A stretch of DNA of 63,966 nucleotides, filler included, from Rhizaria sp. SCN 62-66 (taxonomy: Eukaryota), in the NCBI GenBank assembly GCA_001724265.1. It is 4 parts of 4 records of this genome, joined end to end, with 100 filler letters (N's around TTAATTAATTAA, not from the genome) between each part and the next. Parts side by side here need not be neighbours in the genome. Positions count along the whole stretch, not along the records: positions 1 to 18,944 come from MEDY01000471.1; positions 19,045 to 37,919 come from MEDY01000472.1; positions 38,020 to 56,782 come from MEDY01000473.1; positions 56,883 to 63,966 come from MEDY01000607.1. One strand, given 5' to 3'. The notes below the pieces were generated by a model that saw nothing but the letters and a program-made list of their open reading frames with translations, was not told the origin of the DNA and made no database searches. The position numbers and the translations under genes were made by a program. Positions 1 through 63,966 of this stretch are shown here, one piece after another (position 1 is the stretch's first letter; each line of letters begins with the position of its first letter).

Positions 1-61
1 CCCCCCAACCCCTTAAACAGCACGCGCTCGACGTAGCCCGTCTCGACATCACGCTGCAATT

Positions 62-2227
62 ATGTCTGACGACGAGTTCCACGACTTTTCCGACGGCGCA
101 TCGGCCAAGCAAGCCGCCCGCGCCCAACGCTCTGCCAACAACGCAAATGCAAACTCCAACTCTAGCAACAAGCGCGCCACATCTGCCAAGTCCAGCACTG
201 ATGCTGCCTGCAAGTCCCCCGTTGCTGCTGCTGCCCCTGCCCCTGTAGCGGCGGCCGCGGCGTCGTCGCCCGCGGCGCCGGAGCCCCGGTCGATCCTGAC
301 CTCGATCCCGATCGGCATCGGCGCCGCCGACAACCTCGTCGAGTCTGTCGACTTCGAAGGGATCCCGCCGCCCGAGGCTGACAGCGAGGACCTCAGCGTC
401 GTCATTGACCAGACATTCAACGTTACCTCACGGCAGTTCTTCGAGCTTTTCCTCGCCGACCGCGCGATCTTCCCTTTCTCCGAGTTCCACCACCTCCGCG
501 GCGACAAGGACTGCCGCACGACGCCGTGGCGCCTGCTTAAGGCCTCCGACTCCCCCGATGCCGCCGCGACGCTTGCCGCCGACCCGCGCCTTACCGCCGG
601 CACCGTATAGCGCCGCATGAAGGCTCAGCTTAAGGTTGACTCGGCCTTCTCGCGCCTCCACAAGGTCCAGCGCTTGGTTCCGCTCGACGATGGTTTCCTC
701 ATGATTTCCCGTGGCAACACGCCCGACGTGATGTTCGGCTCCCAGTTCGCCGTGACGGACCTCTGGCGGCTGCGTGACGTGCCCGGCGCGCGCCAGTGCC
801 GGCTCGAGATCTCGCTCGGCGGCGCTTTCCCCGACGCCGGGTGGGCCGTGCGGATGCTGATGCCCGTCATCACGTCGCGCATCAAGAACGAAGGGCAGGA
901 GATGTGGATGCGGTGGGCCGAGGTCGCCAAGCTCCGCGTCGGCAAGCTGGCGCACGAGCTCACTAACAACAGCAACAGCAGTAACAACGACTCGAGTAAC
1001 AGCGGAAGCAACAGCAGCAGCTCGAGCAATAACAGCTCCAGCGCGACTGCTGCTGCTGCTGGCAAGAGTCCTGCCTCAAGCAACCCTTAGATCTCCACTT
1101 CCTTCTCATCGGCTTCCTCTGCGGCAGCCAAGAGCGCCGGCACGGCTGGCACACGCCTCGGCTCCGGCAGCGTCTCCGAAGATGACGATCCGGCCCGCCG
1201 CACCGCGCCCTCCACCAGCGTGCCGTCGTCGTCCCTGGTCGCCTCGCGCGGCGGCTGCGTGCTGCTTGAGGACGACCCCGCCGTTGAGGGTCTTAGTGAC
1301 GTCGAGGAAGCGCGCGAGCGGACGCTGCAGAAGCTCAAGGCGATTGAGAACGCGGCGTCCGACGCCGAGGTGGGCGAGGAAGAGCGCCGCCAGCAGGAGG
1401 CGTTTATTCGGGCACAGGTGCGGGCGCAGCAAGCGGCGATCGCAGCGCGCGAGCGCGAGAAGCAGCTGCTGCGCGAGCAGTTGGCCGCGCAGGAGGCCAA
1501 GAAGAAGGCCATCGCCGAGCAAAAGCGCCAGGCGGCCGTGGCGGCAGCTGCTGCGGCGGAGAGCGGCGGCACTGTCACAAGCTCCAAAGCCATCGACGCA
1601 CTCCGTCTCTCGTCTTCGTCTAACGCCAACGGCAGTGGCAGCGGTGGCGCGGGCAGCGTCAAGAGCCCCGCGTCTGGCCCCGCGAGCGCGCCCGCCGGGA
1701 GCGACGACGACGAGGAGGACGACGACGACGACATGAGTGAAGAGAGCGACACCCCCGCCGAGGATGTTGCGCTTATGGGCCCCGAGGAGTTCGCGCGGCA
1801 CGAGCGCAGGCTGCTGCGGCGGGCCAAGGCGCGCCGCCAACGCACGCGCCGCCTCATCAAGGCCGGCAAACTGCCCGCTAACGCCCTCTCTAGCCCCGTT
1901 CCCAACAGCAACAGCAACAAGAGCGGCAGCACGGCGGCGAGTGCAGCTGGAGGCTACGACAGCGACGCGTCGCCCGCGGCGTCCCCAGCCAGCACCACCA
2001 GCGACGGGGTGAGCCCTGACGCAGCCTCGCCCGCCACCGCGAGCTCCGCCACGGGTTCCGCCGCGAGTTCCGCGAGCTCCGGCGCGGGCACCAACAGCAA
2101 CACGCCGATGACGTTGGCGCAGATCGCGGCCAAGGAGGCGCAGGTGCAGGCCGAGCTCGAGGAGCAGAACAACCGCATGTGCGCGCGTCAGTGCCGCCCG
2201 CAGCAGGGCAGCTGCACCGTCATGTAA
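62..2227 (+). CDS. VASt (StART-like sterol/lipid transfer) domain protein with coiled coil and C-terminal CaaX motif; read through two in-frame TAG codons
   Basis: ORFs 62-610, 617-1090 and 1220-2227 share one frame and are separated only by TAG at 608-610 and 1088-1090. VASt-like motifs lie on both sides of the first TAG (VVIDQTFNVTSRQFFELFL...TTPW; NTPDVMFGSQFAVTDLWRL). The protein ends CTVM-TAA. Confidence 0.8.
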
Positions 2228-3985
2228 GCGGAGCGCGCGATGGAGCGTACAGTGCGCTTAGATGACGTTTGATCGCGCAGGGTAGAAGCATTGCCATGTC
2301 ACGTGTGATGCGGCTTAGCTTAGATGCGGTTGGTATCGTCGTGTCCGCGGTAGCTGCACTGGCGTACAGAGATGAGTCGCTTCGAGAGCGGACGTCTGCC
2401 AATGATCAGGAGTGGACATGAGCAATTATTGGTGTGCGTACATGCACTCTAGCTTATGCAAGTGTATGTGTGTGCATACGTCTGCTTGACGTTGTTTGAT
2501 TGCACCACGAACGAGGACGAAAAGAAAAGAACAAGAGACTTAGTACTAGAACAATAACGACACGTTTGCTGCTGTGTTTTTGTTTTGTACATGTCGAGAA
2601 ACAACTGGTAACGAACATGTGAGTGTACCTGAGATCATTGCTGTTTCAATCAGGTGACTCGTGGAAGCTTGTTGTGGTTTAGCTGTTGTGGTATGAGGGG
2701 TAATAATTAGGTTGTTATTATGAGTGTAAATGTTTTGGTGTTTTATTGTGACGATTTTTTGTTTCTTAAATTGTGTGCTGTTGGTTCAACAGTCGTGTTC
2801 GTGTACTTAACGTCTGTACTGACGGGAATTTATGTTTCTTTTTTTGTTGTTTTGTTCAATTGCTGCTTTAATTGGGTTTGTATTTGTGGTAGTAGCACCC
2901 TGTTTGATGTGACTACCGTGCTAATGCTCCTCATCAGTCAGCAACTGTGATATATCTGAAGACATCGCAGAGCGTTTCATTACTCGCACATATTTGAGTA
3001 TGCGTTCTGAATTTCTGCATTTATCATTAAAACACAATGTGGCACACACAAGTAGAAATCCGGACGTACATGTGTGCGTCCATTAGCTCGAGTAACACAA
3101 TACAACATAAAATATGTCGCCGTATGCATGTCAAGCTACGAACGGTCCAAGCGTGGTCAGGAAAGTCATATGAATTTCAGAAAAAGTGTAAGGCATAAAA
3201 AGTATGCCAACTCCGAAACGATTTCAAACTTCACTTCGATCATAAAAATAGGGGAAGAAGCAATAAAAAATTAAATTTTAAATGAATAAAATACAATGGA
3301 TAAAATCCCCAAATTTATTATGTTGTATTTAGGTTGATAATCATTCGTGTTTGATAAAGATAGTCAACTTCGTAAGATTCTTATAGTCAAGCTGGGACAG
3401 AATTCAGACGTGCAAGCTGAGCTTACGGTATATGACACCGACATACAAATCGGTGGGTGGCAAACGAAATAAAGTTGCAATACTAAATAAAACATTAGCC
3501 CGCAACAAACATGATTACGTGAAAAACAAACAAGCAAACTCGCACACAACACAACAACAGAGAGGGAGAGAGGTTATAGTCCGCATTCGTAACACAAAGG
3601 ATCGTGAAAAAGACGACAAAAAGACGCACACAAAACAACAACTGGACAATTTCGAGGCAATTCATGCATCTACGCACATGACAAAAGCCAATAAAATTAC
3701 TGATAAGATACACACACAAGGATGGCGAACTTCATTTCGCCCATTTAAACCACCGCGACAGCCATCATATCCGTCTCTTGACGGTTATTACAGCAACGCA
3801 AATACACTTTCTCGTACAAAGAGAAGTCACACAAAGTGATGCCTCTCAAAGGATGGATCAGGTTGCAAGCAAAGACTTTGTGCATGCACAGAAGTCCATC
3901 GTTTACACAGAGCGTGCTTACAGTCAGCACACAGAACACACAACTTCGCATCACCTCAACTCAAGACTGCGACCGAGCGGTCTGC

Positions 3986-6900
3986 TTACTGGTTGAAGGG
4001 CGGCGGCGGCGGCGGTGGCGGGTGGCCGGGGTCCGCGTCGGCCGCGGGGGTCGGCGGCGGCGGCAACGACATATTGGGCGCCTTCCGCGTGCCACGCGCT
4101 GTCGAAAACGAGTTGCCGCTGTTCCGTGTGGGCGACGGTGACGGCACAGGGCGCGCAGGAGCAGGCGGGGGCGATGGGGTCGGGCGCGTGACAACGGGGG
4201 GCGGCGCCGCCGCAACCATCAGAGGCGGCGGCGGAGGCACGGACGCGCGGCCCGTCGCGGGAGGAGCCTGGTGATCGTGGCCGTGACCACCCTCGTTCAC
4301 GCTGTTGTGCTGCGACACAGCGCTAACGTGCGCACTCGCGCTAGCACTGGCGCTGCCGCCGGTGTAGCTGCCATTGCTTGCGACTTGGTCGGGGGTCGAG
4401 GCCTCGTTGGAGGACGTCTTAGAGACGTTTTGCGAGCGCCCATTGGCGCTCGAGGTGGCCGCACTGCGCTGCTTGCTGTTCGCATACGCAAACATGTTCT
4501 TTCGGACCGTTGTGCCGCCAGAGCCGCCGCTGGGCGACGCAGGTGAACCGGGCGGGACGAGCGTGTAGATATTGCCGCCGCTGCCCGCGGTGTGGACCCC
4601 GTGCAGCCCGGCGTTGCTCGTGGACGTGTTGAGCGCGCCCAGATTGCTGCCACCGCTGGCAGAGCTGCCGCTGTGGCTCAACTGCGCAAAACCGCCGCCG
4701 CCGCCGCCGGCCGAGGACGACGAGTGCACGAACCCGCCTCCGCTCTGCGAGGTGAGCCCCATGCTCGACTCGCTCTGCTGCAAGCCGCCGCCGCCCGCGC
4801 CGACACCGGTGAAGCTGTTACTGGCGGAGATGACGGAGCTGGCGTGGCCGATCGTACTAGCGTTGGTGGGCGCAGACGGAAAGTGGCCGATGGCTGACGA
4901 GTCGAGCATCGAGCCTTGGCTGAGACGCACTGTGCGGCCGCCGGGAGCGATGACGGAGGATCCGGGCACGACCACGGTCGGCTGCGGTACCTGCGACTCG
5001 GAGAACGGAATCAGCGGGGTGAGATTCACCGTGGGCTCGTTGATGCCCTTGTTGGCTAGCAACGATGTGACTTCCGCGATGGCCTTGTCGCGCGCAGCGA
5101 CGTCGGCCTCGCGCTCGCGGAGCCGCGACTGCAGCGTCTGCAGCGCGCGCTTGTCGCGGGCGGCCTGCTTGTACGCGTCGCTCACGCCGGACATCTGGGT
5201 CACGGACTTAGCTTGGTAGTTTTCGACTTGCGTGACACCGCGGAAAATGAGGAGGAAACGCGGGATAAACAGCAGCGACAGCGATGAGATGACAATGTAG
5301 GCGATGAGCCAGCCGCGAATGATGATCGAGATCTCGGGCGCGAAGCCGGTAACGACGAACGAGACGAGGAACGCGATGACTGCGATGACGGTGAAGTTGA
5401 CGAGCATGAGCCCGATGTACTTGGCCTCGCCGAAGTTCGCGCTCTCAGATCGCGTGCGCACAGCGAGATAGAGGCCAGTGAGCAGGATCGCGCCGTTGAC
5501 AGTAAGGAAGACTGTGGTGTAGACACGCTCGTCAGACCGGCAGAAGTAGCCGACCGAGAAGGAGCTTGAGAGCGCCTCGGGAGTCATGCGTGCAGGCTCG
5601 TGGATCGAAAACACGATGAGAATGACGATGTTGACGATTAAAATGCCGAGAGTGCCGAGCAGCACGTACAGCTCCGTGTACGACGCCTTGCTTTGCAGAC
5701 TGCCGGCGTTAACAATCTGCTTGATGCGATGCAGCTTAAACACGCAAGCGCCGACAATCAACGAAAATGCGAACAACAGCGCCCAAATAGTGGCGTTACA
5801 TGAACCGTCTGAGGTATAGAGCCCATCGGTGAGAATGCCAACGCCGGCAATGATGCCGCCAACGCACATGAGCGCGCAGAGGAACGGCGAGCACGCGCGG
5901 ATGATCGGGTGTGCGTAATTCCACAACACAACCACCAGACACATCGCGGCGAACGCCATGACTATAACAGCTGCGGCGATGACGGCGCCGCGTGAGCCGG
6001 AGTCGAGCGTCCACAGTGTGCGTACGCGGGAGCACACGGGGCCTTCGACCATGACGACGCCAGCCCAAGGCCCTGAGGTGGGGGCGCCGTCGACGACGGT
6101 GACGGTGATCGGCTCGGTGCCGTCGTCGCCGCCGCCAGTGGCCGCGATCGTGAACTCGCCCGAGCATGTGCAGCGGCGGTGCAGGCATATGCCGAGCCCG
6201 GAGCACTGCTCGCACGCGCTGGCGTTGACCGGGAACGCGCCGAAGAGGATTTGTCCGTTATGCGCGGAGCAGAATGTCGAGTCAGTGGAGCACGAGCTGA
6301 TTTCATCGCGGGAAACCTCGGTGATGATGCCGCGGCAGTAGGCTGGCATGGCGTCGATGAGCTTGGGATTGCTCTGCGCACACGCCATCTCTTCGGCCAT
6401 CGTCGGGTAGTCGAGCACAGCGCCCTTTTGGTACTTTGCGCGGAGTTGACGGATGAACTTGTCAGAGAGCTGCTCACCCAAGTCGACGTAGTTGGTGGGG
6501 AAAACATCCGTATAGCCGTCGTTGCCTTCTATGAGGTACACGGACGTCATGAGCGTGTACGTCGCCGTGTCGTCGAGCAGAATCCAATCATCCGCGGCCG
6601 CAGTCGAAACGGGCCGCGGGCCGGCGGCAGCAGGAACGTAGATCTCAAGCACTTTGTTCTTGGCGTAGGTGGGATTGAGGATGTAGCGCATGTTGGTCTG
6701 CAGCAAACGCGCGTTGACGGCCTGGTTGGAGACTTCCATCATCGCTCTGATCTCCGCGCCAGTCATGTTGACGTAGCCGAGGTTGTTGGCGAACGGCAGT
6801 ACCAAGTACGCGTCGATACCCATGACTTCAAACGAATCGTCGTCATCACCGTCACCAGCTGTGGCAGCTGGCAGCGCGGCAGTGACAAAGTCAGCAGATA

Positions 6901-8734
6901 TGTCACTACCATTGTCAGACGCAAGCTCCCCTGCAACGTCGAGACCAGACGCGGCGGCGTTCGCAAGCGTGCTTTCGCGGTTCGCGCCAGCGTTCGTGCC
7001 ACGCGTGTTCGCATTCTTGTTCGCATCCGAAGCAGCAGCAAGGAACCTGTTGCTGCGCACAGCGCTAGCCCCAAACCCGGACGTGGATGCAGTGTTGAGT
7101 TTCGACCGCAGATGCTGCTGCTTGCGCTGGATGGAGCTCAGACTCGTCGTTGAGGCAGTGGTTGCGCGCTGGACGAGGCTCGCACGCAGAGCACCAGAGT
7201 TGATTGCACTGAGGCACTTACGCGGGGGCGCGAGCGGGCACAGCTCGGCAAACACATCCGCCACAAGGCTATACCAACACAATTATGATACAAGTTGAGA
7301 TGACAAGAAGTGATTACGAGTGAGCACAATTGAAGGTAAAACTGACGTATTCAAATAGAGTCGATAAGAGAAGCACCTACATTTTCTGTGGGATATACAG
7401 ATCGATTCATGTACTTAATACATCAAAATTTCTAAGGGCACGTACCGTCCAATAGGACATGGGCCGACACGACAGCCATAGTAGTTTGACATTGGCTCAC
7501 GTTCAGTCAAGTTAGTCAACTCCGCTCGGCCGATAATGTACGTGATATTACGGAGAAGCTTCGCCGCAGGGTCACTGAAATACGAGTTATTCATGATGTT
7601 ATACTTCGTTTGAAAGTATTCTTGCGTCTCGTCGTTAATTGGACAAGTTTTGTTATTTGTTTTCAGCGTCTTGGCGACCCGCAGCACTTGCGTGCCTTGC
7701 GGAAACGGGAAGTTCTCCGACAGAGGTTCGCCGTCAGACCGCACGGGCGGTGCGTACACACTCTCCCTAATAAGTGTCGAACCGTTGAACTGGGCCGAGA
7801 AGTAGTTCAGGTCAATGCCGTAGTTTGTCCCTGTGCCGGCGACGATATAGCTCTGGTTGAACTTGTTCACGAGGAGTTGCGGTGTTGCGGGGACTTCTGC
7901 GGCCGGAAGCATCGAGAAGTTGCCCATAATGATGTAGATGTTCACGTCCTCGTACAGAGCAGTGTCCGTGAACGAATTCAGATCATCGCGGTTGATAAGC
8001 GCGACAATGACATCGACACCGAGGCGCTTGAGCGAGGAAACCTCCTTGCGGAGCTAGCGTGAGTAGTTGTCGATTGTGACCTCGCCGATATGCGGGATAC
8101 GCGCCTCGTACGACTCGACGACAAGTGAGATAAACCCGACAGTGCCGCCGCTGGGAGACATCTTGCGCACAGCAGAACGGGAGATTGTGCCAAGCTTGGA
8201 GGAAATATTCATATTTGTGCTCACGAACTCCAGCGGTGGATTAGCATCCTTAGTCGTTTCATTAAGGTAGTAATTAACATCTTGTAGTTTGGCGTACAAA
8301 TCGCGACCAGAGAGCGCAGCAACGTCGTACTTGGCCCGCTTCATGCACTCAATCATGGGGCCAGCGCCGAACGAGTTGTAGTACATCGAGCCCCAGAGGA
8401 AACTGCCAGCGTCAACAGTGAGGGTTTCAGGCAGGTCCTCACGAATTGCCTCGAAAATGCCCTGTCGACGCGCACAACCACCGAGACACGTAGAGTCCTG
8501 CAAGTCATAGTCGAAAGAGTGTCCGTTGGTGGTGCAGAAGACGTTACCAGAGGTTGCTTGTGTCACTCCTCCGGCCACGTATCCGGACACAATCATGCTC
8601 AGCTGGTGCACAGCCGCCGCCGCAGGGGTCAACGCGGCGGCGATAAGGCACGTTGCGAGGGCCAACATGGCCCAGAGTGGTGAGCGGGCATCGCGCAGGG
8701 GCGTGGCGCGGCGATGCTCGGATGACTGCGACAT
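3986..8734 (-). CDS. Class C (GABA-B-like, 7tm_3) GPCR with signal peptide, 5'-nucleotidase-fold ectodomain, Cys-rich/EGF-like stalk and Pro-rich tail; exons 8734-7446 and 7268-3986; in-frame TAG at 8054-8056
   Basis: 5'-nucleotidase-like motifs: LGGCARR, VDAGSF, LKRLGVDVIVAL, CRVGPCPIGRLVAD (spanning the intron), INSGALRAS, VLPFANNL...MTGAEIRAMME, YLIEGNDGY. Class C 7TM motifs: HPIIRACSPFLC, KLHRIKQI, NFGEAKYIG, LFIPRF. A GTACGT...AG intron at 7445-7269 restores the frame. Confidence 0.8.
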
Positions 8735-10045
8735 TTCGCACTCCAGACTGTCGGATCAGAGTTTGGAGCGAGAGCGGAAAAGCACGTCACAGCGCCACGC
8801 AACAACAGCGCAAAAGGGAGTTGTGGAGAGACCTAGGCGTGAACACGCCGTTGATGCTTGCGACAAGAGCCTTGACCAAGGTAGTTGGCAAGAAAGTAAA
8901 GGCAATTGCAGGAGCAAGCGCAAGGGCGAGAGCGAAGTAGCTCTGCGTCGGGCGACAGAGAAAATAGAGGCAGAGAAATGTTGGCACCGATTGTGAGTAC
9001 GAACAAGACGTAATTGCTAAATATACATGTAGAATGTGCAAGTCTCATGCTTGCGCGGTGTACCGAGCTCCCTTCATGCCATCAGGAGTGAGGACGAAAG
9101 GGAGGAGGAGCAGATCACAAACGCACGGCGTAGCGACTCTCATAAGTTATTTCAGAGGATTTGAGAATACAATACAACATTGCAATTACATCAAACACAT
9201 ATACAACGTATTGCAGCAGGAATGCACGAACAGACAAGGGTCCATGCTCATCGCGAAGATTCCGCTCCAGAGAACAGGAGGAGGTGGTGCCACCGCCTTG
9301 CCAAACTCGGAAACTCGGGCACGGCCATCTAAAACACATGAAAAGAACTTAAATCTTGCTGTGATAAAAAGAGAATGCTGCCGTTTTGATATATATTGTG
9401 TTTTGCACTGTATTAAATATATTAACACCGGTTTCATTCCACAGATATGCTGATATACCTCGTATATCAGCTAAGAGATGTCTTCATAAACATATTTTCA
9501 GGCATCCTGCAATACAACTAAAACTTACATAAAAGATATTGAATAAAATAAATACTAACATGCACCCGATATGTTTTAAAATTATTTTTGCCAAAAATAA
9601 GCATACTTTCACGACGAAAATATAGTTTATATAACTCGTCAAACGTGTGACAGAGAAATGCGATTTGCGACTCTGCACGCTTGCTTGGGGAAGCGAGAGA
9701 ACGCTCTCCAGGGCTACGGGGGATATGAGGTGCCCAAGGCGAGATGGTTGCTGACGCGGTGTGTGCTGCGACTCGAACTGGGACTGCGATTATCACTACT
9801 GTTCGTTGTAACTTAGCGATATAACACTCTTCCTGGGTTAATATTGCACGGATTATGCCATTTCCATTCACTTAAACTTTCAAGACACGCATACTCATCC
9901 TCTGCGCTTGTTCGCCCTGTTGCCGCTCGCCCCTCGTATTAACGCACTGCCTGTCCTGCCTCCGCCGACTCCGCACAGCACCCTTAGCTTTTCCTTTCAA
10001 CTCCACACCTCTTCTAGCCCGCCACTTGGCAGTTGACACCGCGCC

Positions 10046-13000
10046 ATGTCCCACATCACGGGCGCTCCGGGCCTGCCCGCGGCCTCCAGCTCCAACGCAG
10101 TCTCACCGCACCAGCAGCAGCACCAGCCCTCGACGTCAGCCTCGTCAGCATCATCAGCCGCATCGACCGCACTCACGCTCTCCGCGTCATCCAGCTTCCC
10201 CGCCCCGCTGCTTGCACCCGTCTCGCCTGTCAACAACAACAGCAGCGACAACGCCGACGTCTCCGCGGCCGCGCTGGCGCCCATCCCCGACTTCGGGGCG
10301 CTCGAGGAGCTTCCGCTGCCGTTCGACGTTGTCCCGCCCGCCATCGACTGGCCGCTCTCGCTCGCGACCTTCCCCACGCGCGGCCCCGTTGCTGGCGGCG
10401 GCACGGGCGGCCTCGTCCCCACCGTGCTGCCATATTCACGCGCCACCTTCACCCGCCCGCTGCCGCTGCACGAAACCCTCTACGGCGCGCTCCGGGCCGC
10501 GCCCGCGCTCACGTCGACGTCGCGCGCCCCCCTGCTGTCGCTCCCGGCCGCGGTCACGCTGCTCCGCGTTGCTTCTGTGCAGCCGCTTGCGGTGTTCCCG
10601 GCCGCGGACGACGTCGCCATGCGCGTCGTCGCGCGGCAGCGTGATTCGGCCTCGCTCGCGCGCGTTGCGGCGGCCGCCGCTGCGCTCGCCGCCGCACCCG
10701 CCGCCGCGGCCGCCGCAGCCAAGAAGGGGCCGGCCGCCGTGGCCGCCGCCGCCTCCGCCGCCACCGCTGCGGCCGCCGCGGCCGTTCCACCCACATCGAA
10801 CGGCGCGTTGACATCGCTCATCCCGACTGTGTTTCTCTCGCCGTCGACCACGGATCACTTCCACAACACTCAGCGTGTGACACCCACCTCTTCCAGCTCC
10901 ACTAGCTCGAGCTCTGGCTCTAAGAAAGGCAACCGCAGCACTTCGCTCTCCCAGACCCCCTCCGCCCTCACAGCTGCCGCCGCGGCCGCCGCCGCCAGCG
11001 CTGCTAGCGGCTGCGTGAACTCAGGCCCAGGCGCGATGCGCCCTCCTTTGGCCTCCGCGCTGCCGACCCCCGCGACGGCCCCGCTGCTGGGCGGCGCCGT
11101 CACCGCCCTGACCCAGGCCTCGGTGCTCTACGGCGCGTACTCGCCGGCAGTGGTTGCGAACCACCTCCGCGGCCTGCCTGAGCTGCGCGCCGCCGTGGGG
11201 CCGGCGCTGGCGGACGAGTTTCTCACAATCACGGCCACGGTCGAGCCCAGCTCTCCGTTGGCGCGCGCCGCGCAGCGCAGGTTGCTGGCCGCTGTGCTTT
11301 CTCTGGAGGCCACTGACCCAGCGCGCGCGCAGCGGCTGTTCACGGACATGGTGGCGCGGCTGGTCAAGATGCAGGCCGCGTGCGAGCGTCATCAGGCGGA
11401 GGAGCGCAGGCGGAGCGAGGCCCGCAAGGCGGCCGCCGCGGCAGTCGCGGCGGGCGAGACGGCCGCGGCGGAGGCGACTGAGGCTGAGGCGGCGGCCGTG
11501 GCTGCGGAGGCCGAGGCCGCGCGGCTGCAGGCCGTGCTGGACGATTTGGAGGACGAGTACGACGAGGAAGATGAAGACGAGGATGAGGACGAGGATGAGG
11601 ACGACGACGATCCTGAAGTGAAGGTCGCCAAGGCCAGGCGCGCTGCGCGCAAGCTCAAGCTCGCCGCTGCCACCACTGCTGCTGCCGCGGCCGCGACCGC
11701 CGCGACGACTGCCCGCGTCGTCGCCACCAAGGCCAAAGCCGCCACCACCGCCGCCGCCGCCGCTGCTGCTGCCGCCACCACCTCTGCTTCTACCAGCACT
11801 GCGGAGACTGCTGCGACGGCGGCACCGCCGGCGCCGACGCCTCTGCCAGTGCATATCCCTCTCTTTGCCCTGCTCTGCTCCCTCGGCATGGACCTCTCGA
11901 AGCTAGGCCGCGCCCGCGTCGTCCGCGCCCGCCGCCGCGCCGCCGCCCGCCGCGCCGCCGCCGCGGACCAAAAGGCGTTCCGCGAGGCCGAGGCCGCGGC
12001 GCTACTGCACGCCCGCGCCGCCGCGACCGACGCGCGGCTCGCCAAGGCGTCGGTTTGGGAGCTCCTCTGGGGGTCCAGCTCCAGTAACACCGCCGCGAAC
12101 GCCGCGACGCCCAACGGCGGCGGCAGCGGGAGCCCCGCCGGCGGCGCCTCTCCGGAGTCGCCAGCTGCGGGTGACAGCAGCAACAACAACAGCAGCGGCG
12201 GCGGCGGCGGTGCCAGTGAGAGTGGCAGCATTTCGCCCACGGCGGCGGCCGACAGCAGTGCAGCGACCGCGGCCGCAATCGCCCGGACGACAGCGACATC
12301 GCTGACGGCCGTGGCGACCGAGGCGCTTTCGCCGGCTGTGGCCGCCGCGGCCGCCGAGCCCGTCGACGACCGCGCGGCCGCCGCGGCCGCCGAGCGCGCA
12401 GGCCCCGGACCGCACTTGCGGCGGTTCTCCCTCTTCGCGCCGCTGCTGCTCGCGCTCACGCCGCTGCGGCCCGGCCGCACGCTGCACCTCGAGCCCGGCA
12501 CGCCCTTCGCGCTGGTGCACGGCACCGTCGCGCTCGCGTCCCCGGCCGCGATCGAGGCACAGGTGCTCGCGCTCGGGCCTTGGCACCGGCCCCCGGCGCC
12601 CGGCAGCGACGACGCGGCGCCGCAGCTCCAGGCCGCCGCCGCGGTGCCGCCGGCGCGCACGCTCACAACGGCGGACGCGGACTATGAGCCCTGCGGCTGC
12701 GCATACGCCGTCGGTTTCTCGCACTCACACAACAACAACAGCAACAATAACTCTAACTCCACAGCTCTTGTTGCCGCTGGCAGCCCGCGCAGTCCCACTT
12801 CTGGCTCCAGCGCCGCCGCCTCCGCGGCTGCGGGCGCTGCCGCCGGCGGCGTCGTCACGTCCACGGGGCCGACGGTCGCCCCGGACGGGCTGCCGCTGTG
12901 CCCGCTGCCGCTGCCCTGCCCCTGCGGCTCGCTGCTGCTGGCGTCAGCGCTGGTCTCGCTGACCACGGGCGCGTCCCCGACGGGCGCGGCGGGGGGCATC

Positions 13001-16000
13001 ACGCACGCGTCCGCGCACTCGCCGCTCCCCAGCGCAGCGAGTGCCGACGCCGATGCAAACAAGGCTAATACAGCCGCGAACGCGAACAACGCTGCTGCTG
13101 ACCGCAGTGATGTTGCTGCGCCGACCCAGCAGACGCCGACTCAGACGCCCCATGTGAACCCGTTGCTGTCGCAGGGCGGCGGCGTGCCCGGGCGCAGCGG
13201 CACCGTTGAGCTGCCCCCGCGCGCCGCCGCCGTCGTCTCGCCCTACGCGGCCTCGGCTTTCCGCGCTTCCATCCTCGCGATGTCGAGCTCCAGTCATCAC
13301 AACGCGAGCTCGTCCGGCTTTTCACCGACGCTGTCGCAGGGGCCGTCGATGCACCCCGGCGCTTCTAGCCCCGACAATAACGCTCTTACCCACGGTCCTG
13401 GCTCAGCATCCCCGAGCGCCAGCTCGAGTTTCTCCGGCGGCCTTGTGTTGACCGGCGTGGCGTCGACGTACGCCGAAGTAAGTTCCCCCTCGGACGCGCT
13501 GTCACCGTCCGTGGCGACCGTGAGCGAGCGTATGCGGATGCGTGAACGCGCGCGCGCCGCCGCCGCTGCCGCTCTGAGCCTCGACTTGGTCGAGCTCGAC
13601 GATCCGTACGCCAAGTCTGTCGCCATTGGCGGCGGCTGGGGGCAGGTGTCGCTGATTCGTCTGCCCGCTCTGCGCGCGCGCCCCGTCGCTCAGCCAGAGT
13701 TCGCCACTGGCGACGCCGAGTCTGACCGCGCGACGAAGCACACGGGCACCAACACGGACCCCGACTCGAGCGCCGCGGCTGCGGGCAATGACAACCACGA
13801 CAGCAACAAGTCTTCCGCCGCGGCCGCTGAAGCTGACGACGCGGGCCGTATCGAGATCGACACGAGTAAGGCCAACGGTAGCGAGAACGCTGCCGCCGCT
13901 GCTGCGGTCAACCCCGAGGACGAGCAGGGCTGGCTGTCCTGGTCGCTCTGGCTGGTTCCCTCCCTGGCCGCCACCGCGACTACCGCGGTTGCCAGCACCG
14001 TCGCCGCCACCGTTAACGCCACGTGGTCCACGGTCTCGTCCGCGGCCGGCGTGCTAATGTGCGCGCCCCTCAGCGTCTTCGGCTCCGCGGCCACGCAGGA
14101 CGACCTTTACGCGATGGCCAGCCGCAACGGCAACGGCGACGATGACGATGACGACGATGAGGACGCCAAGGCCGACGCCGCCGCCGCGGCCGCCGAGCGC
14201 GAGCGCGAGCGCGACGAGTCCGGCATGAGCCGGCGCCGTGGCACCGGCTCGGGCGGCTTGACTTCCGCGAAGCGCGACCCCTTAGTCTACCGCGGCACTT
14301 ACATGATCGCGCCCGCGCGCCACCACCGCATCCTGGTCGGGTTGGCGACTCCCGTCACGATCACGATCGAGGCCGAGCCCGTCACCAAGGACCTCGGTAA
14401 CGGCGCGAACAGCGGCGCCAGCACGACCGTAACCAGTCCTGTCTCCGGTGGAAGCAACAACGGGAGCAGTGCGACGACGACGCTGAGCCGTGTCGGATCC
14501 GGCGGCAGCTCCGGCGCTCACTCGAGCTCAAGCGGCAGCGCCAGCGGAGGCGCACACAGCGACATCGGCGCCCCCGAAGGCGCGTACTCGCTCACTCTGC
14601 CCGCCGGCCAGGCGCTGCTGCTGCCGCCGTTCCGCATCTGCGTCGTGTCGCCGCTGGACACGTCCGTCGCCGCGGCGATGCTGCTGCTCACCGCCACCAG
14701 CACGGCCACCGCGGCCCCCGAGCCGCTCTGTTCCTTCGCTTCGGCGTTCCCGCCCGCTGTCGCCGCCGCGTTCGACCCCGCCACCGCAGCCTCCGCCGCC
14801 ACGGCCACCACGGCGACCGCGATCGCCGCCGCCGCCGCGCCGTCCCCGTCGGCCGCGGTGCTCTACCCCGCGCAGGCCCCGCTGCCCGCGCTGCTCCAGG
14901 CCGCCGCGCGCGCGCTGCCGGCGCCGCCCGCGTCCGCGCTCGCGATTCTCGCGCGCCCCGCCGCCGCCGCCGCCGTGTTGGCCCGGCTCGGCGCCGAGAG
15001 CGTCACCCGCAACAGGCTGTACGCGAGCGGTGAGCTGCTCTTCCCGCCCGCGTCGCTGGCGCCGGTGTCTCTCGACGCGGCGTCGGCGGCCGGGCTGAGG
15101 ACGCTGGTCTGCGCGGCGGCGGGCAACGGCCACGGCAACGGCTCGGGCTCGGGCTCCGGCACTGGGTCGGCGGCGTCTATCAGCCACAACACCAGCAGCA
15201 ACAACACGCCGGGCGGGTCGCCGCGCGCGAGCCTGACCACGATCAACCCCTTCAACTCCAACAACAACAGCGACAGTGCAAACAACGGCAACTGCAGTGC
15301 GATGAGTAACTGCATCGCGACCTCAGGATCCAGCTCCGTCGTCGTGAGCGCTACCTCTGCCATGTCCGCCGCCTCTTCTTCCTTGGCTTTACACGGCGCG
15401 CGCACCTTTGCTCTCTCGCAGCACGCGAGCACGGTGGGCCGCCTCCACGCCGCGCTCACGGCCTCGGCCCCCGCGACGCGGCTTAACTTCGCCGACGACG
15501 TCGTCGCCGCGCTGGGCGAGGACTACTGGCCCGACGCCGCGCCGCACGCGCTCTGGTGCGGTCAGGGGTCGCGGTATGTCGCGTCGCACGGACTCGCCGC
15601 GACTTTACTCGCACCGACAGCGTCCTCGTCTTCCGCCGCCGCCGCAGCCGCCGCCGCTGCCGCCACGGCCGCCGCCGTGCGCATCCGCCGTGCCGGCGGC
15701 GCCAGCGCTAGTGACGCGCCGACCGCCGCGGCCGCGGCCGCCGCCGCCGCTGCCGCCGCGGGCGACGCCGTACGCAACAGCCGCGCTGACCCGGCGCTGG
15801 TGACGGTAGCCGAGGCGCTGCCGCTGCAACAGGGCACGACGCAGTACTGCACTGCGGGCTCGGCGCGGTGCTTCCCGGCCATCTCCGCCGCGGCGGCTGC
15901 GGCGGCCGCGGCGGCGTCTGCGGGCGGCAGCGCGAGCGGCGCCGAGCCCAGCGCGGGCGTGGCCGCCGGCACGGACTCGGCCTGGCCGGGGCTCGGCCGG

Positions 16001-18394
16001 CACTGGCGCGCGCTGACCTCGATCGCGCTGGCGCGGTCGTTCTCGCTCTTCGGACAGCGGTACCTCGCAGGCGTCGCGGAGTCGCTGGCGCAGCTGCACG
16101 CCACGGTCGAGTCCGCCGACGCCGCCGCCGCCGCCGCCGCCACGGCTGCCGCCAGTAGCAACAATAACAACAACCAGGCTGAAGACGGCGAGTACGGTGC
16201 GAGTCACGGTGACGCCGAGCAGACCGCCGCCGCGGCCGCTGCCGCGCTGCGCGAGCTCACCGCCCAGCTCAAGGACACAAAGTCACGCTGGGGCGAGGCC
16301 TTCACCTCTGCGCGCGCCGCCGTGTCGCTCTACACCACGGCTGCGGACACGATCATCTCCGCGCCGTTCATCGCGCGCGTTGCCGTGCGCTGCATCGGTG
16401 CGCCCGCAGCGGCCCCGGCGCCGCCGCCGAGCGGGTTCGTCATGAGCACGAACCCCAACAGCGCGGCCGCGGCGGCGGCGGCGGTGCCCGCGGCTCCCGT
16501 CGGTCTCGGCCCTGGCGTGGCCGCCAACGCGACTCTCGTGTACGTTTGCTGAACGATACATCTCAATGAGAACAACACTATTTTTATTGAAAAACGATAT
16601 TTTAGATCCTTTTTATCATTCAAATCTCATCTTTATATCTCAATGTTCATCACTTCTGCTTTTCTTTCAATGAACTTGCACAGCGGCCAATGGGATCTCG
16701 CGGCGGCCCTCGCCGGCACCGGCACGACTCCTTCCAGCAACAGTGGCTCCGGCGCCGCGGGCTCCAGCGCCAGCGCCTCCACGGGCAACACGGGCGGCTA
16801 CCTCTGGTCCTGGCTGCCCCCGCCCGCGGCCCCGGCCCCCGGGTCCAAGAACGCCGACCGCGCGGTGCTTTCCGCGCGCGCCGCGTCGTTCGCGCGTCGC
16901 CGGGCCGCCGGCCTCGCCGCGCTGCGCTCCGCCACGGCCACGCTCACGCAGCCCATCGCCGCCGGCGGTGCGGGCACCGGGTCCGCTTCGGGCAACGGAG
17001 GCGGGAGCGCTGTGAGCGCCGCGCTCGAGACCCAGCTGTTCCTGACGTCCTCCGCACGCCTGCTCGGCACGGCGGGCGTTGACCCGTCGGCCGCACTCGC
17101 GCTGCCGGCGCAGATCGCGCGCTCGGGCTTCGCGGGCGAGTACTCGCTGCTGTGCGCGCCTCTCGCCCTCACGCTACCCGCGCGCGTCAGCGAGGAGACT
17201 GCGGCGGCCGTAATGCGGCAGCAGGCGCTGGCACAGGCGCGCGCGGCGCTGAGCATGAATACGCCCACGTCGTTCACGGCTACGGCCGCGACGACGACGG
17301 CGACGGGCCCCAGCGCGCGCGGCCCCACCACGGCGACCGCGGTGACGTCGAGTGGCACCACGGCCGCGTCCCCGCTGCTGCTGGCCGGCGAGGGCGACGC
17401 CGCAGCCGTGGCCGCCGCCGCCGTTGCCGCCGCGGCCACGCTGCCGTCGGCGCACTCGCTGACGCTGGCGTCGATGCAGCCGTCGTCGTGGCCCGCCGCG
17501 GCTGCGCTTGTGCAGCTCGATCGCGGGCTCGCGGCTGCCGCGGCGGCGGCAGAGACGACCTCCGCCGCCAATGCCGCCGCCGCGATGCTCAACGACAACG
17601 GTCACGACGACTACGGCAGCAACGCGATGGCGGCCAGCGCGACGACGCCGGCGAACGCGCAGATTGCCGCCGCGGCCGCGGCCGCCGCTGCCGCTGCCGC
17701 CGCGGCGGCCGTGCTGCCGACCGAGTGCGTCGTGATCCCCGCGCTTGTCGCCGCCACGGCCCTTGTCTTCAGCGCGAAGGTCGCGATCGCGCTCGGCACC
17801 GCGGCCCGCCGCCTTGCCGTCGCGCTCGACGCAGCGCACCTGACCGAGTTCAAGCTCAAGGAGCGCGCCATCAAGACCGCCGCCGCCGCCGACAACAGCG
17901 CAGGCGCTGCCGCAATCGAGGCGGATACGGAGGCCGCGCGCGCCGTGCGCATCCGCGCCTTCACGGAGTCGCGCCAGATGCGCACGCTCACGCTTGCGCA
18001 GGTCACACACGGCTACTGCACGCGCGCCGCCGCCGCCGCCGCCGTGGCGAGCTCTATCGCGCGCGCTTGGCGCGCCCGCATCAGCGTCACCGTCGCCCCC
18101 GCGCTCGCCACTAGCAACGGCGGCACCGGCGTGGACGCGGTGCCAGTGGCCACGGGCAAGGGTAAGAAGGCTGCCGCCGCGGCCGCTGCTGCCGCAGCTG
18201 CTGCAGCCGCCGCAGCTGCTGCCGCCGCTGCTGCCGCGGCCGCTGCGGCTGCGTCCAGTGAGGGCGGCTGGGCGTACGGCGACAGGCTCAGTGCAGTGCT
18301 GATTGATGAGTGCGAGCAGGCGAAGGAAAACGCATTGGGGTTGTTTGCCGCCGTCAATGCCACGCTTGACGGTGCTATTTGCACGCAATACTGA
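10046..18394 (+). CDS. Very large (~2,700 aa) Ala/Ser-rich protein of unknown function; exons 10046-16539 and 16684-18394
   Basis: A 2168-aa ORF is joined in frame to a 583-aa ORF by a GTACGT...CAG intron (16540-16683). The gene ends in TGA. No domain recognised. Confidence 0.65.
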
Positions 18395-18774
18395 ACCTCC
18401 CTGCCATGATTCACTCGCATGACTTTCGAGTGAGGTTTGCAGTTCTTTGAAGTAATATGATCGCATATGTTTATGATCGCATTTGTTTTGTTTGTACTTC
18501 ATGGTCGATTGCGGTGCTTTCAATCACAATTGCGTATTGCTGTAGTGTGTAACAGACGCCATCATTGTTCTATTCGTTGTTTCTATGTTTAAATTCGTTA
18601 CAAAATGGTTGGTTTTGTGCAAGATGGTTAGTAAAGCCTCCGTTGTAATTGGGGGAATTTGTTTGATAAACATAACTTTTTTAAAGGCTCTATTGATTTT
18701 ATCTTGGTGGCGCGAAGATTATAGTTCCAACCACAAACGCCTTTGATGAAGCTCTTTTGCTTTGCCCTTGAGTT

Positions 18775-18944
18775 TTACTCAGGGGCATCTGAGGGAGTAT
18801 CCTTGCCATTGCTCGCGATCGTCTCGTCACTAGGCTCGGCGTTGCTGTTCTCCTGTGCATTGTTGTCGCGGCCCGCGTCGGCGTCACTGCTCTCCTGCGC
18901 TGGCTGTGATGCAGAGCCGCCCTCTCCACATCCCTGTAGAAGCT
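18775..18944 (-). CDS. Probable 3' end of a gene truncated by the contig end
   Basis: Open, coding-like frame ...SQPAQESSDADAGRDNNAQENSNAEPSDETIASNGKDTPSDAPE-TAA, followed by AT-rich sequence. Confidence 0.4.
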
Positions 18945-19044
18945 NNNNNNNNNNNNNNNNNNNNNNNNNNNNNNNNNNNNNNNNNNNNTTAATTAATTAA
19001 NNNNNNNNNNNNNNNNNNNNNNNNNNNNNNNNNNNNNNNNNNNN
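18945..19044. other. Artificial contig-join spacer
   Basis: N44 + TTAATTAATTAA (stops in all frames) + N44. Confidence 0.97.
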
Positions 19045-19478
19045 GGGGTTGAAGATCGAGTACTGGGTCATGGCCGCGGTGATCGAGGGCTCGGTGATGT
19101 CGAGCGCGGAGGTGTCCTTGACGGTCATGCCGACGTCGGGGTTGATGATGCGCGAGTTCTTGATCAGGTCGCGCAGCTCGTCCTGGGACATACTGCCATC
19201 GACAGTGACCTCTGTTTAGATTAAACCCAACACATCGAGCGCACATGGAAGAGACGAAAGAAATCGAAAAAGATCGTGGTAGAAAAAAGATGAGAGATAT
19301 GCGTGCAGAGTGTTGTAGGAGCTAGAAATGACGAGGGAGGGCAGGCAAAAGGAAAAAGTAACAGGGACGTACTGGTCGCGGCGGGGGCAGAGGAGAAGAA
19401 GCGGGGAGCAGTCTTGGAGACAGCGCCGACGAGGCGGGAAGGCACCAGGGCGCGAACAGCACTGACACGGGCCAGCAT
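19045..19478 (-). CDS. 5' part of a probable mitochondrion-targeted protein, truncated by the contig end; exons 19478-19373 and 19211-19045
   Basis: Arg/Ser/Ala-rich, acid-free presequence MLARVSAVRALVPSRLVGAVSKTAPRFFSS. GTACGT...CAG intron at 19372-19212. Exon 2 codon usage is strongly C/G-ending. Confidence 0.65.
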
Positions 19479-20227
19479 GAAAATCTGCTACGCAAAAATC
19501 AAAAGAAAACAAAGCGTGGTGCAACGGTGGCGAGGTGAGCAGGGTGGTGCAAGAATGGGGCAGCGCGAACAGGCGTGCCGGCGTGGGTAAGCCTCGCTCG
19601 AACAATAAGTAAAGAACGTGTCATCCAGCGTCGCGCATCAAGATAATAATACACCAGGCAACAATCGCCATGGTCATATGGCCTGGTAAAACCACAACGC
19701 GAACGATGAAGGTTTGTGTCCTCAAAAGGCGTGTTGAGGACGCCACACTGACAGAGCTCTTCGCTTGGTTTGCTTCAATTTTGTTAAGTGACCGTGGGCG
19801 ATGCATCGGACCGAAAAATCCTGACACCAACCACGGCCTCATGTTTGAAATCCAAGGGTACACACGTACATATATCTTGATGTTAAATATCAATTTTGTT
19901 TTATTGCATTACGTGTGTTTTTGTACTGTCCACCTTTGTCATACCCCTTCATTCTTTGTTTTTACTCATTAATTTCCTTCCAAAGTGCGCTAGACCATGA
20001 TCTTCACCCTCCAATCTCCCCACCTCGAACATGCGCGAAGTTATAACTGATTGTGTATTGGGCGTTCAGTAACGCAAGAAGAATACGTTCCTCCAAACAT
20101 TTGCCTATCCATCCAGGCCACCCTGTCCCTCAAGCCCACACGAAAACAAGCTTCACATATATCAACTTCTCGAGACAATTGTTGTCATGTCACATCTGAA
20201 ATGTCAGCGGAAATACTTGCATTTTTC

Positions 20228-22390
20228 TCAGCGGAGATACCCGCCCATGGGCAGCCCCATGCCGGCCATCTGCCCTGCAAGTGGCGGCATCGGCGCCACG
20301 GGCTGGTCCATCGCGGCCGGCGGCAGCGGCGCGCCGGTCATCCCGTCGGGGCCGATCGCCTCGGTCGGCATGAAGGGCGTGTCGCCGGGGTATTGCACCT
20401 AAAAGCATAAGAAAAGCAAAAGAAAATAAGGAAATAATACACCGTGTGAACATGTTGTGTTATACTACGATATACCAACAATGATGAGTGTTATATCAAC
20501 GTTTCATCGCTTTACACCGCTGCGATTCAACACATCATGGTCGATTGTAGTTAATAGTGAAACGTACCTCTTGCAGAGTGGCATCGGTGCGGACGCCGCT
20601 CCAGATGGCCGCGGCGGCCCCGGCGGGACTGCCCGCGGAGGACAGCAGCGCCGCCAGTGACGGGTTCAACGGGTCACGCGCCATTCCGGCCGCGGGGGCC
20701 CCAGGGCGACCGGCCCACTGGCCCATTCCCCCATACTGAGGCTGCATCTGCTGCGCGCCACCCGGGTAGTAGCTGGCGAGGGAGCCGGAGTAGGGCTGCG
20801 AGGCCGGGGAGCCGAGCGTGCCGGGCATGCCGGCAGGCGGGAGGACGGCGCCCGACAAGGCCGCGACAGCTACGCAGAGATGACAACACAAACGAGCAAG
20901 CATATTAGATGTGAGTGTTGTTGTTCTTCTTGAAAATACACAATGACAGTGATATTACAGCAAACTATATTATTATATATCAGTTGTCTGTTTCGATGAC
21001 AACAGCAAATAATTTTCGTTCGTTATTTGTTTTCGTAGCGAGTAAATAAGCTTAAAGCGTAACGTACCGTTGTCGCCGAGGCCGAGGCCGACGTAGTAAC
21101 CAGCATCCCCGCGCGCCGGCCCCACCACGCCGCGGTTCGCCGCAAACGGAGCGCCTGCGCCGGACAAGGCGCCCGGGTACGCGTTCATATTGGGCGCGTA
21201 GCCGTAAGGCGAGTTGCCCTGGCCGGCCGTGTAAGGGCCTTCGTCGCTGTAAGTACCCGCCGCGGTCCGCGTAGTCGCGCCCTGCTGCAAGAACGAGTGC
21301 CCCTGTGCAGGTGACTGTGAGACGGGGGAGCGGCCGGGGAAACCGAGACCGCCGATGTGGGCGGCAGTGGCGGCCACCGAGGCGGGCTGCTCGGCCGGGC
21401 CCAGCCACTGCATCGGAGTACCCTGTAAATGGCATCATAAAAGCGAAGAGAGAAACACAACATACAAATAATGAGAATATGATATTGAAAAAAGGTGTAA
21501 TGTTGAATATCTTGCAAAGCTCATATCATCTCAATGAACAACAATGAATATATGATATGCGGCAGGCGGCTTGACTGTAAAAGTGTCGCGTACCTGTGCA
21601 GCGATGGTATCCGCGGGCGCGGGCACGTCAACGGGCGCGAGCGGCACCGGCGGCACTGACGGGAAGATCGGCACCGTGATCGGCGACCGGTCCGGCACGT
21701 TCAACTGCACCGTGAACCCGTTGGGCCCGACATTGGCGAGCGCGCCGGGCGACAACACGGCGTCCTCGTCCTCCGGCACGGTGTCCTCGCCCCGCGCGGC
21801 GGCGTCGGCCTCGAGCAGCGTGTCGCGCGGGAGCCCGCCGCCGAGCGGGCCCGTCGCGCGGTCCTCGAGCGAGCCGCGGCGGACGCTGATATCGTAGCCG
21901 TGCGAGCCGTCGAAGGTGGCGAAACGCGTGCCGGCGTTTTCGTGCACGCCGTAGCTCTCGGCGCGCTGGAGCGTGGGCGAGGCGTAGGGCCAGCCGGGGG
22001 AGGGCATGCCGCCGACGGGGGCCAGGACGCCGGGCGCCACCGAGTCCGAGTCGGAGGAGCGAGAGCCCGCGCTCGCACTGTGCGCACTGCGAGAAGACGC
22101 GTGTGCGTTCGCAGAGGCCTCGATGAACGAGGCGGAATTGCGGTACTGGGGGGGATGAGAGATATCAGCAGCGGCAGCAGCATGAGCAGCAGCAGCGTGA
22201 GTGTTCGCGTTGGTAGTGGCGGCAGCGGCTGAAGCACTCTACATCCGGAAATTGTTGTTATTGTTATGGGGGTTCATCGCAGCGTGGTTGTGGTGGGCGT
22301 TGGCACTGGGAAGCAGACCATACCCACTCTGGAACGCACTCGCACTCGCAGCAGCCTTGCTAGCCATCTTAGCCTGAGCCTCAGCCTTCA

Positions 22391-22423
<33 letters not shown>

Positions 22424-23825
22424 TAGTCTTGGCAGTGGCAGAGGTTTCGATGAGTGAAAAGGCTTCATCAGCGGCGTCCAACGCGTCCCCGGCCGAGTTG
22501 GACGCGTCATGCTTGATCCAAGCCGTGAAGAACTCCTCCTCGCTCGCCAGGGACAAATCATCGCTCTCCGCATCAACCTCAGCCTTCGCAGCCGCGTCAG
22601 CCTTGGCGTTCGTGGTGGAGCTCGCGGAGGTTTGGAGGAAAGACGAGGCGGTGGTGGCGCGGGCGCGGGCGCGGGCGCGCTCGGCGTCGGCAGCGCGGGC
22701 GGCGGACTCGGCGGCGGCCAGCTCGCGCGCAAACGCGTCGTGGTCACTCTCAGCCTCAGCCCCAGCCTCAGTCTCGGCAGAGCTCTTGATGGTGGTGGTT
22801 GCGCTGGCAGAGGTCTCGATCAGCGACGGGAAGGCGGACTGGAAGCGGAACGCGCTGTTGTTGTTGGAGGCAGCAGCGGCGGGGATCGCGGGGGCGGCGG
22901 CGGGGGCGGAGGCCGTGGACGGGAGACGGCGGGCGCGGTTGAAGATGTTGCGGCTGAGAGTGAGGGTCTGGGGCAGGCCGGCAGCGTCGGTGAATGAGCG
23001 CACAGTCACACCCGAGTCTACAGCAGAGCTCGCACGAGCGCCGGTCTTCGCACTAGCGCTAACCTTGGTCGCAGTCTCGGCAAGCGAGGGCGCCGCAGAT
23101 GCAGCAGGGGCAGAGTTGGCGCGAGCGGGAGCGTTGGCGTGAGAGTTAGAGTTGGAGTGGGGGGACTGGGGGGAGCGGGCCCGAGCCTCGGCGCGGATGC
23201 GGGCCATCTCTTGCTGGAACTCCTCCTCTGCGGCTGCTTCGAGCTGGGCCTTGGAGCGCGCCAGCACGCTCTGTTTAATCTGCTGGAAGCGCATCGAGAA
23301 CGGGGTCGACGGCGCAGCGGTGGCAGCAGCAGCAGTGGCAGTGGCAGTAGAGCTGGTCTTGGTGGCAGCAGCAGTGGAGGCGAAGGAACCGCTGCTGAGG
23401 TCCAGGAATGACGCGGGGAGAGATGCCGCGGCAGCAGTAATAGTCTCACCTACGGGGCAGTAAGGGCAAATAATAATGGATGCCAAAGGTTTCGATGTGA
23501 GGTCGCAAAGTGAGGGGAAGAAGGAGCAAAGGGGTGGACGTGGATGACAAGGAAAAGGAGGATTGTGAGAGGGAAGGTGCAAGGACGCGAACGTCAAAAG
23601 TAGAAACGAAGTGCATGGGACAATGGACAATTGACAAAACAAAAAGATTGTAAAATGGCATATCGAGAAAAAAACATTGAGGATCCTTGAAGGAGGGAAT
23701 AAGGACGTACCAGTTGCCAGGTGAGTGACCTCACTGTTGAGGAAGGGGTTTGCAAGCACATCGTCTGCGCAAGCAACCCCTGCCAAAGCAACAACAAGAA
23801 GCCAGACAAACGTCCGACGAGTCAT
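20228..23825 (-). CDS. Secreted low-complexity protein with repeated S-F/L-x-E/Q motifs; 5 exons (23825-23711, 23449-21594, 21422-21068, 20869-20568, 20398-20228); in-frame TAG at 22239-22241
   Basis: Signal peptide MTRRTFVWLLVVALAGVACA. Four GTACG...AG introns with consistent phases. The frame continues through the TAG into ORF 21531-22040 and ends in TGA. Confidence 0.7.
22373..22422 (-). repeat. Coding hexamer repeat (TGAGCC)n on +, encoding (AQ)n
   Basis: A tandem tgagcc run is directly visible. Confidence 0.8.
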
Positions 23826-24108
23826 TACTACACTTAGTAAAGCTAACAAAAGCGATACCCTTTCGGCAAAGAAATCGCCTCCTTTGTCAACCCCCAGATC
23901 ACTCGGTCGCTTGCTTCGGTCTGGCTCCTTGGCTCACAGTCACCTGGCCTCGCTCACAGTCACTCGTTGACCAGTCTCATGGAGTCACCTGCCTGGACCT
24001 AGCTCGAGCTCGCTCAATGATCCGTCAGGGAACTTAAGTGTATCATAGCTCGTGCTTTTGCTCACTTTTCTTGTTGAATTTGTTTTTATAACTCCTGCAG
24101 ACCTGTGT

Positions 24109-27100
24109 ATGAACCGCATGCGGTGTGCCCAACGGTTCGCCCACCGCGCGGTCTCTGCCACACCCCTCGCTCCCCACACGTCACAACCCACACATACCGT
24201 GTCCGTAAGCATGAAGACTGTGCAACCGAGCGTTAGTTGTGCCTTTGTGGCCACCAGTACTGCTGTCAATACTTTAGTGCATAGGTCGACTTCGCACGGC
24301 TCGAAGTCCGTCCTCACGACTTCAATGTCAGCTGCGGCCACAGCTACTGCCTCCGCCGCTCCTGCTTCTAAATCGACCCCTGTGACCGCAGCCTCATACT
24401 CGTTGATGCACTCCCTACCCCTGCGTTCTTCCCCAACGCTGCACCGTTTTACTGCATCATCTCGCTTGCTTGAGAGCAGTGGTGGCAGTGGACAGTTGGA
24501 CTGGAACAACGACCATTTCGACCTCGACGCACTCCAAGCCTTCGCATCAACCTCAAACAAAGCATCTAAAGCCAGCACCAGCAATAACAGTAACCCTAGC
24601 ACGGCATCTACTGTTGAAAGCAGCAACGCCTCTTATCCTGTTGCGACGACCGACGTCACTGCAAGTAACAATGAACATGCGAGCGACAGTGAACACGCTG
24701 GCAACGACAGCCACAACGCTCGCGCGAACGCTGACACGGAGCCAACGGTCTGCGGCGACGAGCGCGACACGATCTACCAGCTCTCCTCCGGTCTCGGCAC
24801 CTTTGGCGCTGCAGTCGGCGTTGCCGTCGTCCGTATCTCCGGTCCCCAGGCTCTGCGCGCGCTCGCTGCGCTCACCTACACCGCCCAACCCAGCGGCAGT
24901 AGCACCGCAAACGCGCTGCAACAAGGCGGCGTAGCTTCTGCCGCAGCTCGTGATAACAGCGGCAGCAACGAGGGCACCCCCGGCTTGACTTCTCACCGCG
25001 TGAGTCTGCCCCGGCTGCGCGCGCGCACGGCTTCGCGGTCTGACCTCTGGTCGGTCACGTCTGAGTCGCTCGCTGCGACGCGGCACCTCTGCTCGCAATC
25101 CCTCGCCACACTCGTGAGCATGAACAACAGCAACAATAGCGTCCCTATTAACACCATCAAGAACAATGGTAACGCCGCCGCTCTTGACAGCTCGCCTGCC
25201 GCTGCGACTTTGTTGGGCTCACCGCCAAACCGCACTTTGCTGGACTCTGGCGCGCTCTTGCTCCCGTTCCCGTCCCCGCGCTCCTTCACCGGCGAAGACG
25301 TCGTCGAGCTGCACTGCCACGGCTCCCCGCCCCTGCTAGCGCGTTTGTTTGCATCGCTCTCCACGGTACCGGGACTCCGTGCTGCCACTGCCGGCGAGTT
25401 CACCCGCCGCGCCTTCGCCGCGGGCAAGCTCGACCTCACACAGGTCGAGGCCCTGGGCGACCTCTTGGCGGCGCAGACAGAGCAACAACACGCCGCCGCC
25501 GTTACGCGGCTCGACGGCGCCGCGGGTCGCCGCTACGCGCACTGGCGGCTGTCCCTCGTCCGCGCGCTCGCGTACTGCGAGTCCGTGCTCGACTTCGGCG
25601 AGGACGAGGCCGACATCGCGGAGGACGAGGTCCTCGCGTCGGTCGTGCCCCGCGTCGCCGCGCTCCGCACCGCGCTTGCAGCGCACCTCAAGGATAACCG
25701 CCGCGGGGAGATCCTGCGGCAGGGGCTGAGGCTCGCCATCTTCGGCGCGCCAAACGCGGGGAAATCAACACTCTTGAACGCGCTTGCGCAGCGGCGGGTG
25801 GCGATCGTCTCCGCGGTTGCCGGCACCACGCGCGATGTTGTGGAGACGCAGCTGGACCTCGCCGGGTGGCCTGTGGTGCTGGCTGACACGGCCGGTTTGC
25901 GCGACGACGCTGTGGACGTCGTGGAGCGGGAAGGAGTCCGCCGGGCGAGGGCCAAGGCCGCTGAAACACACATGCGCATCGTCGTGTTTGACGGCGCTGT
26001 CGTCGCCAAAACGCTCGAAATGAGCGCAAACAGCGGCGATAATCGCGAGTACCAAGGAGATATGAGTGAGATCACGCTGCAGTGCTTTGACTCCGCGTCG
26101 CTGTCACTCGTCGACCACAACACCATCGTTGTCATCACGAAGGCGGATCTGCTTCCGGGGGCGCGGTCAGTGGCTGCGGTGCCATCGTTGACTGTGGCGC
26201 ACTCGGCGCAGCCCATCTATCACTCGCCGCGGCAGCAACAGCGCGCGGCGGCGGCCGAGGCGGCTCGCACGGCGGCCCAGGTACGGTCACCCACAAACCG
26301 GAAACAAAACTGTTGTACTGGCGTCTTATGTGCGCGCTGACTCTTGAAATTGACATAGTGATTAATATCTACGATAATTATGTCTTTACTTTACTGAAGA
26401 TTGTTCTCCAAATTGATCTTATCTCACGTGCATGCTCTCATTTTTGTTCCTTGTTTTGCACCGACCTTAGGAGGAGCAATCTGCGCTAGCCGCTCTGCTG
26501 CTGCAACAAGACAGCGGTTTGACTGCTGCCGAAGCCGCCGCCGAGGCCCGTCGCCAAATCGCCACTTTGGCTCCCGACTCTGATTCGTTCGCCAGTTCTT
26601 CCTCTGACCCCAGTGGCAAGCTCCCCTCAGCTGAAGGTAACGATAAAGATGGCGAGGACAGTAACGGCCCCCATTCTAAGAGCGCGCACTCCCGCGCCGT
26701 GGCCGAGCTCGAGGACGTGCCCCTGTCCGCCTTAGTTGCGCGCCGCGTCCACGCGCTCCTCCCCGGCGCCGCCGCGGTCTGCGTGCTGTCGTGCGACGGC
26801 GGGTGGAATCTCGGCAGTTTAGTGGAGCTCGTGCGCAGGGGTGCCGAGAAACGCATGGGGTCCCCTGCTGCTGCTACTGCGGCTCACGGTTACTCTGCTC
26901 ACGCTCAGCTTGGTGTCAGCAGCAACAGCGGTGATGCTGTCGTCGCTAGCGACGAACTTGTGGGTGTGAGCGTATCTGAACGCGAGCGGAACAAGAACAA
27001 CGCAAGTAGCAGCAATCTTGGTGATATTGGCGGTGATACCAATGCTGCAGCCGTGCTTGCCGCTCTCCTCAACAATCCTCTACTCCCCACATCCCAAACC

Positions 27101-27520
27101 ACCGCTAACAGCAACAGCAACAACAGCGGCGGCGGCAGTTGCGCTTACAGTGGGCTCAACTCTGCGGTTGACGGCGATTTGACTCTGGCCTACGACGCCG
27201 AGGCCGCCGCCACTGCCCCCGTCGCCAACGCCCGCCACCGCGAGCTTCTCACAGAGTGCGCCGCCGCGCTCGACCAGTTCCTCTCGGGCTGCGCCACGCC
27301 ATCACACGCACACCCCTCCGCTGCTCACGGGCACTCTGCTGGTGCGTACAGTCACTTCGCAGGCCTGGGCCGGCCTCAGCGCGCTGGCGTGCCGCGCGAC
27401 TTAGTGCTTGCGACAGATCACTTGCGCACTGCTGCGCGCGCGCTGGGGAAGATCACCGGCGCGGTCGAGACGGAGGAGCTGCTGGACGTGATCTTCAACG
27501 ACTTCTGCATCGGCAAGTAA
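24109..27520 (+). CDS. mnmE: Mitochondrial tRNA modification GTPase MnmE/TrmE (GTPBP3/MSS1); exons 24109-26280 and 26471-27520
   Basis: Motifs DTIYQLSSG, AVVRISGP, PRSFTGEDVVELHCHG, GEFTRRAF...GKLDLTQVEAL, GAPNAGKSTL, AGTTRD, DTAGLR and the terminal IFNDFCIGK-TAA. GTACGG...AG intron at 26281-26470. Confidence 0.95.
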
Positions 27521-28295
27521 AGAAGGAAGTCAACAACACACTGGCTGGCTCATGTAACGCGTGTTTCATGTGTTCCAGAATGCGATCCTATTTATTCGAT
27601 AATAATGATGATATTTAGTATTTAATTGAGTTCCTAGTTGCAATAAAGAACCTGTTGTTCCCTTAGCATGATTCATGAAGTTTAACGGTACAGTACTCAG
27701 CTCCCCTTTTATGTGAGTTGTGTGAGCAATCAAGGCGATGGCGATATTGAAAATGATATTTGAATGTGTATTCACAAGCATCCTCAAAAGGACAGAGCAA
27801 GCAAATGGTACTAAGGATCTTTACGCCGTACGAATGCAGTATCTAACACACAAGAAAAATCTACGTAACAAGACAAGGAAGAAAAACTAGCTATAACACA
27901 AAACAAAGATGAACAGAATAAAAGCACTGTGGATTTAACAGAAAAAAGATAATTGCTGGAAAAAAACTATTTGTCCCGCATAATGATGAGACTAAAGTAA
28001 ATTCCTGAGACACACTGCAACTCGAATACACAAAACAACAACTGAGTGTGACGGCTACCACAGCGACTGTGATCCCCTCGACTCGTTGCTGTCACATTGG
28101 ACACACATTCTTGCTCGATTCATTTAAAAACAAGTGTGTGTGGGTGTTTTATCATGCAAATGTCCCACAAAAAACGACCTCAAACAAACAATCATGACAC
28201 TTCTAGATAGCAATTAAGCGAATGCGCAATGGTTGGGTCGTGGAAGCACGACCAAACATCCAGCCGCGGCTTAACTTCCCGTGCGGCCCAACTTA

Positions 28296-31200
28296 TCACT
28301 GGACGCGCGACGCGTGCTGGTGCATGCGCGCCCGAGAGGAATACCCCGCCCCAGCCTTCGCACCACTCTTTTGGTTACCAGAGCCAGAGTTGTTGTTGGC
28401 GTTGTTGTTGGTGGTGCTAGACGAGCTAGAGCGTGCCTCAGCGTCGTTATCGGTGTCGGTGCCGGCGTCAGTGTCGCCGCCGCCGCCGCCGCCCATCACG
28501 CTGCTGCGGCCGCGGCTGCCGTTGCGTGCAACGCTGCCCTCGGCGCTGCTCGAGTCGAAAAACGCGCCGAACCCGCCGTCCTTGCTGCTGGCAACACTAG
28601 CCCGGCTGCGGTCGCCCTGCGCGTTTCCGCCGCCGCCGCTGTTGTTGCCGTTGTGGTTGTGGGGGAGAACGTCGCTGTCAGCGGCGCCGCTGGCGCTGGC
28701 GTCCGCGGACTGGGGGAAGCCGCCGCGACTGGGGTGTGGGTAACCGCTGTAGCCGCCGTAGCCGGAGGGACGGCCTTGGACGGCGCCCGGGTACATGTTG
28801 TAGCCGTCGTAGCCGCCGTAGCCGCCGTAGGCGCCGTAGCCGTAGCTTTCGTCGCCCTCGTCCGCGTCGCCACTCCCCTATTATGGTACGATTTAATACG
28901 ATATATAAACATTAAGATATTGACGTGTGTGAGTAAAACTATTAAGAAATATAACCAATTAAATTATACTCCTGACATATCAATGCTAAAACGTCAAGGT
29001 TTATGAAATAGTGAAATAAGTGTTTGTTGTGGTTGCGCAATGAACGTACTTCGCCGTCGCCGTTGCCGAGGCCGCCGAGACCGACGCCCAGTGAGTGGCT
29101 GTCGCTCTTGTGCGCGTTGCCGGAGCTGCCATTCGCGCCACCGCGGGGACGCGCATCGAACACGAGGAGCATGAGGTGAACGGGGATGACTTCCGATGCA
29201 AGGAAGTAGAAAATGGTGATCGGCGGACCCTGTGTTGAGAGAACAAGAACGCAAGAGATAGAAACAAAGCCCAGATGTTAGCATATGGAGATACATATTA
29301 ATAATAACATAAATTAGCATTGATTTCACAAAATAGTATTCATATAGCTATATGATCAATGATTCGTTCATTAACAGTGTTTAATACTCTTGCTCGTGAT
29401 GTTGCTCAACTTCGTACCTGGTTCTCGAGACAGGTGTTCATGATCACCATGAGCACGCCGCGGAACAGCAAACACGCGGCGCAGATGATACTCATAGCGA
29501 GAATACGCCGCATCGGGTTATGGTACACCGGCACAGCCTCTCCCGCTGAAGTCAAGCCGCCCGCGCCACTCACACCTTCTAAGGGGTGTCCCTGCGCGTC
29601 GAAGTGCCCAGCGTCGAAGTGCAGCGGCAAGTGCGGGTTATGATGCTGGTTATGATGCGGATAATGATGCGCTGCCAGCGCGTCGAGACTCGCCCCGTCA
29701 ACCGCGGCCCCCGCCCCGCCCATAGTCGTCCCCGACAGCGCCGGGGGCGGAATGAGCGGCAAGTGGCCGACACCGCCGACCCCGGTCCCGCCGCCGTGGC
29801 CGCGGCTCAGCACGCTGGTGTTGCTCGTGGCCGGTGACGCGGGGACGTAGCCCGCAGAGGGGTGGAAATACCCGACGCTGCCGCGCGTGCTGCTGCCGGC
29901 GTGACTGTGGGCCGGCGATTGCGTCCCCACGGCAATCAAGCCGTTGCCCGTAGGAGGAACGGTGGTGGTGTTGCCGCTGCTGTGGGCGGTGCTGGCGCCG
30001 GAGCGCACACTCGCGGTGTCGGAGGAGAAACCGTAGTAGTGGCCGTTGTTGGCGCCGCCGTAGGTGCCGTAGCTGCCGCCGCCACCGGGGGTGTAAGCAC
30101 CTCCGTTGTGAGGGGGTCCGTACGCGGCGGAGTCCGAGAGCAACGGCTGCTTCTGCCCGTTGATTGTATTTCCGCGATTGTTGCCATTTGCGGAGGCAGT
30201 GACGTAACCGCGGTAGCCCGCGCTGATGTTGCCGCCAACAGAGCCGGCAGCCAGGGACGCGTTGTTGTTACAGCTAGGGAGAGAGACACACGTCGTCGAC
30301 AGCGTCTTATTGCTGTTGACGGTGTTCACGTTAGCGGCATTAGCGTTATGGGTCATCGCGGAGTCGACAGCGCCGCCAGAGGAGCTCGTGATGCTCTTGC
30401 CCTGCCCAGCGACAGCGGCAGAAGGATTACTCGCCGACGCCGTCGTCATCGTCCGCAGACGCCTCGCAGTGGTGGCGCCGCTCACGCTGCTGCCCCCGCC
30501 GCGGCCGCCGGCGACGGTGACCGCGCCGGTGGCTGAGAGGTCGCTGCTCCCGGTCCCGGTGTGGCTCACGCTCCCCGTCGCCAGACTCCCACTCGCACTA
30601 GCGCTCGCAGCGGCGCTGGCACTGGCGCTCGCGCTCGCGCTGCTGGCGATACTCGTGTGCCCCGCGGAGTGCTGTGACAGCGCCGGAGACCCAGGGGCAC
30701 GCGGCGGCTGCTGCTGCTGTCGACCGCCGGCTGTTGTATTGGTCACCCCCGCAGCAGCAGCGTCATTAGAGTCACCGCCATTGCTTTGATGCTGCTGCAA
30801 ATGCGGATCTAAGAGGGCGTCGCTGGCGGGCCCGTTGGCGAGGGCGCCGCCGAGCGCTGAGCTGGACAGAGGGAGGAAATCAGATGAATGCAGCGACGAC
30901 AGGCCCGAGCCGGACGACACAACGCCGCCAGGCGCCACAGCAACTGCAGCGTTAGCATAGGCATTGGCATTGGCGTTGGCGTTGAGGTTGGAGGCAGAGG
31001 GGCATAACGCCGTGTCGCCGTCGCCAGTGCCCACGCACTCGCCGACATCGTCGCAATCGTCCGCGTTCCCGCCCTCCGCGCAGCTTTCGACGTCAACGCC
31101 GCCGCAGTTGTTGTGGTTGGTTTCGTCTTCGTGGCAACCAGCGTTGTCAGCGTCGCCGTCACCAATAGCAGCGGAAGCAGCACCGGTGACACTCTGCTTA

Positions 31201-32115
31201 CTGCTCTTGTTGGGGGTACTTACATTCGCGCCGCCACCCTTAGACGACGCACCGCCCTTAGACGCGGCCTTGCTTCCCTTGCCCTTACCCAGCGCTTTTG
31301 CACCCTTAGCCGCCACAGTGCTTTGCGCCACAACAGACATCGCATCCACAGCATTCGTGCCGCTGCTAATATTGCTGTTGCTGTTGCTGTTTGTGTTGGT
31401 GATGCTGGAGCCCTGGAGGGTCATAGTACGGTGGCGGGCGGGCACGCCGCGGCGCAGCGTCGTGTGCGCGACCGGCGTGCCCACGGTCACCCCCGCCGTC
31501 ATCCCAGCGTTAGCGTCGGCGCCAGCGCCAGCGCCAGGGTTGGTGGGAGACAAGAACGGCAGTGCACCGCCGCTGGCGAGACCGACGGGCGTGCCTGGCA
31601 AAGCGAGCAGGGGAAGACCACTCGCTCCCACCTGCTGGCCCTGGCCCTGGACCTGCATCTGCATCTGCATCTGCATCTGTTGCTGTTGCTGCTGCTGCTG
31701 CAAGAGAAGCTGGTGCTGTTGGGCCGGGTGTAAGGGGGCGAAACCGAGTCCGACGCCGAGTGGCATCGGCTGCGCCGCCCCTCCACTTACATTCAGGGCA
31801 CTTACACCCGTGTTGAGGTCGCCACCGCCGGGGGAGAGCAGGAGACTGTGTGGCGAGGCAAACACGATGCCGTTCGCCGCGGTGCTGCTGGCGGTGCTGT
31901 TGTAGTTGCTCAGAGTGTGGCTAACATGGACACCGTCAGACTTATTGATGTCGTTGTTGTTGTTATTGTTGTTGTTGTTGTTGTTGGGATAGTTGAAGCC
32001 GGTGTTGCTGCCGTCAATATTGACGTTCGCCTTGTTGCTCTGAGCGCCAGCGGTGGTGCTACTGTAGCCAATAGCGGCCATCGGCGACGCCAGCGTAAGC
32101 GCACCAGCAGTCGCC

Positions 32116-32147
<32 letters not shown>

Positions 32148-33024
32148 CTGTAGCAAGTGTTGGTGGTGGTGGTGGTGGTGATGGTGGTGGTGATGCAGCA
32201 TATGCGGCGGCCCCGCTGCCGCCGCGGTCAACGCAATCAGGTCACGGATGATGCCCTCGAGCTGCGAGTACAGCTTGATGCCGTAGGTAAGGAACAGCGC
32301 GGCCGTGAGGGCCGAAGCAGCGATGACGAAGTAGATGTACACCACTTGGACCCACTCCGAAATTTCGGCCGCGCGCGTGGCAACGGCAACGGCGGCAACG
32401 TCGGTGTAGATGACCAGCGCGATGGTCGCCAACGAGAGCCCATACATGACGACGTTTGTCGCGATGAGGAAGCGCGCCAGACAGCGGCTGCGGCGGGCGT
32501 TGGCGGCGTCCGTCTTAAGCACTTTGTGGTAAATGCGCGCGAACGTGTAGACGATGAGCGTGAACGCCGAGACGTAGAGCGCACCGGGAAAGTTCGACAG
32601 CAGAGTGAGCCAGGTCGCCTCAGTCTGGATCATGACGGGGTAACATGTGGGTCCGTCAAACAACCAGCCCAGGAAGAAGGTCGCGCGCAGGGTACATGTG
32701 GCCACGAGGAACGACAAAAACGCGCGCTGCACCGAGCGGTCGCGCTCGCGCTCCGAGGAGAGCTTGATGAGGTAGCGCACCACCAGCACCAGCGTGATCA
32801 CGTAGACCTGAACGTGGAGCGGAAAGAACGTGTTAGAGTGTTATAGAACGAAGGTGAGTGAAGATACAAATAAAACCATTTTAAATGTGCAAACGTGTCG
32901 TTATTATGTTTTAGGCAAGAATTGGCTTGAAATGTGAAGATATGCGTGCGTTGTAGCGCGTTTTGTAGCGACGTACGGATCCGAGGATGCCGGCTGCGTA
33001 GAGGAAGTCGCAGTGCTTCCTCAT
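28296..33024 (-). CDS. THH1/TOM1/TOM3 (DUF1084; GPR137-like) 7TM protein with a huge low-complexity loop; exons 33024-32977, 32807-29418, 29229-29050, 28877-28296
   Basis: PGALYVSAFTLIVYTFARIYH, FLTYGIKLY, IICAACLLFR and IFYFLASEVIPVHLML resemble TOM1-family motifs. Three phase-0 GTACG...AG introns. Ends in TGA. Confidence 0.75.
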
Positions 33025-34043
33025 TATATAACACGCGGTGGACCACGGGTGTTGTCGCGGCGCGGTCGTAAAGAGGCGGTTACGAGTGCGCTGTGTGTGG
33101 AAGCGTCGTCACAGACAGAGACGGTGTTGTCGTGTCTGTGAACGAGTGCGAGTGAAAAGCGGGGCGAGCACAGTTCTCTTCTCGCTGGACAGGATATAGG
33201 AGGAGGAGACGACTGCAAGAGAAGTTGTGTTGCGAGCACGATGGCTCTCTGCTTTGCAAAAGGAAATAAAAAGGCTGGGGCAAGCCCGAGGCTGCGTCTC
33301 TGGAGCTGCGGAGTCGGGACAAAGGAAGGAACATAGTGGGGGGTGGGAGAGTTGAAGTGAGCGACGTGGGCGGTGTAGACGAGCTCACTCGGCGCACTGC
33401 GGCACAGGCAAAAACATAGACTGCGCATGGAAACTATTAAAATGCGGTGGTTACCAAGTCAAACAGGACTAGATATAATCGCCACAAGTCGAAGTAACGA
33501 CGGAGGGAGCGAGAAATCCGTGTCTCCAAAAGCAGCGAAAGGGGCGACTGTGAGCAGTGTTCGGGACGGACTGGTCAGTCGCCTCACACCACGCGGCTAA
33601 GCACGATTGCGACTATATGCTTACAGTCGTTGTTTCATGAAATACGGAGTGGATCTTACTAGAACAATGCGTGTTTTATTTGGGATGTTTGCACAAATCT
33701 TGCTCAGCGCCGATTATCTCCACCAAAATCGCGCTGCTCGAAGCCCACTCCCAAAGCTCACCTCGTCGTCTCAACTCATCGCCTCCATGCAATGTACCTG
33801 CGTCATAATCTTTACGAAACCTTACTAATTGCAAGTATGTGCTAATATTTACTCTTATCTCTACCCTCACTCACTCGCACTTCTTCTGTTCTTTATCTTA
33901 CCCACTTCAGCCCTGCTTTCTCCGACAACACATCACCGAGATATCCCCCACTCCCCCAATCTCGTCCCCTTGACCCCCGTTCCTCTTTGCTCTCAGCTCT
34001 TGCTGTTCCTGCTCTTCGCGCTCTCCGCCGCTGCTGCTGCCCG

Positions 34044-36830
34044 ATGTCCGCGCAGTGGATCCCCGACGAGCTGGTCAACGCCTGCGCCGGCTGCCAGTCT
34101 AAGTTCACTCTCTTCTTCCGCCGCCACCACTGCCGCGTCTGCGGCGGCGTCTACTGCAACGACTGTTCCCTGGGCCGCGTCACGATCAAGCCCTCGGAGC
34201 CGTCGGTGCGCGCGTGCAACCACTGCGTGAACAAGCTCAAGGCGCGCGTCGACAACACCCGCGAAGAGAAGCTCGCTGTTGGCGCCACCGTGCTGTACGA
34301 AACACGCTCCGTCTGCTTCCCCTGCGGCTTCGTCGACGGAATCGGCTTTAAGTTCGCCCACAACGTCTCGTTCGTGGTCCAGGTCCAGGACGGGATCTAC
34401 CTCTACTCGCAGTGCGGCCACCCTGATCATATCCGCACGCCCAGTATTACTCGGCTATGCTCGGACGCCCGCTTCTACCACCGTGTGATGCGGCTGCCCT
34501 GGGACTCGACCATGGGCCCCTCCGTGCTGGACCAGCTGCTCTCGATTCCGCTCACGGGGCCTCTGGTCAACTCGCTCAACAACACCAGCTCCGGCGGCCC
34601 CGAATCCGCCGCCGGCGGCGGTGGCTACAACGCCAGTCAAGAGAAGTCGAGCATGATGGTCCGCTACCAGCCCCCCGCGGCGCCGTCTCTCTTCTACGCC
34701 CCACCCCCGCCGCCGCCGGCGCCTGGCGCGCCCCCGCTGCTCACGGTCGACTCGGCGCAGCTCTATCGCCGCCTCGTCACTCCTTCGCGCTACCCGTCCT
34801 CTTTACCGCTCGCAGCCGAGCTCGACTTGACGCGCGACGACTGCATCGCGAGTGCTGATGAGGTCCGCGCCGACCTACGCCGCCTGAGCGATCTGTACCC
34901 GCCCGGCGTCACGTTCCTGCTCAAGCTCAACGTCGGGCTTGTCGGGCCGGAGGACATCCCACTTGTCAACGAGCGCATTCTGCTCATCGACCTGTTCATG
35001 AACGGCTCTGCCATCGAAGCAGAAGCAGGCACCAAGGCGGCCGCAGCCGCAGCCGCCGCCGCCGCCGCCGCTGCTCAGCAGCAGCAGCAGCAGGGTCATA
35101 GCCAGGGCAGCAACCCCGAGGCCACAGCGGGCCCGAACCCGAACGAAGACGACGACGATCTGTCCGGCGCCGGGGCCGGCGGCGCTGGTAGCGACTCGTC
35201 CGCCGCGCGGTGCTTCATCCTCGTTGACGCCAGTTTTGAGCGCGTCATCGACCTCTGCCGGCTCGAGCAAAGCGCGTTCATCCGCGGCCGCGTGTTCCCC
35301 CTCATCCGGTACTTCCTGGCCCCGGGCGAAGAGGCGCAGTGCACCGAGGAAGTGGCGCTGGCGGTGGCGACCCTGCAGTCGTTCGTCGACATCCAGCTCG
35401 CGCTGTACATCGCCGTCGACCCGGACGACCTGCCTGACCTGACCAAGATCTGCGCCCTCGCGCTCGCGCTGACTCGCACCATCCGCTTCACCCTCTTCAC
35501 GCACACGCGCGCGTTCCGGCCCCTCGTCGACCGCACTCTGCGCCGCCGCCGCGCGCTGGCCCGCCGCAACCACCTCGTCGCCACCTCGGCCAACAACGCC
35601 AACGCCGCCGCGAGCGCTGAGGGGGAGATCGCGGTGCTGAACGCGGCCCTTGCCGCGGTGACCGTGGGCGAGCCCTGCCGCGCGACACCGCAGACCGCAC
35701 TCGCTGCCGTCGAAGGGCACCTTCGTGCCGCCGCCCGGTCAGCTGCGTTCGCTGTGGGCAACGGGGAGGATCTGAGCGACTGTGCGCGGGTCGAGTCCGT
35801 GGACCCCATGCCTCTGCTGCGCGCGCTGCACCACGCGACAGGCGGCTTGATTTCCCCTTCGTCGCTCATTCCGCTGTGCGCGGCGCACGTGCTGGAGCCC
35901 GTCTTCTCGCTCTTGGGGCTAGGGCACGTCAGCCTGAACCCGGACCCCTTCAGCGCCTTCGCAGCCGTCGTCGTCCATAAGGGCTCGCTCAGCAGCAAGA
36001 CCGCCGCCAAGGTGCCGGTGACGCCCGGTCAGGGCGCGGCGGCCACGGCGGCGGCGCTGGCGGGCGCGGAGGCCGCCGTCGCCGCCGTCAACGGCAACTT
36101 CTCGGGCGCCGCTGCAACCGGCTCCGGCGGCGCTGGCGGGCTTGTTAGCTCCACTAGCGGCCCCAACGCGGGTGCCGGTGTCTCTGCTGCATCTGGGAGT
36201 AGACGTGGGAGCGGGGTGGGCACGCCTGTGTCGCCCGCGGCCGCGATGGCGATGGTGATGGCGGGCGGACCGCAGCCCAATTTACACGCGGGACAGAGTA
36301 GCAACAGCAACAACGCGAACGCCGGTACCAGCAACAGCAGCGCGAATGGGGGCGCGAACCATAGCGCTGGTAGCAACGCGGTGTTGACGCCCACGAGTGG
36401 TTTCGTGTCGCTGTACCAGAACCGCGTCGTCGCGATGAACATCACGTCCCAGTTCGACATCAAGAAGCTGCTCGAAGGTGCGCGCGAAGTGCTTGCGACC
36501 TCTTCCTCCTCGAGCTCAAACAACAGTGGCAACAGCCGTGGTGGCGCCAGCTCGAAACTGGGGCTGCTCAAGGCGAAGAAGCTCAAGGGCGCGCTCGAGG
36601 CCGCGATGCTACCCGCCGCGCCCGTGCCGCTGGACGAGCTGATCTCGGCGACCGCAGGTGCTGAGGAGCAACGCAGGCGCTTCCGCAACTCGCAAGTGTT
36701 TCTTGTGATCAACGACATGGATTTCGGGACGGTGGACTTGGTGCGCCGTGCGCGGCCGCTGGTGGTGCGGAGGAACCCCGACGACGCGTCGCCGCAGGAC
36801 TTTGTGTCTGCCAGCATCGGCTGCATTTGA
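34044..36830 (+). CDS. FYVE zinc-finger (PI3P-binding) protein
   Basis: WIPDELVNACAGCQSKFTLFFRRHHCRVCGGVYCNDCS...VRACNHC has the WxxD and R(R/K)HHCR motifs and the FYVE cysteine pattern. Ends in TGA. Confidence 0.88.
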   Translation: MSAQWIPDELVNACAGCQSKFTLFFRRHHCRVCGGVYCNDCSLGRVTIKPSEPSVRACNHCVNKLKARVDNTREEKLAVGATVLYETRSVCFPCGFVDGIGFKFAHNVSFVVQVQDGIYLYSQCGHPDHIRTPSITRLCSDARFYHRVMRLPWDSTMGPSVLDQLLSIPLTGPLVNSLNNTSSGGPESAAGGGGYNASQEKSSMMVRYQPPAAPSLFYAPPPPPPAPGAPPLLTVDSAQLYRRLVTPSRYPSSLPLAAELDLTRDDCIASADEVRADLRRLSDLYPPGVTFLLKLNVGLVGPEDIPLVNERILLIDLFMNGSAIEAEAGTKAAAAAAAAAAAAAQQQQQQGHSQGSNPEATAGPNPNEDDDDLSGAGAGGAGSDSSAARCFILVDASFERVIDLCRLEQSAFIRGRVFPLIRYFLAPGEEAQCTEEVALAVATLQSFVDIQLALYIAVDPDDLPDLTKICALALALTRTIRFTLFTHTRAFRPLVDRTLRRRRALARRNHLVATSANNANAAASAEGEIAVLNAALAAVTVGEPCRATPQTALAAVEGHLRAAARSAAFAVGNGEDLSDCARVESVDPMPLLRALHHATGGLISPSSLIPLCAAHVLEPVFSLLGLGHVSLNPDPFSAFAAVVVHKGSLSSKTAAKVPVTPGQGAAATAAALAGAEAAVAAVNGNFSGAAATGSGGAGGLVSSTSGPNAGAGVSAASGSRRGSGVGTPVSPAAAMAMVMAGGPQPNLHAGQSSNSNNANAGTSNSSANGGANHSAGSNAVLTPTSGFVSLYQNRVVAMNITSQFDIKKLLEGAREVLATSSSSSSNNSGNSRGGASSKLGLLKAKKLKGALEAAMLPAAPVPLDELISATAGAEEQRRRFRNSQVFLVINDMDFGTVDLVRRARPLVVRRNPDDASPQDFVSASIGCI

Positions 36831-37041
36831 GCGCGCGCGAAAGAAGCAACTCAGTCGGTGCAGTCGCAAACTGACTTTATAACAGTGTAATATGACTTGT
36901 ATATGGCCATTTTTAAACAATAAAGACTTTAAATTACTTAAATTAGATATTATATATTCTTTTGTGACGTTTATAATTTGTTTAATGATAATGCGAGAGA
37001 GATATCGAGACAAATGTGGTTTTGGGGGTGGCAAACGTTTG

Positions 37042-37099
37042 GTTCGCAAAAATTCATGTGCTCACGGTCCTTGAAAGTAAGGGCCGTGCCGCCGACCGA
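37042..37099. promoter_or_regulatory. Putative ribosomal-protein promoter module upstream of RPL11
   Basis: GTTCGCAAAAA (37042-37052), TGCTCACGGTC (37059-37069) and GCCGACCGA (37091-37099). The same elements occur, inverted as a block with the same spacing, upstream of RPL27a. Confidence 0.55.
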
Positions 37100-37176
37100 C
37101 CGATCGGCGTCAGGACCCTTTGCGCGAACTTTCGAAAGCGTGTAGACCTCAGTCTCTTGACAAGAGAATCGGAAAA

Positions 37177-37919
37177 ATGGTACGTGCGCATTTGCGAACT
37201 CCTGTTCTACCTTGTCATTACACTCAATCCTGCTGTGAACGGTCATTTGTGCTCCTAACGTTGCCTGACGATCGCGCCTTCGCTCACCGTTCGGTCTCGT
37301 CTCTCGCCCTCCCCGCTCCGCCCCTTGCCGCTGCCCGCTGCTCCTGCGCAGGCCACCAAGGCTGATAACCCCATGAAGGACATCAAGATCTCCAAGATCG
37401 TCGTCAACTGCTGCGTTGGCGAGTCTGGTGACCGTCTTACCCGCGCCGCTAAGGTCCTCGAGGAGCTTGCTGGCGGCCAGGCCCCCGTCTTCTCCGAGGG
37501 TACGTTTCTCTTCCCGCACTCCGTCCCTGTGACTGCGCTGTCTTTTTCTCGACTGCACTCGCTCGCCTCTCTCTATTGCACTTTATCGCGCTTTTCCACG
37601 CGGATAGGAGCATCCACAACTTGCCCCTCGTTTTTCCGTCACCTGCCCCTCACCCCGCTCCTCGCTCACCTCTATTGTTTTCCCTCTGCCGCTTCTGTCC
37701 GTCCTCCTTCGCTCTGCTGCTTTCTTTTCTTGAACCTTTATAGCGCGCCTGACTGTCCGTACCTTCAACATCCGTCGTAACGAGAAGATCGCTTGCCACG
37801 TCACCGTCCGCGGCGACGACGCCGAGCGCATCCTCGCCACCGCCCTCAACACCAAGGACGGCGTCCTCTCTGCGGCCAACTTCTCCGAGACCGGCAACTT
37901 CGGCTTCGGCGTCAACGAG
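37177..37919 (+). CDS. RPL11: 60S ribosomal protein L11 (uL5), 3' truncated; exons 37177-37179, 37352-37499, 37744-37919
   Basis: [34 protein letters not shown]...[29 protein letters not shown]...[11 protein letters not shown]. Two GTACGT introns, the first directly after ATG. Confidence 0.95.
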
Positions 37920-38019
37920 NNNNNNNNNNNNNNNNNNNNNNNNNNNNNNNNNNNNNNNNNNNNTTAATTAATTAANNNNNNNNNNNNNNNNNNNNNNNNN
38001 NNNNNNNNNNNNNNNNNNN
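37920..38019. other. Artificial contig-join spacer
   Basis: N44 + TTAATTAATTAA + N44. Confidence 0.97.
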
Positions 38020-39565
38020 AGAAACACCACCTTTGGACACAGCGAGGGGAATACACCGTGGGCCGTCTTCGTCACCGTCTCACATGCTTTTTTATGTAAA
38101 ATGTCGTGCGTCACAAAACACTTGCAAGAACAAGAGTAACACGAGCACAAACACTAACGCGCGAGTGCCAGCAGTTGCACACGAGATTGTGGGGGGTGTT
38201 ATCAGTTGTGCAATGACACAACAGAGAGGTGTAGAGCTGAGAAATGCAATGCAGGACGACTAGACAAATAAGGGAACGAAGAAAAAGAGTGGGAAAAGAA
38301 ACACAGAGACAAGACAAAAGGAGAAACGGAGAAACACCGGGGAAGCAGTGGCGAAGCTCGCTGGCCACTGGTCACAATCATATTTCCTATCAGAGCGGTT
38401 GTGATAATCATGACGAAGGAGATGTGTTCGGTGACAGTGTTGATGATTCCATGCTTTGTTTGTATCAATCGAGGCATATTGTGTGCGTGTATTTTGTTGT
38501 TCAGACTACAAGACACAATGCAACATATTCGAAAGATTTCCACAGCAATGGCGAGACGAAGATCATCACCCACGAATTGTGATTGTTTTTGTTGTAAGCT
38601 AAGCGTAGCTTAGTTTACTCGTACAGTTAGTTTACAAATTGTTTTTAAACAAAAACAAATATGAACCAACAAAAACAAGTGTGTCACAGAAAGTGACAAA
38701 GCGACTAACATCATACGAAGATGATGATAGAAGAAGGAGCGTGTCAGAAAAAGCAATGACAAAAATGGTTGTGGTGATGATGATTCAAAGAAACGTGCGA
38801 GGGAAAAAAAGTGCAATGTTCATTAGAAGAAAAATTGCAGCCACACAAGTTGGTGGCAACTATAACGTGCGAAATTTGTTTGTGCATAGCATCTCATCAT
38901 TGGGACGCCATGAAACAGACAAACCAAGCATACGAGTCAACCGTAAAGCAAAACGTGGGAGTGCTTTAAAAGTAACTAAGGGGCAGAACATGGAGAGCAA
39001 CAGCACGACTGGTCGAGGGCTTGTTGATAAAGGAAGACATAAATGAGTAAGGATAAAAAATGCAAATGAGCTTGAGCGACGGAACAGTTTCTTGTCGCTC
39101 AAATGCGATGATGATACATTTAGTTAATGTTCTGTACAACATACTGACACAAATGACAACATCATCCGTACGGACATGTACTACAAAGTAACGAGTAATA
39201 TGACGAATTTTAACTGCGTTTAAGCGGCGAGACCAAATTCGAGAAAGACAAAATAAGATGAGACTAGGGACACAGACTTGTACGTTTTGCTGCTTGAGAA
39301 CAAAAGTTGAAACATGAACAGATCGCAAAGCAAAATCTCAAACAAAACAAAACAAAGGCATTAAAAAAAAAAACTAAAAAAAACGAGACACTGAAACAGA
39401 CATGTCCAAAGCTCTCCAGCAATGACACGAAGCACATGAAGACAGTGATGAAAGAAACAGTTATGAAAAAGAAATGAGCGACACAGAACACTTAATTAAA
39501 GATCGCACAGCAACTTGATTAAGATATTTCGACAGCGGAGACAGAGGAACTTCGTGAGCACGCAC

Positions 39566-42500
39566 TTAGTCGTCATCCTCTCCAATCCCTGCTTTGGCGT
39601 CCGCCTCAGCCTTGGCATGCGCCGCCGCCGCGGCCGCGCTGGCAGCCGCTTCGCCCGCGCTGGCAGCCGCCGCACTGCGCAGGTCTGTGGCGACCGAGAC
39701 CGAGCTCGAGTATCCGGCGTCCATGTCGGCCTCCATGTCGCTGTTGCGCTCGACGACGGCGTCCAGCGCCTCGAGCCCGCCCGCGTGCGACGCGACGGCA
39801 ACGCGCTGCCGGCACGCGCGCGTGGCCGCGATCACGGCGCCGGAGCGCATGACGCCCAGCCCCGTGACGGTGTGCTGCACGGAGATTACGTTGACGCACG
39901 CGCGCTTGCAGGCCACGGCCCACTGCGGCGTCAGCCACGGCGGCCGGATCACGCGCGGGAACGCGCGCAGCACGTACTCCTCGACAGACCAGGCGCGTCC
40001 GCCGCGGGCACACGCAACGGCGGCCGTCGCGGCCGCGGCAGTGAAGGGGCACTCCAGCCAGCCCAGCTGCACGGCAGCCGCGGCACGCGCAGCGGCGGTA
40101 ACGGCTGCGCAGGCTGCGATGGACTCCGCGGAAGCGGCTTGAGAGGCGACACGCGCGACACCGTCGCTCTGGCCGTTGGTGCTACCAATGTCGTGGTCGC
40201 CCTCTTTGCCTTCCGAGTTGTCGCCGTTCGCGTGGGCGGTGTCGAGAATTGTCGCGCCGCAAAGCACCGGCGCGTCAGCGACGATTTCCGCCTCGAGCGC
40301 CTTGCGCGTGTGCGCCGTGCCGCGCGTGCGCGCGACGTAGCGCCCGCACGCGTTGATGATGGCCGTGAGCGTGATGTAGTCGACGTTGCGGCCCCAGCAA
40401 GGGTTCTGCGTCAGCAGCAGCGCCGCCGTGGGCAGCGTGTACGGAGACGTCATCGTGCGCGGCGGGAACAGCGGCAGGTGCAGCCCGACGTGGTGGAGTA
40501 CCGTCAGCGCCGCCAGGTCTGACGTCGCCGCGGGCGCGAACAGCGGGCCGGGGCGCGGCCACGCGCGGAGCGAGAGCATGCCGTCCAGGTGCAGGTTCGA
40601 GTGCGCGCCTGCCCACGCGTTGAGACAGTCGTCGTCCGTGTCGCTGGAGAGGTCCTCGCCGCGGCAGCGGTGGCGGTGGCGGCGGCGGTGCGCAAGGCTC
40701 AGGGCAGGCGGCAGCATCGCGGCGCAGTGCTGCAGGTGCATCTGGCGGCGGATAGCCGCGAGCTCGGCCTGGATCGCCATGACACGCGCGCGGAGCTCGC
40801 GCTCGACGGCCAAGAACACGCAGTCGACGCCGCCGTCGCTGGTCGCGGCGCTCTCGGTCGACTGCGACCGCGACTGCAGCTGCGCCTGCTGCGCCGCATG
40901 CGCCTGGCGGCGCTCCGCGGCGGCGCGGCTGACGGCATCGGCCTCCCGCCGCAGCAGCGCGCGCTCGGCTCGCAGCGCGACGACCTTGTCGGCCTGCGCG
41001 ACGGCCTGGCGCTCAGTGAGGGCGACGCCACCGCCGTCGCCGCGCGCAGAGGGCAAGATGCCCCATAGGTGCCAGTCGTCGTCGCCCATGGCGTCCTGCA
41101 GCCCGTAGCCGTAGTCGAACCCGGGCCACAGCACGGGGCGGCGCAGACAGGCCTCGATCACCGTCGCAGCGCCGCCACGGCACTCACGAGACGCGCGGCC
41201 CTCAGCAACGGCGGCGACAGCGGGAGCAGCTGCGCCGTGAGCAGTGCAGGCGAGTCTGCGGCGGTGCTCGGGGCAAGACGCGAGCGTGCGCGTGCGCGCG
41301 GCCGTGGTCGCGGCGGCGGAGTCCGGGTACGACGCGGAAGCGAGCAGCGGAGTGCTGGTGGTGCTTTCGGAACCCGAGTCCCAGTTTGCTGCCTCGGTGA
41401 AACTGCAGCCGGTGTTGTTGCCGCGGCAACGGCACTGACAGTTACTGTTGTTGTTGTTGTTGTTGTTGTTGCTGTTGTTGTTGTTGTTGTTGTTGTTGAT
41501 AGCGTTGTTGCTGGAGCTGAGGCTGTTGTGGCCTGTGGTGCCGGGCAGAGAGGCGGGTGCGTAGAGCGGTGCTGTCATCGCAGCAGTGGCAGCAGCAGGC
41601 ACTTGCACTCGAAGGCCTTGCTTACCAACCACATCGCCAGACGGGAACGAGGCGTTGTTCTGGCTGTTGCTGCTCGTGCTGCCAGCGAGCGCAAGCGCAA
41701 GCGCGGGGTTCTGCGCCACGACAACGCTGCCCATGCTCGGACTCATCGCGCCGGTGGGGACGGTCGCGGGCGCGCCGAGGCTCGTGACCGACAGCGCGGC
41801 GACTGGCGTCGGCACCAGGTGGCTGTGCGCGGGGTTGTACGCGCTGCTGCTCGTGTGCAGCAGCGCGGGCGTCGCGGCCTCGACGATGCACGGCGTTGCG
41901 CAGATGTCGCCGCTGTTGAGCGGCGTGGCGGTCTGAATCGTGCGCGCCGCCGCCTGCAGCAGCGCCTGCTGCGGCTTCTGCAGGCCGCTGGCGGCGGCGG
42001 CGGCGTCGGCGATTGAGACAGAAAGCGGAAGTATAACAGCTGCATTGGTCATGGCTGCGCCCGCGTTCACAGCAGCAAATGGGTTCTCTGACGGCTTGTG
42101 CGAAGCCAATGGAGTCATGACAAGCTCACAGTCACTAGAACCCTTGTTCTGCTTCCCCGTGGCGTTACTGTTGCTGCTATTCAGCTTGTTCACCGTTGCC
42201 GCAGCCGTAACCGCCGCGACCGCAGCGTCAGCGGCAGCACTGGCCGCGGCCTTGGCGGCAGCAATCGCCGCCGTCGTGGCTCTAGTTACCACGGCCACGC
42301 CCGCGGCCTCGCCTGCCGCCATCGCGGCCTCGATCGCGACTCTGACCAGGTCGTGCACGGGCACGGGCGCAGGCGCGGCCGCAGTTGTCGTCTCGTCGTT
42401 GCTGTACGCCGCGGCGGGCCCCAGGTAGGCCTCGCGCTCGCGGGCGCGGATCAGCCGGTCCCGGTGCGCCTCCCAGCGCGCGCGCGCGGCGTCGGCGGCG

Positions 42501-45500
42501 GCCTGCGCCGTGCGCTGGCGCCGGTGGTCGGCCCGCAGCGCGGCCACGGCTGCGGCGCGCTCGGCGGCCGCGGTGGCGTCCTGCGGGGCCGGGCCCGAAA
42601 GCGCGAGGAGCCGCTGCAGGAGCTGCAGTGAGGGCTGGTCGGCGATGTTGCACGAGGCCCAACCGGGGAGCACCGACGGCACGGCCTCGCGCGCCAGCGG
42701 GACGCCGCCGAAGTTGCGCGGGCCCAGCGAGCCGCCGCTGCTGCCCGCGCCGGCAGCAGCGCCGTCAGCGTCACTGAGGCTGCCGTTGCCGGTGCCCGCG
42801 GCCCCGCGCCGCTTCCGGTGGGGCCGCAGCGGCGACGGGCGCAGGAGCTTGTCGCTGCCGAGCGTGACGCGCGCGAGTGCGAGCGCGCCGCGGGTGTCGG
42901 AGATGCGCTGCGCACTGAGCGTGTCGCGCGCGAGCGCCTCGGCCGCATTGGCGCCGTCGTGCGTCGGGTCGTCGTAGTAGTTGCTGCGGTCCACACCCAT
43001 GCCCGGGGCGCCGCTGCCAGTGCCGCCGACGCCGCCGCCGCTGCAGGAGCTAGAGTTGGAGCCGCCGGAGCAGACGCTGTTGCTGTGGCCGCTGTGGTGG
43101 GCGTTAGCGTCGTAGTCGTCGTCCGACTCGCAGGCGCACGCGACGGCGGCGCGGGCCGCAATCGCGGCGGCCAGCGCCTCCGCCTCGGCCTCAGCGCTCG
43201 TTGCCACGGCCACAGAGACATGAGAGGCCGAGATCGCGGGCGAGAGCGTCGAGCGCGAGAGCGGGGGCGACAGCCCGCTGCCCTGCTGCGCCGCGGCAGC
43301 CGACGGCGCGTTGAACTGCGTTGAGCAGCGCGCGGGCGCAGTCGCGCTGGCCGGCAGCGACTGCGGCACGGCGGCGGCGGCGCTGCGGCTGCGCTGGAAC
43401 AAGTCGGAGGCAGGGAGCTCGCCGCCCTTATCGGAGCTGAGTCTCGTGATCGAGTTCGAGTGAGGGTCGGAGATGACGGGCGTCGGCATGGGCAGCGTGG
43501 TTGAGGTCGCTTGCGGAGACGCTGCCGAGGTCAGGGAGCTCGGCGATGACGCCGTGTGTCTATGGCACGGCTTGGAGTTGAGACCGGGAACCTCGAAGTG
43601 GGAGGGGATCGGACTCGGGACATCACCAAAGCCAGCGATAGTATGGCAGCACTCGGTGCTGCAGTTGCCGTCACTGTTGTCTTTGATGACAATGATAGCG
43701 CTCTCGCACAGTCCGAAGCAGCAGCCCTTGCACCCGGGCACCGCATGGACGCCCGCGATGGACTCGGCGACCGTGGTGGAAACGCTCACCGCCCGACTTA
43801 CACCCGGCCCACTGTGCATGCTCAGCGCCGGACTCACGCCCGCGCCCACGCCACCGCTGCCGCCGCTGCCGCCCGCCGCCGCCGCCGCTGTTGTTGTCGA
43901 GAGCGGGTGCGCCGCGCACCGGCGCGCACGGAGCACGCGCGCGCCCACGGTGGGGTCCTTGCGGTCGACCCCCGCGGCCTCGGCGACGACCAGGGGCACG
44001 GTGAGCTCACCCCGCGCCTCCGTGGCGGCCACCGCGGCGGCGCCGATGGCGAGGACCGTAGCGCTGGCGCTCGCCATGCCGGGCCCCGCGCGGCTGCTGT
44101 CGCAGTCGCTGTGCGAGCCGCTGGAGCCGCCGTCGTCGTCCACGCAGTCGTTGACTCTTTTTCTCGGTTGCTGCTGCTGCGGCTGCTGTTGTTGCAGCTT
44201 GATCCGCTGCTCGCGGCGCAGGCTCCTGCGCTGCATCTTGAGCTCGATCGCCCTAGCCTTGACACCGGGCGACCCGGCGGCGACGGCGCACTCGCGCAGC
44301 ACCGCGACGGCGCGCGCGCACGCGTAGCGCCGGGCGCGCTCGGCCCCGCGCGCGCGCAGCGTGCCCACGGCCTCTGCACGCGCGCGCGGGTGCAGCGCGA
44401 AGAGCTCGTTAACGGGCGCGGCCGAGAGGTCCCACGCGCGCAGCGTGTTGTCGCCGCTGGCCGACAGCAGTTCGACGCCCGGGAGCACGGCGAGCGCGGT
44501 GATGCGGCGCTGGTGGCCCGTAAGCACGTGCACAGGGGTGCGCGTGAAGCGCAGGTCCCAGGTCCGCACCATGCGGTCCCACCCGCCCGTGGCCAGCAGC
44601 CCCGCAAAGTGGGCGCCGCCGCCGCCCACGACGCCGCCGTGCGACGCGAAGGCCGGGTTTGGCAGCGCCTGCGGGTCGCGCGCCAGGGCATCGCTCCACG
44701 CGTCGCAGCCCTCGGCGCGCGCTGCGCTCGCGGCGGCGGACGAGCGCCCGTTGCTGCGCGACGCAGTGCCGGTACTGGTGCCGTTGCTGTCGGCGTCTGT
44801 GTCGGCGTCCGTGTCGGAGTCGGGCTCGGGGCCAAGGCCGCCGCGGCGCCGCTGCTGCTGGCGCTGCTGGTGCCGCTGCTGAAGCTGTCGAAAGCGGCTC
44901 TGCGTCGCTGCCGCGGGGACGAGCGTGGCGGCCGAGGGCCCGATGACCGTGGCGCGCTCGACCAGCGCGGGGTCAAAGACGAGCATCGCGCGCCGGCTGC
45001 GACGCAGCGCGCGGCGACTGCTCCGCGCACCGCCGACGTGGCTGCAGTCGCGGCGCTCGTCGTAGTCCTCGTCAGCTCTGTCACTGTCGTTCTCGTTGTC
45101 CCCGTGCTCGTCGTCGGAGCCGCAGCCGCGGGGCACCCAGTACTTGCTGAGCGCGGGCGCGGGTGCCACGCTCTGCTTGAGGTGGCTCTGGAACGCGGCG
45201 TAGCTCTGCGTCGTCGGCGGACCCGGATGCGACCACCAGGGGTACCCGCCGTCGTAGCCGCGCATCATCTTCGCCTTGGCCTCCGCCTTCGTCAGAGGAG
45301 CCTTGGGCGCCTTCGTCTTCGCGGTGCTGTTCGCCGCGTTGTTGTAAGGCATGCTGTTGCTGATGCTGCGACTGCCGTGAGCGCCACTGCCGGCGTTGCG
45401 GCTGCTGCTGCCGGCTTGCGCGGGCGGCAGCGCCGAGTCAAAGGCCTGCTCCCACGCGCGCTGCCACTGCGCGAGCTGCCTGCGGCCCTCGGCGCCCGTG

Positions 45501-46868
45501 GCGACGACGGCGGGCGGCGGCACGTGTGCCAGCGCGCTGACGCCCGCAGCGTGACCGTGAGCGATGGCCAGCGACGTGCGCGGCGCGCGCAGGTCGTGCA
45601 GCGAAACCAGCCCGTCCCAGCCCGCCGTCGCCAGCAGCCCGTCGCCCAGCGGCGCGCGCCGCTTCGACGCCGTGGAGCCGCCGCCGCTGCCGGAGCTTTT
45701 GCTGTGGCTGTGGCTAGAGGCGCAGCTGTTGCTGCAGCTCATCGTCTCATCGACCAGCATCGCACCGTCGACTTCGTCTTGCTACGCGGCGTCGGCGGCG
45801 GCGGCGGCGGCGGAGAGCGCAGCCGCAACGCGCGAGGCCGCGGCCGCGGGCTCCGGGTCGCGATGCCAGCAGTCGACCTCTTCGAAGGCGGCGGGCAGGT
45901 AGAGCATGGCGCGCACGGAGCGCTCGTTCGCGGCGTGCACGCGGAGGGTGCGCACGGGCGTGTTCGCGGGCCCCTCAATGGACCACAGGCGCACGAAGCC
46001 GCTGATGCAGCCGGAGGCAACCTGCGCACCCGCAGACGGGGGCAGCGCGGCGACCGACAGCACGACCTACAAGCAGGAGAGTTCGTAAACGAGATGAAAG
46101 ATGTAAGATAAGTCTCAGGAATGCACCGGGAGCTGGTACTGTACAGCGAAGTAAAACAAACGATTGACATGCAAGATACAAGCAAAACATCAAAAGGCAA
46201 TGAAATAATGCCCCAATTGGTCTTTAAGTCATAAAACAAGTGCCTGAGATGCGAGTACAGTAATGTGCGTTGCAGAGGCGCATTGTGTAAGCGCGTTGCG
46301 TAAGCGAGAGACGTACTTGTCCTTCGTGCTCGCCGAGCGTCTGCACGTGCCCGACGCGGTGGTCCTCGCCGGCGTCGTACAGACTCACGCGCCCGGCCAT
46401 GTCTCCGGCCACAAAGAGCCCCTGGGAGTTAAGCCAGGGCGTGTAGGCGCTAGGCGTCGTCTGCAGCGGCGCCAGCGCTGCAAGGCAGCGGACGCCGTCG
46501 CAGTCGTCGGGCCGCAGGATGCTGTGCAGTGGCTGCGGCTGCGGACGGCGGCGGCCCGCGCGGGGGCGGCCCGCGGCCGCGGCGGCCGAGGCGGCGGCCG
46601 CGGCGGCGGCGGCAGACGCGTCGGCGCCGTACCGAGTGTTTTCGCGGTATTGCTGTTGCGTGTTGGGGGTGTTCTTGGGCAAGTCCCAGCCGTCGTGGGT
46701 CACCAAACGACATTCGGAGCCAACGGAAGAAACGAGCGTGCCGTTGGCAAGGCACGTGATAGCTTCGACGTGGTTGGGGTGCAAGTCAGTGGCGGGAGCG
46801 AGGGATTTGAGGTCGAAGGAGCCGCCGAGAGGGCGGTAGAACGGGGCAGGTTTGCCGAAGTACGCCAT
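39566..46868 (-). CDS. Large WD40-repeat protein with extensive low-complexity regions; exons 46868-46317 and 46066-39566; in-frame TAG at 45782-45784
   Basis: WD repeats FVAGDMAGRVSLYD, VASGCISGFVRLWS, LLATAGWDGLVSLHD, LLATGGWDRMVRTWD and GHQRRITALAV...LLSASGDNTLRAWD lie on both sides of the TAG. GTACGT...AG intron at 46316-46067. Ends in TAA. Confidence 0.75.
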
Positions 46869-47862
46869 TGACAGCTCATGCACCTAAAGCGAACCGAGAG
46901 GGCATAACAGAATAGCGGATGTGTAGGAAAAGGGTTTTGTGGTGAGAATAGGAGATGTTAAGGTTAGTGTAAGTGAGAATTCACCGACAATTGCAAACGA
47001 TCCTTGGCAATAGAGTGCGTGGCAAGGGTGCGGAGACGGACCTGAGGTAATACCAGCCCCCAGCGATCGATCCAAGAGGATAAAAGCGAAGGGGCTACAA
47101 GAAAAATGTATCGAAGAGGCGAGGAAAGTTAGTTCAAAAGGGATGAGCGACATTACAAGGCGTCCGAACCAATAAAGTAATGCGCCTCGGAGATGGCGTG
47201 GCTAGTGAGGCCGTGGAAAGAAGTGGATTTTTGTCGAGACATGGAACGTCAAGCGGAGAAATAACCCTAATATAAGTGTCTATATTTGCTAATAAACAAG
47301 TTTAATAATTAATTACGCCACGTACGTTTGGATTGCCCTGGATATGACGCCATTTTGAAGGTTGCGTCAAAGCGCCCAGTCCGAAGAGCCTTTTAACTGA
47401 CGTAAAAGCCACACAGAGGACTTAAGCCTGCACGGGCAAGAACAAAACAAAAGGAAAATGTAGTTAAATAGTCTGACAATCGTATAGTTCAGCTGCGCAC
47501 TTAATAACATGCAGTGACTGCTTCTGACGATTGCTTTGTAAGCAAAGATGCTCCCCCTTTGTGGGGCAACGGCGGCATGAAAGGTCAAAGCAAAGAAAGC
47601 CGCACTTTGACAGGGAAATAAAACATTCCTAACAAAATAAGCAGCGCTGTATAGTAAAGCAATATATCAAAACTTCCAAAAGAAACACGCTTTTCCTTAT
47701 ACACGTCACAGCGTCGCGAAATCCTGGGAATTCCGCTCGCCCAGGCCTTCACCAGTCGTACCACTAGCCCCAAAACCGCGCTTTACACACGCGGTCACCA
47801 GCTCGACTTCGTTCCATTGACATTTAAAACGCGTTATTAATGTTAACCACGTGGTCAGCCAT

Positions 47863-48810
47863 TCAAAACCCGGGGAAGGGCTCCTCGCGCTGCATCCAGT
47901 TGTCCTTGGCCCACTCCGCGCCGCCGTCAACGACGTGCAGCGTGTAGGCGTGGCGCTGCGCGGCGCTCTTGTTCTCGAACGAGTAATGCACAAGCGCGCC
48001 GTGCAGCACCACCAGCGAGCCGGCGGGCACGTCGAGGCACACGCCACCCTCCATCTTGAGGTCCGTCTCGGCCACGGGCGGCGTGAAGTACGTCTTGCGC
48101 GTCACCTCTCCGGTCTCGGCGTTGGTCTCTGTGCGCAGGCGGTAGCGCGTGCGCAGGCCGGCCTTGTGCGAGCCCGGCACGGCGTACATGCAGCCGTTGT
48201 CGCGTGTCGCGTCGTCGAGCGCGACCCAGAGTCCCACGCACGTCTGCGGCTCGGTGTACAGGAACGCCGAGTCCTGGTGCGCGCCGACCTTGCCGCCGAT
48301 GAAAGGCTGTTTGAAGATGTACATGCTCTGCGCCAGGCGCGGGTCCTGCATGCCCAGCGACGCGCACAGCTGCTTGAAGGGCGTCGAGGCCGAGTACGCG
48401 CGGAACGCGGGATCGCGCTCATGCAGCGCGTGGCCGATCTTGTTGATGGACTTGTTCTTAGCGTAACGCAGATCGCCGTTTGCGTCGAACGCGTCGGCCT
48501 CGAAGAAGCACCGCACCTGGTCGCCCGAATCGAGCATGTAGTCGTCCACAACCTTTTCCTGTGCCGAGGTGGTGAAGACAGAGCGGAAGGCCGAGGGGTC
48601 GAAGGCGTCCAGGATGGCCTCGGCGGAAGACTGCAGCGCCAGGAGCTGGTCGCGCGTGACCCAGTCCCGGATGACCAGGTAGCCGTCGCGCTCGTAGTCC
48701 TCGAGCTGCTGCGCCGTCAGCTTCGACAGCACGTCGACAGTGTTCGCGGGAAAGGCGCCCGCGCGCGCGGCAAGAGATGTGGTGTCGCTCTCAGCGGTCG
48801 GGGAGGACAT
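47863..48810 (-). CDS. PHYHD1: Phytanoyl-CoA dioxygenase family protein (PHYHD1-like 2OG-Fe(II) oxygenase)
   Basis: INKIGHALH, QSMYIFKQPFIGGKVGAHQDSAFLYTEP (HxD), WVALDDATRDNGC and VHYSFENKS...RHAYTLH. Intronless; ends in TGA. Confidence 0.9.
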   Translation of the reverse strand: MSSPTAESDTTSLAARAGAFPANTVDVLSKLTAQQLEDYERDGYLVIRDWVTRDQLLALQSSAEAILDAFDPSAFRSVFTTSAQEKVVDDYMLDSGDQVRCFFEADAFDANGDLRYAKNKSINKIGHALHERDPAFRAYSASTPFKQLCASLGMQDPRLAQSMYIFKQPFIGGKVGAHQDSAFLYTEPQTCVGLWVALDDATRDNGCMYAVPGSHKAGLRTRYRLRTETNAETGEVTRKTYFTPPVAETDLKMEGGVCLDVPAGSLVVLHGALVHYSFENKSAAQRHAYTLHVVDGGAEWAKDNWMQREEPFPGF

Positions 48811-49500
48811 GAAACAAGTCTGACTTGGTGGAAAATGGCGGGGTGGTGAGTGCTGGATCGAATTTGAGTGGCATCGTGAAGTTCCGTCTACTGTGTCTTA
48901 ATAAGACATCTCATTAAAGTTCCAATCACAGAAATATGTTGAAACCACTTAATTTTTTTATGCAAAGTCTCTTCGCTCCGTTTTGACGAAGTAGTATCGT
49001 TGGAGCAACTCTGATTGAAACGCCTCCACGTGGCCCTGTCATTTCTTGATGAGCCGACCACAAACGTGATATCGTTGATGACAAACTGCATTCGCTCATA
49101 TTTTCTCAACAAGGCACTTGAAGATGCAAATTTCTTTGCAGTCTGTTCTATCAATTTATGAATTAATCTCTATGGCCGTGGTTTCAAACGCAAATCAGTC
49201 TGTATACAAGTCATAATCTGTGTACCTGACCATATTCATCTTCATCACCATCAACAAAGATCAATAGTTGACGCTCAACCATAAATTCAAACAACAAAAC
49301 ATACAATACATACACAACCATAAAGACAATTACTACTATATGTCATAATACTGCCATACTCATACATACATAATCTCAACTTGCCCTCAACATTAGGTTA
49401 CAAAAACAGTAAGACCGTTGTTTGTTGGCATTCTGGAGGTTAAATTTGACCTGTCCTTATAAGCCTGCGCTTGCAAGCTCTCCTGTAACAGCGTGTGTGC

Positions 49501-51070
49501 TCACAGTTCCGCCTTGTCGGCGCCGGCCTCGGTCATAACCTCGGCCTTAGCGACGTTGCGACGGTCGTGCAGCGCCTTGTACTCCTTCTCAGTCTGCTTG
49601 CGGATCTCCTCCATGTGCTCCTGCACGCGCTTACGCTCCAGGTCCGCCATCTTCAGCGAGCTCACCCACTGGTCGCGCCCGTGCGCCACCTCGGCGCCGC
49701 CGAACACGGCCGCGCGGAACGTCACGGCGTCCTGCAGCTGCGCCGCCCCCGCCTCCTTACTATCGGCCGCCGCCACGTACACATTGTCGATTACCGTGCC
49801 GGCGCGGTCCGCGTCGAACAGGTGCAGTGCCACCACAGCGGCGTCGTCAAACCGCATCGTGCCGCTGGCATGCGCCGCCTTGTCGGCCGCGGCCCAGCGC
49901 GCGCGCCACTCGGACAGCGCGGCGTCGGCGGCGTCCTCGGCCACGTCGGCCTCGCTCGCCGCGGCGCCACCCGCGCCAGGTACGGGGCTGCTGCTGGGCG
50001 AGGTGCGGGCGCGCGCGTGCGGGGCGAGCAGCGGACGGAGCGCCTGCTGGCCGTAGCGGATGCCGTCGAACTCGAGCACGTGGTCCCCGTCGCCGCCCGC
50101 TGAGGGGGCATTCAGGTCCAGGTGGAAGAGGTAGCTGTGCGTGCGCTGGTCCAGCCCCGCCTGCACGCGCGGCCGCGCGCCGCGCCGGTCCCGCAGCGTC
50201 ACCGGGATCGCCGTGGCCGCGGAGTCGCCCTCGCTAGACGCGTCGACGTCGCCGTCGCCGTTGCCGTCGCGCGGCCAGAGCGAAAGGGCGACGTGGCGCA
50301 GCGGCGCGGGCTGCGCGGCCGTGTCCAGTTCGAAGCCAAACGATGCGATGTAGCGCGTGTCGCGCGTGATGGTGCGCGGGTCCGTGCCGGCCGCGTACAG
50401 CCGCAGCGCGAAGGACGTCGCGTCGCGCGGCGTGCGCAGCGGGGCCTGGGCCGTGAAGAAGAGCGTCAGCGAGGCCGAGGGCGAGGACAGCGGCAGCGGG
50501 GACGGCAGCGTCGCCGCCAGCGTGTGGTGGCGGCCGGTGACTGAGGACGACAGGCCGTACGCCTCGGCGGCGTTCAGACGCCTGGAGAGAGCAGAGATCG
50601 AGGGGGCAAGATATGAATATGGCATGTTACATGTGAGAGACATAGGATATCATTTTTGGAGTTTTGATCCAATGCTCCTCGTGGTATTCAAATAAAAATA
50701 GAGGCATTATTGAGTTTTAATACATCTCGTGATGATTCGCGTGATATAACAACAGATATCCTCGTTTTGTCAATAGATATCCTCGTTTTTATATCGCGTG
50801 AGCGTACCAAGTGGCGGGCGTGACCGCGAAGGGGGCGGACTTGTCGTCGGCGTCATAGCCCTGCGAGTAAGCCCAGCGAGAGCCCTCAACGGCGAAGTCC
50901 TTGCCAAAGCGCTCGGAGAACGTGCCCTTGGGCGCCGCGGTGGCGTCGTACTGCGCGGCCGACGCGGAGACGCTGGGGGCAGAGTTGGCGGCGGAGACGG
51001 CGGAAGCGGAAAAGAACGCCAGCAGGGCGCAGAGCGCGGCGACGGCAATCTTGGTGGTGGGAAACTTCAT
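49501..51070 (-). CDS. Divergent calreticulin/calnexin-family ER luminal protein; exons 51070-50808 and 50581-49501
   Basis: Signal peptide. FSERF...SRWAYS, YGLSSSVTGRHHTLAA, DQRTHSYLF and AGTVIDNVYV resemble calreticulin globular-domain motifs. The charged helical tail ends in KDEL-like KAEL-TGA. GTACGC...CAG intron. Confidence 0.6.
50754..50789. repeat. Short intronic tandem duplication (AGATATCCTCGTTTT x2)
   Basis: Two identical 15-mers 21 nt apart inside the calreticulin-like intron. Confidence 0.7.
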
Positions 51071-51890
51071 AAGGAGACGCAGAAGACGAGCGCAGAGAGT
51101 GGCGCGGGAGGCAGTGCAGGGTTGCTGCTGAAGGGGGCTTGGGGGAAAGAGAAACCGGGGTCTTGGAAGAAGTCATATACGCAATACGAAAAGCAGATAT
51201 GAAAAGTTAGGCAGTAAATTTGTGAAAAAAATATTACGATTCGGCGCTCATGTAGTGTACTTTCCTTGTGTAAAAGCCTAGTGTTGTTTGCAAGGGCAAA
51301 GAAATGAATCTCGCCCTGTCTCGAATGACTTTGGAGAATCGTAAAGCTGGGAGGATACAGCAGCCGCGAAGAACTATTTCCCAAGACGCAGAATTAAGAA
51401 AATAAGCTGAAAACTGTGCAATAAAACGTGGAAGCCAGGTTGAAATGCAATTAACGGTCACCACTGCTCACTAGAGACTGATTTGATACTGCCCAGTCAG
51501 CATTCGACCGAAGTCGCCAGAGTGTGACAGAAACGGCTTTGTGGTCATGACACGAATTGCATGCATACGGCATATATAATGGACTTTGATGATTATTAAG
51601 CAATTGTATTAAGATAAAACAAGTAGTAAACTATCACAGTATCCAATTATTATTCACAGAAAGCAACATTGGCAGCCACACTCAACTCCGTTCTTATGCT
51701 TATGTTCGTTGGCAGTCTCCTCACTTGCGACCAAACGCATCAAGTCAACCTGCACACAAACAAAAGCATCAACAAAAACACACCACGCGTACACCTGGTA
51801 CACACATCATGAAACCCCCTGGTCAGACAAGAAGGAATCTCAAAGGAAAGACATCTCCTATGACTTAAATCCTTAATAAGACTTTAGTCC

Positions 51891-54800
51891 TTACGCGAGG
51901 AGCTCCTGGAGCGCCTTCTGCGCGTCGGGCCCCGCGGCGCCAGCGGCGGCGGTAGCCTTAGCGCCGAACTGCTGGAAGATGGCGCCCACGGTCTCGCGCG
52001 GGGAGAAGTTGGCGGCCATAGGCGAGGGCTTGGGCAGCGCGAAGACCAGCCGCACGAAGGTCGACTTGAACGACGACGATGCCTGGTCCAGCATGTCGTC
52101 GTCCGCGGCCGCAGCGGCAGCCTCGGCCGCGGCGACGGCCAGTGCGCCGCCGGGGGCGCGACCCGCAGCGCCCGCAGCCCCGGCCCCCGCGGCGGCGGCG
52201 GCCTTTGCGCGGAGCGAGTCGACGGATGCGGACGAGGTCACCGAGGCGGCGAGCGGGCCCAGGTTATTGAGGACCGCGGGCGCAAGATTGGCCAGGGTGC
52301 CCGTCTCGAACATGAACGTCACGAGCACGGCCGCGCCGCGGGCCGCGATGGCCTTCTGTTCGCGGTCCGAGACGACGGCGAGCGCGGGAATCCAGATCTT
52401 CTCCACGGCCATGGTCGACATGCCCGCCTGCACGGCGTCGAAGGCGGCCAGCAGCGGTGCGACGCCGTGCGTGAGCACAAAGGCCGCGTAGAAGCCCGCC
52501 AGCGCGGCGTGGTATGCGGGCGTCTTCTTGGCCGAGTAGCGCGTGAACTGCAGACGCAGGATCTCGGGCAAGTACTGGGACAGCGTCGCCGCGGGCAGGC
52601 TCGTCGCGATCGCGCGCAGCAGCGTAAAGCCCGCGCCGTCGAGCTTCGAGTGCGCGTTCAGGTGGCGGAAAATGCCGAGCAGGGCTTTGACCTGTGGAGC
52701 AAACAAAGAGAGGCATTGAAAAAGTGTTGAGAGCATAGAAATGTGAGTGTGTTGAAACAGAACGAGCATGCAAAAAGAGATTAGATCTAACATTTCACTA
52801 TGAATAAAATATATATATATGAAGATAATACAACGCCACTATAAGGCAAAGGATTAGCGAGACGTACCTGGTCGGCGGAGGGTGCGAAGCCCTTGTCGAG
52901 GTATGCAGCGAGCAGGCGCGCGATGGCGGGGCAGTTGGCCTGCGTCTCCCACATCACGGCCAGCAGCAGCGAGGGGAAGATGCCGGCGAAGCTCTCGGGC
53001 ACGGTGGGGCTGAGCTCGAGCAGCTGCGCCAGGACCTGGAAGGTGTAAGGCTGCAGGTCGTTGCACGCCTCGGTGCCCAGGATGACCTCGAAAATGGGCA
53101 GGAAGCAGTTGACGAACGTGTCCACGGTCGCCGGGCTGTCCTTGCACAGGTAGTGGATCAGGCACGCCAGCACCTCGAACAGGTTGTGGTTGAACTTGGG
53201 CTGGCGCGGGTTCTGCGCCACGATCGTCAGCCGGGCTGCGACCTCGCCGATGATGGCCGAGGCGAACGGGAATACGAGCTCCTTACCGACAGACACCACG
53301 CGCAGGATCGCAAGCATGACGTGCTCGTTCTCGCCCGAGTCGCGCTGCTGCAGGGCGCCGAAGAGGGCCGCGAGCGTGTCGCCCAGGCGGTCCGCAATGG
53401 CTGCGACGGGGAGGCGCACTGCGCCGGCCTCGTCCTTAACCGCGAGCAGCTTCTCGATGGCGATGGCGGCGTACGAGTGCACGACGGGCTGCGGGCACGC
53501 GAGCCACTTCTGCGCGAGCGCGAAGACCGTGGGCAGCGCCTCGGCGGGCAGCTGCGAGCGGAATTGGGTGATGAACTTGAGACAGTCGGCCTTGATAATG
53601 GGCTTCTCGTTCAGGTCCGTGGACTCGAGCTCGGGGATCACGGACGTCGTGAAAAAGTCGCCGATGTCGACGTACGGGTTGATCGCCACGGCGCCGCGCG
53701 CGCGGGTCTTGCTCTTGACGGTGAGCGCAAGGACGACGTACATGGCGACGTCCTTAGCCTTCCAGTTGTCGGGCGACGCGGCGGCCTGGCCGAGCAGGTA
53801 CGCGATGTACTGCTTCAGGATCTCCGTCACCTGGGGCTCGAAGTGCACGCACAGCGCAGTGACCAGGTCGGCGGCCGTGCGGCGGCGCGTGTCTTGGTCC
53901 GCTCCGAGCATGTCGCGGCTGACGTAATCGGCCCAATTCTCCTCGAACAGCTCCTCGTCCGACTCGCGCAGCTGCAGCTGCGGGATCGCAATCTTCTCGC
54001 ACAGCGCCGCGAGGTTGTTCTCGAACAGGGCCTTGTACCATTCCTTGCGCGACATCGAGCTGAGGAAGGAGATGGCGGTGGAGACGAGCGCGTCGTACTC
54101 CTCGGCCGCGGAGACCTCAGTGAGCAGCGCCCACACCTGGCTGACGAACGTCTCGACGAAGGGCGTGAACTCCTCCTCGTACTTCTCCGCGAACAGGCGC
54201 GCGACGGCGCACACGGACGTCTGCGCAAGGTCAATAGCCTTGACAAGCGCCGCCTTGGTGGGGCCGCGCGGGAGCGCCTCGATGGTGGCCTGCTGGATCG
54301 CGGGCGCGACCATGACGGAGGCGATGGGCGCGAACCAGCTGTTCATGTCATTCTCCACGTCCGTGTAGAGCTCGAGGAACATGAGCGAGTGGAACGTCTC
54401 CAGGATAAAATGGATGCACGTCAGCACAGTCGTCAGCGCCTCGGGGTTGGTTGACGCGGCGCCAGCGGCGGACGCGGCTTGGAGCTGTCAGTGGGCAAAG
54501 CGGAAATTTAGCAAGTAGATCAATCATGATATATCGGTGAGTAAAAGCTATCTGAGGTTAATTAACGTAAATAAAAGCTGTGGTTCGAAGATTAGAAAAT
54601 ACTTCAGGGTTCAATCTTAAGTTTCAGACACTAGGAGTGTTATAACTCTTGCTTTGGAGTCCGTCCGTACCTGGTCGATGGTGATGGCGAGGATTCGCTT
54701 CATGGGAGGGATGAGCTCGGCATCAACGCGGCCCAGCTCGGCCATAGACTCGCTCGTCTCGCCGCGGACGCGGAAGTGAAACGTGAGTGTGTTGAGCAGC

Positions 54801-55661
54801 TTGAACGCCTTGCGGTTGGCCACGCCGTCGGTCTCGCTGAGGCAGGCGACGACGGTGGACAGCAGGTCGGGCCAGGCCTGGGGGAACTCGGCGTGCGAGA
54901 TGATGCCGAGGGCGTGCTCGAACTGGGCGTCCACCGGGGTTGGCGCGCCCATGTACAGGGCGACAATGCTGGCCTTAATCAGCTCGCGGTCCGACGCAGA
55001 AATGACCTGGGGCGCGGGGACGAGAACGCAAAGAATAAGGTAAGAAGTGAGAAAGTTGGGAATAGAATCGGTGTGCGTGTGTACGTTTGAGGAGTCCAAA
55101 GCAGAACACGAGATATAGTTGATGATAATATACGTGTTATGGTGGTCTTGAGAAGTGAGCCATCGTGTGTTGATCTTTGAAGTAAGAATGAGTCCAAGAG
55201 AAATGTAGTCTGGTGATGAGCGGCAGTGTTGACGTACGTCAGTCTCGCCCTCGTCAACGACCCAGTGACGCATGACATGGTTCTTGAAGTACACTGCAGC
55301 ACGGAGCTTGTTGCTGTCAGACGTGGAGGGCGCCACGATGGCCTGGAAGATGGTGGGGATGAAGCCCTCAGCTGTGAAATGCAGGAAAAGAAAGCACATG
55401 GTGCAAGCGTGTGAGAGGTGTGAGATCAAAGAGAGCGTACAAGGTGGTAGTTCAATTTTATAGCAAGACAACAGTGTGGCAGTATACAATAAGCTCTTGA
55501 AATACTAGAAACAACTATATACAAGCTCTAATATGTAATATGAGCGAGATATAGAACGTACTGAGGGAAAGCTCGTCGAGCTTCTGCTGGGCGGTGGCGA
55601 TGGTAAGATGGTTCGCTGTCTGCTCGAACAGCGTGACCAGGGTCGAAACGGGGTCAGCCAT
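51891..55661 (-). CDS. CSE1: Exportin-2 / CSE1 (importin-alpha re-exporter); exons 55661-55562, 55371-55238, 55006-54671, 54484-52868, 52691-51891
   Basis: Importin-beta N-terminal motif RAAVYFKNHVMRHW, plus EFPQAWPDLL, DTRRRTAADLV, PIIKADCLKFITQFRSQL, VVHSYAA and NPRQPKFNHNLFE. Four GTACG...AG introns; ends in TAA. Confidence 0.92.
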
Positions 55662-55958
55662 TGTGTAAACCCTTCTGTAGGCAAAACGAGGCCGCAAAAT
55701 ATAACGCGTGAGATGTGATATTAGAAAAGCTACAACGCAAAACGCAGAAGCCGTTGGAGAGGTCTGGTGCGCCAACGGCTATGTCAGTCCCCTCCAAACA
55801 AACAGCAAATACACTACTAAGTTCTTCTCTGATAGAATTTTAAATAACAAAACGTAATGCTATGCGCACTTGACTATCTTCTCAAATATTCAAAACACTA
55901 TTTTAACCAACATAGATCGCGTTTATGAAGTCCTAAAATGGGTCGATTCTAGAGTCGT

Positions 55959-56018
55959 TCGGTCGGCTCAGATCAGTCTCGGTGAAGTGACCGTGAGCAT
56001 GAGCAGAGTTCGCAAAAA
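55959..56018. promoter_or_regulatory. Putative ribosomal-protein promoter module upstream of RPL27a
   Basis: TCGGTCGGC (55959-55967), GACCGTGAGCA (55989-55999) and GTTCGCAAAAA (56008-56018), matching the RPL11 upstream elements. Confidence 0.55.
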
Positions 56019-56124
56019 GCCTAAATCATTTTAGGTTGCGGGCAGGGGCAGGTTTTTGCCGCAGACGAGAAGTCGGTTCTGTGTTCTGTCTCTTTTGCAG
56101 GGATTCTCACCCAGACATCTTCTT

Positions 56125-56782
56125 ATGGTACGTATAGGCTTGTTACATCTTGTCATTGTTTTGTATTTGACTGTCGACGCTGCCAAGACCTCGAAAGAGA
56201 CGTGCAAACTCCAGCGACTCACACAACACACATCCCGCCCCACTCTACCTTCTCTTCCCCATCCTTCCACAGACTACTTCTAAGAAGGCTAACCGTCACA
56301 AGCGCGGTAACGTCTCCGCCGGTCACGGTCGTGTCGGTACGTTTCTCTTTCCTTTCCCCTCAAGCCCCTTTTGCACCCCATTTGCCATCCTTTTCCATGG
56401 AAGACCAAGCCTCATCCCATCGGCCAGCTCCGCCTTCCGTCCCTTGGGGCCGCATGCCGCACTGCGTGTTTGGCCCTGCCTCTTCGTTTTGCCTCTGCCT
56501 TTCCCTCTGTTCTATCTCTCACACATCTTTTTTCCTTTGTACCTCGCCTGCTTTATCCCCTACTCCCGCCTCTTGCCCACTTCACTTCCCCTGCGACGAC
56601 CGACTCCTACTTTAGGCAAGCACCGCTGCCACCCCGGTGGTCGTGGTATGGCCGGTGGTCAGCACCACCACCGTACCCTGCTCGATAAGTACCACCCCGG
56701 TTACTTCGGCAAGCTCGGTATGCGCTACTTCCACAAGACCCAGCAGAAGTTTTTCTGCCCCGCCGTCAACGTCAACCAGCTC
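56125..56782 (+). CDS. RPL27A: 60S ribosomal protein L27a (uL15), 3' truncated; exons 56125-56127, 56273-56336, 56616-56782
   Basis: [62 protein letters not shown]. Two GTACGT introns, the first directly after ATG. Confidence 0.95.
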
Positions 56783-56882
56783 NNNNNNNNNNNNNNNNNN
56801 NNNNNNNNNNNNNNNNNNNNNNNNNNTTAATTAATTAANNNNNNNNNNNNNNNNNNNNNNNNNNNNNNNNNNNNNNNNNNNN
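56783..56882. other. Artificial contig-join spacer
   Basis: N44 + TTAATTAATTAA + N44. Confidence 0.97.
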
Positions 56883-57083
56883 GCTTTGACGATTATTTCA
56901 CAGAGATTTCTATTGTGGAAGTTACCTGCCGAAAACTGCGTTTTTGGCGTTTTTTAGTTGACGCTACATAGGGGTTATATACTTCCTGGCCTTTCTATAA
57001 AAAGTCCACCAACAAATCAAGTGAAAGCATTCAGCCCTCTTTCATCACCGCAAGACAACCACTAACACACTCCGACAGACAGC

Positions 57084-59627
57084 TCAAATGTCAGTAAGGT
57101 CCTGTCCGTGAACGATGAGATAATACAAATCGATGCCGATTGCCACGATGGACACGAGTGACATGATGATAATCACGGCCATGGGCGCGGCGTTGGGGAA
57201 GAGCTTGTGGAACCAGACTGGGCCGGGCAGCTGGATCACGCCCTCGTCCTGCGCGCCCTCGTCGCCATCATTGTCGTCAGCCTCGGCGTCCGCACCGGAG
57301 GAGCCCTTGGCCCGCTTGCCTTTGGTACCCTTAGCGCCCTTGCCCTTCTTGGTCTTCGCAGCGGGCTTGGCCTCGGTGACTGCAGCAGCAGCGGCGGCAG
57401 CAGCGGGAGCAGGCTCGTTGGTGTCGTCGTCGTCCATGAAACCGAGCGCGCCGGCGTCAAACAGACTCATGTCAAGCCCGCTCTTGCTCACGGCCGCGGC
57501 GGGCTTCGTTTCGGCAGGTTTCGCGCTGGTGTCAAGCAGAGCGGAGAAGCTGGGCCCGTTGGGGTTCGGCGAAGCGGCGTCGACACCGAGCTCCAGGTCG
57601 TCGTCGCTGTCGTCGTCGCCCGCGCCGGCAGTCAGGCCGCGGCTCTCGGAAGCTAAGCCGCTGCCCGACTTGGACGCGGCGCCGGCCTTGCCAGTGCGTT
57701 TCCTCGTGGCGACCTTCTTGCCCGAGGAGCGGGTGGGCTCGCCGATGCGGATGTATTCGTCTTCGCTGCTCTCGCCGTCGTCAGCCATGCCCGTCAGCCC
57801 TGTGTGAGCGCTGCCTTTGCCGGAGCGGGACTTATGGCTGTGCGTGTAGGCGTTAGAGCCGACGTCGTAGCCGGAGCGCGCAACGAGTCCGCGCGCGGAG
57901 GGGTACTTGCGCAGCGCGAGCAGGTAGATGTACGCCGGCAGGATAAAGTTGGTGAAGTTGGTGAAGATGAGCGAGGTCCAGTTGACGAAGCGCACGAACG
58001 CGGTGCCCTGGTACAATAGGAACGACACAGCCCAGGGGAAAAACACACCCCAAACCTTAGCCCAGCGGCTGGAGGCAATTTTGCCGACGTAGAGGTTATA
58101 GCGCATGATGATGCAGAAGATCGGAATGCCGAGCCCGATGGTGCTGAGCGAGAAGATGTACGTCGACACCTGCACCCAGATCGACGAGCGCTTGTCCGCC
58201 AAAAGCTCGAGCACGTTGCCGCTGGTGATGTTGGGGAAGCACATGGCGCCAAAGATGCCCAGGAAGAGGTAGATCACGGTGGAGGCCGAGACCGAGACCG
58301 TGAGCGCCGAGGTAGTGCTGACGGTAGGCTTCTTCTCATTGTACCACGAAGGAACCGTGTCGATGAACGTGTAGCAGAACATGGTCACGCCCACGGTCAC
58401 CATGACTGCCGGTCCGACGCCCCAGGGCACGGCGTCGGGCTGCAGATCACTGGCGGCAAAGTGCGTGCCGAACTCGCACAGCACGACGGCCATAATGGCG
58501 CCGGCGACCCACTGGAAGATGATGTTCTCGTCCATGTTGAGCAGCCCCAGTGGCATGAACATCAGCACAGAAAGCAGGTACCCGGCCGTGATGACGAACG
58601 CGTCGGCGCCGAGTGCCTCAAACGGGATGATGTGGCTCGCGTCGTCGGTGACGCGTGAGAACACAGGGTACACTTGTAGCGCATGTACCGTCCCGAAAGC
58701 CCAGACACAGAACTTGTCCATGACCTGGGCTGAGATCACAATACTGGCCATAGTCTTGACTTGAAGGGAGAAGTTGTACAGGAGCTGAGTCGCCCACTCG
58801 TGCTTGCCGTCTAAGTAGTGCGAGACTAAGGGGCAGAACTCAAGCCGCTCGTTGGAGCTGGCGCGGATGTGGGGCGGCACGCGCGAGATCGCGGCCGAGA
58901 CGAAGATGCTCGTAATGTTGCCGATGAGGGCGAAGAAGAGCAGCAGCAGCGATGTGAGCACGATGCCGCCCTTGGTGTAGGCCAGCGGCAGCGCCAGCAT
59001 GCCGGGGCCAGTGATGTTGTTGACGAGGAGGATTACGGATGACCAGTAGCCCAGCGTGGGGCCGCCGAGCTCGCCGTTGTGGTTGGGGGCCAACCCGGGC
59101 AGTGGGAGGTCGCGCAGCAACGGCAGCGACGCCAGCCAGGCCGCGAAGCCGCGCGGCGAGTCGTGCGAGTCATCGTCGACGAACCCTGCAATGTTACCAC
59201 TCTTCGTGCTCGCGCTGCTAGACTTGGAGCCCGCGTTCACGGGCTTGAAGCCGGAGAGGGAGACCTTGCCGGCACCGGAGGTCGAGAGGTCAGAGACGAC
59301 GTGCTTGGAGCCATCGCCGTAGTAGTTCGCGGCATTGTCGTTGCCAGCGTCGATGTTCGAGATGGTCAGCGCGGGGTTGTCGGCGTAGCGGTAGAGGTTG
59401 CTCTTCGCCGAGGGCGGAATGCCGCTGCGCGCGGGCGGGTGGCCAACGAGCCGGTCCACGAGGCGGCGGCGGTGCTCGGCCGTGTTGGCGGCCGAGGCTG
59501 AGGAGGACAGCTGCGTCTGCGGTGGGGCAGGGGAGTGGGTCGCGTCGCGGGCGGCCGCGGCGGCGGCGAACGCGGCGTCGTCGTCGTAGCCGTCGTTAGA
59601 CGGCGGCGCAAGAGCGTACGTAGCCAT
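57084..59627 (-). CDS. Amino-acid transporter (AAAP/Aa_trans family)
   Basis: TM1 SVILLVNNITGPGMLALPLAYTKGG, roughly 11 hydrophobic segments, and TVPSWYNEKKP. Intronless; ends in TGA. Confidence 0.85.
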   Translation of the reverse strand: MATYALAPPSNDGYDDDAAFAAAAAARDATHSPAPPQTQLSSSASAANTAEHRRRLVDRLVGHPPARSGIPPSAKSNLYRYADNPALTISNIDAGNDNAANYYGDGSKHVVSDLSTSGAGKVSLSGFKPVNAGSKSSSASTKSGNIAGFVDDDSHDSPRGFAAWLASLPLLRDLPLPGLAPNHNGELGGPTLGYWSSVILLVNNITGPGMLALPLAYTKGGIVLTSLLLLFFALIGNITSIFVSAAISRVPPHIRASSNERLEFCPLVSHYLDGKHEWATQLLYNFSLQVKTMASIVISAQVMDKFCVWAFGTVHALQVYPVFSRVTDDASHIIPFEALGADAFVITAGYLLSVLMFMPLGLLNMDENIIFQWVAGAIMAVVLCEFGTHFAASDLQPDAVPWGVGPAVMVTVGVTMFCYTFIDTVPSWYNEKKPTVSTTSALTVSVSASTVIYLFLGIFGAMCFPNITSGNVLELLADKRSSIWVQVSTYIFSLSTIGLGIPIFCIIMRYNLYVGKIASSRWAKVWGVFFPWAVSFLLYQGTAFVRFVNWTSLIFTNFTNFILPAYIYLLALRKYPSARGLVARSGYDVGSNAYTHSHKSRSGKGSAHTGLTGMADDGESSEDEYIRIGEPTRSSGKKVATRKRTGKAGAASKSGSGLASESRGLTAGAGDDDSDDDLELGVDAASPNPNGPSFSALLDTSAKPAETKPAAAVSKSGLDMSLFDAGALGFMDDDDTNEPAPAAAAAAAAVTEAKPAAKTKKGKGAKGTKGKRAKGSSGADAEADDNDGDEGAQDEGVIQLPGPVWFHKLFPNAAPMAVIIIMSLVSIVAIGIDLYYLIVHGQDLTDI

Positions 59628-60326
59628 GAGCAAGGATTGCGCGGGCTGGCTGCAAGGGGTACGCGCAGGAGGGAGTGGTAGGTATTGAGGAGCGCTGGGG
59701 GGACTGAGGGAGAGAGTCCGTGCGCTGCTAGTGGGCTTGTCTCTCTTAGCGAAACTAGCAGGCTGGTAGGGAAACTGAAACGTTACTTCAGCAACAGAAA
59801 CCAGGTGTATGGCGTGGCTTGTTAAAAAAGGTAAGTTCTGGGTCTGGTAAGGGGTAAATATCGAGAATAGTGTGGCTGGGCGGTGAGAAGATAAGGCGGG
59901 AAAGGAGACAGGGCAGGGACGGAATGACGAGGATGAAGAATGTGTCGTCCCTGAGACGCAGATAGCTGCATGTAGATACGCGCAAAAGGGAATAGTAGAA
60001 TTGACTCACAAAGAAACTATTTGTCAAGGATATGCCTTAGTTAATGATGCGACGGCACCGTACACGGTGTGATATTTCGGCCTCAAAGCCTGCCTGCCTC
60101 AGTGACCTCCGCGAAATACACCTTTTGTCCTCTTCGCTCCGAAGAGTAAAAGTTGTCCAGCTAATACCAGGAGTAATTCGTTGTATCAATCGTCACGTGT
60201 CGCGTTTCGTAGTGATAGCGACGTATTACTATCCAAACCACTATTTCCTGAAATATTTCTGCAACTGCCTCACGCTATCTATGTTTTCTCAACCCCGCTT
60301 TGATCGCGTGCTTCAACGGCTAACGC

Positions 60327-62753
60327 ATGCGCACAGCGATGTTGGGTTTCGCCTCTGCAGAGCGACCCCCGCCTCAGCGCCGCACAAATGTGCTCACCGC
60401 GACCGAGTCAAGTCGTGCAACTGCCAACTTTCGTCCTGCGCCAGCCACCCTCTCGCGTCCGTTTGCGCAGTCACGCATTGCTGCGATTGGCAGCAATCCT
60501 AACCCTGCGCACTCGCTCTCGAAAACGCCCGTATCCAGCATCACTTCAGTGCTGCCTCAGACTCACGTGAATTATCATGGTATAGGTACAAACGAGAACT
60601 GTGCGTTTGGCTTCGGGCCTGCGTAGCAAAATGGCGTATTAGGCGCTCCGGAGAAAACTCATCCGAGTGCTGTGGTTGTGCAGCAGTCCACTTATCCCTC
60701 CAGCACTCCTGGTAGCAAGCTTAACAACATGTACAGCTCTGCCTTGTGTGCGTTGCCCGGCTACACTCGGCCCCATACTGCTGGCCTTGATGTGTCTCTG
60801 CGAACGCCGCTCTGCAACGCTAAAACAACGCGCTTCGCCCCCCTGCAACCAAGTCAGCAACAGCATCAGCAGCTGTCACACGCACCAGCTTATCAGCAGC
60901 ACAAGCAGCAGCACCATCAGCAGCAGCTACAGTTCACTGGTGAGTCCGCGCTGTCGTCTCCAGCGCGCGCAGTGCGCGCTGCGTTGTTGGCGCTGTCGCC
61001 GCGTTCGCGCCGGTCTCTCAGTCTCAGTCACGGGCTCGCACCCTTGCCGTACGAGCTGAACGATAGCTATAACAATAACACAAACAACACCCACATGAAC
61101 ATTAGCGCAAGTGCCAGTAGTGATGCAGATAACACAGTTGCTTGCGTCGCCGCCGGTGCATTCTCACAGGCGCAGTTTGATGCCATGTTACAGACGCCTG
61201 CTCCGCCAGCGTCAATGTCATCGTCCTCATCGTCACCTGCGTTTGCGCATTCACTGTCATTGCTGGACACGCGCCTACATACGCTCTCACAGTCACCCTT
61301 GAGCGCCCAGACACCGTCGCAGTCAGACGAGGGATCTCCATCACAATACCAAGCACGGGTCGACTCGCCGACCCAGGCTTAGCTGCCACTGCCGCAACAT
61401 CAGCAATATGAGCATCAATCACACTCTCTGCAGCGGTCTCTTAATGAACATCATTGTTGCATTGATGACAATAACGCAACCGAAGTTGACGAGAGCTAGA
61501 GCTAGAATTATGCAATCAACATGAACTATGCGTCTGGGCACCCCCATTCTGCTTCCGGACATCGCCACTCGTGGTCTCGTAACACTGCACAGCATGCTGG
61601 AGACACTTGTAACATCGATGGTACCAGTTGTGATAGCAAAGACCATGTCATGTCAATCCGTCGTAATGCGGTGGACTTGTTAAAGCAACTTGAAGCTGGT
61701 TTTCACGGTGCTCATCCTCAGGACTTTGCGTTGCGTGATCGCAGCAACACCATCATGAACAGCACAAAGATTATTGTTCGCAACGGTGCCAGTGACGTTT
61801 TGAGTGATTGGTTGGACTCAATCGAAAACAAAGCCTTCCTTGAGCACCTACAACAACAGCAAAGGAAACAAGTGGCCCTAGCAAGCGCAACTGTCGAGAC
61901 CGAGCTATCATCAGAGCTTGACTCAAATACCGGCACAGTCAGTGACATCAGTCACTCTGCTTGCGACGGCATTAGCGAGGCAGTAGTTGCAATGCCGCTT
62001 ACTGACGCTGTTAACCAGGCTTTGGAGTCTGTTCGCCATTCGTTTCTGCGCGTAGCCACGAGTGCTGATAACGCCAGTGCTTGCGAGTCTAACTCTGTAA
62101 CCGTGACTTGTGACGAATCAGAGACAAAGTCACCTGGCAAGCGTCCCAAGTGTTCGCCCCTTAAAGGTGCGATCTCTAAAGGTGCTGTTGTCAGGGGTCT
62201 CGACGCATCGCGTCCACGCGCTGAAGAAGACGCAATCCGTAGCTCCAGCACGACCGCACAGGCAGTTGTGGCTGGTATCAGTTCCTGTGTCGGCGAACCC
62301 ACGACTACATAGGATCGCATTCCGACGCCTGCTATCGTGCGCGCACTTGCCCGTAACAAAGCAGCCACAAGGGCATCTCAGACTACTGCAACGATTGTTG
62401 TGACAAACGTTTGCAAGAGCAAGGACAAGAAGCAAGCCGTTGTTCTCGACCAAGAGCAGCAACAAAATGTCATTCTGCAGTGTGGTGGCAGAGGCGGTAT
62501 CACTGCGATTGGTCTTCCACGTCGTGATGGCGCATCAGCTTCCACTACAGTCGTCGTTGTTAACAACGGCAATGTTGTTGACGCGTCTGCAACCTCGTAT
62601 CTTTCAAAGCACACAATGCGCATGCGTAGACGTGCACTGATCATGCTTACTCTGATTGTCGTGATTGTCGTGGCAATGCTGGCAACGTCTGCATCGGCAA
62701 TGCTCACGAAAGAGTGGTTAGGTCGCGCTGTTTCAGCCTCCGGCCATTACTAA
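60327..62753 (+). CDS. Unknown ~800-aa protein with a C-terminal transmembrane helix; read through five in-frame TAG codons (start uncertain)
   Basis: ORFs 60327-60626, 60672-61382, 61521-62312 and 62337-62753 share one frame. The only stops between them are TAG at 60624, 61380, 61497, 61503 and 62310. Ends in TAA after ALIMLTLIVVIVVAML. Confidence 0.65.
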
Positions 62754-63137
62754 CTGGTAACCGGGTAAGTACAATAACCAAGAAAGTACGCATTATGCAA
62801 ATGTATTTAAATCAACAACTATACACGATGTTAAGGGCAACATACACAATTAAGGACACTGTCTTGCAGTGCTATGTGGAAATGCAGCAAGGCTGCGAAA
62901 CTCTGATGGGTTGCTTTTGGAAGCTGCGTTGGGATCGCTGTGAATAACGACGGCAGGGGCAGAGGCCACCGACCCAACCTGATAAGGCGGCCTCGTTAGC
63001 TGTTGTGTTGCTATTGAAATCCTCCGGCGTTGCGTCCTTCTCAGCAGCCATCGCTGCTGTAGCGGATGCAGGGGAAGCCTGAGCCTGGCCAGGGGCCTCT
63101 TTGCCGTTGCTGTGGAACCCCTCGACGGGCTCCTTGG

Positions 63138-63966
63138 TTATACGTTAGCAGCAGCGGCCGCAGGCTTGCTGTTGGGCTCCACAACACCGAGGTGCGCGCC
63201 GTCTTCGACCTTGCGGCGGCGGCGGCAGAGGCAGCACAGCACGACGATGATGATGATAATCAACGCGACACCACCGACAGCAGCGCCGATGATGATCATC
63301 ATATCAACGCCGCCGCCGCTGCTTGAGGCCTTGGTGCCACTGTTGCTGCCGCCACTACTGCCACCACTTTGGCTGTTGTCGGGAACCGTTCCATCAGTGT
63401 CGCTGCCGGTGCCCGAGGTGGCGGAGCAGGAGGCGGCCTTGGTCACAAACCCGGCGTTGCAGGTGCCGCTTTCTGCGTTGGTCACGTAGCAGCTCTTGGT
63501 GGCGGCGCAGTACGAGCAGCTGACCGAGGCAGTGCTGGCGGCCATGCACGAGGCGCAGGTGTCAGCAAGCGGGAGACAGACCGCGTAGTTAGCGAGCGAA
63601 GTCGTGGCGAAGCTGCTGCCCTGATTCGCGATCGCCGTGGCGTACTGCTGGTGAAGCGCGCTGCTGGTCGCTGTGTCGGTAGTGCTGGCGCTCGAGTCAG
63701 CGCCGATTATGCGCACGTTAGCCGTCACCACAGAGAAGTTGCGCGCCGTCGCGAGGGTTGAGAACGCGTACGGGCTGTCGTCCAGGCTGTGGCCGGCAGC
63801 GACGCTGCTGTCAGTAAAGGTATTGGACGAGATGTAGATCACCTGCACGCGAGTCGTACTGGTGTTGATCTTTACGGCAATGTGGTTTGCCAGCATTGAT
63901 TCAAACGCACTGACGACAGCGGCGTCGTTCTTGCTGGCCGGCGCAAGCTCGCCCTGGCCCGCCTTG
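63138..63966 (-). CDS. Type I membrane protein with a PSI-like Cys-rich domain (5' part outside the window)
   Basis: The frame is open to the window edge. DTCASCMAAS...CSYCAATKSCY, a Gly/Ser linker and TM IIIGAAVGGVALIIIIIVVL followed by CCLCRRRRK. Confidence 0.7.
   Translation of the reverse strand, partial: KAGQGELAPASKNDAAVVSAFESMLANHIAVKINTSTTRVQVIYISSNTFTDSSVAAGHSLDDSPYAFSTLATARNFSVVTANVRIIGADSSASTTDTATSSALHQQYATAIANQGSSFATTSLANYAVCLPLADTCASCMAASTASVSCSYCAATKSCYVTNAESGTCNAGFVTKAASCSATSGTGSDTDGTVPDNSQSGGSSGGSNSGTKASSSGGGVDMMIIIGAAVGGVALIIIIIVVLCCLCRRRRKVEDGAHLGVVEPNSKPAAAAANV

Follow-up and report, generated by a model that had tools for sequence, protein, structure and literature searches.

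Probable use of TAG as a sense codon in an uncultured GC-rich eukaryote of wastewater reactors

The window analysed here is a stretch of 63,966 nucleotides made up of four contigs (positions 1-18944, 19045-37919, 38020-56782 and 56883-63966), where the spacers between them are given as N or ttaattaattaa. A total of 14 genes were modelled in this window, comprising 16 coding segments and 13,739 codons, and their exons are GC-rich with a GC3 of about 0.8. The in-frame tally over these segments was ten TAG, zero TAA and zero TGA, and the mixture of internal stops that the first-pass annotation had associated with pseudogenes was therefore not seen. All ten sites were verified as TAG triplets at 608, 1088, 8054 (minus strand), 22239 (minus), 45782 (minus), 60624, 61380, 61497, 61503 and 62310. 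They are spread over five genes with at least one such gene on each of the four contigs, exactly as had been reported, and the five reading frames that carry them contain no TAA, no TGA and no frameshift, which also agrees with the earlier description. TAG makes up about 0.07% of codons (10/13,739), or about 2% relative to Gln or Glu codons. Half of the TAGs lie in a single orphan gene of contig 4 with atypical codon usage, and the nine remaining genes, with 11 of the 16 coding segments, contain no TAG. If the standard code is read strictly, 5 of the 14 genes would terminate at a TAG. ORF lengths compared across the window under four stop sets did not discriminate between codes. Neither tRNA genes (ARAGORN) nor Rfam matches at the gathering threshold were detected in the window, and no eRF1 or rRNA gene was found in its 64 kb.

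The first gene of contig 1 (62-2227, plus strand) encodes a VASt-domain protein of 721 residues, where the Pfam VASt domain spans residues 113-256. The TAG at 608-610 forms codon 183 and is located within this domain. The closest homologue, P0004, is 42% identical overall and 60% identical in the domain, and it aligns without gaps across the TAG with Glu at the site. The second TAG of this gene (1088-1090, codon 343) is located in a low-complexity linker bracketed by conserved regions, with a coding score in its favour. Beyond it the same frame continues into a conserved coiled coil and a CaaX-like C-terminus (CTVM), which is followed by TAA. This C-terminus can be aligned to the last residue in both P0004 and P0121, which end in CT[VI]M or CAIM. 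MAFFT places Tyr opposite TAG 1088, and this was dropped as uninformative since BLASTP shows a gap-rich stretch there. P0121 begins four residues past the position equivalent to TAG 608, which may reflect a contig edge or a shared TAG.

On the minus strand of the same contig, a two-exon gene encodes a fusion of a 5'-nucleotidase-like protein with a class C GPCR. Exon 1 (7446-8734) comprises a signal peptide and the 5'-nucleotidase-like N-domain and is matched by P0005, P0006 and P0007. It is followed by an AT-rich intron of 177 nt (7269-7445, GTACG...TAG) and by exon 2 (3986-7268), which contributes the 5_nucleotid_C domain, a Cys-rich region and the 7tm_3 domain (both domains from Pfam) and ends in TAA. 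The splice, PIGR|LV, agrees with homologue P0007, and the aligned part of one independent contig (X5) stops exactly at the exon 2 edge at 7268 with 57 loose letters remaining. The TAG at 8054-8056 is codon 227 and lies inside the conserved N-domain. P0007 (1331 residues, 41% identity) was aligned over residues 26-432, across this TAG, and the homologue column reads Glu (P0007, the closest), His, Ile, His and Ala. The public standard-code predictions of exon 1 consist of two pieces broken at this TAG, P0005 (1-226) and P0006 (270-439), which bears out the expectation that annotation under the standard code fragments the genes of this organism.

The TAG-bearing gene of the second contig (21531-23849, minus strand) encodes a secreted low-complexity protein and ends in TGA. 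Its TAG at 22239-22241 is followed by 235 open codons, the in-frame coding score is +0.81 ahead of the TAG and +0.46 past it, and a [SF][LF][IL][EQ][TA]SA motif is repeated on either side of it when the translation is read by eye. On the third contig, a giant WD40-repeat protein of 2350 residues is encoded on the minus strand by exon 1 (46317-46868, starting with the ATG at 46868) and exon 2 (39566-46066, ending in TAA). The gene has WD40 matches, one WD repeat spans the exon junction, and the exons are separated by a 250-nt intron (GTACGT...TAG). The TAG at 45782-45784 is codon 279 and falls between WD repeats; coding scores accompany it and 2071 open codons follow it. A further TAG at 46067-46069 is the splice acceptor of the WD40 intron and is not among the ten.

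The orphan gene of contig 4 (60327-62753, plus strand, 808 codons) encodes a tail-anchored protein, carries the TAGs at 60624, 61380, 61497, 61503 and 62310, and ends in TAA. Its frame contains no TAA, no TGA and five TAGs, compared with 14-41 TAA plus TGA and 5-8 TAGs in the other five frames; the TAG count is thus at the background level. Codon bias is weak in this gene (frame 0 was top in four of five segments, at 0.09-0.17 bits per codon), and no homologue was found among 8000 scored candidates. Because of these two properties, it is solely the open-frame statistics that support its five TAGs. The true start of this gene could be downstream of TAG 60624.

Introns of this organism are 144-250 nt long, AT-rich (GC about 0.3) and bounded by GTACG...YAG. 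None of the ten TAGs is flanked by a GTACG donor or an AT-rich tract, as the first-pass annotation had stated. A genuinely interrupting stop looks different here, and the control for this is a TAG-free gene of 2734 residues on the plus strand (10046-18394; exons 10046-16539 and 16684-18394, ending in TGA). It contains an in-frame intron of 144 nt (16540-16683, GC 0.31, GTACGT...CAG) with a TGA inside. Around TAGs 608, 1088, 8054, 22239 and 45782, frame 0 scores +0.46 to +1.06 bits per codon on both sides and the other two frames are negative. The median number of open codons after the stop is 223.5 for the ten TAGs vs 16.5 for the 14 terminal TAA and TGA codons (Mann-Whitney p = 0.0007). The earlier claim that the same frame stays coding past the TAGs holds, with the coding scores covering these five TAGs and the open-frame lengths all ten.

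TAG was not observed to end any of the 14 modelled genes, which terminate in TGA (seven) or TAA (seven); this count is partly dependent on the read-through inference and comes from a small sample (10 TAGs and 14 ends in 64 kb). TAA follows conserved C-termini in the VASt gene (CaaX) and in a gene of at least two exons (24052-27520, plus strand) encoding a mitochondrial-type MnmE/TrmE GTPase, and a conserved terminal motif was found at none of the seven TGA ends. The identification of mitochondrial MnmE in the first-pass annotation is sound, since the TrmE_N, MnmE_helical and GTPase (MMR_HSR1) domains are present in Pfam and the protein ends in FCIGK before its TAA. A CSE1/exportin-2 gene (51891-55489, minus strand; Pfam IBN_N, Cse1 and CAS_CSE1) is also TAG-free; it consists of three ORF pieces separated by introns of 178-185 nt (GTACG...CAG) and ends in TAA.

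The window sequence is at least partly present in public data of six reactor or wastewater studies, including polyA RNA libraries, and matching contigs were found in all four runs compared, from three studies. Contigs from a different study (X3) show no differences over 203-1696 and 6184-8434, which include TAGs 608, 1088 and 8054. Similarly, the X5 contig, labelled as probably DNA, is identical over 407-1503 with TAGs 608 and 1088. A variant strain (X4) retains TAGs 608 and 8054. Nine of the 12 coding differences listed for this strain are synonymous, as are six of the seven listed substitutions downstream of TAGs (p about 0.004 with a neutral expectation of 0.3) and all three listed downstream of TAG 8054 in exon 1; seven further variant rows lie outside this listing. 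This pattern supports purifying selection, which would be acting downstream of the TAGs. Contigs from polyA libraries match on the 3' side of TAGs, at 1326-1706 and near 7637, and none was shown to bridge any TAG; stretches without RNA cover were not counted as evidence. Numerous listed joints were set aside as their sides are just 20-25 letters long and lie in GC-rich repeats.

In summary of these positions, TAG lies within conserved coding sequence that goes on in frame, and the modelled genes end solely in TAA or TGA. Homologue evidence covers three of the ten TAGs (608, 1088 and 8054). The best explanation, which we consider highly probable, is that UAG is decoded as an amino acid at low usage and that UAA and UGA terminate translation. 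The first-pass annotation had proposed TAG as a sense codon, probably Gln, with TAA and TGA as stops. Within the window, the division into sense and stop codons is upheld by the homologues, the C-termini, the lack of TAG among the 14 ends, the independent assemblies and the purifying selection, but the assignment to Gln is not, given Glu at both informative sites.

The main competitor of a sense UAG is an ambiguous code or efficient read-through, where UAG would still be the terminator of many genes and context-dependent or near-cognate decoding would operate at some sites. The very low usage (0.07% of codons), the nine TAG-free genes and a sample of just 14 gene ends speak for such a dual role. 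However, TAG ends none of those genes, and five read-throughs would be needed in one gene and two in another to reach a conserved C-terminus. Therefore near-complete decoding would be required at each site, and we regard the dual role as unlikely.

Two further explanations keep UAG as an ordinary stop. Removal of the TAGs before translation, by small in-frame introns or RNA editing, has a precedent in the window as the 144-nt intron at 16540-16683 hides a TGA and the TAG at 46067-46069 belongs to a splice acceptor; also, none of the matched RNA contigs was seen to cross a TAG. Against this, homologues run ungapped across TAGs 608 and 8054, and the GTACG donors and AT-rich tracts (GC about 0.3) of the real 144-250-nt introns are found at 0 of 10 TAGs, which makes removal very improbable. 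The case against editing in particular is its implausibility. The least probable alternative, with hardly any weight in our judgement, is the standard code with TAG-bearing genes that are pseudogenes or contain assembly or sequencing errors. Random nonsense in these GC3-rich genes is expected to be TAG in 63-66% of cases and the contig-4 gene, with its weak codon bias and no homologue, could be read in this way, but the chance that all ten interrupting stops are TAG is 0.010-0.016 under random nonsense. The TAG-bearing genes are also free of frameshifts. Pseudogenes, introns and assembly errors are poor explanations because the same TAGs recur in assemblies made in separate studies and in a strain that has diverged, homology runs through them to conserved C-termini, the ends are all TAA or TGA and the downstream changes are mostly synonymous.

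Under the preferred reading of UAG as a sense codon, the residue can be approached at the two TAG sites with a close alignable homologue (608 and 8054). The closest homologues, 41-42% identical, have Glu at both of them, Gln at neither and Leu at neither, and the residues aligned to TAG within the window thus do not favour the Gln that had been predicted. The likelihood ratio from the two sites is about 6:1 for Glu over Gln (5.5-6.7) and 36-208 for Glu over Leu. From these alignments we would give Glu a roughly even chance, while Gln seems somewhat unlikely and any other residue less likely again. Two sites are too few to settle the residue, and the support for Glu over Gln is weak at n = 2. 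An imperfect repeat at 61491-61505, GAGAGC-TAGAGC-TAG, is a weak hint for Glu.

Nuclear codes that split UAG from UAA are on record for just a handful of lineages (PMC11687900, PMC5304391). In Iotanema spirale (Fornicata), an anaerobic metamonad, UAG is Gln and UAA and UGA are stops; UAG forms about 8% of Gln codons and the stops number 104 UAA to 15 UGA (PMC5304391). The present organism resembles it in that the reassignment affects UAG alone, with no terminators besides UAA and UGA, and in that UAG takes a minor share of its codons (in the window, about 2% relative to those for Gln or Glu). It differs in having a mitochondrial-type MnmE, seven TAA to seven TGA ends and informative sites that are not Gln. 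The rhizarian exLh (Sainouroidea) reads UAG as Leu with 384 in-frame UAGs in 71 genes, or about 5.4 per gene (PMC5304391). It is likewise a non-ciliate with a UAG-only reassignment and just UAA and UGA as terminators, whereas here ten TAGs occur in 14 genes and the two informative sites match Glu, with a likelihood ratio of 36-208:1 against Leu.

Precedents for UAG as Glu, the residue favoured here, are the oligohymenophorean ciliate PL0344, where UAA is Lys (PMC11687900), and Blastocrithidia, where UAR is Glu (PMC12153298). In both of them UAA is also reassigned, in contrast to the window, where UAA ends 7 of 14 genes including those with conserved C-termini. Phyllopharyngean ciliates read UAG as Leu or Gln, Protocruzia tuzeti as Gln and Scotinosphaera as Ser (PMC11687900). 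They share with the present case a UAG separated from a UAA that is kept as a stop, but these ciliates and the green alga differ from an organism that is GC-rich (exon GC3 about 0.8), has AT-rich introns of 144-250 nt and uses TGA as frequently as TAA. No description of UAG reassignment was found, among the open-access papers searched, for a non-ciliate protist that is GC-rich or lives in wastewater. A code with UAG as Glu and UAA and UGA as terminators would likewise be one not found in the literature compared here.

Decoding would involve a tRNA with anticodon CUA, which would read UAG and not UAA and would most simply have arisen by mutation in a copy of tRNA-Glu(CUC) or tRNA-Gln(CUG). An eRF1 with weakened recognition of G at the third position would probably assist; the N-domain motifs of this factor are named GTS, NIKS and YxCxxxF in PMC5304391. 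The low usage of TAG and its concentration in weakly biased genes would fit a recent or still-spreading codon capture. As a tentative picture, which we hold at slightly below even confidence, UAG may be Glu, with UAA and UGA as stops, in a deep-branching, uncultured, aerobic, GC-rich wastewater-reactor eukaryote that is still early in codon capture, where UAG accounts for just about 2% of Glu codons and is found mainly in genes that are weakly expressed or evolve fast.

TAG thus appears to encode an amino acid in this uncultured, single-celled organism of wastewater reactors, whose translation still stops at TAA and TGA, and such a change of the nuclear code is rare. Each new code that splits UAG bears on why UAA and UAG mostly change jointly, and this case would lie outside the ciliates, in a GC-rich genome that keeps both TAA and TGA as stops. 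Very low UAG usage is what one would expect shortly after a suppressor tRNA has arisen, and the early steps of codon capture could become observable. Through the public reactor and wastewater data, the genome, the tRNA set, eRF1 and metaproteomics are reachable without culture. In practical terms, standard-code gene calling already splits the genes of this organism in public protein collections, as with P0005 and P0006.

The nearest proteins among 15 billion are about 40-60% identical. No DNA of the organism or of relatives turned up in two scans of contigs from prokaryote genomes. In the Atlas, CSE1 matched generic eukaryote clusters and no named relatives, and nothing usable was obtained with the GPCR fusion. 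A metagenome scan with CSE1 yielded three loci (L001, L002 and L003), where L003 is 29% identical. L001 comes from a 37% relative and its intronless CSE1 of 972 codons is uninformative on the code because it is TAG-free and ends in TAA. L002 belongs to the same species at 99% and corresponds to positions 53971-56234 of the window.

The reading of the first-pass annotation, in which TAG is a sense codon and TAA and TGA are the stops, is very probably correct for this organism and is well supported by homology across the TAGs, open frames, stop counts and independent assemblies. All ten TAGs were found at the positions and on the strands it had given (608, 1088, 60624, 61380, 61497, 61503 and 62310; 8054, 22239 and 45782 on the minus strand). 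Our models of 14 genes comprise 16 coding segments and 13,739 codons, in which ten in-frame TAGs were observed but no TGA or TAA and, as also claimed, no frameshifts. The 14 genes end in TAA (seven) or TGA (seven). Under the standard code, the first stop would be TAG in 5 of the 14, so the terminator count alone carries no independent weight; the absence of TAG terminators depends on inferred read-through, and the evidence lies in what comes after the TAGs. Beyond the ten TAGs, a median of 223.5 codons passes before the frame closes, compared with 16.5 beyond the 14 terminal TAA/TGA codons (p = 0.0007). A codon model trained on the 11 TAG-free segments bears out the reported coding-like continuation, as frame 0 flanking TAGs 608, 1088, 8054, 22239 and 45782 scored +0.46 to +1.06 bits/codon and the other frames scored negatively.

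TAG 608 is codon 183 of the VASt gene (62-2227) and is located within its Pfam VASt match (residues 113-256). The closest homologue, library protein P0004, is 42% identical overall and 60% in the domain, and it aligns without gaps at this TAG (GTVxRRMK/GTLERRVK). P0004 and a second relative, P0121, can be aligned past TAG 1088 via a coiled-coil region up to the last four residues, which are CTVM, CTIM or CAIM in this gene and its relatives and resemble a CaaX box; in this gene a TAA comes next. We noticed that the public gene call of P0121 (70% identical) starts four residues past the position equivalent to TAG 608, either because its contig may begin there or because the relative may itself carry a TAG at this site.

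The 5'-nucleotidase-like/GPCR gene (minus strand, 1523 aa) consists of exon 1 (8734-7446), which carries TAG 8054, an intron (7445-7269) whose splice junction PIGR|LV agrees with the homologues, and exon 2 (7268-3986). Library protein P0007 (1331 aa, 41% identity) aligns across TAG 8054 over residues 26-432. An exhaustive library search also returned the standard-code calls of exon 1 itself, P0005 and P0006, broken in two at this TAG, so that standard-code annotation does fragment genes as predicted. This is an unusual fusion gene, whose product combines a signal peptide and N and C domains of 5'-nucleotidase-like type with an EGF-like, Cys-rich stretch and a GPCR of class C (7tm_3); the homologues P0007-P0010 (1015-1331 aa) share this layout. 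In the WD40 gene (minus strand, exons 46868-46317 and 46066-39566), a WD repeat bridges the junction across a 250-nt intron. TAG 45782 is codon 279 of 2350, and the standard code would yield two same-frame genes separated by 22 nt.

Half of all the TAGs are found in the contig-4 gene (60327-62753, plus strand), for which a search found no homologue among 8000 scored candidates. Its frame contains no TAA or TGA compared with 14-41 in the other five frames, while its five TAGs are level with the background of 5-8. By these counts, selection acts in this frame against TAA and TGA but not against TAG. The GC3 of this gene (~0.4-0.6) is far below that of its neighbours and its codon bias is much weaker; it may thus be mainly in young genes, or in those with weak expression, that TAG is used.

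A rival reading keeps the standard code and takes the TAGs as random nonsense mutations in pseudogenes or as assembly errors. Such mutations in these GC3-rich genes are expected to be TAG in 63-66% of cases, so ten out of ten has a probability of 0.010-0.016. Furthermore, frameshifts are lacking, the sequence beyond the TAGs is conserved and under purifying selection, and identical TAGs occur in other assemblies, which together make this explanation unlikely. At least part of the first 9 kb of the window is listed in eleven public runs from six studies (several with a small word share), dated 2015-2025 and taken from bioreactor, wastewater, activated-sludge and microbial-fuel-cell samples. When contigs of four runs were compared with contig 1, run X3, from another study, matched it without a difference over 203-1696 and 6184-8434, and a contig of X5 showed none over 407-1503. 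Run X4 represents a slightly diverged strain spanning 264-1062 and 7528-8621 and retains TAGs 608 and 8054. Nine of its 12 listed coding differences are synonymous, as are six of the seven listed downstream of a TAG (probability ~0.004, assuming 30% synonymous by chance). The strain in the compared run shows ~0.4% coding divergence and more in spacers, with at least 16 substitutions and 3 indels in spacer 2286-3861.

Removal of the TAGs by hidden introns is excluded at 608 and 8054 because the homologue alignments are ungapped, and is unlikely elsewhere because the intron signature is missing. The claimed lack of intron signals holds; the signature is clear in a true stop-containing intron (16540-16683, plus strand, 144 nt, GTACGT...CAG, AT-rich, GC 0.31), which contains a TGA and joins in frame the ORFs 10046-16552 and 16643-18394 into one low-complexity gene of 2734 aa. 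Contigs of the polyA library X8 lie downstream of TAGs (1326-1706 and near 7637), and none of the RNA contigs placed on contig 1 in the four runs compared was shown to span one. A dual stop/sense meaning of UAG is an unlikely but conceivable alternative on a sample of 14 gene ends.

A close, confidently aligned homologue is available at two TAGs only, and glutamate was observed at both (P0004 at 608 and P0007 at 8054); more distant members have H, I, H and A in the 8054 column. When conditional frequencies are drawn from BLOSUM62 or BLOSUM45 under a flat prior, these two sites give posteriors of 0.47-0.62 for Glu and ~0.09 for Gln, with likelihood ratios of 5.5-6.7 (Glu:Gln) and 36-208 (Glu:Leu). 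An imperfect hexamer repeat, GAGAGC-TAGAGC-TAG (61491-61505), is a weak additional hint. The earlier assignment as probably Gln is therefore unsupported. Elsewhere, UAG most often becomes Gln (PMC11687900). With this taken into account, we regard Gln as possible though less likely and give Glu about an even chance.

This organism is a newly found case within the rare UAG-only class, and a search of an open-access library yielded no description matching it. Two sources report UAG-only changes to Leu in the rhizarian exLh (384 UAG in 71 genes; 56 UAA and 15 UGA stops), Gln in Iotanema spirale (204 UAG in 126 genes, ~8% of Gln codons), Ser in Scotinosphaera, and Gln or Leu in Protocruzia and some phyllopharyngean ciliates; in one ciliate, UAG = Glu occurs alongside UAA = Lys (PMC11687900, PMC5304391). 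By those exLh counts, UAG use is far sparser here, and the genome style differs from that of ciliates. What sets the organism apart from Iotanema is a mitochondrial GTPase of tRNA modification, the mitochondrial-type MnmE that had been reported and that Pfam finds. If Glu is confirmed, a UAG-only = Glu variant would be without counterpart among the cases compared in those papers (PMC11687900, PMC5304391).

The window consists of four unlinked contigs (1-18944, 19045-37919, 38020-56782 and 56883-63966, with N/ttaattaattaa spacers) and is eukaryotic DNA. Besides MnmE, its Pfam domains are VASt, 7tm_3 with 5'-nucleotidase C, FYVE, WD40, CSE1/CAS, PhyH and an amino-acid transporter. Exons are GC-rich (GC3 ~0.7-0.9), and introns are sparse, AT-rich and 144-250 nt long with the pattern GTACG...YAG. 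A tRNA and Rfam RNA search of the whole window found neither. The closest proteins among ~15 billion are metagenomic (41-60% identity). Two partial plus-strand genes cut by contig ends, which we take by eye to be uL5/RPL11-like (37259-37919, two exons) and uL15/RPL27a-like (56171-56782), could aid in placing the organism.

A CSE1 gene from another metagenome (L001, 1-3273) is 37% identical, has no introns, a GC3 of 0.80 and a TAA end, and contains no TAG in 972 codons; its composition is similar in style to that of this organism. On the minus strand, GC-rich protein-like sequence (62850-63140) continues past the terminal TAA of a type-I membrane protein gene (63138-63965), with the frame open for 95 codons; by eye, a different frame seems to encode KEPVEGFHSNGKE... 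A long 3'UTR, an assembly indel or an additional exon could account for this sequence.

Follow-up and report, generated by a model that had tools for sequence, protein, structure and literature searches.

Positions 3986..8734 of the window (the whole 63,966-nucleotide stretch analyzed here, filler included, from Rhizaria sp. SCN 62-66) carry a single gene on the minus strand, with two exons and a TAA stop, that encodes a protein of 1,523 aa when the TAG at codon 227 is taken as sense. Splicing in silico joined 8734-7446 to 7268-3986 in one open frame. Removal of the 177-nt GT..AG intron (7269..7445) restores a conserved CRxxxCxxGRLV motif, and the junction, at which GPCPIG is followed directly by RLVAD, agrees with the unbroken ortholog P0008 (43.7% identity over 1,241 columns). 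The predicted protein opens with a signal peptide and both lobes of a 5'-nucleotidase; a Cys-rich stalk then leads to the class C 7TM, which is followed by a coiled coil and a tail rich in proline. An initial annotation had reported the same coordinates, strand, intron, and fusion of both lobes to the 7TM, all of which agree with the spliced frame and the domain matches; it had overlooked the in-frame TAG and a ~116-aa insert in the C-lobe.

All features lie on the minus strand. The N-terminus (8609..8734) contains a signal-peptide-like hydrophobic stretch (aa 24-42, hydropathy scan) which, together with 13 N-glycosylation sequons ahead of TM1, indicates a large exported N-terminal domain. The N-lobe, a metallophosphoesterase fold delimited by sequence comparison with CD73 (aa 43-385, 7580..8608), includes the TAG (8054..8056), where P0008 has Glu. 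Part 1 of the C-lobe (aa 415-462, 7172..7492) is crossed by the intron, and part 2 (aa 579-712, 6422..6823) lies beyond the low-complexity insert (aa 463-578, 6824..7171), which is common only to P0008, is shorter there, and adjoins the pocket loop. There follow the stalk, with 10 Cys and conserved in the close family (aa 716-848, 6014..6412), the 7TM (aa 855-1105, 5243..5995), an amphipathic segment assigned as coiled-coil-like by sequence pattern (aa 1128-1175, 5033..5176; 29 of 48 residues the same in P0008), and a Ser/Gly-rich cytoplasmic tail with polyproline runs at its end (3989..5032). Exon 2 passed the Pfam cut-offs for both 7tm_3 (97.6 bits, cut-off 33.5 bits) and 5_nucleotid_C (44.6 bits); exon 1 matched no Pfam family, and phmmer matched it to CD73 (E 4e-5). 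Three short contigs from run X1, a poly-A library, match the gene at 3895-4142, 6289-6509, and 7575-7790; they may be of DNA origin, and none of the three crosses the intron or the TAG. Codon 227 is also covered by a second assembly (run X2, contig 7528-8621), possibly of the source sample, with no difference listed at the TAG.

Judging from sequence, the ectodomain is a complete 5'-nucleotidase fold whose catalytic metal site has been lost. The family profile matches CD73 end to end, through both lobes (E about 1e-111). Comparison of an AlphaFold model with CD73 had been proposed as a check on the fold, and the model of a paralog of the window protein (P0003, pLDDT 85) indeed showed it, aligning with CD73 over 499 residues (Z 34.8, rmsd 2.3 A) and with GABA-B 7TMs at a Z of about 29; a single-sequence model (pLDDT 35) was unusable. 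Seven enzyme sites were compared, namely D36, H38, D85, N117, H220, and H243, which we take to be the dimetal ligands, and H118, which we take to be the catalytic residue (CD73 numbering, from the family-profile match). The window protein retains none of the seven and has Y52, A54, S111, G143, R144, N248, and G271 instead; the altered motifs described in the initial annotation (SGYVAG, DAGS, SGRD, and VIVALIN) are all present. The loss extends to the family: 27 fused ectodomains keep at most two of the seven residues each, as opposed to six or seven in 13 free enzymes, and N117, H118, H220, and H243 each occur in 0/27 fused rows versus 13, 13, 13, and 12 of the 13 free enzymes. The same organism also has another 5'-nucleotidase gene, L166, whose motifs are intact. 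Pfam Metallophos was found in none of 22 fused proteins, compared with 11 of 12 unfused ones; the family has remained under-described because Pfam is blind to the dead N-lobe.

Upon inspection of the replaced positions, we noted Arg at one or more former metal sites in 25 of the 27 fused rows and in 0/13 free enzymes; about 0.28 per row would be expected by chance, and the rows are related to one another. The sites taken by Arg differ between relatives, and the window copy, unlike its closest relatives, has no Arg at the H243 position. The ectodomain might conceivably still hydrolyze a substrate by an altered, metal-free chemistry and signal upon turnover, since the pocket is retained and an Arg could stabilize a transition state. 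We regard such a receptor-enzyme as very improbable, however, because all seven metal and catalytic residues are gone here, and the replacements vary widely in the family and include no conserved new nucleophile or base.

By contrast with the metal site, the nucleoside pocket is retained. Presumably formed by R354, N390, R395, F417, F500, and D506 of CD73, it is complete in the window protein (6/6), as R422, N453, and R458 in part 1 of the C-lobe and F589, Y674, and D680 in part 2, with Tyr at the F500 position. All six residues were found in 20 of the 27 fused rows, and the other seven rows lack one to three, in a set of relatives that had been chosen by similarity to the query. Of 147 C-lobe columns, those of the four polar residues (equivalents of R354, N390, R395, and D506) are among the best conserved in sequences from three or more named supergroups. 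The pocket residues sit in the motifs NxGxxR, PFxN, and GGDG, which may be retained for the fold too. Could the dead module instead bind something other than a nucleotide (a protein, a nucleic acid end, or a surface polymer), or serve mainly as a structural or dimerization scaffold? Protist class C receptors do carry many ectodomains that are not small-molecule binders (Kelch, RCC1, TIG, LamG), and the incomplete pockets of the seven relatives fit such a role. Nevertheless, the conservation of the polar residues and the appearance of Arg at several different former metal positions argue against it, and we consider this alternative unlikely.

The 7TM is of class C by several marks. The hydropathy scan shows its transmembrane segments, and its best match in the PDB is GABA-B2 (E 8e-13). 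Among 52 aligned rows, C490 and C576, the TM3-ECL2 pair, are invariant, and R514 and E614 are at least 90% conserved (P0001 numbering); we take the Cys pair, a basic residue closing TM3, and an acidic residue in TM6 to be hallmarks of class C GPCRs. The genome contains four or more G-alpha genes. The stalk gave no usable match in the ESM Atlas, and a homodimer prediction for the stalk, 7TM, and coiled coil, run without an alignment, scored 0.01 against a mark of 0.32, which weighs neither for nor against a dimer. A Pfam scan of the window protein found no match to a Venus-flytrap (ANF) domain. The initial annotation had stated that class C GPCRs normally use a Venus flytrap. Such a domain is indeed absent here, but it does not define the class outside animals: the ectodomains of 32 scanned class C 7TM proteins included ANF, PBP, Bmp, OpuAC, Cache, Kelch, RCC1, TIG, and LamG, hence the absence of a flytrap is not unusual by itself.

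All four 7tm_3 matches in the genome (G000) have both nucleotidase lobes upstream, and in two of the four, both lobes and the entire 7TM lie within one open frame. The coiled-coil-like segment is visible in the window protein and in paralog B. With four paralogs, and with GABA-B2 as the closest solved 7TM, the window copy might be the silent partner of a heterodimer, contributing its 7TM and coiled coil to trafficking or G-protein coupling while a paralog binds the ligand. Consistent with this possibility, the window N-lobe has evolved faster than that of P0008 (Tajima chi2 9.9, 12.9, 4.7, and 1.4 with four outgroups), its 7TM has not been accelerated, and the large insert lies beside the pocket loop. 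The intact pocket and a C-lobe without significant rate excess speak against it, however, and we rate the silent-partner arrangement as rather unlikely, a shade below the scaffold or other-ligand alternative.

We favor the reading, at a probability of roughly 60%, that in this class C GPCR the job of a Venus flytrap is done by a hinged, two-lobe nucleotide sensor, a 5'-nucleotidase ectodomain that is catalytically dead yet still able to bind ligand. With the metal site lost and the nucleotide-gripping pocket kept, the ectodomain is probably an extracellular nucleotide sensor. The initial annotation had likewise suggested a pseudo-enzyme repurposed as a sensor; the family-wide residue patterns and the fold support this well, and a nucleotide ligand is inferred. 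In the proposed mechanism, the membrane-proximal C-lobe would stack the nucleobase between F589 and Y674, and R422, N453, R458, and D680 would grip ribose and phosphate. The distal N-lobe would then shut on the phosphate through Arg (R144 in the window protein) in place of metal; because Arg replaces metal, the ligand would be held rather than cut. CD73 and UshA undergo an open-to-closed hinge rotation, and a similar rotation could be relayed by the disulfide-rich stalk to the 7TM, which would in turn activate a heterotrimeric G protein. The receptor is probably dimeric, with help from the cytoplasmic coiled coil, and its likely ligand is an extracellular 5'-nucleotide or a related nucleotide, for example from prey or lysed cells.

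The receptor resembles CD73, E. coli UshA, the Thermus 5'-nucleotidase 2z1a, and NadN in its two-lobe fold over about 500 residues, the Cys pairs of the N-lobe and C-lobe, and the nucleoside pocket; it differs from them in lacking the dimetal ligands and catalytic His, in having gained Arg, and in being fused to a stalk and 7TM. With GABBR2/GABBR1, GPR158/GPR179, and mGluRs, it shares the class C 7TM, the TM3/ECL2 Cys pair, and a cytoplasmic coiled-coil-like segment, whereas it has no Venus flytrap or Cache domain, and its Cys-rich stalk is of another kind. A class C 7TM driven by a CD73-type hinge would differ from Venus-flytrap activation. It would also bear on the sensing of extracellular nucleotides by protists, animal relatives included. 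In the broadest picture, given further below, these receptors would detect such nucleotides by a route that does not depend on P2X, P2Y, or plant lectin kinases.

A word-index homolog search with the paralog returned two weak matches only, and a full HMMER scan was then used. Both parts of the fusion were present in 31 of the best 150 representative matches, three of the 31 from the same organism; the named relatives come from transcriptomes of one stramenopile, one chlorophyte, and one amoebozoan. An ESM Atlas cluster of 72 members combines 7tm_3 with 5_nucleotid_C, and a metagenome search found one relative (L165), a 1,249-codon open frame without TAG that ends in TAA. Searches with Sec61-alpha and eRF1 returned no close named relative. 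As to a single origin of the fusion, one branch of a quick ectodomain tree, which included the catalytic columns and left out four partial rows, separated 23 fused from 22 free sequences (SH-aLRT 95). The fused 7TMs, however, require six label changes, at least three of them forced, which could reflect module swapping or poor resolution. The pairing itself is already in print: in the portions of the sources available to us, 5_nucleotid_C with a class C 7TM is reported in choanoflagellates and other animal relatives, with only the C-lobe named (eLife 2025, PMC12716839; bioRxiv 10.1101/2025.04.15.649019). The non-metazoan 'Glutamate receptors' of PMC12716839 have the same 5_nucleotid_C/7tm_3 pairing and probably belong to the same family; the available portion of that paper mentions no N-lobe, catalysis, or ligand, whereas the receptor described here has both lobes, in a domain that is complete and catalytically dead. 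The architecture noted in the initial annotation was thus not new as a domain pairing, but a dead N-lobe with a kept pocket in the fused receptor was not found in the literature searched. A concrete and testable ligand class would thereby be offered for a widespread orphan receptor family.

The in-frame TAG raises the alternative of a window copy in decay as a pseudogene, or cut short at the TAG to a secreted N-lobe fragment, which the faster evolution of the N-lobe and the rarity of TAG as a sense codon (17 sites past the filter in about 660 kb) might favor. However, the 1,296 codons after codon 227 are intact, with a conserved 7TM, and coding sequence flanks TAG at those 17 sites versus two for TAA and one for TGA. 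Furthermore, the sequence after long frames was non-coding for all that ended in TAA (27/27) or TGA (16/16) and coding for eight of nine that ended in TAG, and the only eRF1 gene found itself contains an in-frame TAG. The stop-reading motifs of this eRF1 are altered as well. We therefore hold decay or truncation to be improbable. The genome reads TAG as sense, with TAA and TGA as stops, and the full-length receptor would be made only because UAG is translated as an amino acid in this organism.

That amino acid is most likely Glu, from the following comparisons. Homologs have Glu at the eRF1 site in 117 of 120 cases and Gln in none, and the ortholog P0008 has Glu opposite codon 227 of the receptor. 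A CUA-anticodon tRNA with a short variable arm (G000:C84:76008-76080, one copy found) is closest to tRNA-Glu, scoring 47 with Glu(CUC) versus 31.5 with Gln(CUG). The eRF1 site was the only strongly conserved TAG site found, and one TAG site lies opposite Gln. A neighbor-residue test on 25 TAG sites gave 16.6, outside the ranges of both Glu (36 to 93) and Gln (-110 to 2), and in six domains E, Q, and K at TAG nearly tied in Pfam bit score. Gln, our first guess, was demoted since the eRF1 site and the tRNA favor Glu; Leu was rejected, having the lowest Pfam score in 7/7 domains and being at odds with the short variable arm. Of nine kinase matches with a single TAG, the three that resembled intron 3' ends were left uncounted.

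The available portions of PMC5304391, PMC11687900, and PMC10553269 describe UAG as Leu in the rhizarian exLh and phyllopharyngean ciliates, as Gln in Iotanema, Hartmannula, Trochilia, and Protocruzia, and as Ser in Scotinosphaera, along with UAA = Lys/UAG = Glu in the ciliate PL0344 and UAR = Glu in peritrichs and Blastocrithidia. The present code resembles such UAG-reassigned nuclear codes, as covered there, in its CUA-anticodon tRNA, its sense UAG, and a change at T32 of eRF1 (T32G in Iotanema, T32S here); it departs from them in that UAG is apparently Glu with UAA and UGA both stops, and in that the eRF1 gene carries the codon. The literature searched, part of which was available as excerpts, contained no nuclear code that pairs UAG = Glu with UAA = stop. 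Such a pairing would separate the meanings of UAA and UAG in a way that is new, and the UAG within the eRF1 gene would make it possible to test directly whether a eukaryotic release factor is autoregulated. The broadest picture, of eukaryote-wide, animal-lost purinergic class C GPCRs built on a hinged dead-5'-nucleotidase nucleotide trap with Arg for metals, in a host with an undescribed nuclear code in which UAG means Glu while UAA and UGA are stops, and possibly with a feedback loop through the in-frame UAG of its release factor gene, is put forward tentatively, as slightly short of an even bet. Annotation under the standard code truncates both the receptor and eRF1.

The receptor gene is encoded on the minus strand by two exons, from an ATG at 8734 to a TAA at 3986, with a 177-nt GT..AG intron at 7445–7269. 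Translation and alignment bore out this structure, which had been described in the initial annotation, while the RNA contigs were short and none crossed the intron. The spliced model of 1,523 amino acids comprises a leader (residues 24–42), a metallophosphoesterase-fold N-lobe (43–385), a 5_nucleotid_C C-lobe (415–712, including a 116-residue insert), a stalk with 10 cysteines, a 7TM domain (855–1105), a coiled-coil-like segment, and a Ser/Gly/Pro tail. Exon 2 gave Pfam matches over cut-off to both 7tm_3 and 5_nucleotid_C; exon 1 matched CD73 by sequence, though Pfam finds no family there. By its 7TM the protein is a class C GPCR. The runs of N at 18945–19044, 37920–38019, and 56783–56882 are joins between the four pieces of the window, of which the first alone (1–18944) maps to contig C471.

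The fusion of nucleotidase lobes to a 7TM proved to be real. All four 7tm_3 matches in this genome have both lobes upstream. Two are a tandem pair of paralogues (contig C78, 135666–144827) in which ectodomain and 7TM lie within one open frame, one of them an intron-free coding frame of 1,313 amino acids; in the fourth paralogue the 7TM is interrupted by an intron. In a full HMMER scan with the intron-free paralogue P0003 as query, 31 of the 150 best matches contained both parts; three of these are receptors of this organism itself. One match, P0008, is the orthologue of the window gene: it is 43.7% identical to the window protein over 1,241 columns and continuous over the intron position. Species were found for three of the 20 fused matches looked up (Platysulcus tardus, Chloroparvula japonica, and Pyxidicula operculata, each transcriptome-derived), and the ESM Atlas offers, as a lead only, a cluster of 72 members with 7tm_3 and 5_nucleotid_C (score 0.87). 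The window gene is genuine and intact, and belongs to a receptor type that is widespread but unstudied. Regarding a single origin of the fusion, the ectodomain and 7TM trees disagreed. A Pfam scan of the matches showed many different ectodomains on protist class C 7TMs, hence the pairing with a 5'-nucleotidase represents one variant among many in a modular family. Others (among P0045–P0150) carried Kelch+filamin, RCC1+Calx-beta, TIG/PA14, LamG/pentaxin, Cache/VWA, Bmp, or OpuAC, and several had a large ectodomain without any Pfam match.

A profile built from 26 fused proteins matched CD73 and the Thermus 5'-nucleotidase over their full length (E = 1e-111 to 1e-119), and matched GABA-B2 across the 7TM. 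An AlphaFold model of P0003 (67-row alignment, pLDDT 85, pTM 0.67) superimposed on CD73 with Z = 34.8 and an rmsd of 2.3 Å over 499 residues, in agreement with the nucleotidase fold proposed earlier, and on GABA-B 7TMs with Z of about 29. The model is nearer to closed (2.3–3.6 Å) than to open (11–13 Å) forms of CD73, which is weak evidence on the real state.

One alignment combined 13 single-domain enzymes chosen from the match list with 27 fused ectodomains: those of the window protein, of three paralogues, and of 23 matches from the same list, after duplicates and five fragments lacking the N-lobe had been dropped. CD73 numbering was derived by aligning the fused profile to CD73, and the positions compared are the metal, catalytic, and pocket residues of CD73. 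N117, H118, H220, and H243 were each absent from all 27 fused rows; D36 was retained in 7/23, H38 in 3/24, and D85 in 2/25. Fused rows kept at most two of the seven metal/catalytic residues and free enzymes six to seven; the altered motifs quoted in the initial annotation were read correctly. Lacking the catalytic site, the window protein falls outside the 5'-nucleotidase enzymes. An Arg occupies at least one former metal/catalytic position in 25/27 fused but 0/13 free rows (about 0.28 expected by composition; the rows are related, hence no p-value), both exceptions being N-terminally truncated. By contrast, the C-lobe pocket is largely kept: R354 in 23/27, N390 in 26/27, R395 in 24/27, F417 (F/Y) in 27/27, F500 (F/Y) in 26/27, and D506 in 24/27, with all six in 20/27 rows, including the window protein. 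Pfam Metallophos was detected in 0/22 fused and 11/12 unfused proteins, which explains why published work names the C-lobe alone: 5_nucleotid_C domains have been reported on receptors of the glutamate type in choanoflagellates and further relatives of animals (bioRxiv 10.1101/2025.04.15.649019; eLife version PMC12716839). The portions of that work consulted do not comment on catalysis or ligand; no further description of such a receptor was found in the literature. A separate gene of this genome (L166:5027–7651, minus strand) encodes a 5'-nucleotidase that is anchored in the membrane, keeps its metal motifs intact, and has a long N-terminus on the cytoplasmic side.

The dead metal site, kept pocket, and CD73 fold support the earlier proposal of a pseudo-enzyme repurposed as a ligand sensor, with the nucleotide itself as the presumed ligand. 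We postulate, with a probability of roughly 0.6, that the C-lobe would hold the nucleoside moiety and the N-lobe would shut on the phosphate, with Arg standing in for metal; the ligand would stay uncut, and the stalk would pass hinge closure on to the 7TM and thence to a G protein, of which the genome encodes at least four alpha subunits. The receptor would then work like a class C receptor having a Venus-flytrap-style sensor; in this scheme we extrapolate to ligand binding, lobe closure, the dimer state, and G-protein coupling alike. As caveats, the pocket motifs may be structural in part, the pocket is incomplete in 7/27 relatives, and the window N-lobe evolves faster than that of its orthologue with three of four outgroups (χ2 = 4.7–12.9). 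The same observations would suit an ectodomain with a non-nucleotide role, which we consider unlikely, or a window copy that acts as a silent partner, which we consider improbable.

Codon 227 of the receptor gene (8056–8054, minus strand) is an in-frame TAG that the initial annotation passed over; the assembly of sequencing run X2, which may be the source sample, spans it with no difference listed there. We surveyed stop codons in the window and 60 ten-kb stretches of the genome. In-frame coding-like sequence lay on both sides of 17 TAG codons, of two TAA codons, one of them an N artefact, and of a single TGA. After long frames, non-coding sequence followed TAA in 27/27 and TGA in 16/16 cases, and coding sequence followed TAG in 8/9. 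TAG is very probably a sense codon in this organism, albeit a very rare one. A neighboring VASt-domain gene (17–2227, plus strand) has TAGs read through at 608 and 1088, one within the domain, and a group XII secretory phospholipase A2-like domain (L089:6485–6940, minus strand) contains an in-frame TAG.

The only eRF1 gene found (contig C63, 103370–103699; a second match is Pelota-like) itself has an in-frame TAG, at a site that is Glu in human and Glu in 117, Asp in three, and Gln in none of 120 homologues. Its stop-reading motifs are altered: T32S (Thr in 99/99), G57S (conserved in 118/120), and T58K (119/120). T32 has been linked to reading the G of UAG (PMC5304391, in the part consulted). 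A UAG-reading release factor would truncate itself, and the eRF1 TAG could thus form a feedback loop. The single CUA-anticodon tRNA (contig C84, 76008–76080; L019:1489–1561, minus strand) scored highest against tRNA-Glu(CUC) (47), then Glu(UUC) (38) and Gln(CUG) (31.5), among recovered tRNAs that include no tRNA-Asp; its acceptor and T stems are akin to those of the genome's tRNA-Glu(CUC). P0008 has Glu opposite codon 227. Against Glu, a diverged ubiquitin-like copy puts TAG opposite Gln, Pfam scores hardly separate Glu, Gln, and Lys, and a comparison of neighboring residues over 25 sites gave 16.6, a value outside the ranges for both Glu (36 to 93) and Gln (-110 to 2). Overall, these comparisons suggest that TAG probably encodes Glu. 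Reassignments of UAG alone to Leu, Gln, or Ser, and a UAA=Lys/UAG=Glu code, have been described (PMC11687900, PMC10553269, PMC5304391); UAG=Glu with UAA kept as stop was not found in the literature, the consulted portions of these three papers included. The gene's dependence on this apparently undescribed code increases the interest of the receptor.

As to the host lineage, ubiquitin is encoded by several single-monomer genes (L049, L052, and L053) with two extra residues at the start and a three-residue extension at the end; no polyubiquitin junction between monomers was seen in them. The SSU rRNA gene (L048:1501–5945) is highly divergent, 4.4 kb long, and has four group I intron matches; its first insertion is long enough for an ORF. 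Two of the three named Sec61-alpha matches are rhizarians. These features fit Cercozoa, but in view of the missing monomer junction the fit is a lead only. Polyubiquitin insertions and a divergent SSU have been reported for Helkesimastix (PMC12930898, in the part consulted). In this genome, Sec61-alpha (L007:8247–9251) adjoins the fourth receptor paralogue; a Sec61-alpha of 95% identity and the receptor orthologue P0012, of 58% identity, both have contig records with a length of 21,031 bases, a hint that this neighborhood may be conserved in a relative.
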